DNA of 41,744 nt, from contig LXFE01000417.1 in NCBI GenBank assembly GCA_001929475.1, positions 1 to 41,744 on the forward strand, in the 5' to 3' direction. The DNA comes from Neolecta irregularis DAH-3. Taxonomy: Eukaryota. The notes below the pieces were generated by a model. The model was given only the letters and a program-made list of their open reading frames with translations. It searched no databases and was not told the DNA's origin. Position numbers and translations under genes: made by a program. This document shows, in pieces, positions 1-41,744 of this stretch; positions within the stretch are counted from its first letter, which is position 1, and the number at the start of each line of letters is the position of its first letter.

Positions 1-1096
1 CTCATTTCTGAGTGGAACTATTGCCGGAACAGTATCGATCTTGTATCTTCATGCAGCGCGACCCGGCAAGAGTACCACTGATCTAACTCTATTTACCTTG
101 GTCAGAGCAATCGACGTCTTGTTTCATCTCAACGACACCCTGGTATTTGTATTCGCTTGTAGCATTATTATGTATGCATACTTCTATTCGCCAGAGAAAC
201 TTCCTCCGTCATACAATTCGTGGATTAACAAAATGAGTACTGTTGATCCAAGAATCAAAGTCATGTTCAAGAAGCTTCATGATAAGAAGATACAATTTGG
301 TCAACCGTCAAGCGACCGGTCGCTTGAAGACGTCTCTTTTGATTTGGGTCTTGATCCAAAGATGGGGAGCATTGAAGAAAATGACGCCTTGCCGTGTCAA
401 GTTTTCCACTCTAATATTTCCGGTTCTTGCAAAGTACATATTGCTTATCGGTGGCTAAAAGGATTCAAATCCTCCATAGCGGTATCCTTGATCCTACCCT
501 TTTCTTTACCTGACACGTAGATTTATGTTCCCCTTTCCCTTATGCTTGCCCTACGGGATCCAACTACGAAAAGCTTTAAGCGAGCATTGACGTCCGCCAT
601 ACGATCTTCTGCCTTTCTTGCCACTTTTATCTCAAATCTGTGGTATAGGATCCTCTTATGTCTTTATACCAATAAAATCTTAGGTTGGGTGTTTGTGCAA
701 CACGCTCAATAATCGGTCCCAAACTATTTCCTAATGTCAACCAAAATACGTATGATGGAATGATTGGTAATCCACTGCTAGGAAATCAGTCCACTTATTA
801 ATAGGTCCAACGATTGGGTCTTTTTTATCTGGATGGAGCATATTAATAGAAACCCCCAAAAGAAGAGGTGAACTTGCTTTGTTCGGTATTCCTTTACATT
901 CTACTGCCATTAACGTCAAGTCGTACCGAAAGCCTTAACGGTAGTATTGCCCAAATCAATCCAGCAACATCGTATCATCGAAACAGTCATATTCGGATTA
1001 AGCTCCGGTGTGATCATTCGATCGTTAATAGACGGAAAAGGTCGAAAAGTAAGGGGCATTTTCGGTAAAACGTTACACTGGATAATGAATGCCTAA
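1..1096 (+). CDS. TMEM135/PXMP4-like integral membrane protein, 5'-truncated by the window edge; 4 GT-AG introns
   Basis: The spliced frame gives TTDLTLFTLVRAIDV, IMYAYFYSPEKLPPSYNSWI, PCQVFH, AIRSSAFLATFI and GWSILIETPKRRGELALF, which are motifs of the fungal TMEM135 family. First intron 482-520; stop TAA 1094-1096. Confidence 0.75.
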
Positions 1097-1703
1097 AAGA
1101 CAAAAATGTAGATTTCAACTATGCATAAGATACTACATTCAATCTTGTTTCTTCATATTGCATTCAAGACAGTTGTAAAAGTCCATAATGATCACGACAA
1201 TGAGAGCCTGAGTTGTTACCTTTGCCAAACAAGAGTAAATATTACAGAATATTGGAGATATCCCAATACTTTCTCGGTATGAACTTCTTTTGGAACAATC
1301 CAAATATTGCACTGATAAATATACATATTATACTCCAAAGGAAATGTAATCGAGGGATGAAATTGCAGCCAAACGATCGATGGAGCAGTCTAACTTTTCC
1401 GAGTAGAAGGAATACGATCGTCTCGATCTCATATAATTTGGAAACCCATTCATTTGAGGTGTTTCCATCGCAGATCTAAATGAAGATATGGCGATACGAC
1501 GTATAGGTGAGTACTAAACTGCGGACTGTCTCTTTGCAGATTCCCGTGACTTTTTTTCCAAAGGTTACCGACCGACCAGAACCTCCTACTTTCCATTTTC
1601 CATTCACACAATCCCCCACTTTAGAAAAAGTCCCCTAGCACAACGCACACACATTCCCCCTAAATCTTCTAGTCTTAATAGACACATTACTCAAAAAGTT
1701 CCC

Positions 1704-2885
1704 ATGTCTGAAGCTACAGCGTCGAAGCGACCCGCCAATGACGACCTTCAAAATGACGCCAAACGGCAAAACTTTGAAGGAGATGAATCCTCCTGGGTCA
1801 GCCTTCGTGCAATTCTCTCTGGACGAGAAGCCTCTGTCGTGATTGGGACCGGCGGTGATAACGTCGCAAGGATTCGCCAGTTGGCTGCAGCCCGGATTTC
1901 GGTGTCGGATAACCTCAAAGGCGCCATTGATCGAGTATTAACATGCAGCGGAACACCAGAGAATGTTGCAAAGGTGTCCATAATATAGATTAATGGCAAA
2001 TATTTACAAGCTAGGCGTTCGGATTGATGGTTCGAACACTGAATGACGAATCTCTGGAAGCAAGTTCCAACGAGACAAGTAAGTCATTTACCCTGCGTCT
2101 GGCGGTTTCAGATTACTACATGGGAAGCGTGATAGGTAAAGCGGGTTCTCGTATCAAAGAACTCCAAGAAGTGTCGGGCGCCCGAATCACGGCTTCAGAT
2201 GGGTGTCTGCCATTGAGCACTGAAAGAACTGTTGTTATCGCAGGTGTAGCAGATGCTATCCACATCGCCGTATTTCATCTTGGAAAGACAGTTCGCGATT
2301 TTGCGGAAAAGTTCACCGTTGCGCTGACTGTTCCCTATAATCCACTGCCTACTTGGGGTATATACGGCCATTGGGACACATACGGCAAAAATCGGGCTAT
2401 GCAGGCTAATATCATGAGTCCCGCAAACCCATACGGTATTCCAATGGGTACGAATATGGGGCAAATGGCTGCATATGGCCAATTAGATCCGAGTATCGCT
2501 ATCGCGCAACAGCAGTTTCAGCAGCCGCAGACTCAAGGACAAGTGCAGGCTCGACCCGGCCCGGCAGCTCAACCCGGTCAACCAATCACGCAACAAATTT
2601 ATATCCCTAATGATATGGTTGGTGCTATCATCGGAAAAGGCGGCGCCAAGATCAACGAAATCCGACAGGAATGCTCTACTTTTGAGACGAATGCTAACCA
2701 ACAGATGTCTGGTTCTCATATAAAAATTAATGAGCCTTCTGAACAAGGAAATGAACGGCTTGTTACTATTACAGGAACCCAAGAATGCAACCAAATGGCT
2801 TTGTAAGAGAATCTATTGGTTAAAACAACTGACTCTCAGATATATGCTCTACTCACGTTTGGAAAGCGAGAAACACCGTATGTGA
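1704..2885 (+). CDS. rnc1: Triple KH-domain RNA-binding protein (Rnc1/Pbp2/hnRNP K-like); 3 introns
   Basis: Three GxxG KH motifs (VIGTGG, VIGKAG, IIGKGG) and C-terminus ALYMLYSRLESEKHRM*. Introns 1974-2014, 2669-2704 (GA-AG) and a third starting near 2803. Confidence 0.9.
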
Positions 2886-3377
2886 GAGCTCGATACCCGC
2901 TTGATTTCGACCGTCTTTTGTAACGAGTTCTCTGTTAGTTAGATGGAAACGTATGCCCAATAGATTATCACGTTAAACCGTCCATTGATTGACAACGTCA
3001 CATCAGCTATTTGTCCTTGTTTTGGATGTCATCCGGATAGTCTGCTCTTTAGCACTGGATCTAATTTAGAAAACCTCGTATCAAATATCTCAAGTCTTCA
3101 TTCCCCTCTCAATGGGCATACCCTTCAGTCTTTATCGGAAGCCTGGCCCTTCAAGACCTTCAGCGGCACCGTTAAACGATCACTAAAGTCCAGCTCAAGC
3201 ATGGAAATTCTTTCTTCCTTGAAACGATACTTTTCAATCGAAAATCAACAGAAACTTTCAGGATCATCTAGTTCTCAAAAGCTATTTCCGATATCACTAG
3301 GAGACTTTTGCAGGCAGAAAAGATCCTTGTTTATCTAGAAACATTCATAAATTCAAGTATCGAACGGCGTCGAAAAG

Positions 3378-4376
3378 ATGATCGGTTTGATAAGGCGTTG
3401 TAAAGATAAGCGTCGAGTGGAGTATATAAAGCACTGGATGAAACGTATCGAAAAGCTCTTTGACGAGATACGAAAGGAACGCACATATAAGTTGCTACGG
3501 GACACTCGCCATCTGTTATCTTTTGTTTTAAAAACAGAGGTACGTATATTAGTGTTATTTGAGCTAAATAACAGCTTCTTGGCGACGTCCTATGTTCAGA
3601 CTGCCCTTGGAGAAAACAAGGTCATCTTTGATGGTATGTCTCTGCCATCCCCCGACTCTAAATTTTCGAGGCCGGCACATTGCGTGGTGCAGCAAAAAGT
3701 TACCTTTTGGCACTGAAATTGCCTTTGAAACCACCATCAGTGGTTCTGATCCGAAAACCGCTACTGAAAGGGACCGGCTGACGGTGAAAATTGCCTACTC
3801 CTCACAAGTAAACCTTGAATTCATCCACCAATTCCTCCTCAAGCGATATCGAAAGGATGGACAAGTTCCTCAAGGTAATATTCTGATCAACTGCTGGCCA
3901 ATACCAACTACCCAGGGCTTATGGCACTCAACAACCTTTTGCCTCAAACCCCCACCCTCAAATTTTTCACCATGGGTAGTTCTAAGAATTTTTACAAAGA
4001 GCACAATGCAGTGCCTCTCACTGGAGCTCTCCAAGCCTGGAGAGGCATTTTTCAATCACTTCGACCTTCACAAGGCAACATAATCTTTTTGTTCTCTGAT
4101 ACTTATTTGATAGGTTTCCTCACTGTAAACGTTGATGTCGCCACTACTGTCGCCTGGCAGGGTGACCTATCTCTTGTTGATATGGTATGTAAGCATTCAA
4201 ATATAACTGTTCTATACAATATTGGCAATTCTGCAAGGCAACGATCAGGCAAAGAAGTTTCTGTTGATTTCTTTCTTTGCCTTTACTCCTTTCAAAATAC
4301 GGAACTGTATAATAGAATCAAGGGATCTTGTGATATAGACCTTGAAGTTGCGTACCAAGTTGCTCCGACAAGATAA
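3378..4376 (+). pseudogene. Truncated Argonaute (N-domain and linker-1 only; no PAZ/MID/PIWI); gene fragment or chimeric short ORF
   Basis: Splicing out 3634-3670, 3875-3915 and 4075-4113 gives VIFDGRHIAWCSKKLP...QGLMALNNLL...LTGALQAWRGIFQSLRPSQGFLTVNVDVATT, which matches the Argonaute N and ArgoL1 motifs. Recognisable similarity stops near 4205, and the DOP1 stop follows at 4486. Confidence 0.8.
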
Positions 4377-4485
4377 GAAGTTCATCCATGCAATTGTTTC
4401 AAACTAACCAAGGCATGAAGCCTTGTAACATATCATTTTCCTATCATAACTGTTCAAAACTTTATAAAAACCACCCCGCTTTCAC

Positions 4486-7400
4486 CTAAACTTGATTCCG
4501 TGCAAACAAATCCTGATAAAGCCCTTCTTCACAAGCATCTATATCTGGCAATTGCATTGCATAAGTTGCCTCGTATGCAAGAATACTGAGACGATTGAGA
4601 TATGGCTTCAGTTGTTCAAGTTCTGTGATATTCTTACCAACTAGCAACGGTTTTCTTCTAGCCGTCGTTACTTGCGATGAAGCTGAATTTGACTAGAGTT
4701 GGACTAGTATACTAAAAGGTCACACGTACCTCAGTACTGGGAAGAAGATAATTCGTCGTATTTGAAACTCCCAATCTATAAGAAAGTCTATCAATCCAGG
4801 CATTTGGTTCGGACGTTGGCATTCTAAATATTGCGTCCATTGTATCTGTTATGAAGATCCATTCGTGCCTGGTAATGAGCAAGTAAGGCCAAAAAAACCC
4901 TACATCTGAAAGTCTTCCGGAGAAAGAACTAAAATCAGATCCAGAAGCTTACACGCTTCGAAGAGACTCTTGCTATGGTCTCTTTCCTGTATCGCAGCTT
5001 CTTCGACCATATACGAAAGCATCATCTGGAGATCGGTAAAGATGATTGGCCAAAACGACTGTAAATGGACTGAGGAAAATCGGAGAAGTATTGTTTGGAA
5101 TAATAAATAGATTTCACCTCGAATACTGTCTGATGGGGTACTGCGCACCACTTCGTTAACCTTTTCTTTAATTGTTGGAAGGTATATGAGAAACTCATCG
5201 GTCTCACAACAGAGCAATGCAAACTCGAGACGTCGGAAATTAAGTTGTCGTTGGAGGGTTTCTTGTTCTGCAGTCCCGAATAGCCCAGCTTGGTTGCTTG
5301 CGCCGAGACGGGCAACAAGTTCTACAACACGCTCCTTCTCGGCGGTATACAACTGCTTTCCAAAAGGTAGCCATAAACGAGCGCCTTGGGGTGTCATGGT
5401 AAAGAAGGCCCGTTCGTTGATCAAGTCGAAAACTTCTTTCCGCCACACTTTGTAGGTTCCCGGTATACATGTTACTAATCGGAAGATCTCGACTATGCGC
5501 GGATCTACGTTTGTTGGACTTGCATTAGTACAAGCAGAAAAAGGACAATGCAAGTTTCTGCTACGCAGCATCGGAGAAACAAGAAGATTGAGAATCTGGG
5601 TACATATGTACTGTATACGATCCGGCTCGCCAACAACACTGTGAATATTCTCAATGACAACTTCGATAAGTTGTTGCAAGACATCATCGCCTGGGGGTGC
5701 CGGTGATTTCGATGGTGGAGTTGCAAGACCGAACTCGAGGACAGCTCGTGCTTCGAACTGTCAAAAGACGGATAAAACACGAGACAAACCTGTTCTCTTT
5801 GACAGAGAATCACGTCTTGATTTTTCAGAATTCGCAGCAGTATATGCTATAGGAAGAGAAAATAGTACTATACGGTTATATAAATCCTAAAGTTTAGCTC
5901 AGTGACAGTATTATAGCAAATACTGTGAATTCCTTTCTGACTTTCTTTTGTTCTTGCAATGGCGACATCACCAATATTCTCCCGGAAACAGTCACTAACC
6001 GTAGAAGACTTGCAATGGAAGAACGATACACAGGCAATGCATTACCAACATCTCTTAAGAATTTTGTCACTTCGTTCCAATATATAACGATAGCACTTTC
6101 ATCGAGAGTCCGCATAAACTCGGTCATGAAGTCAATAACGAGAGGTTCAGAGCTAGAAGTTGGTTACAGAAATAAACTGGAACGTACAGCTCAACGGCCG
6201 GCGACTTCCTGCTGTTTAATAAGTCGATGGCCGTCCGATTATTTGACCGACTCGTGATGCAGCTGAGAAGCGTCAGTATCGGTTGCTTTGGATCGAAATC
6301 CGAAATATTCTGGATACAACTAAAGATACGAGGGTAGATTACTGCCTGACCATGTTAATTAATAACACTTTCCAAGCCCTACGTTTATTCCAATTCGAGA
6401 CCAGATTTCAATGAAAATTTCCAAGGTCCAAGTTGATTCGATCAAATACATTTGCGTCAGTAGTCTTTTACTTCGACTTGACAGCCGTGAAATGATAGTA
6501 GCTAGAGAACTCGAGGTAGCAGGTTTCATCTTAATCCTTATTTGTTCTGTCCATGCCCAGATATCAAAGCCTAATTTCTGAATATCTTGGTGACATAGGG
6601 AAATAGTGAACCGATTCTTTCAATTAGATCATATTGTGATAAGAGATACTTACATTGGGTCCCGCTCCTGAAGTTGCTATAGGTTCTGATGAAAAAACAC
6701 CAGAAAGAACATTCCCGAAAAAAGATCCGCTTTCTTGAACCTTCCGTTCCTCCAACAGCTTCTCCTCTATCTGCAATGCTTCATGGCCTTTTGGAATCAG
6801 GCGTTCCAAACCATCCATGAACAGGACAATATCAGGTATCGTGGCGGATAATACTGAATGGACATCATCATCTGTCGGCCGGGACGAAAGTTCTTGGAAC
6901 GCTATTCGAATCTCCTGGCAAATACAGGCGATCAAAATGAACGAAACCTGGAAGACATTCATGTCGAAGATATGGAAACAACTTGACATAAATCCAATCC
7001 ATTCCGCTAGGTAGGGACGGCTATCCTTGGAAGAAAATCCGACCGTAAAACACCGGAGAATGAGAGCTGCAAGCTCTGACATAGGTTTTGTGTCCTGCTC
7101 AGTAGCTGAATATGAATCGCTGAGGCTGGGCGAAGCAGAATTCAAACTCAGTTGCTTTTTAAGTAGACCGTGAGCAGATTGAAGGATATATGGCTGCAAA
7201 GATGGTGAGGTTCCGGTAGCACTTTGCAAAAGCTTCTGCATCAGGACATTTAGTAATTCAGTATCTGTAACAGAATTGTCTTCGGTAGCAGAAATAAGAC
7301 GATTGAGGTTGTTTAAGCATGCCAGCTGGAGGGGAACTAGTGTTTGTATTCTGTTTAGGTCATCAGGGTCTGATATCTGACATTGTACAATCCTAATATT

Positions 7401-10383
7401 TAGCAAAGGTGTCGAGGCGAGGAGTTATCTTGATAACACTGCAAGGAGCAGTTGGGAATAGGTCAATCCGCTTGTCTTGAAGTCACCTTGAGCTTAATTT
7501 ATGGAACCACGGAAATCATACGCAATAAAAGAAGCTCGACACGGTCATCGGTGAAAGAAAACATTTCTGCGGCCAGATAACTTAATAATTTTGTTTGTCC
7601 AACTTCCAGAATAGCTTCAAGCGCTTGAATTAGGGTCAGGAGATTACTGATATCATCGTCCCGATCAATAATAGAGGCCATAACTTGTATATCCTCAACA
7701 GTAGTTAATGATGGCGACTTCAAGATAGAGGACTGCAAGATTCTCATTAAAATGATGTCCATAAGTCTCCGGGTTAGAGTCTGTCGACAAGTGCAAGTAC
7801 AATACCTGCTCGTTGAAGCACCGAGAGCTTTGAGCCAACGCTTTGCACAAAGTCGAGCTGTCGGATGATTTGATTTGAATGTCTCCAAGACTTCATATAC
7901 TGGCCCGGCAAGAACATCCGAAAACCTTTTTTCGTTCACTTGCTGTCAGAAGGCAAAAGGAATGAGTTTTATTATTTACCACTCAGATTCCACAATACAG
8001 AAAATGATTGAATTGCTAGAGTCTTCATATTATCGTCAGTGTTTGAGAGGAAATATGATATCCGCGACCGACATATTTCGACACCGAGAATATCGACAAT
8101 TTTCCAGAAGAATGTTGTGCCTTCCAAGTGATATCGTGGATTCCGCGGTTCAAGAAGGGCCCAAGTCTAGATTTAATCCGTAATCAAACAGTGAAGAATG
8201 GTACCTTGTCAACAATCAGGTTTTGGTTATCCTTGCGTAAGTCCGATGCTGCGAAAGCTTGCATAGAGCGAAACCTCATGATTGTAGTGATTGTTGTAGA
8301 TATCATGGCAAAACTTTCCATTTTTTGGTCCCGCAGGACATCCAATAGACTCTGCACGATAGATCGAGCACTCTGAAGCTCAATGCGTGTATAAGAACCC
8401 AAAACATCTGCCAGGAATTTCAAGATATGCTCCACTGATTCTAGTTCCTTTTTCAAGATGGTTATTGTCGTCACAACTAAAATATCTCTGACCTGCGAGT
8501 TAGGAAGAGGCATGACAAGAGTCTTTGATGTATAGGCGCTCTGTTCTTGCCCAGCTTTGAAATATCGTGCAATATACTCTGCGAGCTGCCTGGTATCAGT
8601 GAATGTAACATCTGGTGATTCCAAAGTAAAGACTCGTGCAGGTATAAGCTGTAGCAAAGATACTGAAAGTTGAAAACTTTTGATTCCAATCTCTGAGGCA
8701 GCTTTTGTTCGGGAATGTGTCACTAACAGATCGAGAAGTGTCATCGGTATCAAAGATGTGACCATCTCCTCTTCTGCAATATCAAAAGTCGAAATGATAA
8801 GACTGATCAAATCGAAATTATTAATTTGCCCTTCGAATGCTTTATGAATAAGGGTAGAGATGCATCCCCATATTAAAGGCGCTTCGATCCCATTAAACAT
8901 CATCTTTGCGCTTCGTTGTACTTCTTCATATTGATCAAACAATTGCTTTCCCTCGAGATTCACTCGCACTGTTTGAAGATATTGAATGCAGGGCAAGAAC
9001 ATAATCGAGATAACTTTCCCGCCTACTTCCCAGTAATCCAACAAGGCAAGACAAATTCGAAAAGGCCTAACCAGATCTCGTGTATTTGAAAGCTCAGGGT
9101 CGAGTATTTCGTTCAGTCCGCTTAGTAAATATTGCAATCCGAACTTTTGAAAGTGTTCAGGATCGACATGTTCCTCTTCCGGTCCCAAAAACCATCTCCA
9201 TAGTCTCCGATTGAGAGAAAGATCACGGCGAAGAACAACCAATGTAGCGCTTAAAACTAAACGTTGGAGGTCATTTTTTGGGATGGTTCTTCAACATCAA
9301 TATTTCATATTATAAAGCCATTACTCTTGAAGAAGCGGAGATGCAAGCGGTACATTCGTCACCAACAGATCTAAAAATCCTCGTTGAACCAAGAGCTCCG
9401 AATCAGATAAGCCAGCACAAAATGCCCGAGTCATGAGCGTTGGATCGGGTTTGATAACTGAAGACTCTGCATCTACAAATTCAGCGGGATATAAAGTGAA
9501 ACCGGAACCATCAACTGTGGTTGAAAGTTTTGGCATCTTTCTGGACAAGTATACTAAAGCACCTTGTCTTCGACCACTCGCACTGATAATAGTAAGCCAA
9601 ATATTTTGCCAAAAGTATGCATCATCGTCCAGTGCTGTTCTAATGCCATCAACACAGGCGAACGTTCTTTCGAAAAATTCTCCTGTTTCTTCCTCAATAG
9701 CTGGAAGAAGTGCCAGTAACAAAGACTTAGCACATGGTCGCAGGTATGTTCCGAGAGCGATGTAATGTTGTTCAAAGAGAGTAAGCAGATGAGGCTATTC
9801 GTGAGTTTTTTGAGGAGAAATTAGATACGAAACCCTGACGCTGATAGAAGCATATGTAAATAAAGGAACCAGACCGGGTGTCCAGATATGCAATTCGCGT
9901 CCTAGGTAATCCCTCTATAAGACATTAGATTTGTTTCCATGATAAATTTACTCCCAGCTGTCTGGATATGAAATCATATACTTCTAAAGTCCTCTGGTGA
10001 ACTCCCGACGGTAACGATGGATCCAGGCATTGAGCAAGTCTTCCAGCGACTTGAACTTTATACGGAATATGTCGAAATGCCGAGCCGAGATGTAATGCCT
10101 AGTGCCTTAAATATGATTGACCCGCCCTGGATACCTTGAGAAGTCTCGAGAGGAAAGATATGTAATCTGCCCATTCCTGAGTAACCTCAAAGGTAGACAA
10201 ACTTCTATTTATCGCTAGAGAGAACTTTTTGTATTTTGCATCTTTATTCGGATCTGAACGCTCTGTAACAATCACTAATGGTCTCGTGGAGAGGGTACCT
10301 CTTGTTGGCGATATTGATCTAGAATCTGCGGGAAACAGAGCTGACAAAGTCAACGGCGAGTCAAGGTTTAGTTTCTCTGCCAT
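4486..10383 (-). CDS. DOP1: Dopey/DOP1 endosome-Golgi trafficking protein; about 17 introns
   Basis: Dopey_N motifs QEWADYISFLSRLLK, RLAQCLDPSLPSGVHQRTLEVY, LVQRGFLDLL and VVLRRDLSLNRRLWRW. C-terminal motifs ACKLLDL and DFQMHEWIFITDT. Stop at 4486-4488. Confidence 0.93.
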
Positions 10384-11029
10384 ACATCAGAATTGTCGGC
10401 TGATTCTAGATATTATTTTGGGGAAAGACAATTGATGGTTGTATAAAGCGCGGTTATTCTAATTTGGAGGATAAACGCAATCCCACATCAGATGGGCATT
10501 AAAGTGCAGTATGAACAAGATCTTTGACGCATCTTGAACTAAATATTATAATTCAGATATTCTTGCCATAGTACCAGAGAATCTACATGACGCGCTGTGA
10601 TAATAGTCATTTATTCCTTTTGCGCTATTAAACTCCTAATTCAATTGCATGACCAGTACCTGTTTCGAGCAGCGGAGAACATAGATTCTTCCGTATGCCA
10701 AGAGACATCCAGTTGAGGATAAATTATGAAAATAATAGTGAGAATTCGATGATTTCATCAGACTGAATGGCGTTGAAATGGTAAACTTACAGTTGTGCTT
10801 CTCAAAATACAAAAAATCTAAAATCATGACTGCAAATTGGGATTAGAGTCACATCATTGTTTTCTAAAGCATATTTTATTCATTTGGATTATTATCATTC
10901 TTTGGGTGATAGGATCGAATTGGAGATTGGTGTAGGTGGCTCTTGCCTGATTGAGTTAATTACTGTAAATCAGCAATGTTCCGCCCATAAATCCCAAATT
11001 TCAAGATTGCTTGTAGTTCTCTTCGTAGA

Positions 11030-13131
11030 ATGCAGCAGAGAAAGGATGACGATGTACAAGGATCCGATTCAGAAATTCAGATCTCGAATGTTGCTACCAA
11101 AAGCGATAAAGTCAATATTTTGAATCAGTCAAAACCCAGAATCACACCTGGCCTTGGAGGATTTTGCATCCAACGATCAAGATCAGAAGTTTCACAGTCA
11201 AGACCAACCACAATAACTATATCTAACCGAGGCAAATCATTACTGGATATACCAGCAGCATTCGCTTTGGGAAACCAGGGTGGTCCTGAAGATTCAAGTT
11301 TGCCGTTTCAATACCCAAGACCAACTACAGCCTTCATTACCCAAAATGATTTTGCAACTGGAGATTCTTTGCAAGATATAGATGATGCAAGTGTCAGGAG
11401 TTTTGCTCCCACGGTTCGTACGGTAACCGGCGCTGAATCCATGCTTGGGAATATTCTCGATCATGATCTAGATAAACACTTAACTCCAATGACTCTTGAC
11501 CGAAGAAACTCGTTCCGAAGTTTACGGAGTACAAAGAGTATGAGGAGTTTGAGAAGTCTCGCTATACATGATACATCGGATACTTTTTCAATAACATCAG
11601 AGGATTCACTCGCCATTTCCGAAGACTTGGGGGACGGTACAATTATTTTTTGCCTGCGTTTCTAATTATTTAGAGGAGAGGATACAAATGTGGTTTAAAC
11701 GGAAAAAGCACTTTCTTATTCTTTCGAGCGCCGGAAAGCCAATTTACAGTCGATTTGGCGACGAATCCTTATCGATGGCTTATATGGGTGTATTACAAAC
11801 CATAATCAGCTTTTTCCTAGAAGATAGAGATCCTCTAAAGTATCATCAAAATTATCTCAGGCCCGTGATAACCATCAAAGGAGTTTTGTGGCTGGCGATA
11901 CACGATTCTTCGTCTCGCTTGAAGGACCATTATACTTTGTTGCAATATCTTCACTTGGTGAGACAGATTATCAGGTCCCTTATCTCGTTAGTATAAGCTA
12001 AACTTTAGCTACAAGTACAACTCGACATTCTTCACAATCAAATTTTAAGTACTCTGACCCTTGCACAACTTTCACGTGCATTCGAAAACCGGGACAATTT
12101 TGACTTGAGAATGTTGCTTGGTGGCACCGAAGTCTTCCTTGATGGCCTTTCAGATGCCATGATTCGGGGCGATTTTCCAGTCATGCTAAGCGCGATTGAA
12201 TGTTTAAAGATAAGGAGAAGAGAGCGTCTAAGAATTGATTCTGCGCTACTGGAAGCAAAACATCCTGTAGCCTGCGATATTAGATGTCATACTAATGCTT
12301 AGAACTTATTATACGGCCTGCTTGTTGTAGACGGACGGCTGGTCAGTGTTATTCGACCCCGAAAGCACTCTTTGCATCCTTTAGATTTACAACTTATATT
12401 TTCTATGCTTTTTAATTCGACTACTTTCAACGAAGGAGGTGAATATTGGATACCTATCTGCCTTCCCAAATTCGATTCGACAGGATTCCTGCATATGTAT
12501 GTCTCATTTATCGCCAATAAAGTCGGCCTTGTCTTGCTATCTGCGGGCAAGGAAGAGTTCTTTTCAATGAGAGAGGTTAAGGAGAACATTGTTGATGTAC
12601 CTCAACCAAGTCATTTTCTTGTTCATGTTCTAGCAACTGCAACGTAAAGGTCTACTTCATATTCTAAAGAATACAATTGAAAAAGGGCGGTATAGCACAT
12701 GTACAATCATCTGACTTGATTGATCTAAAAGTCTAGTTGATATACAGATACCTCGGTTACAGCATTTTCTGTACAAATCAAAAGATCTTGTGCAGTTCAC
12801 AATGCCGAGCCTTCCTGCTGCATTGGAGGAACCGAGAAATCGTAGACGGCTAATGACTTTATACTCGAAAATTCATGGATTAGTGCACACGAAAAGCGCA
12901 CTGACTAAAATTCATTGTCTTCGAACGCCATTTGCAGTAACAGTCGCCTGGGTTTTTTGTCGAAATTGTCTGTGATGCTTATCTGGATAGGTTACGCCAT
13001 TATTTGAAATGTATTGCGTCGCAAATCCTCAAATTTCTACAAACTCTCTTGTTAAAAGCGCGAATCATGTTGTTAAATGGATCGGTAAAGAAGAAGGAAG
13101 ATTGTTTATCCACGGCGGTGCGGTGTTTTGA
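11030..13131 (+). CDS. MON1: Vacuolar fusion protein Mon1 (Mon1-Ccz1 Rab7/Ypt7 GEF subunit); 7 introns
   Basis: Motifs KKHFLILSSAGKPIYSRFGDE, NFDLRMLLGGTE, RPRKHSLHPLDLQL, EYWIPICLPKF, HFLYKSK and KEEGRLFIHGGAVF*. The start codon is uncertain. Confidence 0.93.
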
Positions 13132-13198
13132 AATGTTGTTTTACTACGGAAGATTTCCAGATATCTTTTGATGTGCGCGACTTTTTTGGCCCCATATT

Positions 13199-16100
13199 TT
13201 AGCGCAGGTTTGGGGAAAATAGTCGCTCGAGAGTTTCTAGACGCTTTCTGTCTTTTTCTCGGACCTCGGCGGGTGCTTTTTCGATATATTTAGGTAGCTG
13301 CAGACGTGCTTTCAACAAATTGAGCTCTTTTTGCAGATATTCTATTTGATCATGATTCAGGTCTTTCGTTTTTGTGTCCTCTTTGGTATAAAGTAAGTGG
13401 ACCGCCAGATCCGACGAGATAACATTGCCAACCAACCCGCGTGTGCTTTCATCCTGGCATATTTAGTAGAGGTCAAGAAAACACCATACTGAAAATACAA
13501 GTTGTATCTTCCCTATTCCTGTCTGTCTTGCAATCTCGTCCTTGTATTCATCAAAGCTAGCAACAGCAAGTCCATCTTCTTTCATGTAACCAGTGATTTG
13601 AACGAATCCAGTAGAATCATTAGCTTTAGGAATTTGAAGCTTTTCGCGTAGAGCTCGGAATGATGCAATCACATCCACAACATTTTTCATCACCCTGCAT
13701 ATCCACTGGGGCATTTCTTGAGGAAATGCATCAATCTGTGGATAAGGCGAAAGCATTATTGATGGACGATTCGGCTCAGTTTCCATCATTTGCCATATTT
13801 CCTGGAGTTAATAAGCTCGTGTCGATGGGAAACTGGAAATATACCTCTGTTACAAACGGCATCAAAGGGTGTAATAATTTCAGGCACGTTGCCATGCACA
13901 TATACAACGTTTTGAGAGACTTTCCTGACTGTAATTTGACGCTCGAATCGGAATTCTCTTTCAAATCCCACATCCCTCTTTTACTGAACTCGAGGTAAAT
14001 ACCACAAAGATCGTCGATAATGAAGGATCGCAGTTTTATTGTTGCTTCGTACAAGGCCTTGCTCTCAAACGCCTCCACAGATGCTTTAGTAGCCTCGGAT
14101 AATTTTGCCATAATGTATATATCATGCAAAAGAGGTTGTGGGAGATGTTCAAAATGATGTTCGTTAAGACCAGAGGCAATAGCTTTATCACGATACACTT
14201 GAAAAAACTGGAATGCATTCCACAGTTTAGAGATTAAAGCTCGCGCTGACTTGACATTATTTTCATCCATACATATCTTTCTGGACTGTAAGTTAGACTG
14301 GAAGGAGAAAGGGAAGTACTTGAATAGTAGAGTCGACCAAAGCGAATCTGAGAGCATCTGTTCCGAGCGCTGGGATGCCCTTAGGAAACTTTTGCTTGAT
14401 ATTTTCCAGACTACGCTCAACTTCATTTTGGGAGAGGTTGCCATTGTGGATTTCCGTCTCCAAGAGCTCCTTCGAGACTCCGTTGATAATGTGCAAAGGA
14501 TCAATCACATTTCCCAGTGATTTCGACATTTTCCGGCCATGGGAATCGCATACCATAGGGTGTAGCCATACCTCCTTAAACGGAGCTTGTCCAGTAAGGT
14601 GTGTTCCGAGTAAGGCCATTCTTGCAAGCCAAAAGAACAAGATGTCTGAACCACTTTCCACAATATCGAGTGGGTAGTTAGACTATAATTTAGCAATGTC
14701 TTGCAAACCAAACTGAACGGGTACTGCTTTCCCATCCCATCCAAAAGCCGACAACGGGAGTAGCGCAGACGAGAACCAAGTGTCTAAAACATCCTCGTCT
14801 TGGACAATTGGCATTCCGCCAGCCTTTTTACTGGCTTCTCCTTCAGTTTGGGCGGCAACCCACTGTTCAGTTCCTTTGATGTTCCATGCTGGAATACGAT
14901 GACCCCACCAGAGTTGCCTGGAAATGCACCAATCTTGAACGTTTCCAAGCCATTGTTCCCAAATCTTGGAAGAGCAAGATGGTGTAAAACGAGGTACCTG
15001 TCTCTTGAGATCATCAAGAACACGCTCAGCAAGTGGTGTGGTCATTATGAACCTGCTCAGTTAGCCCCGCTTGGTTCGATTTTTATACCATTGAGGTCGA
15101 AGCATTGGTTCAATAATGTCTCCAGATCGGGAACATCGGGCCAGGTGCATTGTGTGATTCTTCTTTCCAGAGTACAGTCCCTTTTTATTGAGCAAATCGC
15201 ATGTTTTCGCTCTAACAGCAAGTCTATCCAGACCCTGTCAAATTAATAAAGGCCGAGCTTGAGAGTACTTCGAGTTCTTGCATACCGCAGCTCTTCGTCA
15301 TCTTTCCATTGCCATCAAAGATAGCTACAGTTTCAATTTTGTGTCGTTTTGAGAATTCATAGTCTTCCAAATCATGTGCGGGTGTAATCTTGAGGGCTCC
15401 GGTTCCGAGTTCAGGATCGACAAAGTCTCTATCCGCAATGATCGGCAATTCAAGGCCAGGTATCAATGGATGTCGGACTTTGTTTTGAACAAGTTCCTGA
15501 TGATAAGGTTGGCTATATAATCAGGAGGTACCTTTGCTCTTGGAATGTCTGGGTGAATAGCTATAGCTCGATCTCCAAATATAGTTTCAGGTCGCGTAGT
15601 TGCGACAGTAATTTTGTCTAGTCCAGGGAGAGCATGAACGAGGGGGTAATCAATAAAATGAAGGACGCCGACCTCAATACTGTACAATTAATTGACCTGG
15701 GCCATTATGATACATACCTGTTCGCACCTCCTTCTATTGACAATATCTTGCTCTCTGTAACTTTCTCGTAGTTGACTTCGATATCCGAGATCGCTGTACC
15801 GAGTTTGCAAGACCAATTGACCATTCTGTTCCCACGATAAATTAAGCCTTGGTCGAATAAAACTATGAAAGCAGTATTAACCGCGGATGATCTCGGTTCA
15901 TCGAGTGTAAAGAATTCGTTCTCCCAGTCTAATGAAGCTCCAAGCTTTTTCTGCCGAATATCAACATGATAGAGATGGACGGACATACAATTTGATTGGT
16001 AATAACACTGCTATATTCCGTTTTCCACTTCCAGACTTGTTCTGTAAACTTTTCCCGGCCCAATTCGTCTCTGCCAATCTCTCAATGCTTAATATTCTGA

Positions 16101-16597
16101 TTTGAGGTGAAAGGAGCGCACCCCTCTGGATTTTCGCAATGCTTTCTCAACGATATTTTGAGTTGCAATTCCGGCATGATCAATACCAGGTCTCCAAGAA
16201 ACTTGATATCCGCTCATTCTGTACCATCTCGCAAGTGCATCCTTTATTAAATCAGACACAATGATGATTCTTAATCTCACTTGTATACTCAACGTTAAAG
16301 CATGCCCAATGTGTAGCTTTCCGGTAACATTCGGAGGAGGAAGAAGCATGCTGATCTTTCCTAATGGCTGGGATCTTGAAGATGCTTGAAAGCACCCCTG
16401 TGATTCCCACCAATCGTACCATCCTTGTTCTACCCTTGCCTGGGATACAAGTGAGTAGGAATACAAAAATGGAGATGTACCGGATCGTACGCTTTCTCTA
16501 GTTTCCTCACAGATTTTGTGGTAACATATTGAATATTTTTGAATATTCTAGTATAATTCGACGGCCGGACACTAAAACGAGCGACAATAGTGTTCAT
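13199..16597 (-). CDS. Valyl-tRNA synthetase, probably mitochondrial; about 12 introns
   Basis: Motifs [63 protein letters not shown] and KMSKS. The N-terminus [23 protein letters not shown] is Arg-rich with no acidic residues, like a presequence. Confidence 0.92.
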
Positions 16598-16808
16598 TCA
16601 ATAATCCGAGGGCCTCCAATTATCTGGGCGAAAATAATTCAAGTCAAATGTTCATCCGGGGTTCGCCGAGAATCGGACACGAGCTACCAGATGCAGGTCA
16701 TAAATAATACGAGGAATCTGTAGTAATACATGTAACTTGAACTCACATTGGTGATTACCAGAAGACTAGATAATATCAATTGGAATCCAACCATTACAAA
16801 AAAGTTAA

Positions 16809-17880
16809 TTACTCGCCTATTTCTTTGTAAAACGGAGCCATTTTGATTTGATTAGTGTTTTTGGGGTTCAAAACAGCGATACCAGCTCTCACCAATAAAC
16901 GAACAACACTCGAATCACCGCCCACTGAAATCCACTCATCACCCTCAACCACAACTGAATTCAATAAATTCTATGGGGGTGATCAGACGGTATAAAAGAA
17001 ACGCATTCACCTCTAATATTTCCTTGAATTCATCTCCGAGTGAGGAATTAACTGTAGATTCACCGACTCCAAGATATTTATCTAGTGTTTCTTGTTTTTT
17101 GCGGTTTGTTGGTATATCAAGATATCCAATCTGCGACCCCTGATTTTCAGCATCCAGTAATTGCACGATGGTGGTATCGATAAACGTTCTCAATGTTCCC
17201 ATTATATAAATATCATCCTTTTCAATTTCTTTTATTTTTTCTTCATGTTGGCTAGACATTTAGTCGTGGAAATTGGAGTAATGTACCTTATTATATCGTG
17301 GAGCGAGTCGCCCGAAGATTGCTCAATATTTTCCAATCGCCGCTGCAATCCATCGTGAATCTCGCTTATTTCTCGTAAATATTCCTTGCGCCTTGATTCA
17401 GCATCTGGAGACAAACAAGTATACCGTGAAAGAAGACTTGTCGTTTCGTGAATTGAAGCGATGACCGTACTACTCAATTCACCTGCTTCACGTACAGTTG
17501 TGTGTAAATTCTTCTTGTTGAGGATGCTTGGAATCAAACTATCTTTGTCGGGAATAAAAGTTGTCGTGATGGCAGATTTATATGCATTGATTATTGAGCT
17601 TGTAGATTCTTCATTTGAGATTATCTGCCATTAGATGTGAATATTCGGACTAATCTACCGTGTCTTGTAAAGATTGCTGTGTTTTAATATGGTTGATTGC
17701 ATCCTTGTGTTCGTTTATTTTTTCGTTCAGTAGTGCGATCGTGGCGTCTAATTGCGAATCGTCGCGTTGATTGATACAAGAGGTTCTAGGCACCGAGCCT
17801 GTATTTTTGTAGGCAAGAATTTTGAGACGGACACATTTTCTTACAAAGTCTTGTGTTTGTGGAGATAACTCGTGTGTCAT
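16809..17880 (-). CDS. Probable centromere protein K (CENP-K/Sim4-like) coiled-coil kinetochore protein; about 4 introns
   Basis: The spliced C-terminus SVVRLLVRAGIAVLNPKNTNQIKMAPF resembles the CENP-K C-terminal motif (LVR..IA..HP.D...I.L..F), preceded by a helical coiled-coil body. Confidence 0.6.
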
Positions 17881-17994
17881 GTTGTGGAAGGGCGGAACAG
17901 AGTGAGGGTAAATAAAACACAAATATGATATTCAATACATAGGCACCAGGCACCATCCAGATCCTTTCAACCTGACCATTATGAGGTCTCTGAA

Positions 17995-19749
17995 TTATAC
18001 AACAGTTTCTCCATCTTTAATACTCAGCTGTTCTTCTATCTGTACGGCACGATTCAGTCTACGAGTTTTGCGAATTTCAAGCCTCCTCGATTGATAATTC
18101 AGTCTCAGTCTTTCTCTCTGGTTGCTGGTACACCGCATCTCTCTCAGCGCAACTCGAGTAAACATCGTCATCGCATACTTGTACTTTCTCGAAAACTTCA
18201 CAACAGTCATCACCCGATTGTACCTCTTTTTCGCAATAACCCCAATCATAACCATACTCCTTCTCGAAATCCACATCCTCGCCACAGAGAGCGCCCATTT
18301 CCATCGCTCGGTACTAATTCGTTCTCCCCTCAATACGGCAATTTTTAAAATGGCCCCCGCAGTGATTTTACTGCCAAAGTAGTTTAATCGCTTAAATTCG
18401 CAAAGAATACGCATAATTAGATGTGTCGCGTTGGTAGTTCCCAAGCCCTTTGCCCGTGCAAAATTTACAGCCATGTGATTCAAGAGTGCTTTTGAAGGCT
18501 TGATGCGTCTTTTCACCATGATTTTGTATATGGAAAAAGTATACTTTGGACATAAAAGGGAAGAAGACTGAATAAAGGTTCTGTAGATTCGAGGGGATAT
18601 GCAGAAATTGTTTGATTTGGTGATTACGTCGTATGCCAAATCGAAGCGACTTCGAAGGATTGTTAGGCCATGGACTATGATGTACATTTCTGGTTCGGTT
18701 AGAGCGACGTCGGCTGATGTTAGACAAAATAGAAATTCAAACATGGGTTCAAGATGAATTTCGTGTAAAAATGAACGAATTGTTTTGGAAAGGATGGGAC
18801 GAGTGTCGGTGTCGAATTTGGTCGAGCCTGGAGTACTGGCTATTGTTTGGGTATCGGGATATATAACCGGACGGTGAATCAAGATTAAAATTGCTTGGGC
18901 AAAGAATTGAGGTGGGGAGACTTGTTTGTTTAGCATCGTTTCTGGATTTTCTGTCGACATTACTTGACTTTTAGAAAAGTGAAAACGACGGAGACGGAGG
19001 TGGTGATTTATTGTGCCGATGATCACTTCATTTCTGAAGCAGGACATATTTAGGAATTTGATGAGGAGGGATGTGTCGTTGTTTAGGAATTGACCAATGA
19101 TGAGGGCTTGGACGTCTAGATCAATGACTGTTTGGTTGAAATATCTAATTGTTTTGATTAATACATGAGAGTGATCGATGTTCCAGGCGTTATGACGGCG
19201 CTTTGTCTGGATTCGAGCGATGAGGATTCTTAGAGCATCGTTTAATCTTTGCGGATCGAGGGCCATGAATATTGATCTGAGAGGTTTTGAAGGGTGGATG
19301 TCGTTTGTTTTTGATTTGTGTTGGAAACACAACAAGAATTCAAAGGCGGATGCGAGGAGAGCGGCTGGTGGATGAGGAGTGGATTCGATGATGCGTTTGA
19401 CGAGGGAGACATGTCGTAGTTTTATTGCTCGGCCCAAGATGAGGTGGTTGATAGTATCGACGAAGGGTATTTTTGCACAAATGATGAGATTGAATATGCA
19501 TTCAAGGGGTTTTGGCGAGTTGCAGCTCTGGATGATGGGCGGGAGGATGCGCGGATGTATAGGCAGGATATTGAGGAGGATGCGATTGAATTCGGGGTAT
19601 TTGTTGTGTTTGAGGTGGGAAAGGAGGAGTGAGTGAATATCAGGATGAGTATCAGGATGAATATTAGAACGAGAATTAGGATTAGAACGAAGATTGGAAT
19701 GGAAATGATGGTGAAAATAAGAGCATGTTGCTAGTCGCCGCTGTAGCAT
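17995..19749 (-). CDS. Intronless 584-aa basic helical protein, probably a mitochondrial degenerate PPR-repeat protein
   Basis: Long uninterrupted ORF. The N-terminus MLQRRLATCSYF is presequence-like, and ISPRIYRTFIQ...FSIYKIMVKRRIKPSKALLNHM resembles a PPR motif. Confidence 0.55.
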   Translation of the reverse strand: MLQRRLATCSYFHHHFHSNLRSNPNSRSNIHPDTHPDIHSLLLSHLKHNKYPEFNRILLNILPIHPRILPPIIQSCNSPKPLECIFNLIICAKIPFVDTINHLILGRAIKLRHVSLVKRIIESTPHPPAALLASAFEFLLCFQHKSKTNDIHPSKPLRSIFMALDPQRLNDALRILIARIQTKRRHNAWNIDHSHVLIKTIRYFNQTVIDLDVQALIIGQFLNNDTSLLIKFLNMSCFRNEVIIGTINHHLRLRRFHFSKSQVMSTENPETMLNKQVSPPQFFAQAILILIHRPVIYPDTQTIASTPGSTKFDTDTRPILSKTIRSFLHEIHLEPMFEFLFCLTSADVALTEPEMYIIVHGLTILRSRFDLAYDVITKSNNFCISPRIYRTFIQSSSLLCPKYTFSIYKIMVKRRIKPSKALLNHMAVNFARAKGLGTTNATHLIMRILCEFKRLNYFGSKITAGAILKIAVLRGERISTERWKWALSVARMWISRRSMVMIGVIAKKRYNRVMTVVKFSRKYKYAMTMFTRVALREMRCTSNQRERLRLNYQSRRLEIRKTRRLNRAVQIEEQLSIKDGETVV

Positions 19750-19893
19750 CGAGTAGTGGGCATCCAGTGGTGGTTGATATGTATTTTTTATTTTGTATTC
19801 ACATTTGGCTCTATTCCTTACACCGCTATCTCAACTCTGCTATATTACATTCAGCTCTATATACTCAACTATATTCAACATCAATCCCATTGA

Positions 19894-20310
19894 ATGTCAT
19901 ACCTCCGTCATGTAGCACGCCATCTCGCAGATCTCGACAAGGACAATTACACAGACACAAAGATCGACCTGCCCAAACACCGAAGTACTCTCCGTCTTCT
20001 ATAGCCGCTTATTCAGATCCTCCAAAGAAAAAACACTCACCCGCGGTTAAGAAACTGCTTGCCTCAAAAAAGACATTTGCAAACCTCCTCGACGAAGCTG
20101 TACTTGCAGTTCCCGCTCGCCGCTCATATACAGGGCTCAAACTGTTCCTATGTAAAGGCAGCTGCTCCTCCATCTGTCTACCCACCTCGACACCTCTGCG
20201 GCGTTTGTAGTTACTGGGGCCGCTATCTCTGTGTGCGGTGCCATTCGCACTACTGCTCTACCCCCTGCCGCGACATTCACCTAGAAACACGATGCATGAA
20301 GTTTTTATAA
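19894..20310 (+). CDS. VPS71: SWR1 complex zinc-finger HIT subunit Vps71/Swc6 (ZNHIT1); 2 introns
   Basis: Spliced RHLADLDKDN...KKTFANLLDEA...YVKAAAPPSVYPPRHLCGVCSYWGRYLCVRCHSHYCSTPCRDIHLETRC. Confidence 0.9.
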
Positions 20311-20356
20311 CTCAAACTTGATCTACATCGACGTTCTATGTATATCGACGATGCGG

Positions 20357-22924
20357 TTATGACTGTCTAAGATAATGACCAATGACCTGCTGCAGCCACT
20401 GCGCTTGGATTCCAGACACATTGCGCACATACGCCCTGGTCGTATACACGGATTCGCTGAATACGATTGCCTCCACTTTTTTCCCAAACATCGTACTCCC
20501 CGGATGGATATGAATAATCTGCAGTCAGCTTTACTTTAACACCAATTTACCTGGCCCTGTACAGTCTTGTAGCTCCCGTCCGCCTGTAACAGCGCCGTGT
20601 TGCTGCTGAACCCGCTCAAAAAACACCTTAAAATTTTTTCGCTATCGTCTGCCGCCCCCGAGTCTATCCCAAACCTCTGGCAGTACTCTTGCAGCTGTTT
20701 CCGCACATCCTATGATATCAGTCAGGCTAAACACCAGTCTGCACTGTCACCGTCTTCATCCCGCGGCCGCTGATAAAATTCCTCTCGCACCATACCCTGC
20801 GCTCTCCTTTGCTCCCTAGCTCCAGGTACTGCCGCACCACATTGAGTAATGTAAGATGATCTCCCGTCGAACTCATTACTCGAGCCCTAATTTCACCCAC
20901 TTCGTCCCTTTTACCCTGCGGCGTCACAAAAATAGCTTCTGAAGAAAGACACGCGACAATATCAATCACTTGCGATACGCAATTCGCTTCGCGGGCTGCA
21001 AGAAGAGTCCGCGATAGAGCAGGCGCAAGCGGAAGCACGGACATTTCTTTTCCAAGTGTTGTTATTTCCCCTGCCTGATCTAATGCACCCAACGCAAACA
21101 ACAACTCGTGTGCTCGAATCACTATTCTTAGCCCCGCAAATCAACAAAAGAAAAATTCATACGTGATTCACGACTAGGCATATCCATAAACTCAAACTCC
21201 ATGATATTCTTCTCGCCGCGTGCTTTCAACATCAGCACTGCCATTCCCAAATCACATCTCAAAATCTCGGGTCTCGTTGCCTCCTCCATTTTGTCAAACG
21301 CTGATTCCGTATATAATCGAAAACACCGGCCGGGGCCTTCTCGACCTGCCCGTCCAGTCCGTTGTTTAGCGGAACTCTTGCTAATACCTTGCACTGTCAA
21401 CGTTTCCAGCCCCGATTTCTCTGAATACGACTTGATTTTCACGAGTCCCGTGTCAATCACATAAGTCACTCCAGGAACAGTAACTGAGGTTTCCGCAATA
21501 TTGGTTGACAGAATCACTTTACGTGTATTTGCGGGAGCAGGTTGGAATACTTGCATTTGTTTGCTCTGGGATAGAGACGCGAATAATGGCAGTGGTAATA
21601 TCTACGGTTAGTAACATCTTCATCAAAATATTACCTTTATACAATCATCAGACAACTGTTGCCCATACTCCACTATCAACCCTTCTAAATTCTCAATCTC
21701 GTCTTGTCCTATAAATGTCAACTTTTGAAACACAAACTACTTACCCGTCAGGAAAACAAGAATATCTCCAGGTGGCATATTAACATGAATCTGAAACACC
21801 GTCCTCAAAAGCGCATCGCAATAATCTTTTTCCGGAGACACAGAATGGTAAACATCAACTGGAAACTGTCTGCCCTCCACAAAACAAACCTCCGCCTCAT
21901 CAAAAAATTTGGAATATCTCTCACCTTGAATAGTCGCACTCATCACAACCACCCGAAACTCTTTCCTTCTTTTCATTAAATTTTTGAGAAATCCAAGAAG
22001 TAGATCAGTTAACAATGTCCGTTCATGCGCTTCATCAAGTATAATACTATTATACCCTTTTAAATCGTTCGAAACAATTAATTCTCGTAGAAGCATTCCA
22101 TCAGTAAGATATTTAATTCGAGTTTTAAAACATGTTTTGTCGTCAAAGCGGATTGAGTAACCTACTTTATCGCCTAATTTAGTTGCTTGTTCTTGAGAAA
22201 CGCGTTTTGCAAGGGTGATAGCGGCGACTCGACGGGGTTGAGTTATTCCAATTACACCCTTTTGAGCAAACGATGCTTTTAATAAAAATTGAGGAATTTC
22301 TAGAGTTGGTGTTTTTTATTTTTTGAAGAGGGTACGTGTTGATTTTCCGGAACCAGTTTCGCCTAGGATTATTATTACTTGAGATGATTCGAGTTTTTCA
22401 ATGAGAGATGCCTGAGCTTTTGAATATTAGTTTTTGTGGTATATGGAATAGATACCTGACCATATTGGAAGTTTCTCTCGTTCTTGTTTAAGTTTCTTGG
22501 CTGTTTCTTTTAAACTCCGCCATTCTGTGTCGTTTGGAACGGGTGGTTGGTATTTCTTGGTGAATGTTGTTGCAGATTTATCTGATATAAACTTTGACCC
22601 CCAATCAAAAGTATTCACAATCCCATCCTTATTGCGGTTGTCTGATACTCTGTTCAAAATCTGCTCGTTTGGTTGTTTTACAAGTTTGAAGGTGGTAGAA
22701 TTGGTTGAATAGTTATCGCAGACACTTGTCTTCATTTTTTCGAGATCCGTGCGAGGTATAAACGGGCCCTTTCTCTCATCCTCGTTCCTCAATATCTTTT
22801 TAAACCCATCAACCCTCTCTTTCTTGTCATCGTCATCTTCATCTCCAAAGAAATTAACGACTCTTTTCCGAGGTTTCTCGCCTTCATTTTTACGGACTTT
22901 CTCTTCGGACGAACGGTTTCCCAT
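20357..22924 (-). CDS. DHR2: DEAH-box RNA helicase, Dhr2/Prh1 (DHX33)-like; 7 introns
   Basis: Motifs [50 protein letters not shown] and QRTGRAGRE. The last continues as AGREGPG, typical of DHX33/Dhr2. HA2 and OB-fold segments follow. Confidence 0.85.
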
Positions 22925-23086
22925 TTCAGCAATCGTAGCAGTCGTTGTATCTCGTTTCTTTAAATGGAATGGATTCCTGTTCGAACTTGATAATAACGTT
23001 GACGAAAAATGGATTTCCCGCATTTTCCAATTGTGAAGTTGAACAAGACCCCTTTCGTCTACTGCCAAAAAAACTTTATTCAGATT

Positions 23087-23306
23087 CACGTGTTTTCGCG
23101 AATTCTAGTGCGTCGACACGTCAATACCTAAAATCGCAAATGTAAAATATCAAAGATTATCTTGAATATGTTGACTTGGAGATCTACATTTTCTATCAAG
23201 ACGAAAATATCAGTGTCAAGGAATGAGTAGATAAAACGCGTGACGAGTACTAGAGTCCAGTTTGGATCAGGTCAACACCAAAATTCAATTGCTATTGTAC
23301 GACGCG
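23087..23306. promoter_or_regulatory. Divergent DHR2/SGS1 promoter with MCB-like elements
   Basis: ACGCGT at 23236-23241, ACGCG at 23302-23306, TTCGCGAA at 23095-23102 and CACGTG at 23087-23092, all upstream of the RecQ ATG at 23345. Confidence 0.4.
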
Positions 23307-23344
23307 GATATTCAATATCATTATATGTCTACATATTCTAATTG

Positions 23345-26300
23345 ATGTCCGCGGCAATTGGTTTGCCCAAAAACAATCTGCAGTTGCAGATCTCCTGGTT
23401 TACGCAAGAGAAACTACATCATCCGCCTCAATTCGAGCACAAGCCCGATCAAAAGCTGCTTAACCCAGTTGTACAATCGACTAATGCAATTAGAAAGTTT
23501 GTGTTTCCCTCGATAGACAACGTTGTTGGAGGTCTTATGTCTTCCAGTGGTATGGCTGAACAAATTGCGACTCACGGTAATAATGGTACTTTTACGCGTA
23601 TGTCTGATAGTAACCCGATATTTCAGTATCCCGTATCGATCCCAAAATACTTGTATCAGCACGGAAAATAAATCTTCTCGACAGCCACGACTTCGACGAT
23701 TACCTAGGCGTGGAAATATCTCCCAATATCACGAAACGGAAACCCACCTCACCTCGGAAGAATCTCGAGAAACGAAGAAAGAGTTCGCCTGTAGTTGGGA
23801 ATATACCGGATATCCCAAAGCGAATTGTGAAAGATTCGGAAGGCGAGTCTGATTTGGAACCAGAAGTTTTAGATACACCAGGATTTGTTGGTTCGCCCAC
23901 GAAAGATATCTTCTGTGAGACTATGGAAAGACCTGTTAGTCCTACCCCTCTTCGTGATTCCGGTTCCGATGAACTGGTCAGGAAAACATGTATCATTCCC
24001 CGAGATAAAATTCGTCCATCCATTTCAAACTCATTGCGGCCAAGAGAAAATAGCTCAAGACTAAGTATGAGCAATGATCGCGACGCTCCGCACCTATCGG
24101 AAGAAGTTCATCGTCGACCTCTCCAAGTCTCGCCTTTCGGTTTAGATTCTCCCACGAGATCCAATTCATCACATCAAGACTCTACAAAAGCGTCGGAGCG
24201 TCTAGGTTCATCGACTTCACACACTTCAAGCATTTATACAAACGTGCTTTGAATCTTCAACCCGAATCTAACAGCAAGATACCCGAGTCAGGATTGATTC
24301 CTCTGGTCTCCTTTTGGGAAAAACAACTTGTTAGCGCCAAAGATGCAATTGTCAATTTGGTTATGATACAGGAGACTATGCCCTTTGAAATTTGGCAGAT
24401 GCATATGAATGAAGCCAAGGAAATAAAGTATAGTGTTTAATTCGATCTTTGTTACTGATACTTTTCAGGCGAAACGCAGAAGAAAAATCTAACGCGGTCA
24501 GGGAAGCCTTGAATATTGCCCGAGGTCAAGCATCAACCCCTGTTCCATGTAAACCCTATGTGCGTTCTTTTTTTTACATCTCGGTTTTCCTGATCCTCTA
24601 GTCTTCTCCAAAAACTACATGTAGTCAAACCCACATCGCCACCCCTCCAAAATCATCAGTTGTCAAACGGACACCTGGAAGAAGTGCTCGAACAGTCATG
24701 AATCAACTCTTCTCACCATCTCCTCGAAGTAAAATTAGAGAGCTGCGACGTGAATTGCCGTCCATGAATTCGTTACCGCCAAATCCAAACATCTCTTCAT
24801 CATCCAAAACACCACGTGAAGTGATCAGCCTTGATTCTGATGATGATCTTCCACCCTTGCCCGTTTTTCACGACGTCGATATACCCGATGATCTACTTGA
24901 AGACGAGTACACTGGCTCACCAGCCCCGCGGAATCAATTTACCTTTGAAGATGATGGTATAGAAGTCATTGCAAATTCACGGTCTCGCCAGCCTCTGAGC
25001 GATACGACATATGTTACAAACTCGCCACCACAGAGGCTTGCTACAAAACGACTGATTCGAAAGCCTGCTGAACTCAACCTGGCGGGAAATGAATCTTCTG
25101 GGTCAACATCAGCCGCAGTAGATTCGATGACGGTCAATATGCCGCTTATGAGTAATCCCGAGATGCAAAATCCTTGGTCAAGAGATGTGGCTGGTGCTTT
25201 GAAGCAAGTCTTTCATCTTCAGGGATTCCGCCAAAATCAGCTCGATGCAATCAATACCACTCTTTCTGGGGAAGATTTATTTGTTCTCATGCCTACTGGA
25301 GGCGGTAAAAGTTTGTGTTACCAATTACCCTCAATCATCGACTCTGGGAGAACCAGAGGCGTCACTATCGTTATTTCTCCGTTGATATCATTAATGCAGG
25401 ATCAGGTGGAACATCTTCTTGATCTCAATATACCCGCTCTTGTCATCAACGGTGATTTGTCGGCAGAACAAAGAAGAGGTGCCTACGATTCTCTGAAACA
25501 ATCAGATGTGAAGATTAAGCTGTTGTATGTTACGCCGGAAATGCTTAGTAAAAGCAATCAAATGCAAAATCTAATGGATAATTTTAATCGTCGCGGACTG
25601 TTGGCTAGAATAGTCATCGATGAAGCACACTGTGTCTCACAGTGGGGCCATGATTTTCGACCGGATTACAAAATCCTTGGAAATCTCAAGGAGAAGTTCC
25701 CAAGGGTTCCGTTCATTGCACTTACGGCTACCGCAAATGAACACGTCAAGAAAGACGTTAAGCTTCAACTCCGAATACCCAATTGTCGCTTCCTCACACA
25801 GTCGTTCAATCGCCCGAATTTGATGTATATCGTTCGTCCAATGGTCAAAGATACCATCTCGCAAATCGGAAAAATGATTTCTGATCAATATTCAGGTCAG
25901 TCAGGAATTATCTATTGTCTTTCGCGTAATCAGTGCGAAACCACTGCTCAGAAGCTCAAGGAGTTCCACATAAAAGCAAATCATTATCATGCAGGAATGG
26001 AGAGGAATGAACGGGCGGCCGTCCAACGTGATTGGCAAAAGGGGAAATATCCAGTCATTGTTGCTACAATCGCTTTCGGGATGGGGATCGATAAAGGCGA
26101 TGTTCGCTTCGTTATCCATTACTCGCTCCCAAAATCTCTGGAAGGCTACTACCAAGAAACTGGTAGAGCTGGTCGAGACGGGAAAGCTAGTGTTTGCACA
26201 TTATTTTATTCATGGGGGGATAAATCCAAATTGGAACGAATGATTGATCAAGGAGACGGCGACTGGAATCAAAAGGAATTACAAAGATTGCAACTTCGAC

Positions 26301-27894
26301 AAGTTGTTGCATTTTGTGAGAATAAAATCGATTGTCGAAGGAAACAAGTCCTCGAATATTTCGGCGAGACTTTCAGCCCAGCGAAATGTCGAAAAACTTG
26401 CGATAATTGTTCGTCAAACACTGCATGGATAGCCAAAAATGTTACCGATTTAGCGGTTGCAGCGATAAAACTGGTTCAAGTGATCAATAGGAAGACTACA
26501 TTATTGTATTGTGTTGACGTCTTTCGCGGGAGTAAAGCGAGTAAGATTACCAATGCTGGGCATAATCTGCTAGAACAGCATGGTTTTGGGCAAGACGCCA
26601 GTAAAACTGATATCGAGAGATTGTTCAAGCGATTGGTTAGTGAAGAAGCATTGAAGGAAGTGTGCGAAACAAACAAGATGGGATTCGTTAATACCTATGT
26701 TGCGGTATAGATTTGTTAATACTGAGACTGATTTTCAGATTGGCAAGAAAGCCAACGAGTTCCTTCGAGGTAACAAACAGCTACAGATGGACTTTGCCGA
26801 AGGAGCCGGTGGTAAAAAGAAATCAAAAACTATGACACCTGCTGTTTCAAATCATCGAAGGTTTAATAGCCTTCAAATTTCACGTCCCGATGATGATTTT
26901 GACGATTTTGAAGTAACATCGCGTCCAAGGTCCTTGAAGCGTAAAGAGGAAAGATGTTTTCTTGGAGAGCCGGTCCGTCCAAACCAGCAATATTCACATC
27001 TCACAGAATACGAGATCGACGTATCCAATCGGTGTTATGATCATGTAGTGGTTAGGCGAGATGCGGTATGTTATTTCACAAAAAGTATCACTAATTACTG
27101 CAGATCTGCAAAGAACAAGACGTTCGGCCATCCACTGTGCTTTCAAATACTGCGCTTCAGAGTATTTCAGTGCAGCTACCGACTAGTAAGTCATCTTGCT
27201 TCTTCTCTGTTGATATAACAAGCAAAACAACAATGGCTTAAGTGTCAAGATGTCTCCGAAAGACAATACGATCTATATCACGAAAAATTTGACCTGGTAC
27301 TGGATAATTTCATAACCGAGAAACGCGAAAATCTGAGGTATCGTTTTTGATTTCTTCCATAAACTAATTTTAAGTGATGCTCAGATGCCCCCACAAAAGC
27401 AAAATAACATACGTCAAGTGGATTACGAGTCTGCAGCTCCCGGTGGTGATGAAAGCGATTATGAGGATAATCTCGATGACGTCGAGTACGAAACTGTCGC
27501 TGCTCCAAATGGAACGACATCTCACCATTTTGCTCGATATAGCGCTCCATCTCAAAATAAATCCGTCTGCGATTTACGTAAAGATTAATCCGGTATCAAA
27601 CTTGCTGACCCCAAAGTTCGAAGGCAATTTTTACATAATGCGGAAAGGTCTGGTAGTTCTCAAAGCGAAGGTCCATTATCCTCTCGCCGTGGAGGAGTAT
27701 CGCAAGGTCGGTCTAGTCGCGGCAGTCGGAAGAAGTCTACCAAACGTTCTTTCTCGAGCAGCGGTGAACCAAAACCGGGATATCGGAAATCCAGTGGTGG
27801 AGTCAGAAAATCATCCCGGGGAGGATCTTCCTCTCGTGGAAGAACCACTGGAGGTTCGAGTAGTACGACAAATTCCATAATTCGACCAATGTGA
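23345..27894 (+). CDS. SGS1: RecQ family DNA helicase Sgs1/Rqh1; about 9 introns
   Basis: N-terminal PKNNLQLQISW; helicase motifs MPTGGGKSLCYQLP, DEAHCVSQWGHDFRPDY, ATIAFGMGIDK and YYQETGRAGRDG; RQC Zn motif CRR...CRKTCDNC; an HRDC-like segment; a Ser/Arg/Gly-rich tail ending IIRPM*. Confidence 0.95.
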
Positions 27895-28245
27895 TCTGTT
27901 GGAACCTTCTCACTCGATACGCTATGGCTCCTGGCGCGTTTTGTTGATATTCATTGGATATTTCATTCATTTTTCTTCTTGGGGGCGTTTGTAACATTGA
28001 GATTTTATCGCGTCGGTAGTATATCTAATCATGATCTGCATGGACTCGTCCGCATAACTTTCCGGTGTATTTCTGAAAGTTCAATCTTTGCGTATTTCAT
28101 CATTGTAACCCTCCGAATGCTCTCACTTGTTTTTTTTCAGGTGGGCAGTACAGACTGAAGTAGCCATATTTCAATCTCACCTCCCGGTCATTCAGCTGAA
28201 TCAAAACCCAGAAGCCTGCTGATATATTCGGCATAATCACGGCGA

Positions 28246-30237
28246 ATGATTTCTCCTTTTTCATACAGTGTTCTAGAAGCATCGGATCCGCCGAATGCTC
28301 GAATAAACTATCAAGTTATTTCACCATCCAGCCTCACTTCATCCCCTGTTCCTCCAGAAGATAGACCATCCCCCCCAAGATGGAATACCTACGAATTCTA
28401 CTTTTATTTTATTATTTTCTTGATATGTGTTCCGTTGATGCTAAAGGCGGGATATAATCTTTCAACAGGTAAAATGCTGCTTGTTTAATTTTCGAACGCT
28501 CAAGGATTTAGAAAGTCATCCAAATTACCATCTGTTCGAGCCTTTTCTTCAACCTGGATGGATGTTTGGACGCAAAGTGGTATGTTGAAACATGGACGAA
28601 AGCTAAGTCTTTGTCAGGATAATAGCGATATACAATATCGATCATTCCGAGAACAAATTCCCATGCTCTTTGGGGTAGTGATTCTTCACACATTTCTTCG
28701 CCATGGATTTAACAAGCTTACAGTCCCATCATCGACCTCTGATCAAGTAAAATATCGGGTACTCTTCGACGTCTTTTTCTCCATGATATTTCTGTTCGTT
28801 CTGCACGGTTTTAGTTTGCTGAAAATTGTGGGAATAATTGGAACCAATTTCCTTATTGCAAAGAGTTGTGGAGGGCATGTTTCGGGTCCTGTGCTGACCT
28901 GGATTATTGATATCGGTTTCTTATTTCTAGCGGAATGGTATGATGGTTTTCTGTTTAAAAGTGTAGGATTACCTATACTGGTATACACATTATCTGGGTT
29001 GGATATTGATAGTCCTGCAGGATTCATTCAGTGGAATGTCGTTTCGCTGGCAAATCTATTTCAATATCACCATGCTTCGCTTAATCTCTTTCAACATGGA
29101 TTACTTTTGGTCCCAAAGAGATGCCACTACCTTGGAGGCATACTTTATTTAAACCAACTTATTTGTCCTGATGGTCTAGAAGAACCTTCTCGATCAAGAA
29201 CAGATTTCTGAGAGAACTCGAATCGCTAGTTCGTGCTTACCATCTGAATATACTTTCTTGAATTTCCTTGCATATGCCACTTATACGCCGTTATACGTCG
29301 CTGGACCGATCATGACATTTAATAATTGGATTTCTCAGGCATTTTTTGAGATAAAAGAAAGCTTCTCTAACATGGCCAGTTGAAATATCCCTCCTCAACC
29401 TTGACAATCCAACGAACAGTTCTCTACAGCATTCGTCTTGGTACTAGTCTCCTATGTATGGAGACCCTGTTGCATTTTTACTATGTCGTCGCTATATCAA
29501 AAGCACAAGCCTGGAGTAATGACTCCCCTTTCGAAATTAGTATGATTGGCTACTACAACTTGGTGATCATATGGCTCAAGGTACAAACCTCTAGACGAAA
29601 AATTTACATGATAACAAAGCTCTTAATTCCTTGGCGTTTCTTTCGGCTATGGGCAATGATTGACAAAATCGAAGCACCAGAGAATATGCTGCGTTGTATG
29701 AGCAATAGTTACTCTGCCAGTGGTTTCTGGAGATCGTGGCACCGAAGTTTTAACCGGTGGATACTTCGGTATCTTTTAGGTTATTCTTTGAGAAATTGAC
29801 TTTCAAGATATATCTATATACCACTAGGAGGTTCAAAGCGGTCCATCCCAAATACGTTCATTGTCTTCACCTTTGTAGCATTATGGCACGATTTGTCATT
29901 CAAACTACTAACATGGGGATGGCTAATCGCTCTGTTCATTATTCCTGAGCTCGTTGCGACCGCTCTATTTCCCGCTAAAATATGGGCAGAAATTCCGTGG
30001 TACCGTCATCTCTGCGCGGTAGGAGCAGTATTAAACCTGGTCATAATGATGGTGGCAAATCTCATTGGATTTTGTCTCGGAGTTGATGGTATGAAAAGCA
30101 TGCTGAAGGAAATATTATCTAGTTGGAGAGGAATAGGATTTTTCGTAAGTGCTCTTGGCGCACTTTTTGTTGGGGTTCAGGTAATGTTTGAATATCGAGA
30201 AGAGGAGAAGCGGAAAGGGATATATTTGAAGTGTTGA
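28246..30237 (+). CDS. GUP1: MBOAT O-acyltransferase Gup1; 7 introns (two GC-AG)
   Basis: Motifs [85 protein letters not shown] and [10 protein letters not shown]. Confidence 0.93.
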
Positions 30238-30449
30238 TCAAAACTTTGTATAAATAATTAAGTTGTGATGTGATTGAACGGAGCTTGTCACGATACAATT
30301 GCGCTTGAAGAGTTTCAAAGATATATGTTTGAACCTAGAATTCGACGTGGATCTCCTTCGGATTCATAACATGTTATGATGCTCAGATCAATCTCAACCA
30401 CCGGAAACTCGAGATAAGATTATCTAGGAGTTTCGCAGTACGACCAGCT

Positions 30450-33049
30450 ATGAGCCCTATTCCGGATAGACAGTCTGTGTTTGATCAGATATTCAAGAGA
30501 CCGAAAGCTGGAGTAACACTAAACGCAGAAGAAAACAACATTTGCTGGATGAGTCTTACTAGATGGTTGACTAATTCGCTTTCTAATCATTCTCGGTGTA
30601 CTTTAGAGACCGATGTTGAAATTAGAGAGAAGTTATCATCAATCAGGGAAGCTGGTCTGGAAAGTCGCCTGAGTGCTTGGTATATTGGTAATTCGAAGAA
30701 CACAACTTAGCTGGTTGATCTTTTATAGACCAAGTGCGACGCGATTTTATAAAGGAGCATTCCTCGAGACTTCTAAATAGGGCGGTATGGATGTTTGATT
30801 GGGCTCTAGTTTATAAGATAGGTCCTATCAGACGATTTACAGTGCTTTATCATGGACCTTGCCTCAATTTATGAGAGTTACGAGCGCCCATTGGTACTAC
30901 TTGATACTGGGTAACTTTTATGCCCGAAGAGTCCTGAAATTACAGGGAAAAGAACATCGAGAAACTTCAATTATCGTTGCATGCACTATTCCAATATCAT
31001 ATTGATATTCCACGCCTGGCGCAAAGGATAAAATTATGGGTGTCGACTACAGTGACAGAATGGTCCGAAGAATCTATTACCGATGACACATTCCTAGAAA
31101 GCAGCCGTACTCTGGGGAAAGTTGGATTGGGTCGCCTCTTTCAAGGCATCGTTGCCGAGGTTATAGCTTCGAGTATGAAGGATTATATTTCAGAAAACTT
31201 TGCAAATGAATGGGAGGCCAGTGTGCTGCCACAAATGACGGATTGGATTTCTCAGAAAGTTTTCACATTCGTGCACCAAGTTTGCCAAAATCAGGATGAC
31301 AATCTTCGAGAAATTCTAGAAGGACTTGCGAAAAGGTCATTAGTAGATCTTAGGTATCGTCAGTTCCCAGATTGCTTCGCTGAGGTATAGGACATCTGAA
31401 TTATTCGATATTATAAAGGACTTTCCTTATTCAGAAAGCGCTATCGATGATTTGAAAGTGCCTAAGTAGCTCAACTCTTCACTGATAATCAAGCGATGCG
31501 TGAGTAATACACCACAAAGGACTCAGATAGTCCAGACCTTCCAGGAAGCGTATGCTGCTCAACAGGCTCTGCCTAATTGTCATAGCTGTCGCAAGAGAAT
31601 GCTTCATCCTGGTGCCCACACATCAGATATCATCTCTCAATATATCTCAACGATGAAAGCCTTTCGGATCCTTGAGCCACATGGAGTACTTCTAGATAAG
31701 GTTGCGCGACCGATACGCCGATACCTAAGGCTAGTGCTTTTCCTGATGTTTATCTGATATGTAGAGAGCGAGAGGACACCATTCGATGCATAATGACGGG
31801 CCTTGTCGGCGAAGATTCTGATTTAGCAGACGAGCTCATGCAAGAAACCGCTGAAGTTGATATCGACGACTTTGATGATATGAACTGGATTCCAGATCCT
31901 GTTGATGCTGGTCCTGATTATAGAAAAGACAATGGAGATGTGATTGCCGCTTTGGTATCAATTTACGAAAATACAGAAGTATTTGTGAAAGAATTACAAA
32001 TTCTGCTGGCAGATCGACTATTGGCCTTGGTAGATTACGATATGGATAGAGAGGTATATTTATCTAAATAGACGACAACTGAAAGCATAGATTCGTAACA
32101 TAGAATTGCTCAAACTACGTTTCGGTGAAGCGAATCTTCAGATGTGCGATATTATGTTGAAAGATATTGCAGATTCGAAGCGTCTGGATGATCAGATTCA
32201 CGGAACTAAGTTTGAAGAGATAAAAGCCTCTTTTTCTCCGAATTTTGCTAACTGGTAGTCCATTGCCCAAGGGTTTATCTTATCAAGGCTGTTCTGGCCC
32301 GCGTTTCGAACTGAAAATATAATTCTGCCGTCTGAATTAAATTTGTATGTTTCTCAAGAAGTGCTCTTCTGATCGAAAGGGAACTGCGAAAGTATGCTAG
32401 AGCCTTTGAAGAATTAAAGCCATCCCGAAAACTCGAAGTTCTTCCTCATCTTGGATGGGTGGACATTGAACTCGATTTGGAAGATCGGCACTTGGCACTT
32501 TCGGTTACACCTGCTCAAGCTACTGTTATTTATCAATTTCTTGAAACCGATACAAATACACTAGACTCTCTTCTTGAATTGTTTAACAACGATCGTGCAT
32601 CCACTCTCCGGGCTATATTGTATTGGGTAAGAATTGGGGTTTTGAAAGAAACATCAAAAGATCAATATTTTCTCCTGGAGAAGGCCGAGTCTTTCGCACC
32701 AGGTACCCTGAAACCGGATAGAGCTCATGGTTAGGTGCTGCATCAGTTGTTGAACAGCCGGTTTCTGCAATTCAATCAGCTGTCGATATTTCTGCCTCTG
32801 AGATGCAAATGTACTGGTATATACGTATCTATTCAGGATGTTGACTAACCTGGCAGGTCTTATATTACGAATATGCTGAAGAACATGGGTGCACAACCAG
32901 CAGAACGTATACAGTCAATTCTTACAATGCTCGTTCCGCCGCCGAATCTCTATTCAAAAAGTTTGAATGAGCTTCAAGCATTCTTGGAAGAGATGGTCAA
33001 TGAGGAGAAATTGGAGTTCGTTACCGGAAATTATAAGCTAAAAAAGTGA
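30450..33049 (+). CDS. APC2: Anaphase-promoting complex cullin-like subunit Apc2; about 12 introns
   Basis: Motifs ELFDIIKDFP, RMLHPGAHTSDII, RRYLREREDTIR, WIPDPVDAGP, ELLKLRFGE...CDIMLKDIADSKR, ILSRLFWP and YWSYITNMLKN. Confidence 0.93.
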
Positions 33050-33490
33050 GGTCTGACTTATCCTCTACACGAGCTTTTTATGCGTGCTTTTTCCATATCC
33101 ACCAAGGAAATCCAAGCGTTTTGGCCTTATGTTAAAGGAATAACGTGATAACCAGTTCCGCCCAAGTCAAAATATTCAATCGATTAGAGTTGATCTCTGC
33201 CCTTGAGCTCTTTTATCTCGTATGTTCCCAAGGAATCAGTGTCGTGGAATATAAACAGTTGCATGGTGTATTTTTGTGCGATTAATATTATATCTTGTCA
33301 GTCAGGTACTAGATCGAATCTCAATTGATAAATTTTGTGAGCCTGTTTCAAACGACTGTATTTAAAACAACAATGTAACTTAGGCAAATCACTGTAAATT
33401 ATCTTTCCCATGGGTTGATGGTGGAGGATCAAGTTCGGACTCCACCAAGTCGTATCACGTCCACGCAATCCCAATTATCACTCCTACATA

Positions 33491-34518
33491 ATGGTTAGCG
33501 CGCGGTTAAACGTTCCAAATCCAGGATTTGATTTCGATAATTACCAGAGAAACGCTCTGCTAGCTGTAAAAGGACAGAAACCGCCAAAAACCACTTCGAC
33601 TGGAACGACCATCGTAGGATGCTTGTACAAAGCCGATGACGGGTATATGTTCTTCGAATCTCCTGTTTATGAGATAGTTCAACTGGGGTATGTATTGGAG
33701 CAGATACAAGGGCTACATCTGGACCAATAGTGGCTGATCCTAATTGTGAGAAAATTCATAAAATTTCTGCGAACATTTGGTCCATAACCGCTTGCAATAT
33801 TACTGTTTCTTATGCTTTGTAGGTGTTGCGGAGCCGGAACTGCCGCGGACACAGAATTTACGACAAATTTGATCAACTCGCAGCTAGAGTTACATAGTTT
33901 ATGGACTGGTCGGCGTCCGAGAGTAGTCACAGCATTAACTATGCTGAAACAGCATTTATTCAAACACCAGGGACACATTGGAGCATATTTGGTACTTGGC
34001 GGTATCGTTTGTTTAGAGTAGAGTGAAATAACTTACACGATAGGTGTCGATCCTACCGGAGCACATCTGTTCACTGTCCATGCACATGGATCAACGGACA
34101 AACTGCCATTTGTATGGCCATGCTCACTTCCTTTCTAAATCTGTAGGTTACAATGGGATCTGGCTCCCTAGCGGCGATCTCTGTATTCGAAACCAGATGG
34201 GTTAAAGATTTGTCTCGAATTGATGCTATGGAACTGGTCAAAGATGCAATTGAAGCGGGTATCTTCAACGATCTCGGTTCAGGGAGCAACTGTGATGTCT
34301 GTGTGATTGAAAAGGACAAGGTATGGTGCAGCTTTTTGCAGCTTCTTCACATTCTCTAGACTCAGATGTACAGACATTACAGTGAACCGAATGAGCGCCA
34401 ACCGAAACAACAAAGTTATAAATTTCCTCATGGGACAACAGCCATTCTAAAGAGCGATATCTCCAAGTTTGTTACAATTGAAGATGTCGCAGGAGAAGAT
34501 ATGGAGGTCGATACTTAG
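33491..34518 (+). CDS. PUP1: 20S proteasome beta2 subunit (trypsin-like); 5 introns
   Basis: Propeptide [10 protein letters not shown], catalytic TSTG|TTIVG, and motifs [31 protein letters not shown] and [13 protein letters not shown]. Confidence 0.96.
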
Positions 34519-34969
34519 GCATTTTAATCAATATGAAAGGGTGTATGCACATAGGATCTTGTGTTTTGTTCTCCCAAGCTTAACAAAGTATATCCTGGGC
34601 AGTGATGTATAGAATCCATATTGATTCATAATGGATTCATGAATTTGAATCAGTGTTGCTGATGGACCAAAAGACCATGGACTTTTTGCAAAGTCTGGCC
34701 CATCGACTTTTCTGAGGGTCAGGCCCACTGATGAACCATAAAACATTACTTTTGCAAGTAGTCTCAATCTCAAACTATCAATCTCTAGTAGAGAAATGGT
34801 ATTAAAGTGTGACTAAACAAAAGTCTGACACACGTGTTGTCTTCCCATATGGTAAATGTTGGTGGGTATTATGTGCCTGCTCCTAAATCTCCAACCCACG
34901 TCATTTTGTCTTCCCTATTTCTGCTTTCAGCTCCCATCCATAAATTAGTCTGCCCCTTTTTTATTCGCT

Positions 34970-35799
34970 ATGGCCGTTTTCAAGAAGTTCTGGCAATGGC
35001 TGCTCTCGTGGTTTTGGCAGGCAAGCAAATCTTATAGCATGACTCTGACTTTCAAAGACTGAAATGGAGGTATAGCAAACCTGACTATGAGATTTCTTTG
35101 TACAGAAGCTGATGCAACTCGATTTTAGATCACCATCATTGGTCTTCAGAACAGCGGGAAGACCACCTTGCTTAATCTTTTGTCGGATGGTGACTTTATT
35201 AGCGATACTATTCGTATTTTCATAATGAAGGCTGTTTGCTGATAACTTTAGCGTACTTGCTGCTTCTGTGGCCGTGTTTTACTATCTAGCACCGTTGGCT
35301 TTAATTTTCGCAAGGTAATACGTGGTAATGTGACTCTAAAATGGTGCTGTTGTCTATATCTTCCAGAGAAACTGATTCATCAGTTGGGATCTTGGAGGAC
35401 AAGCGCGATTTCGAAGCATGTGGGATCGATATTGTCGAGGGATAAATGCTATAGTGTAAGCAGTCCTAATTTTTCGTATCCGTGATAACATGCAGCTTTG
35501 TGATCGATTCTTCTGACCACGATAAGCTGGCTACCTCTGCTGCAGAGCTCCACAATCTTCTCTCAAAGCCCGCGCTTGATCTCATTCCGCTTCTCGTTTT
35601 AGCGAATAAAAGGGATATGCCTAAAGCCCTAACCGTTGATGAAGTCATTGAGCAGATGTACCTCAATTATCTTGAAAGTGGAGCTAAACGGCATAGTCGT
35701 CTTGATTCGATTAAGGGTCGCGAGGTCAGTTGTTACTCAATTTCAGCTAAGGATAACTTAAATATCGAGCCCATCATAAGTTGGCTTGTTGCTCGGTAG
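34970..35799 (+). CDS. ARL8: Arf-like GTPase Arl8; 7 introns, including a GC-AG intron, a 12-nt exon and a 1-nt exon
   Basis: Spliced [25 protein letters not shown]...DTIPTVGFN...[20 protein letters not shown]...[10 protein letters not shown]...[11 protein letters not shown], with no Gly2, which is the Arl8 signature. Confidence 0.93.
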
Positions 35800-36084
35800 A
35801 TTTCATGTTCTTCAGACTTCTCACATCCAGGGCTAAGCGGTGAACGGGTGTTCATATTGATACCTTATTCACTTTTATCTTGGCGTTTATCCATATGGCA
35901 TGTGTTGTTTTGGTATCTTTGATTTGGTATGAGATGAAGGACTAACTGTTTGCATCTGTTTTCGTTTTCGTTCGTTTTTTAAGTCGAGAGAGGAGTTTTC
36001 ACACATGAAATTAAAAATTCAAGGATTAGATAGGATTCTGATGTAGATTCGTCAGCCAAGATTGCTCAATTCAACCTTTTTTCA

Positions 36085-36825
36085 TCAGATTTGATGATCT
36101 ATCTTCAACTTATTTTGGGTAAAATCAGACAACATCCATGCAATCAATCCCCCCAAAAAATATCCAATATATGCTCCTGTAATGATTGTAACAGGCCATT
36201 TCTTTGAATAAGCGATATATGTCAGAGGATAAGAAAATACCTGCCACTCTCTATTCCAATCCAGGGGTATAGGGAATGCACCCAACCAGGCTCCCGTCAT
36301 GACACAAATGCTCTGTGTGAATACTCTGGCATTTCCGTGATACATCAACGCATATACCTTTTGCCATTCTCCGTTGTCCAGCTGGATTATACACGCAAGT
36401 GGAAATACAGCAAGAAAGGCGATATTTAATGACAGCATTGTTGTTTCGGAAAATACTTGAAAGGCAGGCACACCAAACAGAACCATTAAAAGGTGTATCA
36501 CGAAGGAGCCGGCGAGTGTAACAAATGTTGCAAATGTTATGGGCTTCATGTGAGATAGAACAAGCAGAAAAACGCATACCATGGCGTTATTACTGATTGA
36601 ATACTTGAGTTTTACTTTGCCGGTCGATCTTTTGCTCAAAGGAAGACATAAAATTGCATATGTTGTTTGTAGACAGTATACCGATGGTAAAAGCGGACTC
36701 AGTAGAGTTGATGAAGGCGACAAAAGCAGTTTTTTCCACGCGGCGACCAGAAATACAAGAGGAAACACAGCATTGGTTAGATGGATAAATCTATCTGTGA
36801 ATGCGGAGAATGGTGTGGTTTTCAT
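36085..36825 (-). CDS. GPI11: GPI biosynthesis protein PIG-F/Gpi11; two in-frame stopless introns
   Basis: Motifs LMVLFGVP and GAWLGAFPIPLDWNREWQ|KWPVT. The 36-nt and 39-nt GT-AG inserts read through in frame. The start codon is uncertain. Confidence 0.9.
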   Translation of the reverse strand: MKTTPFSAFTDRFIHLTNAVFPLVFLVAAWKKLLLSPSSTLLSPLLPSVYCLQTTYAILCLPLSKRSTGKVKLKYSISNNAMVCVFLLVLSHMKPITFATFVTLAGSFVIHLLMVLFGVPAFQVFSETTMLSLNIAFLAVFPLACIIQLDNGEWQKVYALMYHGNARVFTQSICVMTGAWLGAFPIPLDWNREWQVFSYPLTYIAYSKKWPVTIITGAYIGYFLGGLIAWMLSDFTQNKLKIDHQI

Positions 36826-36947
36826 GGCATCAAATTTGACATCAACTCCTCATTTTTGTCATTTTTGTTCCACCGAGATGGTCACTTCTTTGCGTTGGGT
36901 ATCTTGCATATTAACGAATAATTTACTAATATTAGATAATCAAAAGA

Positions 36948-37666
36948 ATGTTACCTTTTACTGGAGTATTTCCTAGGACTGCACTAATTGCTGTTTCACA
37001 AAAAGACGAAAACCCATCGCCAAATTTGACCCACATATTTACCAAATCTTCAAAATTATCAATCTACGATCCACCCGAGCCGACCTTGGTTCTTGAAGAA
37101 CTTCCTCCGATGTTGCTGCAAACTCACTTTCGAATTGGGCGAGAATGGGTCAACAAAAAGTACCGTCATACTCGTTGTGGAATCGACAATCTAGTCGATC
37201 GTTGGATTTCGCTGGAAGGGAAAATTGAAAAGACAGCCAACGAAGTCAAGCCGATGAATGGAGAAAAAGTCATGCCTGGTGGTATGTATGTTGTGATCTC
37301 AGGGATGGCGGGGTCTATATTATCACGGAATCGTACGTTCAGTTTATTTCTTAGAGCTACTGAATACTAGGGTTATTTCCGGTTCGGTTAGCTATGCCAA
37401 TTCTCACTTCAATTGGCGCGGCGATATACTTTTTGCCGCAAACTTCTCGAAACATTGGAGCTCTCCTCTTGAAAATCGAACGCAAGATACCGAAATTGGA
37501 GAAAGTGCACAATCAAATTCATAATCAACTTCTAGAAGCAGTAGAGTATGCTGAACGGACGAAAGAGCAGGGACAAAGAACTATTGAGGAGAGTGTGTAT
37601 AGAAGCCGAAAGTTTGTCGAGGCTAGCACTGGATTGCCTGTTGCTCAGGATAGAACTGAGGTATGA
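36948..37666 (+). CDS. MIC26: MICOS subunit Mic26/Mic27 (apolipoprotein O family); 1 intron
   Basis: Motifs KLSIYD, EKVMPGGMYVVISGMAGSILSRNR and YFLPQTSRNIG. Confidence 0.8.
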
Positions 37667-38214
37667 TTTACTTTCAATTGGTTACTGAACCCAAGTAAAT
37701 AGTTACTGATAAAGTAATTGGCTACTGAATCTAATGTAACACCCTTTCATAATAAATTTGATCTGTCGAGTCTGTCATATAGCTTTGTAGTAAAAGGCGT
37801 ATGACTGGTCGACATGATCAGTAACTAGACATTGGACCGCCTTTCTCTTGAGCTGCTACTTCAAATATCATATAGTGTGGCAACCTACTGTTCTAATTGA
37901 CAATTTAAGAAAACTTTTGTGGAAATCTGTTGACACGAGAGATTCCATTTTGAAAGCCTCTTCATTATGTCAGTTGACTAATCTCTTTCATAGAATTATG
38001 TGCATTACTATCTCTATCTATTGGTCTATAGATCTCTGGATATTCTAATTCTATTCAAGATGAAAATTGAATTCATTTCAATGTTTTCGGTTTTGTGGGG
38101 AGGCCACTTGATAGTTTTACTTTGTCACCGCCATCCTCCAAAGAGTTATAGGCATCAACAGAACCCTTTGGATTTCCAACTGTCTTTCAGGTAAAAAGAT
38201 TTCCTTTTACTCAT

Positions 38215-40133
38215 ATGGAGTTGTCACTCGGTCGCTTGACGCGATCTTCCTCCTTGATGTCTGTTACTTCCCTGGCCAGACAGTCATTTTCCACCCAGTT
38301 GTCCCGGTTGACTTCGCTATCTCTCCCATCAACTGAATATCTGCGTTCCAAGATATCTTCGCTGCAAACTCCGGAAGCGATCGTCTCACTTCGGGCATCC
38401 GGGCAGGATATTTTGAAATGGATAACCGTGGCTCAGGCTGTGCTCTCCGGATTGGACGCCGAAGACGATGTTGAATGGGCTGCAAGCGGAAAGGATTCAC
38501 TGGGAAAAGTAGAACTTGCAGTGACAAATTTTGGAGAGATAATCAAGACTTTTATTGAATTATCCGATGAGGTCAGCAGTCGTGATGATCCCAACCCTAC
38601 GAGCCTCGCTGAGCTGGTCCGAGGAATTGATTCAATTACCGATGCATGGGCAAAAGTCAAATCGACTTTGGATAATGTGAAAGAACAGGTTGAAATTTCC
38701 TTAGAATGGGTGGAAAGCATGCAGATCATTAATGATATCACAACCGAACTCGACGAGTGCCAAACCATCGCCTTTGAAATCGAGGAAGAACGACATAAAG
38801 CGCCAAAAGTGCTCGGCGAAGAAGGAGTTTGTCAAGAAAAGCCTTCTTTACCCAACTGGGGTCACCGAAGATCGAACACTTTCGACGAATCAAATATGTC
38901 TATGGTGAAATTAGATGGACGGATGCAACCACTACGCGCGAGTCTCGACTTTCTAAAACCTCGACTAGTCAGCTTTGCAAAAAGAGCTGATCTCGCGTTT
39001 CCTAGCGCAATATTAGAGTTGAACGAAAAGAGAAACCATCTGGAGAATCAGTGGAACAAATTGAAGAGCAATTATACGAGTTTGAAAAAGGAATTGGAAG
39101 ATGATCATTGGGTAGCTAGTTTTAAAAGTACTGCTGCACAAGTATATTCAAAGCTCTTTTACAAAGGTTGATTTTCCAGGCTAATCATATGATGGATTCG
39201 ATAGAACGATCATTACGAAGGGTGCAATCATATCTCTTGACTGGAGCCTCTAAAGATGCGGAGAAATGTGTCAAGACATACTATGCTAAACGTTCAGGAT
39301 ACGGTATAGACAAAACCCATGTATATTGTCTGACTGACAAAGGACCCCCAATTGAACGTGTCTTGACGATGTTTGAAAGCCATCTTCAGTCTCGTGGCAC
39401 ACTCAACGGCGTCATTCTTCGTACGAAATCCGTAATACAGAATCGTTGGGCGGAATTATCGAAAGAAATGGATCTTCTTGAACACCAGGTGGACTCTACC
39501 TTTTCGGACGGTATTAGTAGTATTAGTCTAAACGATATATCGGATTCAGGAAGCACCGCTCCAAGTGAACCATCTCGAGCGATTACCCCCAAAAGAATGT
39601 CGAATGCTTTACCGCCAAGCGTATTACCCCAAATGAAAAGTCCGACTCGAATTCCGTTGTCGACAAAACGGATAAGTTTGGCTCCTCAACATGCTCTTAA
39701 TACTCCAGCAAGGAACAATCGAGCTGTATCTCCAATTCCACCAAGAACCCTTCGTCGTCTGACTTCGTTTTCTTCGATGGGGAAGATTACGCCTCCTAAA
39801 CCATTGTGGAATTCATCCATCAAAGCAGACGATGTTTTTACAACTTTCTTGCCGAGCCCCGTTCACTCGCCTTCTTCGCAGACATTTCATGCTCGAATTT
39901 CATCAAATCCACCTTGCACAAACCATTTCAATGGTTCTGCAAAATCTTCAGATGGACTTAAGAGTATCGACGAAGTTATCAATCGCCGAGCAAGTTCAAT
40001 TCCCCGACCTCTTTCAGATATTCTTAGAGTGTCAAGACCACGGAGAGAGAGCGCAATGCATATACCAGCCTGCATTAAAAGCCCATTAAGCGAGAGCGGA
40101 GCGAATGGTAGGCCTAAACCAGCATGGAGATAA
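38215..40133 (+). CDS. KAR9: Karyogamy/microtubule-cortex protein Kar9-like; at least 2 introns, start possibly further upstream
   Basis: LSGLDAEDDVEWAASGK and MQPLRASLDFLKPRL match fungal KAR9-domain proteins. There is a Ser/Pro/Arg-rich tail with SxIP-like motifs (TRIP, SSIP) ending RPKPAWR*. Confidence 0.8.
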
Positions 40134-40407
40134 TCTCGGATCATTTTTCTTCGTTGTGCGGAATAATCATTATTACGGGTGGGATTCATTTATTTTTACA
40201 TTTTTTGGTGGTTGCTGTCTCATTATCACTGTTTATCTGTGGTCCATTGTTCATTACATTTATTAGTAGAATTTTTCTGTCTCCTCGAGGTTTAGTTTAA
40301 AAAACACCACTTAATAGTGGCTTATCATCTCATGCTACCCTGGTCTTCAACTGACATACACCTTGGTTTTACCCTATCTACTAAAATAAATGTCATCAAA
40401 GTTACTA

Positions 40408-40574
40408 CAGTCGAACCTGCTTATGACGCATGTGGCGTTCAGGGTATTCGCTGAAGGCGGATTCATTCTATCTTGATAGAAAAATCCCTAATACTGAATA
40501 ATTTTGAAAATCAGTCGAGTTCGTTATAAGGGGGAATTTGTTATGCAGAGGTTCCCTATAGCCAGGTTAGACTG
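40408..40574. mobile_element. 167-bp non-autonomous Tc1/mariner (pogo/Tigger-like) MITE with TA target-site duplication
   Basis: Left end TA|CAGTCGAACCTGCTTAT. The right end ATAGCCAGGTTAGACTG|TA reverse-complements to CAGTCTAACCTGGCTAT (14/17 identity). TA at 40406-40407 and 40575-40576; no coding capacity. Confidence 0.75.
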
Positions 40575-40612
40575 TAGTACAAATAACAACTTGGGTCTTG
40601 GGAGACTTCAGG

Positions 40613-41308
40613 TTAGTGGGGAGGAGATGGCAAGGGAAACCATTGGAAATGGACATATTTGAGAAGCCAGAGCAAGGCATGGTCGCTGCCCCAGTGGAGG
40701 GAACCATCTTCTGTAAAAGGATCAAAGAGTGCAGTTTTTGCGGGGTACTCGTTGTCGTTGAGGAAGAGGGCAAGATGGGAGATGCCTGAGGGATCTCGAA
40801 AGACAAGACTGCTGTGCCAGGATGCTGTGGAGGGTGCTGAGGGGCAGGGAGAAGGTGTAGGCACCGGAGAGGGGCAGGGCGCGGGCGAGTCGCGATTGTG
40901 GTCGAGACCTAGGTCATAGGCTGCATAGCGATATAAATTGTAGTCTGCGGTGCAGAGTAGGCGGGCATCAGTGATCCGAGAAAGTAGGCCATCGGCTGCG
41001 GGATGAGAGTGGGCCATAGTGAGAATGCCAGGGGTGTTGTCATAGGTGCGGGGCTTGGAGTGGACATATACCTGGAGTGGGTGTGACCAGAAAGGGCAGC
41101 ACCTTTGGCTTTACATAGAGCAGGCGGGCAGGTGTAGTGGGAGACCCCAGTCGGTGGGGTGCAGTCTCGGCAAGTGGCGAGGAGTATGAGTGGAGGTCTG
41201 GAGGGACTTGGAGGTAAGCAAGGGTGAGGAGGGTGTGGTGGAGCGGCGACCACTTCTCGGAGGTGGCACAGATCCAGCACGATGCAGCCGGCGATCTCGT
41301 CGAGGCAT
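40613..41308 (-). other. GC-rich unassigned coding-like segment (one frame interrupted by a single TAA at 41111-41113)
   Basis: ORFs 41111..41308 and 40613..41017 share a frame, and composition is visibly more GC-rich than the housekeeping genes. I recognise no family motif. Confidence 0.3.
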
Positions 41309-41679
41309 GAGAACGCCTGCAGCGGCACGTCGAGTAGATGTAGTTTGGCTAGTCTGGCGGTAGTCTATAGAGGAGTACAGGCTATAGTTTGATTAATATC
41401 TGAAGACATTGTTCACCACAGCACAAGCTGATCTTTGCGCAGAGGGATATCTGGGCGGGGACGGAGGAGTTGAGGAGGAGATGGTTGCCAAGGCGAAGGA
41501 GGCGTCGATTTCCTACTCTTGCAATGATGGCTATTGATATACTTTCTGCACCAGCAATGGAGGCTTTAGCTGAGAGGCTGATTTCATCAGCAATATTAGA
41601 TTTTACAAATTGGCGGAATCTGCTACTGGCAGGCACTGGGGAGATGTTGCAATGTATAAAATCATGGGATAACTGCTCT

Positions 41680-41744
41680 AAGCTCAACACCGACTTAAGC
41701 GACACCCCCCTTTACGCGACACCTCGCCCAAAAAAAACGTAAAT
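41680..41744 (+). mobile_element. Possible degraded end of a pogo-like DNA transposon at the window edge
   Basis: TCAACACCGACTTAAGCGACACCCCCCTTTACGCGACACC contains the direct repeat TTA(A/C)GCGACACC, reminiscent of pogo/Tigger sub-terminal repeats. The partner end is not in the window. Confidence 0.3.

Follow-up and report, generated by a model that had tools for sequence, protein, structure and literature searches.

Dense introns of about 38 nt with pared-down donor sites on a contig of Neolecta irregularis

Across the window, which is the whole 41,744-bp nuclear contig of Neolecta irregularis DAH-3, 100 predicted introns interrupt the coding sequence at 3.4 per kb CDS, with a mean length of 38.2 nt (sd 3.6) and a donor position +5 that carries no information. 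Judged by sequence, this is an ascomycete whose predicted donors have lost +5 altogether, while more than three introns per kb of about 38 nt were kept, and the dense set of predicted short introns with minimal donors was confirmed as real on the contig. With GT-AG or GC-AG ends, a branch A and a collinear reading frame restored by their removal, these candidate introns are ordinary U2-type spliceosomal introns.

Number, length and density of the introns

The contig holds about 17 genes, 15 of which carry introns (Table 1). The curated set comprises 100 coding introns and one 5'UTR candidate, 101 in all, the first at 482-520 and the last at 39304-39342, so that the roughly 100 introns claimed for 482-39342 in an earlier note on this DNA were recovered with identical limits. 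The near-fixed length of 32-43 nt that it had described was also borne out, by 96 of the 100 coding introns; a single curated coding intron exceeds 47 nt (59 nt). Lengths are spread evenly over remainders 0, 1 and 2 modulo 3 (34, 30 and 36 introns). All frequencies describe one contig and 100 introns rather than the genome.

Intron boundaries were placed from public models, reading frame and homology. Three public models mapped exactly (P0121, P0242 and P0258) and supplied 46 introns, all GT-AG, 45 of them 32-47 nt long and 42 of these 45 within 32-43 nt; the models may themselves be the output of a biased gene finder. Another source of possible bias is the trained parse, with a GTA-favouring donor matrix and a length prior, from which 55 of the 100 introns came. 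A Viterbi parse of both strands under a flat length prior (20-200 nt) placed 29 of its 72 predicted introns at 32-43 nt, against 4.8 expected if lengths were uniform, and since this parse and the public models both show the length peak, the peak is not a product of the model. The curated count is incomplete: the parse misses in-frame introns free of stops, and the set has gaps upstream of 3395, where further exons of the Argonaute-like gene would lie, and at 40133-41744.

Once spliced, 13 of the 14 curated genes checked formed an open frame, the exception being the joined valyl-tRNA ligase (ValRS) span, with a 116-nt piece left in. Alignments were gap-free at 10 of 17 junctions in DOP1 (at least 23 of 30 homologues), at 7 of 12 in ValRS (at least 14 of 15) and at 3 of 9 in the RecQ-family gene (24244, 24428 and 26705; 21-25 of 25 homologues), the others, including the remaining six of RecQ, lying in variable regions. 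At a model score of at least 8, 58 real GT-AG introns stood against 5 sense-exon, 15 antisense and 8 intergenic decoys. Two hidden in-frame introns were revealed by gaps relative to solved structures, one of exactly 12 residues in the comparison with hnRNP K KH3, falling exactly on 2669-2704, and one of exactly 13 residues in that with ARL8A/B, over 35658-35696. Homology could not separate the in-frame boundaries 14683-14718 and 14683-14724, 31458-31493 and 31466-31504, or 29339-29379 and 29379-29419.

Table 1 Genes and predicted introns of the contig
Gene	Positions	Strand	Introns	Basis
Gene A, 5'-truncated	2-1096	+	4, 35-41 nt, all GTA: 482-520, 643-683, 767-804, 886-920	Trained parse, one open frame to stop; no Pfam family in positions 2-517 searched
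KH-domain (PCBP/hnRNP K-like)	1507-2886, CDS 1704-2886	+	5'UTR candidate 1507-1539 (GTGAGT); 1974-2014 (GTGTCC), 2669-2704 (GA-AG, GAATGC, 36 nt), 2803-2839	Pfam KH_1
Argonaute-like, N and L1 domains only	3395-4376	+	3634-3670, 3875-3915, 4075-4113 (GC-AG, GCAACA, 39 nt)	Pfam ArgoN, ArgoL1
DOP1 (dopey)	4486-10383	-	17, 35-45 nt, all GT-AG	P0121 (N. irregularis) maps exactly
Mon1-like	11030-13131	+	7: 11637-11673, 11840-11880, 11975-12008 (GTCCCT), 12267-12302 (GTAGCC), 12597-12633, 12690-12731, 12952-12990 (GTTTTT)	Pfam Fuz_longin_2; parse frame open to stop
ValRS	13199-16597	-	12	P0242 maps exactly over 13199-17880
Gene upstream of ValRS	to 17880	-	5	P0242
DEAH-type helicase	20357-23023	-	7: 20519-20550, 20710-20744 (GTGCAG), 21122-21162, 21602-21634, 21709-21744, 22300-22335, 22417-22455	Pfam DEAD, Helicase_C; spliced frame open, stop near 20358 without further intron
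RecQ-family helicase	23345-27894	+	9, 34-42 nt	Pfam DEAD, Helicase_C, RecQ_Zn_bind, RQC; stop-free spliced frame of 1401 aa
MBOAT (GUP1-like)	28246-30237	+	5: 28469-28504, 28981-29020, 29138-29179 (GC-AG, GCATAC), 29339-29379 (GC-AG, GCATTT; ambiguous, GT alternative 29379-29419), 29769-29807	Pfam MBOAT on exons 29180-29338, 29380-29766, 29809-30234
Cullin-like (APC2-like)	30450-33049	+	11, 32-44 nt, all GTA	729-aa representative P0258 maps exactly; Pfam Cullin match below cut-off
Proteasome beta-subunit	33491-34518	+	5: 33643-33677, 33780-33822 (GTCCAT), 34002-34043, 34112-34146, 34321-34359	Pfam Proteasome; open spliced frame
Arl8-like GTPase	34970-35799	+	7 in 830 nt: 35021-35057 (GC-AG, GCAAGC), 35070-35128 (59 nt), 35214-35251, 35253-35289, 35344-35383, 35456-35495, 35658-35696; micro-exons 35058-35069 (12 nt), 35252 (1 nt)	Pfam Arf; spliced, one open 179-aa GTPase
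PIG-F	36085-36825	-	One in-frame 39-nt candidate, 36202-36240 (score 11.8)	Pfam PIG-F; unspliced translation absent from the protein collection searched
ApoO/MICOS-like	36878-37666	+	2: 36899-36935, 37333-37370	Pfam ApoO; parse
KAR9-like	38215-40133	+	2: 39142-39179, 39304-39342	Pfam KAR9, both flanking frames; parse

Splice signals and non-GT donors

Conservation at the donor is found at +3 (A in 85 of 100 introns) and at the last exonic base (G at -1 in 62 of 98), while T is weakly preferred at +4, +6 (47/100) and +7 and not at +5, and A occupies +4 in 22 of 100. G at +5 occurs in 27 introns against a background of 21% (p=0.097), and the composition of this position is indistinguishable from background (chi-square p=0.29). 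The canonical fungal pattern, where most introns have +5 G and +6 T, was not found across the 100 introns, and GTRNGT, rightly described earlier as a minority, accounts for 12. The earlier claim that donors are highly variable beyond GT holds at +5 but understated the conservation of A at +3. Five of the seven donors listed with it are in the curated set (GTCCCT at 11975, GTTTTT at 12952, GTAGCC at 12267, GTACCT, and GTGCAG at 20710), whereas for GTTCAG (14718) and GTGCCT (31458) the public models instead use GTA donors at 14724 and 31466. These replacements sit 6-8 nt from the donors originally listed.

The best branch site matches CTRAY in 39, YTRAY in 56 and YTRAN in 73 of 100 introns and scores below 3 bits in 17, in agreement with the weak branch points noted before; in 84 of 99 the distance between the branch A and the intron 3' end is 6-10 nt. 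Every intron ends in AG (100/100), preceded by non-G, with a pyrimidine at -3 in 71 of 98, and begins with GT (95), GC (4) or GA (1). U12-type introns have AT-AC or GT-AG ends, a donor of extended length, (A/G)TATCCTT, and a branch site resembling TCCTTAAC. Membership of this class was rejected, there being no AT-AC intron among the 100 and only two GTATCC donors (482 and 10099), about the number expected from position frequencies. Intron 482-520 alone has a longer match to the U12-type donor. An Rfam search of the window returned no snRNA gene. The adjoining Arl8 introns 35214-35251 and 35253-35289 were considered as a stwintron, an arrangement in which, in the excerpted description, a splice signal of the outer intron is interrupted by an inner one, as when the latter sits between bases 1 and 2 of the donor; this was rejected, since neither breaks the donor, branch site or acceptor of the other, and one exonic base lies between them.

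Non-GT donors number five of 100, three or four of them well supported, rather than the about eight proposed earlier, and GC-AG introns have a frequency of 4/100 (95% CI 1.1-9.9%). All five keep A at +3, and the four GC donors all begin GCA and show no strong consensus beyond these bases. GC donors elsewhere are usually offset by a strong consensus. The simplest explanation would be that the GC and GA donors are tolerated variants at +2.

For this non-GT subset only, a rival reading, which we consider rather doubtful, is that the segments are not spliced as proposed; they may be insertions retained in the coding sequence, may reflect variation between alleles or in the assembly, or may belong to genes in decay. 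Chance GC-AG candidates are common at a score of at least 8 (30 decoys against the 4 proposed), the frame of the GUP1 exon 29021-29137 has no Pfam support, the truncated Argonaute-like gene may be a pseudogene, and the KH and Argonaute segments, in-frame and stop-free, could be translated. The uniformly GT record of the public models also points this way, although it would be weak evidence if they were built by a gene finder with the limit of Augustus, which is reported, in the excerpts of PMC5677156, not to call GC-AG introns. On the other side, the gap at the KH segment is exact against three solved KH3 domains, and this segment is of modal length, has no frame-preserving GT-AG alternative and ends in an AG that lies 7 nt from a strong branch site. 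The reading frame requires the GC intron of Arl8 and the first of the two in GUP1, for neither of which there is a workable GT-AG alternative, the only one in Arl8 removing nearly the whole of exon 1. In the Argonaute-like gene, the ArgoL1 match, which spans the 13-codon GC intron, sets 61 residues against 51 profile positions, and the parse chose this intron when GC was allowed.

Comparison with other introns

We found no publication on intron lengths or splice signals in Neolecta; the N. irregularis genome paper reports RNAseq support for 99.4% of genes and does not use the word 'intron' in its main text, and its supplements may hold such numbers. The excerpts of PMC5677156 cover Fusarium core genes, pooled Aspergillus, Candida, Cryptococcus, S. 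pombe and S. cerevisiae, and Neurospora. The short U2-type introns described there share with those of Neolecta the GT-AG ends, an AG preceded by a non-G and a branch site near the 3' end, and compare at 53% for G at -1 (62/98 here) and 74% for A at +3 (85% here). They differ in G at +5 (about 90-94% against 27/100), A at +4 (42-56% against 22/100), CTRAY (91% against 39/100) and the pyrimidine at -3 (93% against 71/98), and the Neolecta introns are much shorter and far more uniform.

Within Taphrinomycotina the other intron-rich lineage is Pneumocystis, which combines a compact genome with 4.5-5 introns per gene (excerpts of PMC3531804 and PMC4764891) and a mean intron length of 54-61 nt (PMC3531804), against 38 nt in the window; across 1211 shared orthologues, Neolecta has 4202 introns and Pneumocystis 4842-5289, and Neolecta is counted as intron-rich (PMC7940399, in part). 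In a 61-species survey, as excerpted, the shortest species mean was 56 bp, compared with the window's 38 nt (sd 3.6). Intron length plays a part in how fungal introns are recognised (Iwata and Gotoh 2011, in excerpt), a measurable contribution in the fungi surveyed, and here its information is roughly equal to that of the donor. Weak 5' sites correlate with intron richness (Irimia 2007, as given by a citing paper). The four GC-AG candidates retain AG, a branch site and normal length like known GC-AG introns; their frequency is 4/100, against 1.3% in a set of 2.46 million introns drawn from 61 species (PMC3033335, in excerpt). A minimum-length, narrow distribution is also reported, in the part of PMC5014332 concerned, for the ciliates Paramecium and Nyctotherus, a separate lineage with another length (about 25 bp).

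Recognition of the introns and consequences for gene models

The donor carries 5.8 bits (2.1 outside GT), the acceptor 4.6, the branch site 4.3 (7-mer matrix) and length about 5.4. With the acceptor fixed, 65 of 100 introns have no rival GT in the stretch 32-43 nt upstream, and 92 have no rival GTA there. Given the donor and length bits and the few rival GTAs, a GTA at the right distance is nearly enough in information terms. From this we infer that recognition probably proceeds by intron definition, with donor, branch site and acceptor read together across minimal introns. At an apparent minimum size of 38 ± 3.6 nt the spacing of signals would be nearly fixed, and could supply the information missing from the donor motif, the signals themselves being pared to a G/GTA donor, a loose YTRAY-like branch site and a non-G followed by AG.

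A rival that builds on the earlier note is a changed spliceosome in which U1 and U6 no longer read +4 to +6, a molecular ruler measured from acceptor and branch site sets the 5' cut, and U1, U6, U5, Prp8, U1-C, Luc7 or the U6 methylase are altered to match, a joint claim that we regard as unlikely. The background composition of +5, so different from other fungi, is consistent with it, as are the apparent tolerance of GC and GA donors and of a possible 1-nt exon between abutting introns, and a total-length variance (8.6) smaller than those of the sub-distances (20.5 and 16.0), a contrast that stems in part from branch sites assigned wrongly. Its reliance on distance and an exonic AG over strong U1/U6 pairing is supported in part, by the low donor information, the empty +5, the information in length and the uniqueness of GTA. 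The conserved A at +3 and G at -1, however, suggest that base pairing to the donor start is retained, and an exonic AG directly precedes just 29 of 98 donors. Moreover, plain intron definition predicts the same statistics for introns this short in an intron-rich genome, and the 4-5 non-GT donors per 100, counted on our own gene models, exceed the roughly 1.4% found in a survey only weakly (P = 0.052 for 4, 0.014 for 5). Equally improbable, in our estimate, is a spliceosome that does not read +4 to +6 and cuts mainly at G/GUA, its spacing from the branch site being fixed sterically; it would tolerate C or A at +2, abutting introns with a single exonic base between them and 12-nt exons, and would imply co-evolved changes in U1, U6 or protein partners.

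It is highly improbable that the boundaries were simply misplaced, by hand or by gene finders, and that the true junctions are canonical GTRNGT. Several donors of the untrained parse, like two of the seven listed earlier, disagree with the public models, and some introns have in-frame alternative donors; the 17 junctions gap-free among DOP1 (10) and ValRS (7) homologues nevertheless have G at +5 in only 5 and GTRNGT in 3, with A at +3 in 14. Another GT falls within the allowed length window in only 35 of 100 introns, so most donors could not be moved without loss of frame or length class.

The predicted introns amount to an unusually stripped-down fungal splicing code, with a start signal of little more than GTA, and the predicted loss of +5 together with dense introns of about 38 nt offers a natural test case for the minimal donor sequence and for the substitution of length for sequence. 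Genes on this contig will be modelled wrongly by gene finders blind to GC donors, to in-frame introns free of stops and to micro-exons, as the Arl8 gene and the ValRS fusion model illustrate. Together ValRS and its upstream gene contain 17 short GT-AG introns (33-47 nt), and P0242 fuses the two through a 116-nt intron (16572-16687), within which, at 16597, the ATG-started ValRS frame begins.

Public gene models and the curated intron set

The window has a GC content of 40-46% along its entire length and, searched in full against Rfam at gathering thresholds, gave no matches; for the N. irregularis genome, the accessible text of its description reports 14.5 Mb, 44% GC and 5,546 genes, with RNAseq support for 99.4% of genes (PMC5309816). 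Through Pfam or named records, most of the genes could be assigned to a KH-domain protein, DOP1, a valyl-tRNA ligase (ValRS), a RecQ helicase, PIG-F, KAR9, a protein with Argonaute N and L1 domains, ApoO, MBOAT, Arf/Arl, a Mon1-type longin, DEAD/Helicase_C, Proteasome and, by a weak match, Cullin. The labels 'GUP1-like', 'APC2-like', 'Arl8', 'beta subunit' and 'CENP-K-like' are our own readings of translations or of a precomputed accession; of these, only the Arl8 label has further backing, its best structure matches being solved ARL8A/B chains. One open frame was identical to a public N. irregularis protein annotated as dopey (Table), and a second public protein of this species in the window is a valine-tRNA ligase. 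The best non-self protein matches reached just 64% identity for RecQ and 37% for DOP1, so that the proteins did not seem to include a close relative. Within 18001-22000, over a single-exon gene and the stretch beside it, GC skew swung from +0.17 in one 2-kb bin to -0.26 in the next.

Three public proteins were placed on the window letter for letter to read off their introns, all 46 of which had GT-AG termini. The 1305-residue ValRS record contains a 116-nt intron that links an unrelated upstream gene to ValRS, with the ATG of the open ValRS frame (16597) lying within it; this two-gene join is probably an annotation fusion artefact, and the intron was excluded from every intron statistic. The remaining 45 short introns averaged 37.7 nt (sd 3.3; 42/45 within 32-43 nt), and their donors read GTA in 38/45, G at +5 in 14/45, GTRNGT in 6/45 and G at -1 in 26/45. 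When annotated proteins were aligned to homologues and each junction was scored by its gap-free surroundings, 10 of the 17 DOP1 junctions were gap-free in at least 23 of 30 homologues, the other seven falling in variable regions, and 7 of the 12 junctions of the ValRS part were gap-free in at least 14 of 15, with one further in 11 of 15; none of the five junctions of the upstream gene was covered by any homologue in the aligned set. The 17 well-supported DOP1 and ValRS junctions (34-45 nt) retained A at +3 in 14, G at +5 in five and GTRNGT in three, and the weak donor is therefore not a by-product of misplaced boundaries.

For the rest of the window we used a two-strand Viterbi parse of our own, combining codon log-odds, start and stop codons and introns; a plain count of ORF-joining GT-AG pairs was discarded as too noisy. 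Run with all intron lengths from 20 to 200 nt equally likely, the parse predicted 72 introns, 29 of them within 32-43 nt against 4.8 expected under uniform lengths, although flat or capped priors joined neighbouring genes via bogus 100-200-nt introns and placed several donors wrongly. The parse was then trained on the annotated introns (their lengths, branch sites and acceptors, and optionally a donor matrix) and recovered in cross-validation 14-16/17, 13-16/18 and 9-10/11 of them; it still merged genes and missed in-frame stop-free introns, two of which were revealed solely by alignment to solved structures, as gaps of exactly 12 and 13 residues. The curated set, built from the public models and curated parse results and corrected by homology in the KH gene, GUP1 and Arl8, comprises 100 introns in coding sequence plus a single 5'UTR candidate, at a density of 3.4 introns/kb (97 introns in 28,298 nt of CDS from 14 genes). 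This count is a lower bound, since the parse is blind to in-frame stop-free introns and further introns may lie upstream of 3395 and beyond 40133. The terminal segment showed overlapping open frames of 100-165 codons on both strands, without a Pfam family and with low-scoring parse introns throughout.

Two candidates were kept out of the curated set. One, in GUP1, was treated as a decoy on weak grounds. The other, a strong one near the Argonaute-like gene, probably belongs to the 5' part of that gene. The Argonaute-like gene ends some 110 nt short of the DOP1 3' end, which is on the opposite strand; its frame gave no match to PDB, and it may be truncated or a pseudogene. The unspliced translation of PIG-F, whose in-frame candidate is part of the set, was not found in the public protein collection.

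Table. Coordinates of genes, introns and candidate features in the window.
Gene or segment	Position (strand)	Feature	Support or remark
DOP1 (public protein P0121)		17 introns, 35-45 nt	exact protein mapping
DOP1	8187-9290 (-)	open frame, 368 residues	100% identity with public 'Protein dopey [Neolecta irregularis DAH-3]'
ValRS record (public protein P0242)	13202-17880 (-)	18 introns: 17 of 33-47 nt, one of 116 nt	exact protein mapping
ValRS record (P0242)	16572-16687 (-)	116-nt intron	probable fusion artefact
Cullin/APC2-like 729-residue representative (P0258)		11 introns, 32-44 nt	exact protein mapping
Single-exon gene	17995-19749	584-residue protein at 17998-19749	same single-exon form in public collection
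KH gene	2669-2704	GA-AG intron, 36 nt	coincides exactly with a gap of 12 residues when hnRNP K KH3 structures are aligned; well supported
Argonaute-like	4075-4113	GC-AG intron	ArgoL1 profile: 61 residues against 51 profile positions across intron; length support only
GUP1	29138-29179	GC-AG intron	flanking frames leave no GT-AG alternative; supported by frame
GUP1	29339-29379	GC-AG intron	rival GT-AG intron 29379-29419; ambiguous
Arl8	35021-35057	GC-AG intron	sole GT-AG alternative deletes nearly all of exon 1; well supported
Arl8-like	35058-35069 (+)	12-nt exon, four codons	between a 37-nt GC-AG intron and a 59-nt intron
Arl8-like	35214-35251 (+)	canonical intron, 38 nt	followed by one exonic C at 35252
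Arl8-like	35253-35289 (+)	canonical intron, 37 nt	
Argonaute-like	2964-4376 (+)	N and L1 domains alone	no space for PAZ, MID or PIWI
Near Argonaute-like	3540-3574	strong candidate intron	score 12.2
KH gene, 5' leader	1507-1539 (+)	candidate intron, 33 nt	textbook donor GTGAGT
GUP1	28580-28617	rejected candidate	score 9.4
PIG-F	36202-36240 (-)	in-frame stop-free candidate intron, 39 nt	model score 11.8
Terminal segment	40133-41744	overlapping open frames	

Length and sequence of the introns

The observation of the earlier note, made from the sequence alone, is real, and the number, place and length of the introns were given accurately: about 100 were proposed, the curated introns run from 482-520 to 39304-39342, exactly within the limits it had stated (482-39342), and 96 of the 100 fall within its near-fixed range of 32-43 nt, with a mean of 38.2 nt (sd 3.6). 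Lengths are spread over the three residues modulo 3 (34, 30 and 36). The donors had been called degenerate, which holds in that the donor is minimal for a fungus, position +5 (A27, C24, G27, T22) not differing from background (p=0.29), and does not extend to +3, where A is conserved in 85/100. Position +4 is rich in T and poor in G (A22, C26, G6, T46), T occupies +6 in 47/100, and G precedes the donor at -1 in 62/98. The best branch-site 5-mer conformed to CTRAY in 39/100, YTRAY in 56/100 and YTRAN in 73/100, and 84/99 had the branch A 6-10 nt ahead of the 3' end; G at acceptor position -3 was found in merely 4/98, and T content was 35% in introns against 27% in exons.

In four Fusarium species, by contrast, the accessible text of PMC5677156 gives +3 A74, +4 A42, +5 G93 and +6 T66 with CTRAY in more than 90% of introns, and +5 G as G90 in five other fungi pooled and G94 in Neurospora; in the Neolecta window, +5 G and CTRAY reach 27/100 and 39/100. 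The mean intron length is likewise below the 54-61 nt given for Pneumocystis in the accessible part of PMC3531804 and below 56 bp, the lowest mean of any species among 61 surveyed (PMC3033335). The intron system itself is of a known kind; in the searchable literature we found no description of such a degree (38-nt mean, no +5 G, minority CTRAY) in an ascomycete, and the word 'intron' is absent from the main text of the N. irregularis genome paper, supplements aside (PMC5309816).

The Arl8-like gene has seven introns within 830 nt, among them the one long intron of the window (59 nt). Two of its introns are separated by a single exonic nucleotide; no other reading than these two introns recovers both the frame and the GTPase's switch-1 stretch, and treating all 76 nt as one intron disrupts the frame. 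The 5'UTR candidate of the KH gene has a branch-like site unusually near its 5' end, unlike the coding introns. A U12-type identity of the introns was weighed and rejected: none has AT-AC ends, and GTATCC opens two of the 100 (482 and 10099), close to the number that position frequencies predict, with the longer match in 482-520 alone. This first intron (482-520, +, 39 nt) opens with GTATCCTT, similar to the donor motif of the minor spliceosome, probably by chance, and is otherwise like its neighbours.

Non-GT donors

Donor termini were GT in 95, GC in four and GA in one of the 100 introns, so that the roughly eight non-GT donors claimed earlier shrink to 4-5 per 100. When GC donors were allowed at a penalty, short, well-scoring GC-AG introns took the place of three poor solutions (one of 139 nt, one of 41 nt with score 2.0 and one of 47 nt with score 2.5), and one in-frame GC-AG intron was added. 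At similar scores, 30 GC-AG decoys were found against the four proposed; since such decoys are common by chance, it is frame and homology, and not the score, that make the case for these introns. For the GA-AG intron of the KH gene, the KH3 chains of PCBP1 and PCBP2 were 12 residues shorter than the KH protein across the matched span, and no GT-AG alternative existed among the frame-preserving options. Pfam gave no family for the frame of the GUP1 exon (29021-29137) upstream of the first GC-AG intron of that gene. All five non-GT donors keep A at +3.

The non-GT share, 4/100 (95% CI 1.1-9.9%) or 5/100 (95% CI 1.6-11.3%), lies weakly above the surveyed frequencies of 1.3% for GC-AG and 0.1% for AT-AC (PMC3033335), and an excess of non-GT donors in the window, judged from sequence, is plausible, though smaller than claimed. 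Allowing seven extra donor dinucleotides brought many low-scoring chance introns into the parse, and some AT-AG introns (7393-7428 and 32220-32258), alternatives to annotated ones, had good scores yet were not adopted.

Spacing and donor choice

The earlier note had proposed that the 5' cut is set largely by its distance from branch point and acceptor, together with exonic AG. For a given acceptor, no rival GT occurred 32-43 nt upstream in 65/100 introns and no rival GTA in 92/100, and rival sites per intron were fewer than expected from composition (GT, 0.39 vs 0.57; GTA, 0.08 vs 0.14). Total length varied less (variance 8.6) than the donor-to-branch (20.5) and branch-to-acceptor (16.0) distances, which were correlated at -0.77, a contrast inflated by misassigned branch sites. 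At a model score of at least 8, 58 real GT-AG introns stood against five candidates wholly within sense exons, with a further 11 overlapping real introns, 15 antisense and eight intergenic.

The donor carries 5.8 bits (2.1 outside GT), the acceptor 4.6 (0.6 outside AG) and the branch site 4.3, and length, referred to a uniform 20-500 nt, about 5.4; spacing thus equals the donor in information content. That is what intron definition, in which donor, branch site and acceptor are recognised together across a minimal intron, predicts for introns of this size. A distance-reading spliceosome is reasonable as a hypothesis, compatible with the data and not singled out by them; the simpler reading is ordinary intron definition with introns of minimal size in a lineage rich in introns.

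What the first reader, a model, noticed from the sequence alone, without database searches (positions are those of the whole stretch)
2669..2704. GA-AG intron inside the third KH domain of rnc1
The ORF reads KINEIRQ-ECSTFETNANQQ-MSGSHIKI, whereas KH domains have EIRQMSG contiguous. The 36-nt insert GAATGC...GCTAACCAACAG has a textbook branch point (GCTAAC), a CAG acceptor, an upstream exon ending in CAG, and a length typical for this window. It starts with GA and contains no GT. GA donors are very rare in most eukaryotes.
Basis: partly seen in the sequence, partly recalled or inferred. Interest (0 to 1): 0.82.

Follow-up and report, generated by a model that had tools for sequence, protein, structure and literature searches.

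The report
Real GA-AG intron in fungal KH gene
A 36-base piece inside a fungal RNA-binding-protein gene is a genuine intron that starts with GA instead of the near-universal GT; this kind is rare but already known, so it is a nice example, not a new mechanism.

Summary
Window 2669-2704 is 36 nt, in frame, stop-free and GT-free. It sits between EIRQ and MSGS in the third KH domain of a three-KH (rnc1/PBP2/PCBP-like) gene.

Evidence that it is an intron:
- None of 120 homologues has the 12 residues.
- One run (X2) behaves as cDNA, because its contigs skip many 33-41 nt GT..AG pieces. It holds an exact-match 984-nt contig that skips these 36 nt. The DNA run X1 holds them, with A at 2670, and shows no joined form.
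- A spliced mRNA-like contig of a diverged relative (87.5% CDS identity) has the same junction.

A repeated ACAG makes the joint ambiguous by 4 nt. Only GA..AG gives G at +1 and an AG acceptor.

Apart from +2, the signals are among the best of 15 local introns: cag|GAATGC, TGCTAAC with the branch A 7 nt from a CAG acceptor.

Verdict: a U2-type GA-AG intron, confidence about 0.85.

Caveats: the evidence is contigs, not raw reads. Only 30 letters lie 3' of the joint. Splicing efficiency is unknown, and so is the genome-wide GA frequency.

GA-AG introns are already documented in fungi at about 0.04%. This is a new member of a known kind, of modest interest.

The parts
1704..1973 (+). Exon 1 of the three-KH gene (ATG at 1704; KH1)
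   Evidence: Pfam KH_1. X2 record 9 covers 1670-1971. Gene model translated.
1974..2014 (+). Intron 1, 41 nt, GT-AG, phase 0
   Evidence: Skipped by X2 record 9 and by the relative's mRNA L001. Sequence.
2015..2668 (+). Exon 2 (KH2, Q/P-rich linker, first half of KH3 up to ..KINEIRQ); ends CAG
   Evidence: X2 record 9 covers 2013-2664 with 0 differences. Pfam. Alignment.
2669..2704 (+). Intron 2, 36 nt, GA-AG, phase 0, stop-free if retained (would add ECSTFETNANQQ)
   Evidence: X2 joint 2664->2701, skips 36, movable by 4. Absent from L001 mRNA. Absent from 120 of 120 homologues. Present in the DNA contig X1 record 3.
2669..2674 (+). Non-canonical donor GAATGC (A at +2 = 2670), preceded by exon CAG
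   Evidence: 6 of 9 matches to CAG|GTAAGT and 7 of 9 to CAG|GTATGT, tied best of 15 introns (the consensus strings are recalled).
2692..2698 (+). Branch-site motif TGCTAAC, putative branch A at 2697, 7 nt from the 3' splice site
   Evidence: 6 of 7 matches to TACTAAC, tied best of 15 introns. Use as the branch is inferred, not shown.
2702..2704 (+). CAG acceptor
2665..2668 (+). ACAG, repeated at 2701-2704; it makes the RNA joint ambiguous over five placements
   Evidence: read laying 'both = 4'; sequence.
2705..2802 (+). Exon 3 (second half of KH3, MSGSHIKINEP...)
   Evidence: X2 record 9 runs on for 2701-2730. L001 alignment. Model.
2803..2839 (+). Intron 3, 37 nt, GT-AG, phase 2
   Evidence: Absent from the relative's mRNA L001. 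Needed for the conserved C-terminus YMLYSRLESEKHRM.
2840..2885 (+). Exon 4 with stop codon TGA at 2883-2885
   Evidence: Spliced model of 1068 nt = 355 codons plus stop.

Best explanation
Window 2669-2704 is a bona fide U2-type spliceosomal intron. It is the second of three in a three-KH-domain RNA-binding protein gene, and its 5' splice site is GA instead of GT.

The pre-mRNA is cut between G2668 and G2669 and between G2704 and A2705. This joins ..ATC CGA CAG to ATG TCT.. and rebuilds the conserved KH3 motif EIRQMSG.

I infer that the A at +2 is tolerated for two reasons. First, every other signal is unusually good for this organism, whose 33-41 nt introns otherwise have weak donors and weak branch motifs. 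These signals are exon-end CAG, +1 G, +3 A, +4 U, +5 G, a near-perfect TGCTAAC branch site 7 nt from a CAG acceptor, and a length in the local optimum. Second, such tiny introns are probably recognised as whole units.

Because the intron is 3n long and stop-free, failure to splice would only add 12 residues. This may relax selection against the weak donor.

Shown: GA in the DNA, excision in RNA-derived contigs, the junction shared with a relative, and the signals.

Inferred: the spliceosomal route, the exact cut placement, compensation, and efficiency.
For: (1) DNA. The window and an exact-match contig of DNA run X1 (record 3, 1731-3610, 0 differences, word depth 432, like its neighbours at 374-432) carry the 36 nt with A at 2670. 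X1 has 0 contigs with the joined form.

(2) RNA. X2 contigs skip 33-41 nt pieces. Of the 15 joints displayed (50 found), 12 have GT..AG or CT..AC ends, 1 is GC..AG, 1 is a replacement and 1 is this joint. None of them is in X1, so X2 behaves as cDNA. Its record 9 (984 nt, depth 468.8, 0 differences) reads 1670-1971 | 2013-2664 | 2701-2730. The 30-mer 2701-2730 is unique in the window, even allowing 3 mismatches. The pieces of X2 contigs that were displayed total about 5.6 kb with 0 differences, so X2 is the same strain as the window.

(3) A relative. L001 is a 1305-nt spliced mRNA-like contig. Its CDS is 935 of 1068 nt identical, with 110 synonymous and 16 non-synonymous codon differences. It lacks all three introns and has the same junction.

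(4) Protein. The spliced model is 355 aa, 339 of 355 identical to P0001 with 0 gaps. 0 of 120 homologues have the insert.

(5) Signals. Length 36 falls within the 33-41 nt range. The donor context matches CAG|GTATGT at 7 of 9 positions and the branch motif matches TACTAAC at 6 of 7; both are tied best of 15 introns. The acceptor is CAG.

(6) The flanks AG|GAA match the pattern reported for RNA-supported GA-AG introns of Eurytemora and Oikopleura (passages of PMC7072748).
Against: All read evidence is Logan contigs, not raw reads. Minor variants and the share of retained transcripts are therefore invisible.

Only 30 letters of X2 record 9 lie 3' of the joint, or 26 under the GA..AG placement.

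The contig stops exactly where the next 31-mer would be shared with unspliced RNA. This may mean that unspliced molecules are present too (my inference; k=31 is recalled).

X2 is labelled 'DNA?' by guess. I call it RNA only from its behaviour.

X1 is probably the source of the assembly, so it is not independent proof of A at 2670.

The joint can be placed five ways (AC..CA, CA..AA, AG..AC, GG..CA, GA..AG), and the choice of GA..AG rests on parsimony.

The relative's genomic donor is unknown. No lariat, U1 or U6 data are available. No whole genome is held, and Rfam found no RNA gene in the window.
Confidence: 0.85

Rival explanations
1. Leaky GA intron (a variant of the main reading). The GA donor is used, but inefficiently. 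A sizeable share of mRNAs keeps the 36 nt and encodes a protein with 12 extra residues at the end of helix alpha-2 of KH3.
For: The intron is 3n long and stop-free, so retention would escape nonsense surveillance. X2 record 9 passes intron 1 but ends exactly 30 nt after joint 2, as expected at a graph merge with an unspliced path (inference). AlphaFold models the read-through ORF with the insert as a longer helix plus loop. pLDDT is about 67 in block 221-230 against 83-88 beside it, so the fold is not obviously destroyed.
Against: No contig holding the retained form was displayed; 244 pieces were not shown. X2 depth in bin 2002-2668 (458.3) is fully accounted for by record 9 alone (468.8 x 652/667). 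No well-covered retained-form contig therefore overlaps the left boundary (my arithmetic). None of the 120 best database proteins carries the insert.
Confidence: 0.3
2. Hidden GT allele. The sample holds two alleles or nuclei, T and A at 2670. The spliced mRNA comes from the GT copy and the assembly happened to keep the GA copy.
For: Contigs drop minor variants (text). X1 is a messy run (1.9 million contigs), with diverged copies of some neighbouring regions.
Against: The single-copy X1 contigs displayed match the window with 0 differences over about 17 kb. The X2 pieces displayed match over about 5.6 kb. No alternative contig is laid over 2002-3335 in X1, where the bin depth equals the depth of record 3. 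There is thus no sign of heterozygosity here. Vegetative ascomycete nuclei are haploid (general knowledge).
Confidence: 0.05
3. Base error at 2670. The true genome has GT, and the A is a sequencing or assembly error.
For: One wrong base would turn an ordinary GTATGC donor into GA.
Against: An assembly made independently of the window (Logan contig of X1) gives the same base at word depth 432, with 0 differences over 1880 nt. It probably uses the same reads.
Confidence: 0.02
4. cDNA artefact. Reverse transcriptase switched template between the two ACAG repeats, and the real mRNA keeps the 36 nt.
For: A 4-nt direct repeat flanks the deletion. Such repeats favour template switching (passages of PMC4176328).
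Against: The joined form is the contig-level, dominant form in two independent data sets from two diverged organisms. The repeat is only 4 nt, and 3 of the 4 follow from the splice consensus (CAG at the exon end and at the intron end). The deletion restores an invariant protein motif. The segment has U2-like signals, unlike the artefact class described in PMC4176328. The local RNA has no special structure (z = 0.14).
Confidence: 0.02
5. Not an intron. The 12 residues are a lineage-specific coding insertion, or they are removed by a non-spliceosomal route (IRE1-like or U12-type).
For: The segment is in frame and open.
Against: RNA contigs lack it. There is no twin-hairpin structure. The donor GAATGC and branch TGCTAAC do not resemble the U12 motifs (recalled consensus; sequence).
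Confidence: 0.01

Closest known systems
GA-AG introns reported in fungal transcriptome annotations (Fusarium graminearum, Ganoderma lingzhi)
   Same: U2-like introns with a GA donor and an AG acceptor, supported by RNA. In G. lingzhi, 35 GA-AG introns are listed (0.038% in the paper's table). In F. graminearum, GA-AG is listed among the 0.31% 'other' sites of 2604 introns (passages only).
   Different: Those are single rows in genome-wide tables of fungi with ordinary introns. Here the intron is 36 nt in a lineage with 33-41 nt introns and weak donors, and its position is shared with a diverged relative. The frequency in this genome is unknown.
Abundant GA-AG introns of Eurytemora affinis and Oikopleura dioica (Frey & Pucker 2020, PMC7072748)
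   Same: The GA donor is flanked by an upstream AG and a downstream A, that is AG|GAA, as here (cag|GAA) (passages).
   Different: In those animals GA-AG outnumbers GC-AG (3.2% of supported sites in one species), and a variant U1 snRNA was proposed. Here one case is known, and the U1 could not be examined.
Human GA-AG introns of FGFR genes and ITPR1
   Same: Conserved, efficiently removed U2-like introns with a GA donor. I saw this only as cited or described in PMC4176328 and PMC7072748. The original FGFR paper was not read.
   Different: The FGFR site is said to depend on a canonical GT 6 nt upstream. Here the nearest GT is 47 nt upstream, at 2622, so that mechanism does not apply.
GC-AG introns (the common +2 variant)
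   Same: The same position (+2) departs from U. The window itself has an RNA-supported GC-AG intron at 5519-5551 on the minus strand, with a 6 of 7 TACTAAT branch motif.
   Different: C at +2 is tolerated about 1-2% of the time in fungi. A at +2 is about 50 times rarer in the G. lingzhi table.

Membership tests
U2-type spliceosomal intron (GA-AG subclass) | The segment is present in genomic DNA and absent from mature RNA | tested here: met
   X1 DNA contig holds it. X2 cDNA-like contig and the relative's mRNA L001 lack it. There is no joined form in X1. Contig-level evidence only, with 30 letters on the 3' side.
U2-type spliceosomal intron (GA-AG subclass) | G at +1 and AG at the 3' end | tested here: met
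   Met under the GA..AG placement, one of five allowed by the ACAG repeat. The other four have neither feature.
U2-type spliceosomal intron (canonical class) | U (T) at +2 of the donor | tested here: not met
   A at 2670 in the window and in the X1 contig. This is what makes it the GA subclass.
U2-type spliceosomal intron (GA-AG subclass) | Branch-site motif (yUrAy / TACTAAC-like) a few nt upstream of the acceptor | tested here: met
   TGCTAAC at 2692-2698, 6 of 7 matches, branch A 7 nt from the 3' end. The best-matching motif in the 14 reference introns lies 4-13 nt from the 3' end. The consensus is recalled.
U2-type spliceosomal intron (GA-AG subclass) | Lariat formation and dependence on U1/U2/U6 | not testable with these tools
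   No raw reads, no genome, and no snRNA gene in the window.
U12-type (minor) intron | Donor [AG]TATCCTT and branch TCCTTAAC | tested here: not met
   The donor is GAATGCTC and the branch region is ATGCTAACC. The consensus is recalled.
IRE1/HAC1-type unconventional splicing | Two small stem-loops presenting the cleavage sites | tested here: not met
   Fold of 2630-2745: MFE -20.1 kcal/mol against a shuffle mean of -20.5, z = 0.14, with no paired hairpins at the two sites.
Reverse-transcriptase template-switch artefact | Long direct repeats, no splice-like signals, low and variable abundance | tested here: not met
   The repeat is only 4 nt, U2-like signals are present, and the joined form is at contig level in two data sets. 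Criteria from PMC4176328.
Type I KH-domain protein of the PCBP / hnRNP K / Rnc1 / Pbp2 group (the host gene) | Three KH_1 domains with GxxG loops | tested here: met
   Pfam KH_1 E = 7e-32 on exons 2-3 and 3.6e-8 on exon 1. Homologues are named rnc1, PBP2, PCBP-like and hnRNP K-like by their sources. Orthology to S. pombe rnc1 itself was not tested.

The most novel reading that the evidence does not exclude
The GA donor is not a one-off. This intron-rich fungal lineage has introns of only 33-41 nt and degenerate donors (GTA plus little else). It may have a spliceosome that reads whole mini-introns and has relaxed the +2 requirement. In that case GA (and GC) donors would occur at percent level genome-wide, as in Oikopleura or Eurytemora, possibly with a changed U1 or U6.

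The hints are weak. Among the 15 transcript-supported introns seen, one is GA-AG and one is GC-AG. The GA case is the reason the window was picked, so this count is biased.
Probability: 0.12. Interest if true: 0.6.

Novelty: new member of a known kind. Interest (0 to 1): 0.33.

Why it matters
For annotation: gene finders that allow only GT or GC donors will either insert 12 false residues into the third KH domain or break the model. The correct protein has 355 residues.

For splicing biology: this is a natural GA donor whose splice position is shared with a diverged relative. It sits in a minimal 36-nt intron with no nearby canonical GT to lean on. That makes it a compact substrate for asking what compensates for the loss of U at +2.

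It does not reveal a new mechanism. GA-AG introns are documented in fungi, animals and humans.

Tried and rejected
- Whole genome: none is held for this window. No genome-wide count of GA-AG junctions and no U1/U6 analysis were possible.
- The look-up of sequencing runs listed no holder on record as RNA ('no RNA holder listed'). X2 was treated as cDNA only because of how its contigs behave.
- 35 of 50 joints, 113 variant rows and 244 contig pieces were not displayed. I could not see whether a retained-form contig exists or what the ends of the other joints are.
- Genomic DNA of the close relative: the one metagenome scan returned only its spliced 1305-nt contig (L001) plus 79 distant loci. Conservation of the GA could not be tested.
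- Sequence-only census of G-N...branch...AG segments: the counts (strict: GA 66, GT 75, GG 54, GC 49) track dinucleotide frequency and do not discriminate.
- ORF-constrained reconstruction of the DOP1 introns from contig offsets: more than 50 solutions, not constraining.
- Adjacent-ORF join test: 31 of 244 ORF pairs lack a GT-AG join, but most pairs are not real exon pairs. Uninformative.
- Rfam on the window: 0 matches.
- IRE1-like structure: none.
- Literature: two searches were of little use. One search returned only general papers on intron length. One search returned 0 papers. One search was rejected for a syntax slip. The original FGFR GA-site paper was not found in the library.
- Supplements are closed. 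Per-species splice-site tables of PMC7072748 (File S1) that might give GA-AG frequencies across fungi were not seen.

Full report
**The sequence.** Window 1704-2885 (+) encodes a protein with three type I KH domains. Pfam KH_1 gives E = 7e-32 on the ORF 2015-2806 and 3.6e-8 on 1704-1973. Sources name its homologues rnc1, PBP2, PCBP-like or hnRNP K-like. Read straight through, the ORF 2015-2806 gives ...GKGGAKINEIRQ-ECSTFETNANQQ-MSGSHIKINEP.... The 36 nt at 2669-2704 start GAATGC and hold TGCTAAC at 2692-2698. They end CAG, follow an exon that also ends CAG, and contain no GT. The nearest GT lies at 2622 upstream and 2707 downstream.

**Protein comparison.** I aligned the read-through ORF with the 120 best of 1348 database hits. 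None of the 120 has any residue in the 12 insert columns. This includes P0001, which is 94% identical over the aligned residues. One homologue, P0012, has a different 17-residue insertion two residues upstream. All 80 metagenome loci fetched with P0001 read KINEIRx[LMIF]S.. without interruption on the DNA. One of them, L001, is the close relative's own spliced contig. In the other 79, all distant fungi (43-52% identity), the place holds no intron. Some of those loci could also be transcripts. The intron is therefore specific to the window's lineage, or was lost elsewhere.

**Transcript evidence.** No whole genome is held. Two public runs hold the stretch.
- X1 holds 97% of the sampled words. 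It is flagged as the possible source of the DNA.
- X2 holds 64% of the words. It is labelled 'DNA?' by guess.

I laid both on window 1-20000. X2 behaves as cDNA. Of the 15 joints displayed (50 were found):
- 12 skip 33-41 nt pieces with GT..AG ends, or CT..AC on the other strand;
- one is GC..AG (5519-5551, minus strand);
- one is a replacement by other letters;
- one is the joint in question.

X1 shows none of these joints. X2 record 9 (984 nt, word depth 468.8, 0 differences) reads 1670-1971, then 2013-2664, then its last 30 letters, which match 2701-2730. That 30-mer occurs once in the window, even with 3 mismatches allowed.

The tool reports 'skips 36, both = 4', because ACAG stands on both sides (2665-2668 and 2701-2704). 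The skipped piece can therefore be written five ways: AC..CA, CA..AA, AG..AC, GG..CA or GA..AG. Only GA..AG (2669-2704) has G at +1 and an AG acceptor.

X1 record 3 (1731-3610, 0 differences, depth 432, like the neighbouring single-copy contigs at 374-432) holds the 36 nt with A at 2670. The X1 depth over 2002-3335 equals that one contig, so no second DNA form is laid there.

**A second, independent transcript.** The metagenome scan returned L001, a 1305-nt contig that encodes P0001 in one open frame. Aligned to the window, it lacks 1974-2014, 2669-2704 and 2803-2839. Its junction reads ..atcagacag|atgtct.. against ..atccgacag|atgtct.. in the window. Its CDS is 935 of 1068 nt identical to the window's spliced CDS, with 110 synonymous and 16 non-synonymous codon differences. 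It therefore comes from a clearly diverged relative under purifying selection. With the three introns removed, the window's gene gives 355 residues, 339 identical to P0001 with no gap. The relative's genomic sequence was not found, so I cannot say whether its donor is GA or GT.

**How typical the intron is.** There are 14 other transcript-supported introns in the window, 13 from X2 joints and one from L001. They are 33-41 nt long with weak signals. Donors are GTA plus variable letters, and many branch motifs are degenerate. The candidate compares well:

| Feature | Candidate | Rank among the 15 |
|---|---|---|
| Length | 36 nt | within 33-41 |
| Match to CAG\|GTAAGT | 6 of 9 | - |
| Match to CAG\|GTATGT | 7 of 9 | tied best |
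| Branch motif vs TACTAAC | TGCTAAC, 6 of 7 | tied best |
| Branch A to 3' end | 7 nt | - |
| Acceptor | CAG | - |

The consensus strings are recalled, not from a tool. Apart from +2 it is one of the best-signalled introns here. This fits the compensation seen for other weak donors, but that link is inference. Its flanks AG|GAA match the pattern described for RNA-supported GA-AG introns of Eurytemora and Oikopleura.

**Rivals.**
- *Base error at 2670.* This is unlikely, because an assembly made independently gives A at depth 432. It probably uses the same reads.
- *Hidden GT allele.* Contigs cannot exclude it. However, the displayed single-copy contigs of X1 (about 17 kb) and X2 (about 5.6 kb) show 0 differences from the window.
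- *Template switching by reverse transcriptase.* It is favoured by direct repeats. Here the repeat is 4 nt, three of which follow from the splice consensus. The joined form is the contig-level form in two data sets from two organisms, the deletion restores an invariant motif, and the RNA has no special fold (z = 0.14).
- *U12-type or IRE1-type removal.* Neither fits the sequence or the fold.
- *The FGFR-type mechanism.* It leans on a canonical GT 6 nt upstream. It cannot apply here, since the nearest GT is 47 nt away.

**Open point: efficiency.** The intron is phase 0, 3n long and stop-free, so retention would give a protein with 12 extra residues. AlphaFold models the insert as an extension of helix alpha-2 plus a loop, at lower confidence. 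pLDDT is about 67 against 83-88 beside it; the whole-model mean is 73.5. X2 record 9 runs through intron 1 but stops exactly 30 letters after joint 2. That is where the next 31-mer would be shared with unspliced RNA. This hints that some unspliced molecules exist, but it rests on my recollection that the contigs were built with k = 31. The X2 depth left of the joint is fully explained by record 9 alone (468.8 x 652/667 = 458.3). No well-covered retained-form contig therefore overlaps that side (my arithmetic).

**Comparison with what is known.**
- In Ganoderma lingzhi, GA-AG accounts for 35 introns, 0.038% in the paper's table (passage).
- In Fusarium graminearum, GA-AG is listed among the 0.31% 'other' sites of 2604 introns, some confirmed by Sanger sequencing (passage).
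- Conserved GA-AG introns exist in human FGFR genes and ITPR1 (passages).
- Tunicates with mostly non-canonical introns show changes in U2AF and in snRNA modification (abstract only).

This case is thus a new member of a known kind.

**What I could not do.** I could not make a genome-wide count, examine the U1 and U6 sequences, read raw reads, or see the relative's genomic donor. My attempts at a census from the window alone were uninformative. Supplementary tables of the surveys were closed.

**Verdict.** Novelty: a new member of a known kind. Interest about 0.33. It would rise if GA donors proved common in this mini-intron lineage; I put that at about 0.12.

Noticed in passing
window 5519-5551 (minus strand): An RNA-supported GC-AG intron of 33 nt (ctt|GCATTG...TACTAATGCAAG) in the DOP1-like gene. 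This is a second non-GT donor among the 15 transcript-supported introns seen.
   Followed up: partly
window 643-920, 1974-2014, 2803-2839, 3634-3915, 4693-4903, 16971-17658: All 14 reference introns are only 33-41 nt long. Their donors are weak (GTA plus variable letters) and their branch motifs often degenerate, which is very short for a fungus. Only 2 of the 14 have a length divisible by 3; the sample is too small to test.
   Followed up: partly
window 1-1500 and 3336-4669: In DNA run X1 these stretches carry summed word depths of about 1000-7800, against about 374-432 for the single-copy contigs. They are covered by short contigs that differ from the window by up to about 7% (22 differences in 330 letters at 148-477). 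X2 holds transcripts of diverged copies too. They look like a multi-copy family or repeat. ORF 3568-4083 has a weak Argonaute N-domain match (E = 7.6e-5, below Pfam's cut-off).
   Followed up: no
P0012 (homologue from another fungus), KH3 region: It carries a 17-residue insertion (INE^...^R) two residues upstream of the site studied here. None of the other 119 homologues has it. It is probably an unspliced intron or a model error in that record.
   Followed up: no
window 1194-1245: X2 contigs replace about 50 nt here with 16-19 other letters (joint with ends CG..TA). This is not an intron. It is more likely a transcript of a diverged copy, or a variant in the region upstream of the KH gene.
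   Followed up: no
window 4470-10000 (minus), 24602-26710 (+), 36085-36849 (minus), 38152-40133 (+): The neighbouring genes are ordinary fungal housekeeping genes by Pfam: DOP1/Dopey, a RecQ-family helicase, PIG-F and KAR9. The best named protein hits of the KH gene are only 40-49% identical (one row 33%) and are spread over Pezizomycotina, Pneumocystis, Saitoella and Lipomyces. The organism therefore has no close named relative in the protein collection.
   Followed up: partly

What the first reader, a model, noticed from the sequence alone, without database searches (positions are those of the whole stretch)
3378..4376. Argonaute reduced to its N/L1 part, in an ORF that is still open
Exons 3378-3633, 3671-3874, 3916-4074 and 4114-4376 total 882 nt, an uninterrupted 293-aa frame. 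Its core (about 3574-4205) is Argonaute N plus linker-1 sequence. Both ends look unrelated to Argonaute, and there is no room for PAZ/MID/PIWI before the convergent DOP1 stop at 4486. Retained introns point to a DNA-level duplication or deletion rather than a retrocopy. It may be a relic of RNAi decay, a recent captured fragment, or a guide-less Argonaute-derived neogene (inference).
Basis: partly seen in the sequence, partly recalled or inferred. Interest (0 to 1): 0.72.

Follow-up and report, generated by a model that had tools for sequence, protein, structure and literature searches.

The report
Dead Argonaute fragment, one of many
A broken-off, internally deleted copy of an Argonaute (RNA-silencing) gene sits between two ordinary genes of a Neolecta-like fungus; it is most likely a dead DNA-level duplicate, and the same genome seems to hold several more such fragments.

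Summary
The four-exon, 882-nt, 293-codon open frame exists as described. Its core is Argonaute: Pfam ArgoL1 E=8e-14, partial ArgoN E=7.6e-5, below cut-off. It is 92% identical (155 of 168 columns) to the 360-aa 'Protein argonaute' of Neolecta irregularis DAH-3.

One claim is wrong. The 3' end (4206-4373) is also Argonaute. It matches residues 492-547 of a fuller relative (64%, E=1.4e-17), which are the MID tail plus the first ~34 residues of PIWI. The copy is therefore N(part)+L1 joined to a PIWI stub. PAZ, L2 and MID are deleted at 4203-4205, and both outer ends are truncated (3537/3538 and 4373/4374). Only the first 54 codons are unrelated, with 0 homologues.

Retained introns and a 5' break in non-mRNA sequence show a DNA-level copy, not a retrocopy. 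In one DNA run the flanks have depth ~430 and the Argonaute stretch sums to 800-9,959. Up to 8 variant contigs cover one place, several with frameshifts or a stop. Spliced paralogue transcripts that carry on past the window's breaks are present.

Verdict: an unprocessed pseudogene fragment from a multi-copy family. The open frame is unremarkable for a young copy. Interest is low to moderate.

The parts
3378..3539 (+). Orphan 5' part of the ORF: ATG at 3378 plus 54 codons of single-copy, non-Argonaute sequence
   Evidence: No match to P0001-P0004 by tblastn. 0 hits at E<=0.001 among 1.84 billion representatives. Pfam gives only sub-threshold coiled-coil noise. DNA depth equals that of the flanks. 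The chance of such an in-frame ATG-ORF of >=54 codons is 1.2% in a first-order Markov model.
3538..3581 (+). 5' edge of the Argonaute-family DNA. It is probably the tail of a parental intron, and the proposed ORF reads it as codons.
   Evidence: In one search, a paralogous DNA contig (X1) is unlike the window before 3538, and the spliced paralogue contig (X2) is unlike it before about 3582. The letters before that point read LKPSLSRKLW by eye, as in P0002. GTACGT lies at 3540.
3582..3633 (+). Argonaute N-domain exon piece
   Evidence: Alignment to P0001 and P0002.
3634..3670 (+). Intron 1, 37 nt, GT..AG
   Evidence: A joint 3632>3670 (cut +1) is seen in one X2 contig from a paralogue.
3671..3874 (+). 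Argonaute N-domain exon
   Evidence: Pfam ArgoN profile positions 60-126. Alignment.
3875..3915 (+). Intron 2, 41 nt, GT..AG
   Evidence: A joint 3872>3914 (cut +2) is seen in one X2 contig from a paralogue.
3916..4074 (+). Exon holding the end of N and the first part of linker 1
   Evidence: Pfam ArgoL1. Alignment.
4075..4113 (+). 39-nt in-frame stretch with GC..AG ends: a candidate intron 3 whose splicing is unconfirmed
   Evidence: Absent from P0001 and from the Lipomyces and Saitoella Argonautes, but read through in the NCBI model P0002. One X2 contig (3991-4138, no gap) reads through it.
4114..4202 (+). End of linker 1, up to the first residues of the PAZ region
   Evidence: tblastn match ends at 4202, which is P0001 residue 233. 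P0001 PAZ starts at 231.
4203..4205 (+). Joint of the internal deletion that removed PAZ, L2 and nearly all of MID (P0001 residues 234-491) while keeping the frame
   Evidence: In one search, 2 X1 contigs run on unlike the window after 4202, and 4 X1 plus 2 X2 contigs are unlike it before 4206. X1 contig record 6 (4040-4289, 0 differences, depth 391) bridges the joint.
4206..4373 (+). MID tail, linker and first ~34 residues of PIWI. It ends well before the catalytic residues.
   Evidence: P0001 residues 492-547, 64% identity, E=1.4e-17. P0001 MID is 423-498 and Piwi 514-664. Pfam alone finds nothing in this 57-aa piece.
4374..4376 (+). Stop codon TAA in unique sequence just after the 3' breakpoint (4373/4374)
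   Evidence: Paralogue contigs run on unlike the window after 4371-4373, and their letters read NVLKASPQFA by eye, as in P0001.
4486..4692 (-). Last exon of the convergent DOP1 gene; it bounds the locus on the right
   Evidence: ORF 4486..4692. DOP1_C hit on 4900-5760. Spliced contig with 0 differences and a joint 4692>4730.
2015..2885 (+). 3' part of a KH-domain protein gene; it bounds the locus on the left
   Evidence: KH_1 E=7e-32. The last short exon and the stop at 2883-2885 were read by eye.

Best explanation
This is an unprocessed (DNA-level) pseudogene fragment of an Argonaute gene.

- Two pieces of genomic Argonaute DNA, introns included, lie in a 1.6-kb gap between a KH-domain gene and DOP1.
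- Piece A (3538-4202) runs from an intron tail through the C-terminal ~70% of the N domain and linker 1.
- Piece B (4206-4373) holds the MID tail and the first ~34 residues of PIWI.
- A deletion of about 258 codons, with their introns, removed PAZ, L2 and MID and happened to keep the frame. Both outer ends are cut off.
- An ATG 54 codons upstream in unique DNA completes a 293-codon ORF.
- Any product would lack the PAZ 3'-end pocket, the MID 5'-phosphate pocket and all PIWI catalytic residues. It could neither hold a guide nor slice.
- The copy is one member of a multi-copy family of Argonaute-derived sequence in this genome, and many of the other members are visibly dead.

Shown: the anatomy, the breakpoints, the family and the lack of the functional modules.

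Inferred: that the copy has no function. Also inferred is that the deletion arose between short direct repeats; parental-type contigs show the pentamer CAAAT near both edges, read by eye.

Not settled: whether this copy was inserted here or is an old locus decaying in place.
For: Identity
- Pfam ArgoL1 E=8e-14 and partial ArgoN.
- tblastn P0002 E=2e-55 and P0001 E=4e-36 on 3552-4202; P0001 residues 492-547 on 4206-4373, E=1.4e-17.
- P0001 domain map.
- 155 of 168 columns identical to P0002.

DNA-level origin
- GT..AG introns are retained at the very positions spliced in paralogue contigs.
- Family likeness in DNA starts at 3538, in sequence absent from the paralogue mRNA.

Breakpoints are real in reads
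- Three zero-difference contigs of run X1, at flank-like depth, bridge them: 2600-3610 (depth 432), 4040-4289 (391) and 4315-4900 (424).

Family
- 76 X1 contigs were laid on 2600-4900. Their identity classes (99+/95-99/90-95/under 90) hold 17/21/33/5 contigs.
- Summed depth is 800-9,959 over 3524-4370, against 432 and 424 in the flanks.
- 8 contigs show the variant at place 3783.

Dead relatives
- A 1-nt loss at 3963 occurs in 4 contigs (depth 2,612 of 3,614).
- A 1-nt loss at 4062, and TGG>TAG at 4039, occur in a depth-1,956 contig.

Relaxed constraint, suggestive only
- 8 replacements are unique to the window against 2 unique to P0002. They include L>P and R>P at sites conserved in the Lipomyces and Saitoella Argonautes. 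Binomial p=0.11.

Open frame is not special
- 33-68% of simulations with 10-30 random substitutions keep the 675-nt Argonaute-derived frame stop-free.

Other
- The N-terminal 54 aa have no homologue.
- No protein matching this locus's ORF appeared in the protein-collection searches.
Against: - The retained Argonaute-derived parts hold no stop or frameshift. The internal deletion keeps the frame (about a 1-in-3 chance).
- An in-frame ATG-ORF of 54 codons in the unique upstream DNA has only a 1.2% chance in a Markov model. Taken together, the open 293-codon frame is somewhat less likely by chance than each part alone.
- The excess of window-specific replacements is not significant (p=0.11).
- A low-depth zero-difference contig of run X2 (depth 5.4) covers 3228-3392, which includes the ATG. 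Some transcription near the 5' end cannot be excluded.
- No listed X1 contig shows the window's letters at 3860 and 3869, so the middle of the copy (about 3610-4040) is not independently confirmed.
- Run X1 may be the data the window was assembled from.
- The tool warns that summed contig depth is not a copy number.
Confidence: 0.8

Rival explanations
1. A young chimeric protein-coding gene. The 293-aa product, made of an orphan basic N-terminus, part of the Argonaute N domain, linker 1 and a PIWI stub, is made and does something that needs no guide RNA, for example binding a partner of the full-length Argonaute.
For: - The frame is open across four exons, one large deletion and a foreign 5' end.
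- The in-frame 54-codon ATG extension has a 1.2% chance.
- The window copy keeps the reading frame at 3963 and the Trp codon at 4039, where the most abundant paralogue contigs are broken.
- A low-depth contig of X2 covers the ATG region.
Against: - The N domain lacks its first ~59 profile positions and the PIWI stub is 34 residues, so neither is likely to fold (inference).
- Part of the ORF (3540-3581) seems to be former intron.
- Eight window-specific replacements include two new prolines at conserved sites.
- The orphan N-terminus has 0 homologues.
- A stop-free Argonaute part is expected in 33-68% of neutral simulations.
- The third splice would need a GC donor, and it is read through in the one contig that covers it.
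Confidence: 0.06
2. A non-coding role. The fragment, and the family of dead Argonaute copies, is transcribed and feeds or soaks up small RNAs that act on the working Argonaute mRNA. This would be pseudogene-derived siRNA or decoy regulation.
For: - Contigs of X2 that behave as RNA come from several broken copies: 1- or 2-nt losses at 3754, 3783 and 3963.
- They reach depths of 170-680, above the 64.5 of the DOP1 contig.
- In Phytophthora sojae the Argonaute pseudogene AGO7 is also transcribed at levels near those of working AGO genes (passages read in PMC6284064).
Against: - No small-RNA data and no strand information are available; contigs cannot show either.
- For this window's own copy, the only zero-difference X2 contig listed in the relic's interval is a depth-5.4 one upstream.
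- Transcription of pseudogenes is common and does not show function.
Confidence: 0.08
3. An assembly artefact. Reads from several Argonaute copies were collapsed or chained, so that a full-length or differently built gene appears here as a deleted fragment.
For: - The stretch is multi-copy.
- 21% of the sampled words of 2900-4600 are missing from the best run (share 0.79).
- No listed X1 contig carries the window's letters at 3860 and 3869, so the middle (about 3610-4040) could be a mosaic.
Against: - An independent contig build of run X1 bridges all three breakpoints without a difference and at single-copy-like depth: 2600-3610, 4040-4289 and 4315-4900.
- The gap between the KH gene and DOP1 is fixed by those same contigs, so a full gene cannot fit.
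Confidence: 0.05

Closest known systems
Unprocessed (duplicated) Argonaute pseudogenes, e.g. Phytophthora sojae AGO7 (PMC6284064; passages read)
   Same: An Argonaute-derived sequence in a genome that also has other Argonaute copies, and that cannot make a working protein. In P. sojae the pseudogene is transcribed; here, contigs that behave as RNA come from broken family members.
   Different: AGO7 is described as near full-length with several premature stops. The window's copy has no stop but lacks about three quarters of the protein through one internal and two terminal truncations. It also belongs to a family of fragments with differing breakpoints.
Full-length fungal Argonaute, as in P0001 (unnamed source), Saitoella complicata G7K_2074 (P0005) and the Lipomyces Piwi-domain proteins (P0003, P0004)
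   Same: Homologous in part of ArgoN, in ArgoL1 and in the first residues of Piwi. Intron positions are shared with the paralogues.
   Different: PAZ, L2 and MID are absent, as are Piwi beyond residue ~34 and the first ~65 residues. It cannot be filed as an Argonaute.
RNAi-gene relics in fungi that lost RNAi, e.g. the Cryptococcus deuterogattii lineage (PMC4778953, PMC8022950; search listing and abstract openings only)
   Same: Truncated leftovers of RNAi genes.
   Different: Here RNAi loss is not indicated. Spliced paralogue contigs continue into MID and PIWI sequence. Dicer and RdRP could not be searched because no genome is held.
Gene fragments carried by DNA transposons (Pack-MULEs, Helitrons; recalled, no call)
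   Same: Many dispersed partial copies of a host gene, introns included, some transcribed.
   Different: At this copy the DNA is at flank-like (single-copy-like) depth right up to both breakpoints. No terminal inverted repeats or target-site duplication were found, and the window holds no transposase-like ORF among the 10 large ORFs scanned.

Membership tests
Eukaryotic Argonaute (AGO clade) protein | Complete N domain (Pfam ArgoN) | tested here: not met
   Only profile positions 60-126 of 142 match, at 23.6 bits against a cut-off of 30.9. Residues 1-55/65 of the relatives have no counterpart in the window.
Eukaryotic Argonaute (AGO clade) protein | Linker 1 (Pfam ArgoL1) | tested here: met
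   E=8e-14, 51.5 bits against a cut-off of 22, profile positions 2-52 of 52.
Eukaryotic Argonaute (AGO clade) protein | PAZ domain (binds the guide's 3' end) | tested here: not met
   No Pfam hit. P0001 residues 234-491, which include PAZ 231-351, have no match anywhere in the window.
Eukaryotic Argonaute (AGO clade) protein | Linker 2 and MID domain (5'-phosphate pocket) | tested here: not met
   Only the last ~7 residues of MID (P0001 492-498) are present.
Eukaryotic Argonaute (AGO clade) protein | PIWI domain with the catalytic tetrad | tested here: not met
   Only P0001 residues 514-547 of Piwi (514-664 and beyond) are matched. The ORF stops at 4376, and Pfam finds no Piwi in the piece. 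The first catalytic Asp motif of P0001 lies further downstream (read by eye).
Processed pseudogene (retrocopy) | No introns, poly(A) tract, flanking target-site duplication | tested here: not met
   Two GT..AG introns are retained at positions spliced in paralogue contigs. The 5' edge lies in sequence absent from the mRNA. No direct repeats flank the copy.
Unprocessed (duplicated) pseudogene fragment | Likeness to a parental gene that includes introns | tested here: met
   The 39-nt intron-3 stretch is also shared with P0002's read-through model (11 of 13 codons alike, by eye).
Unprocessed (duplicated) pseudogene fragment | Disabling lesion | tested here: met
   Loss of about 258 internal codons, of the first ~65 residues and of everything after P0001 residue 547. 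There is no stop or frameshift inside the retained parts.
Unprocessed (duplicated) pseudogene fragment | Relaxed selection on its branch | tested here: inconclusive
   8 window-specific replacements against 2 P0002-specific ones in 168 columns, p=0.11. dN/dS is not computable without the parental DNA.
Unprocessed (duplicated) pseudogene fragment | A parental or paralogous copy in the same genome | tested here: met
   One DNA run (X1) holds both the window's zero-difference contigs and many variant contigs 90-99% alike. Some of these continue with parental-type sequence beyond the window's breakpoints. Whether an intact full-length copy exists was not testable.
Transposon-captured gene fragment | Terminal repeats, target-site duplication, repeated flanks | tested here: not met
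   None found in 2800-4700. The flanks are at single-copy depth.

The most novel reading that the evidence does not exclude
A small, gene-dense fungal genome of the Neolecta type has amplified pieces of its own Argonaute gene into a family of perhaps 5-20 partial copies. Many are broken yet well represented among RNA-like contigs. The family could act as an RNAi feedback device, with pseudogene-derived small RNAs or decoys tuning Argonaute. Alternatively, the one copy that kept an open frame (this window) could encode a guide-less N/L1 protein that competes for Argonaute partners.
Probability: 0.08. Interest if true: 0.65.

Novelty: new member of a known kind. Interest (0 to 1): 0.3.

Why it matters
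The fragment itself is an ordinary outcome of gene duplication and deletion. Its main value is as a caution: the open 293-codon frame should not be annotated as an Argonaute or counted as evidence about RNAi.

The wider observation may matter more. The Argonaute-derived stretch appears many times, in diverged and partly broken forms, in a genome otherwise reported as small and compact (14.5 Mb; passages read in PMC5309816). The only named Neolecta Argonaute model in the protein collection is a 360-aa truncation.

The RNAi gene set of this lineage, which is used as a reference point for the evolution of multicellularity in Ascomycota, is therefore probably mis-assembled or under-annotated. It deserves a long-read look.

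Tried and rejected
- **Whole-genome search** for a parent Argonaute, Dicer and RdRP: not possible, because no genome is held for this window.
- **Parental DNA for dN/dS and intron comparison.** Two metagenome scans found nothing. The first used P0001 peptide patterns: 64 stretches matched a pattern, and none was a relative. The second used a 33-nt exact pattern from 4122-4154 and found 0 stretches.
- **Expression of the window's own copy.** No RNA holder was listed by the look-up of sequencing runs. Both runs are labelled 'DNA?', a guess. X2 behaves as RNA-derived because 4 of its joints skip 36-41 nt, one of them in a zero-difference DOP1 contig, while X1 shows no joints. No zero-difference X2 contig was listed on the Argonaute part of the window. 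Stretches 2831-3215 and 3447-3523 had no X2 cover. Contigs drop rare variants and 83 pieces were not shown, so this says nothing either way.
- **Splicing of the third gap (4075-4113):** no joint was listed, and one paralogue contig reads through it. Left open.
- **Transposon capture:** no terminal inverted repeats or target-site duplication were found. There is no second copy of the locus in the rest of the window. The neighbours are housekeeping genes: DOP1, RecQ helicase, KAR9, PIG-F and a tRNA-ligase domain; 4 of the 10 ORFs scanned had no family.
- **RIP-like mutation bias among copies:** not seen. X1's variant places show C>T plus G>A = 13 against T>C plus A>G = 14, and transitions 27 against transversions 19.
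- **Upstream unique DNA as the remnant of another gene.** The ORF 2964-3335 (124 codons) has no Pfam family and no usable Atlas hit. An open run that long occurs in 3% of Markov simulations. Codon-usage scores of 0.045-0.062 per codon fall between the coding mean (0.123) and the off-frame mean (-0.178), which is not decisive. One row, 'exon3', was set in the wrong frame and is disregarded.
- **Structured RNA in 2600-4800:** 0 Rfam matches at E<=0.1.
- **Literature.** 'Neolecta' with 'argonaute' gave 3 papers, 2 listed, neither about this by title or abstract opening. The main text of the N. irregularis genome paper has 0 occurrences of RNAi, argonaute, Piwi, silencing or small RNA. Its supplements, which hold the gene-family expansion analyses, are closed and may bear on the family claim.
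- **Structure and complex prediction:** not run. The product is a spliced (joined) sequence that I did not pass to other tools.
Full report
**1. What is in the sequence**

The four proposed exons (3378-3633, 3671-3874, 3916-4074, 4114-4376) add up to 882 nt. They translate into 293 residues followed by TAA. The first two gaps are 37 and 41 nt with GT..AG ends. The third (4075-4113, 39 nt) has GC..AG ends and is an in-frame, stop-free multiple of three, so the frame stays open with or without it.

Pfam finds the following on the uninterrupted frames:
- ArgoL1: E=8e-14, 51.5 bits, cut-off 22.
- A partial ArgoN: profile positions 60-126 of 142, E=7.6e-5, 23.6 bits, below the 30.9 cut-off.

The neighbours are a KH-domain gene upstream (KH_1 E=7e-32) and a convergent DOP1 gene (DOP1_C E=4.6e-52) whose last ORF ends at 4486.

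**2. Relatives**

A search of longer proteins with the 3879-4376 frame gave 4 hits among 311 candidates:
- 'Protein argonaute [Neolecta irregularis DAH-3]' (P0002, 360 aa).
- An unnamed 676-aa protein with all six Argonaute domains (P0001).
- Two Lipomyces Piwi-domain proteins.

In 168 aligned columns the window's product equals P0002 at 155 and P0001 at 134, while P0001 equals P0002 at 140. The window thus comes from a Neolecta-like fungus. Its short introns and 42% G+C fit the 44% reported for N. irregularis (passages of PMC5309816). I did not prove the species.

**3. The 3' end is Argonaute too**

tblastn of P0001 against the window gives two matches in one frame:
- Residues 56-233 on 3552-4202.
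- Residues 492-547 on 4206-4373 (64% identity, E=1.4e-17).

Pfam maps P0001 as ArgoN 28-159, L1 173-218, PAZ 231-351, L2 365-411, MID 423-498 and Piwi 514-664. The window therefore holds the C-terminal ~70% of N, all of L1, then, directly joined, the last residues of MID, the linker and the first ~34 residues of Piwi.

PAZ, L2 and nearly all of MID (P0001 residues 234-491) are gone at a joint at 4203-4205. The frame is kept across that joint. Nothing else in the 41.7-kb window resembles an Argonaute at E<=10.

Only the first 54 codons (3378-3539) are foreign. They have 0 homologues at E<=0.001 among 1.84 billion representatives.

**4. Breakpoints and mode of origin**

I laid two coded public runs on 2600-4900 at 80% likeness.

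Run X1 behaves as genomic DNA. It has equal depth (432 and 424) over both flanking genes, its introns are in place, and it shows no joints.

Run X2 behaves as RNA-derived, although its label 'DNA?' is a guess. Four joints skip 36-41 nt. One of them lies in a DOP1 contig with no difference from the window.

They lie in contigs with 7-16 differences from the window, so they come from paralogues.

Loose ends define the edges of the family likeness:
- **5' edge.** One X1 contig is unlike the window before 3538. The spliced X2 contig is unlike it before about 3582, and the letters there read, by eye, as the LKPSLSRKLW of P0002. Thus 3538-3581 is probably the tail of a parental intron, which the proposed ORF reads as codons.
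- **Deletion joint.** 2 X1 contigs run on unlike after 4202. Their letters read C-R, then GTAAAT, as in P0002's ...NCR... followed by an intron. 4 X1 and 2 X2 contigs are unlike before 4206, with letters reading ENANTQTNIT, close to P0001's ENANSQTSIT.
- **3' edge.** Contigs of both runs run on unlike after 4371-4373, reading NVLKASPQFA as in P0001.

These features show a DNA-level copy, not a retrocopy.

Each breakpoint is bridged by a zero-difference X1 contig at flank-like depth: 2600-3610 (432), 4040-4289 (391) and 4315-4900 (424). X1 may be the very data behind the assembly, so this is a second assembler's view of the reads rather than independent sequencing.

Parental-type loose ends show the pentamer CAAAT near both deletion edges (by eye). 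A microhomology-mediated deletion is plausible but inferred. Three letters at the joint do not fit a simple version of it.

**5. A multi-copy family**

Over 3524-4370 the summed X1 depth rises from about 430 to 800-9,959, with a peak at 3755-3831. It falls back to 458 and then 424 right after 4370.

76 X1 contigs were laid on 2600-4900, with 17/21/33/5 of them in the identity classes 99+/95-99/90-95/under 90. At place 3783, 8 contigs show the variant letter. The tool warns that summed contig depth is not a copy number, and overlaps between short contigs inflate it. Even so, many distinct variants, each at or above flank depth, indicate several to perhaps twenty copies.

The copies are unevenly spread. 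There are about two over 3538-3677 and many more from about 3700 on.

Many copies are dead:
- A 1-nt loss at 3963 occurs in 4 contigs (depth 2,612 of 3,614). The window keeps the in-frame version there, matching P0002.
- A depth-1,956 contig carries a 1-nt loss at 4062 and TGG>TAG at 4039, in the conserved Trp of linker 1.

Of the 37 listed variant places that I classified, 12 are synonymous, 17 non-synonymous and 8 intronic. Another 21 places were not shown by the tool, and 3 listed places seen only in X2 were left out of my table.

Further loose ends at 3740, 3781, 4253, 4259 and 4288 point to copies with other breakpoints. There is no RIP-like bias (C>T plus G>A = 13; T>C plus A>G = 14).

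At this locus the flanks are at single-copy-like depth up to the breakpoints. No terminal repeats or target-site duplications were found. The surrounding genes are housekeeping genes. Nothing here points to a transposon.

**6. Is the open frame meaningful?**

For a young copy, no. With 10-30 random substitutions the 675-nt Argonaute-derived frame stays stop-free in 68-33% of simulations.

Replacements unique to the window number 8 (N>T, E>G, L>P, T>M, R>P, N>S, Q>H, L>M), against 2 unique to P0002. Several fall at sites that the Lipomyces and Saitoella Argonautes also conserve. The excess is not significant (p=0.11).

Some results count against pure chance:
- The deletion keeps the frame, which has about a 1-in-3 chance.
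- The in-frame ATG-ORF of 54 codons in the unique upstream DNA occurs in only 1.2% of Markov simulations.
- A zero-difference X2 contig of depth 5.4 covers 3228-3392, including the ATG.

I weigh these as a mild anomaly, noticed after the fact.

Any product would have an incomplete N domain, a stretch of former intron, and no PAZ, no MID and none of the PIWI catalytic residues. Guide binding and slicing are excluded. Folding is doubtful (inference).

**7. RNAi status**

Paralogue contigs of X2 continue into MID-side and further PIWI-side sequence at depths of about 350, against 64.5 for DOP1. Fuller Argonaute copies are therefore present and expressed in that sample. The 'RNAi decay' reading is not supported.

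Whether an intact full-length gene exists in this genome is open. Searching the protein collection with P0001 found the following:
- No Neolecta protein at E<=1e-30 among the 8,000 scored candidates of 371-1,183 aa.
- Only P0002 at E<=1e-5 among the 2,588 candidates of 30-370 aa.
- P0002 itself reads through the 39-nt stretch and stops early.

In a short-read assembly with an N50 of 16 kb, a 90-99% alike family would be fragmented, which may explain this. No genome is held, so Dicer and RdRP could not be searched.

**8. Comparison with what is known**

The closest described thing I could read about is the transcribed Argonaute pseudogene AGO7 of Phytophthora sojae (passages of PMC6284064). RNAi-gene relics of Cryptococcus lineages (listing only) differ because RNAi is lost there.

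The fragment fails the membership test for an Argonaute protein: PAZ, MID and PIWI were tested and are absent. It fails the test for a retrocopy. It meets the test for an unprocessed pseudogene fragment.

I found nothing in print on Argonaute copies in Neolecta. The search for 'Neolecta' with 'argonaute' gave 3 papers, and the genome paper's main text has 0 mentions. Its supplements are closed and could list gene-family expansions.

**9. Verdict**

- A real feature, correctly spotted but partly misread.
- Best explanation: a dead, internally deleted, DNA-level Argonaute fragment, one of a family (0.8).
- Rivals: chimeric neogene 0.06, small-RNA or decoy role 0.08, assembly artefact 0.05.
- Novelty: a new member of a known kind.
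- Interest: 0.3, mostly for the unexpected family of Argonaute fragments in a compact fungal genome.

Noticed in passing
window 3524-4370 (seen through runs X1 and X2): The Argonaute-derived stretch is multi-copy in the DNA run. Summed depth is 800-9,959 against about 430 in the flanks, up to 8 variant contigs cover one place, and copy density is uneven (about 2x over 3538-3677, far more from about 3700). The most abundant variants carry frameshifts (3963, 4062) or a stop (4039).
   Followed up: partly
window 3242-3257 and 4255-4270: A perfect 16-nt inverted repeat lies between the unique upstream DNA and the PIWI-stub piece (blastn E=3.5e-4 for this pair of regions). The likeness does not extend beyond it. 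It may be chance or the trace of a rearrangement.
   Followed up: partly
window 2964-3633, + strand: One reading frame is open from 2964 to 3633 except for two stops 12 nt apart (3336 TAG, 3348 TAA). The 124-codon part has no Pfam or Atlas relative, and an open run that long occurs in 3% of simulations. It is probably chance, but an older decayed ORF is not excluded.
   Followed up: partly
window 4075-4113: A 39-nt stretch with GC..AG ends is spliced out in the unnamed model P0001 and read through in the NCBI model P0002 and in one RNA-like contig. It is either a GC-AG intron or a lineage-specific 13-residue insertion in linker 1.
   Followed up: partly
window 2664-2704 (KH-domain gene): One RNA-like contig of X2 (depth 469) skips 36 nt here, and no placement of the cut gives GT..AG. 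The best placement reads GA..AG with a CTAAC-like branch site. It may be a non-canonical intron donor.
   Followed up: no
P0002 (N. irregularis DAH-3 'Protein argonaute', 360 aa): The only named Neolecta Argonaute model found stops after a partial PAZ and seems to run into an intron. No Neolecta protein with MID or PIWI turned up in searches of the 30-370 and 371-1,183 aa ranges. The RNAi gene set of this genome looks under-annotated.
   Followed up: partly
window 38152-40133, + strand: KAR9 homology is split over two overlapping ORFs in different frames (38152-39171 and 39126-40133). This is most likely a short intron rather than a frameshift.
   Followed up: no

Follow-up and report, generated by a model that had tools for sequence, protein, structure and literature searches.

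Neolecta irregularis is an intron-dense, early-diverging ascomycete, and one of its small GTPase genes raises the question of whether a single base, a C lying between two very short introns, can be an exon in its own right. Within the window, by which we mean the whole 41,744-base stretch of DNA that was analysed, two coding stretches reading ...DTI and TVGFNFRK... share one frame and lie 78 nt apart, so that 75 bases have to be spliced out of the 78 and three left. The answer that we reach is that the middle one of these three, C35252, is a true exon, one nucleotide long, of a nuclear ARL8 gene (probability about 0.9).

Sequence layout and reading frame

We read positions 35213-35290 directly from the letters of the window as a C, a 38-nt intron with GT..AG borders, C35252, a 37-nt intron with GT..AG borders and a final C. 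The preceding ATT codon ends at 35212 with C35213 as the next base, and C35290 is followed by ACC GTT GGC. The initial annotation of this DNA had proposed that the motif DTIPTVGFN can be built through C35213, C35252 and C35290, and these coordinates were confirmed base for base; a spliced contig from the public run X2, described below, reads ATT-CCC-ACC. Once both introns are removed the three bases form CCC, the codon for Pro50. Taking out 35214-35289 as one 76-nt intron frameshifts the gene, as had also been claimed, with a stop reached after 9 codons by our computation.

C35252 is the only one of the 13 Cs within 35214-35289 that an AG precedes and a GT follows. The acceptor AG and the donor GT flank it directly in TTTAG-C-GTACTT (35247-35258), and the introns on either side are each complete with their own GT, branch-like motif and AG. 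Their earlier description as canonical and of the usual length holds good, both being GT..AG introns of 38 and 37 nt in a gene with introns of 35-59 nt and a median of 38.5 nt.

We also utilized a window-wide scan for tandem short introns lying 1-3 nt apart with open flanks. This returned two hits on the plus strand, both at this site, and ten on the minus strand, against 0-18 in 20 shuffles, such that the real hits were no better than those in shuffled sequence. Because such a pattern scan is not discriminating, the case for a one-base exon rests on frame, homology and RNA. An alternative donor at 35190, offered by the same scan, would delete GDFISDTIP from the protein and is contradicted by the X2 contig.

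Identity of the gene and correction of the public model

The spliced translation carries the Arf-family G1 motif (GxxxxGK[ST]), the switch I motif PTVGFN, the G3 motif WDxGGQ and the G4 motif NKRD, leaving G1 to G4 intact. The proline encoded by the split codon occupies an alignment column in which 119 of 120 homologues have P, the neighbouring Thr51 and Asn55 being found in 118 and 116 of the 120 respectively. The last long exon finds matches of about 50% identity among ARL8 proteins of fungi, and where the best matches carry a source name it is for the most part ARL8 or ADP-ribosylation factor family. The 182-aa product shares 63.5% identity over 178 residues with ARL8 of Protomyces (P0004), and 96.3% identity with an unnamed protein of 163 aa (P0122) in a gapless alignment that takes in all 163 P0122 residues. 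P0122 contains DTIPTVGFN and matches the Pfam Arf family (PF00025) with an E value of 1.5e-44; the five solved structures that it matches best are those of human ARL8A/B with 217-221 bits, whereas Arf1, Arl1 and Arl3 reach no more than 115 bits. On these sequence comparisons we assign the gene as an orthologue of ARL8 (Arf-like GTPase 8), and the name first given to it, together with a fungal origin, finds support in the names of its homologues and in the human ARL8A/B structure matches.

The deposited model (P0121, 35400-35843) is a protein of 116 aa named ARL8B of Neolecta irregularis DAH-3 and 100% identical to the query. It starts with MWDRYCRG, covers positions 74-171 of the 174 in the Arf profile and reads intron 7 through as 13 extra residues. 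P0121 is truncated, with the P-loop and switch I missing and the one-base exon overlooked. The deposited model fails because a 1-nt exon lies beyond what gene finders can place, and because an intron that is in frame and free of stops is read by them as coding. The gene model presented here corrects the public ARL8 protein from 116 aa to 182 aa.

Gene model

We built the gene model from the joints of the X2 contig. ARL8 comprises nine exons with coding lengths of 51, 12, 85, 1, 54, 72, 162, 99 and 13 nt, giving a CDS of 549 nt and a protein of 182 aa. The eight introns measure 37 (GC..AG), 59, 38, 37, 40, 40, 39 and 35 nt and are packed at about one per 69 coding bases, most of them falling at 35-40 nt, near the lower size limit. 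The features are as follows:

34970-35020, plus strand: coding part of exon 1, with the ATG at 34970 and an in-frame stop upstream; X2 record 11 covers 34886-35020, placing the transcript back to at least 34886
35021-35057, plus strand: intron 1, 37 nt, GC..AG; X2 joint 35020>35127, borders resolved by placing the microexon letters
35058-35069, plus strand: exon 2, a 12-nt microexon coding for TEME; X2 letters, with AG and GT flanks
35070-35128, plus strand: intron 2, 59 nt, GT..AG; X2 contig
35129-35213, plus strand: exon 3, 85 nt, from the P-loop (GLQNSGKT) to DTI and the first C of Pro50; frame and X2
35214-35251, plus strand: intron 3, 38 nt, GTATTT...CTGAT-type branch motif...TTTAG; missing from the X2 spliced contig
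35252, plus strand: exon 4, the lone C that supplies the second base of the Pro50 codon; X2 letter, with AG..GT flanks
35253-35289, plus strand: intron 4, 37 nt, GTACTT...TTTTACTAT...TCTAG; missing from the X2 spliced contig
35290-35343, plus strand: exon 5, 54 nt, starting with the third C of Pro50; frame and X2
35344-35383, plus strand: intron 5, 40 nt, GT..AG; X2 joint 35342>35383, cut shifted by +1
35384-35455, plus strand: exon 6, 72 nt, WDLGGQ...RGINAI; frame and X2
35456-35495, plus strand: intron 6, 40 nt, GT..AG; X2
35496-35657, plus strand: exon 7, 162 nt, including NKRD; X2
35658-35696, plus strand: intron 7, 39 nt, GT..AG, in frame and stop-free; X2 joint 35657>35697, absent from P0122 and kept in P0121
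35697-35795, plus strand: exon 8, 99 nt; X2
35796-35830, plus strand: intron 8, 35 nt, GT..AG; X2 joint 35794>35830, cut shifted by +1
35831-35843, plus strand: coding end of exon 9, AKR and the stop TGA, with the 3′ UTR beyond; X2

Intron 3 carries the branch-like motif GCTGATAAC near its 3′ end, while the corresponding motif of intron 4 (TTTTACTAT) is less canonical than the CTGAT/CTGAC found in introns 1, 2, 3 and 5.

Spliced RNA and genomic contigs

We compared contigs of two public runs, X1 and X2, with positions 34500-36500 of the window. The kind of both runs was guessed as "DNA?" and their organism labels differ. The RNA evidence consists of one assembled contig from one run, X2 record 11, and assembled contigs can be read for presence and not for absence, with isoform ratios, intermediates and rare variants not being visible in them. 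Record 11 is 1391 nt long with a word depth of 188.9, and every listed piece of it, UTRs included, agrees with the window at every letter. At the joint 35213>35290 it skips 76 nt (GT..AG) with exactly one letter, a C, between the two sides, and its own coordinates likewise leave exactly one unplaced letter there. The cDNA junction predicted by the initial annotation is the one found in this contig, a single Pro codon spread over three exons. Record 11 also lacks the other six short introns of ARL8, with GT/GC..AG borders, its remaining joints in the gene being 35020>35127 (with ten microexon letters between), 35342>35383, 35455>35496, 35657>35697 and 35794>35830. A further joint at 36201>36241 (CT..AC) is the intron of the convergent neighbour on the minus strand. 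As two convergent genes are both spliced at canonical borders within it, record 11 has the character of cDNA and not of a retrocopy. Only the fully spliced form of ARL8 is seen in the X2 contigs; no partly spliced form was found among them and the depth bins match exon cover only, a result to be read with the proviso that contigs show presence and not absence.

On the genomic side, X1 record 1 is a contig of 7269 nt with a word depth of 438.8 which is identical to the window over 34500-36500 (2001 bases, 0 gaps), X1 showing neither an indel nor a variant across this interval. These data bear on the alternative that survives best, in which the window assembly is short of one base, for example by a CC having been read as C beside 35213 or 35290, the gene having an ordinary 76-nt intron and the AG-C-GT within it being coincidental. 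The RNA would equally read ATT-CCC-ACC in that case. X1 may represent the window's own source reads, and is then not fully independent nor a separate individual; it can expose an error of assembly, but an error shared systematically by the reads would escape it. The exact match of the separately built X1 contig nonetheless makes the loss of a base from the window assembly unlikely. A 76-nt intron would moreover exceed every other intron of the gene (35-59 nt), whereas its two halves of 38 and 37 nt sit at the median and each has a branch-like motif. AGCGT occurs 14 times on the plus strand of the window, corresponding to about 0.02 expected occurrences per 76 nt. Taken with the point in its favour, we consider a missing base highly unlikely and C35252 to be the exon that it appears to be.

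A second alternative places the discrepancy in the RNA contig, which would come from another allele, strain or paralogue or from a DNA retrocopy with an extra C, leaving the copy in the window frameshifted as a dead or decaying gene. The different organism code carried by X2, the guessed kind of that run and the deposition of ARL8 as a fragment of 116 aa would all be in keeping with such an origin. The letter-for-letter agreement of record 11 with the window extends however into the UTRs, the spliced convergent neighbour on the same contig is impossible for a retrocopy, and X1 has no second DNA contig over the site. Removal of all eight introns from the window leaves one open frame of 182 aa with G1-G4 intact, which speaks against decay, and we consider this origin of the contig extremely unlikely. 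The idea that a single non-canonical 75-nt intron, or insertion or editing at the RNA level, restores the frame can be dismissed, for although any 75-nt removal formally keeps the frame, the four that are possible have the ends CG..CT, GT..TA, TA..AG and AT..GC and leave AGC, CGC, CGC or CGT (Ser or Arg) and never the CCC (Pro) of the contig, and we know of no process of nuclear mRNA editing in fungi that inserts a single C.

Proposed route of splicing

With C35252 taken as an exon, the locus contains two complete, independent, near-minimal spliceosomal introns lying one base apart inside the near-invariant switch-I proline codon of IPTVGFN. The initial annotation had proposed strictly intron-defined, ordered splicing, and established knowledge of the spliceosome suggests that splice sites this close together are paired across the intron, that is by intron definition. 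Introns 3 and 4 would then be removed one after the other and never together, because the U1 site of intron 4 (AGC/GTACTT, -3 to +6) overlaps the acceptor AG of intron 3 and because two spliceosomes cannot share 76 nt at once. The same mRNA should result whichever of the two is removed first, with intron 3 probably preceding intron 4 where splicing is coupled to transcription. Skipping of C35252 would yield a frameshifted mRNA and a GTPase truncated before switch I, which is presumably non-functional. The Discussion of a published plant case (PMC4674806), in the part available, likewise argues for intron definition and stepwise removal and also treats recursive splicing. An RNA fold that brings the sites together is unsupported by our calculations, which gave an MFE of -22.4 kcal/mol with a z score of -0.56 and no stable fold across the region.

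The locus is a stringent case, in that the base at stake is the middle one of a near-invariant switch-I proline codon, the introns beside it are 38 and 37 nt long, and a GC-AG intron elsewhere in ARL8 is followed by a microexon of 12 nt. Its 76 nt form a compact natural substrate for the order of splicing and for steric limits under intron definition.

Neighbouring features of the window

The neighbours of ARL8 are ordinary nuclear genes, among them a fragment of a proteasome subunit, a KAR9-like ORF and, on the minus strand, PIG-F; one neighbour has a weak Cullin-family match falling below the Pfam cut-off. The PIG-F gene (GPI biosynthesis) occupies 36085-36849 on the minus strand, convergent with ARL8, with a Pfam E value of 6.2e-37 and a 39-nt intron at 36202-36240. 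Since one RNA contig spans both ARL8 and PIG-F, their 3′ ends are close or overlapping.

Upstream of ARL8, at 34599-34727, lies a short repeated element over which the summed word depth in X1 rises from 438.8 up to 6554, and many short loose-ended contigs stop at 34670-34722. The repeat is also present in X2 and may be a dispersed MITE-like element. Two long open frames are found on the plus strand at 38152-39171 (339 aa) and 39126-40133 (335 aa), the first of which matches the KAR9 family with an E value of 4.2e-55. The two probably belong to a single gene, interrupted by a short intron or by a change of frame.

Relatives and origin of the intron pair

We scanned metagenomes with an alignment of 25 ARL8 proteins and considered the best 80 of 520 confirmed loci, a sample biased towards intron-free and transcript contigs. 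None of these best 80 is a close relative, identities being 62% or lower, and at this distance a split of the Pro codon was found in none of the 80. Residues 44-58 were matched without interruption in 77 of the same 80 loci. Four loci (L053, L070, L076 and L077), on contigs which we take from their appearance to be Pezizomycotina-like, have, at about positions 3070-3260 of each, an intron that splits the Asp codon of D-S-I-P-T-V-G-F-N between its second and third bases. This intron lies 8 nt upstream of the position of intron 3 in the window, near to it and not the same. On this sampling of sequences the intron pair does not appear to be widespread, although so biased a metagenome sample says little on its origin.

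Introns 3 and 4 have no detectable similarity to one another, that measured between them being equalled by 23% of 2000 shuffles, and an origin by tandem duplication is therefore unsupported. A broader reading, which we put forward tentatively and think rather doubtful, is that the one-base exon is a visible member of a class spread over the whole genome of this fungus. Pure intron definition would have let exons shrink to 12 and 1 nt in one gene, many truncated public models of this genome, like the 116-aa ARL8 fragment, would hide exons of 1-15 nt, and the intron pair would have arisen by lineage-specific gain of an intron beside an existing one. Were this so, the locus would be a natural test of minimum intron spacing and of the order of removal.

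Comparison with known one-base exons and related systems

Recursive splice sites are zero-length exons, AG-GT ratchet points at which an acceptor is followed directly by a donor. Stwintrons, the spliceosomal twin introns of fungi, consist of an external intron with one of its splice signals (donor, branch site or acceptor) broken up by an internal intron, so that the external one can be spliced only once the internal one has gone. Both resemble the ARL8 pair in having an acceptor and a donor nearly back to back, and both are removed in two steps, as is proposed for ARL8. A recursive splice site is rejected here as the C between AG and GT stays in the RNA contig, making it an exon and not a ratchet point. 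A stwintron is likewise rejected, introns 3 and 4 each keeping their own GT, branch-like motif and AG with neither interrupting a signal of the other.

Our searches of the literature on one-base exons and on Neolecta exons returned no title dealing with this locus or with Neolecta microexons, and the words "intron" and "exon" do not occur in the main text of the genome paper (PMC5309816) in the form available. The initial annotation had called one-base exons extremely rare, which is a fair description so long as it is not taken to mean unprecedented, cases having been published from Arabidopsis, Fusarium and Coprinopsis, with accurate splicing of the exon in the first two; we compare these below on the basis of the available portions of each paper.

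In Arabidopsis thaliana, APC11 contains a one-base exon (Guo & Liu 2015, PMC4674806). As in ARL8, canonical introns flank the exon on both sides, annotation had overlooked it and the frame cannot do without it. The APC11 exon is constitutive and its authors argue for intron definition with successive removal. The two differ in that APC11 is a plant gene of another kind, studied with GFP reporters in protoplasts where the identity of the base proved irrelevant, whereas for ARL8 there is one RNA contig. The flanking introns of ARL8, at 37-38 nt, are close to the shortest in the gene, a further point of difference from APC11.

Closer in lineage are the CYP621A P450 genes of Fusarium, whose one-nucleotide exon (Nelson & Syed 2026, PMC12940212) is presented in the text available as the first to be found in a fungus and the second altogether. 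The scenario given there is capture of a cryptic AG-N-GT following the loss of one base. CYP621A and ARL8 are both fungal, and in each the exon provides the second position of a codon that lies in a highly conserved motif, the Gly of PKG in the one and the Pro of IPTVGFN in the other; both exons were revealed by a phase mismatch of the flanking exons, with public RNA reads having confirmed that of CYP621A. The CYP621A exon is a G, in AG-G-GT, conserved in 24 genes, while that of ARL8 is a C, in AG-C-GT, from a single genome. The former is a P450 of Pezizomycotina and the latter a housekeeping GTPase of Taphrinomycotina. As PMC12940212 calls its own case the first fungal one, ARL8 would be a further and independent fungal case.

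The long-read annotation of Coprinopsis cinerea (PMC12230235) includes, in the portion available, 13 one-base exons in 13 genes together with 57 exons of 2 nt and 27 of 3 nt. C. cinerea is a fungus of short introns with such exons throughout its genome, and leaving them out breaks gene models. Unlike Neolecta it is a basidiomycete, and its exons are given as annotation statistics, with no individual case described in that portion of the text. Set beside these systems, the one-base exon of ARL8 is of a rare kind that has already been published, and it adds a new gene family and a third fungal lineage to those in which such exons occur.
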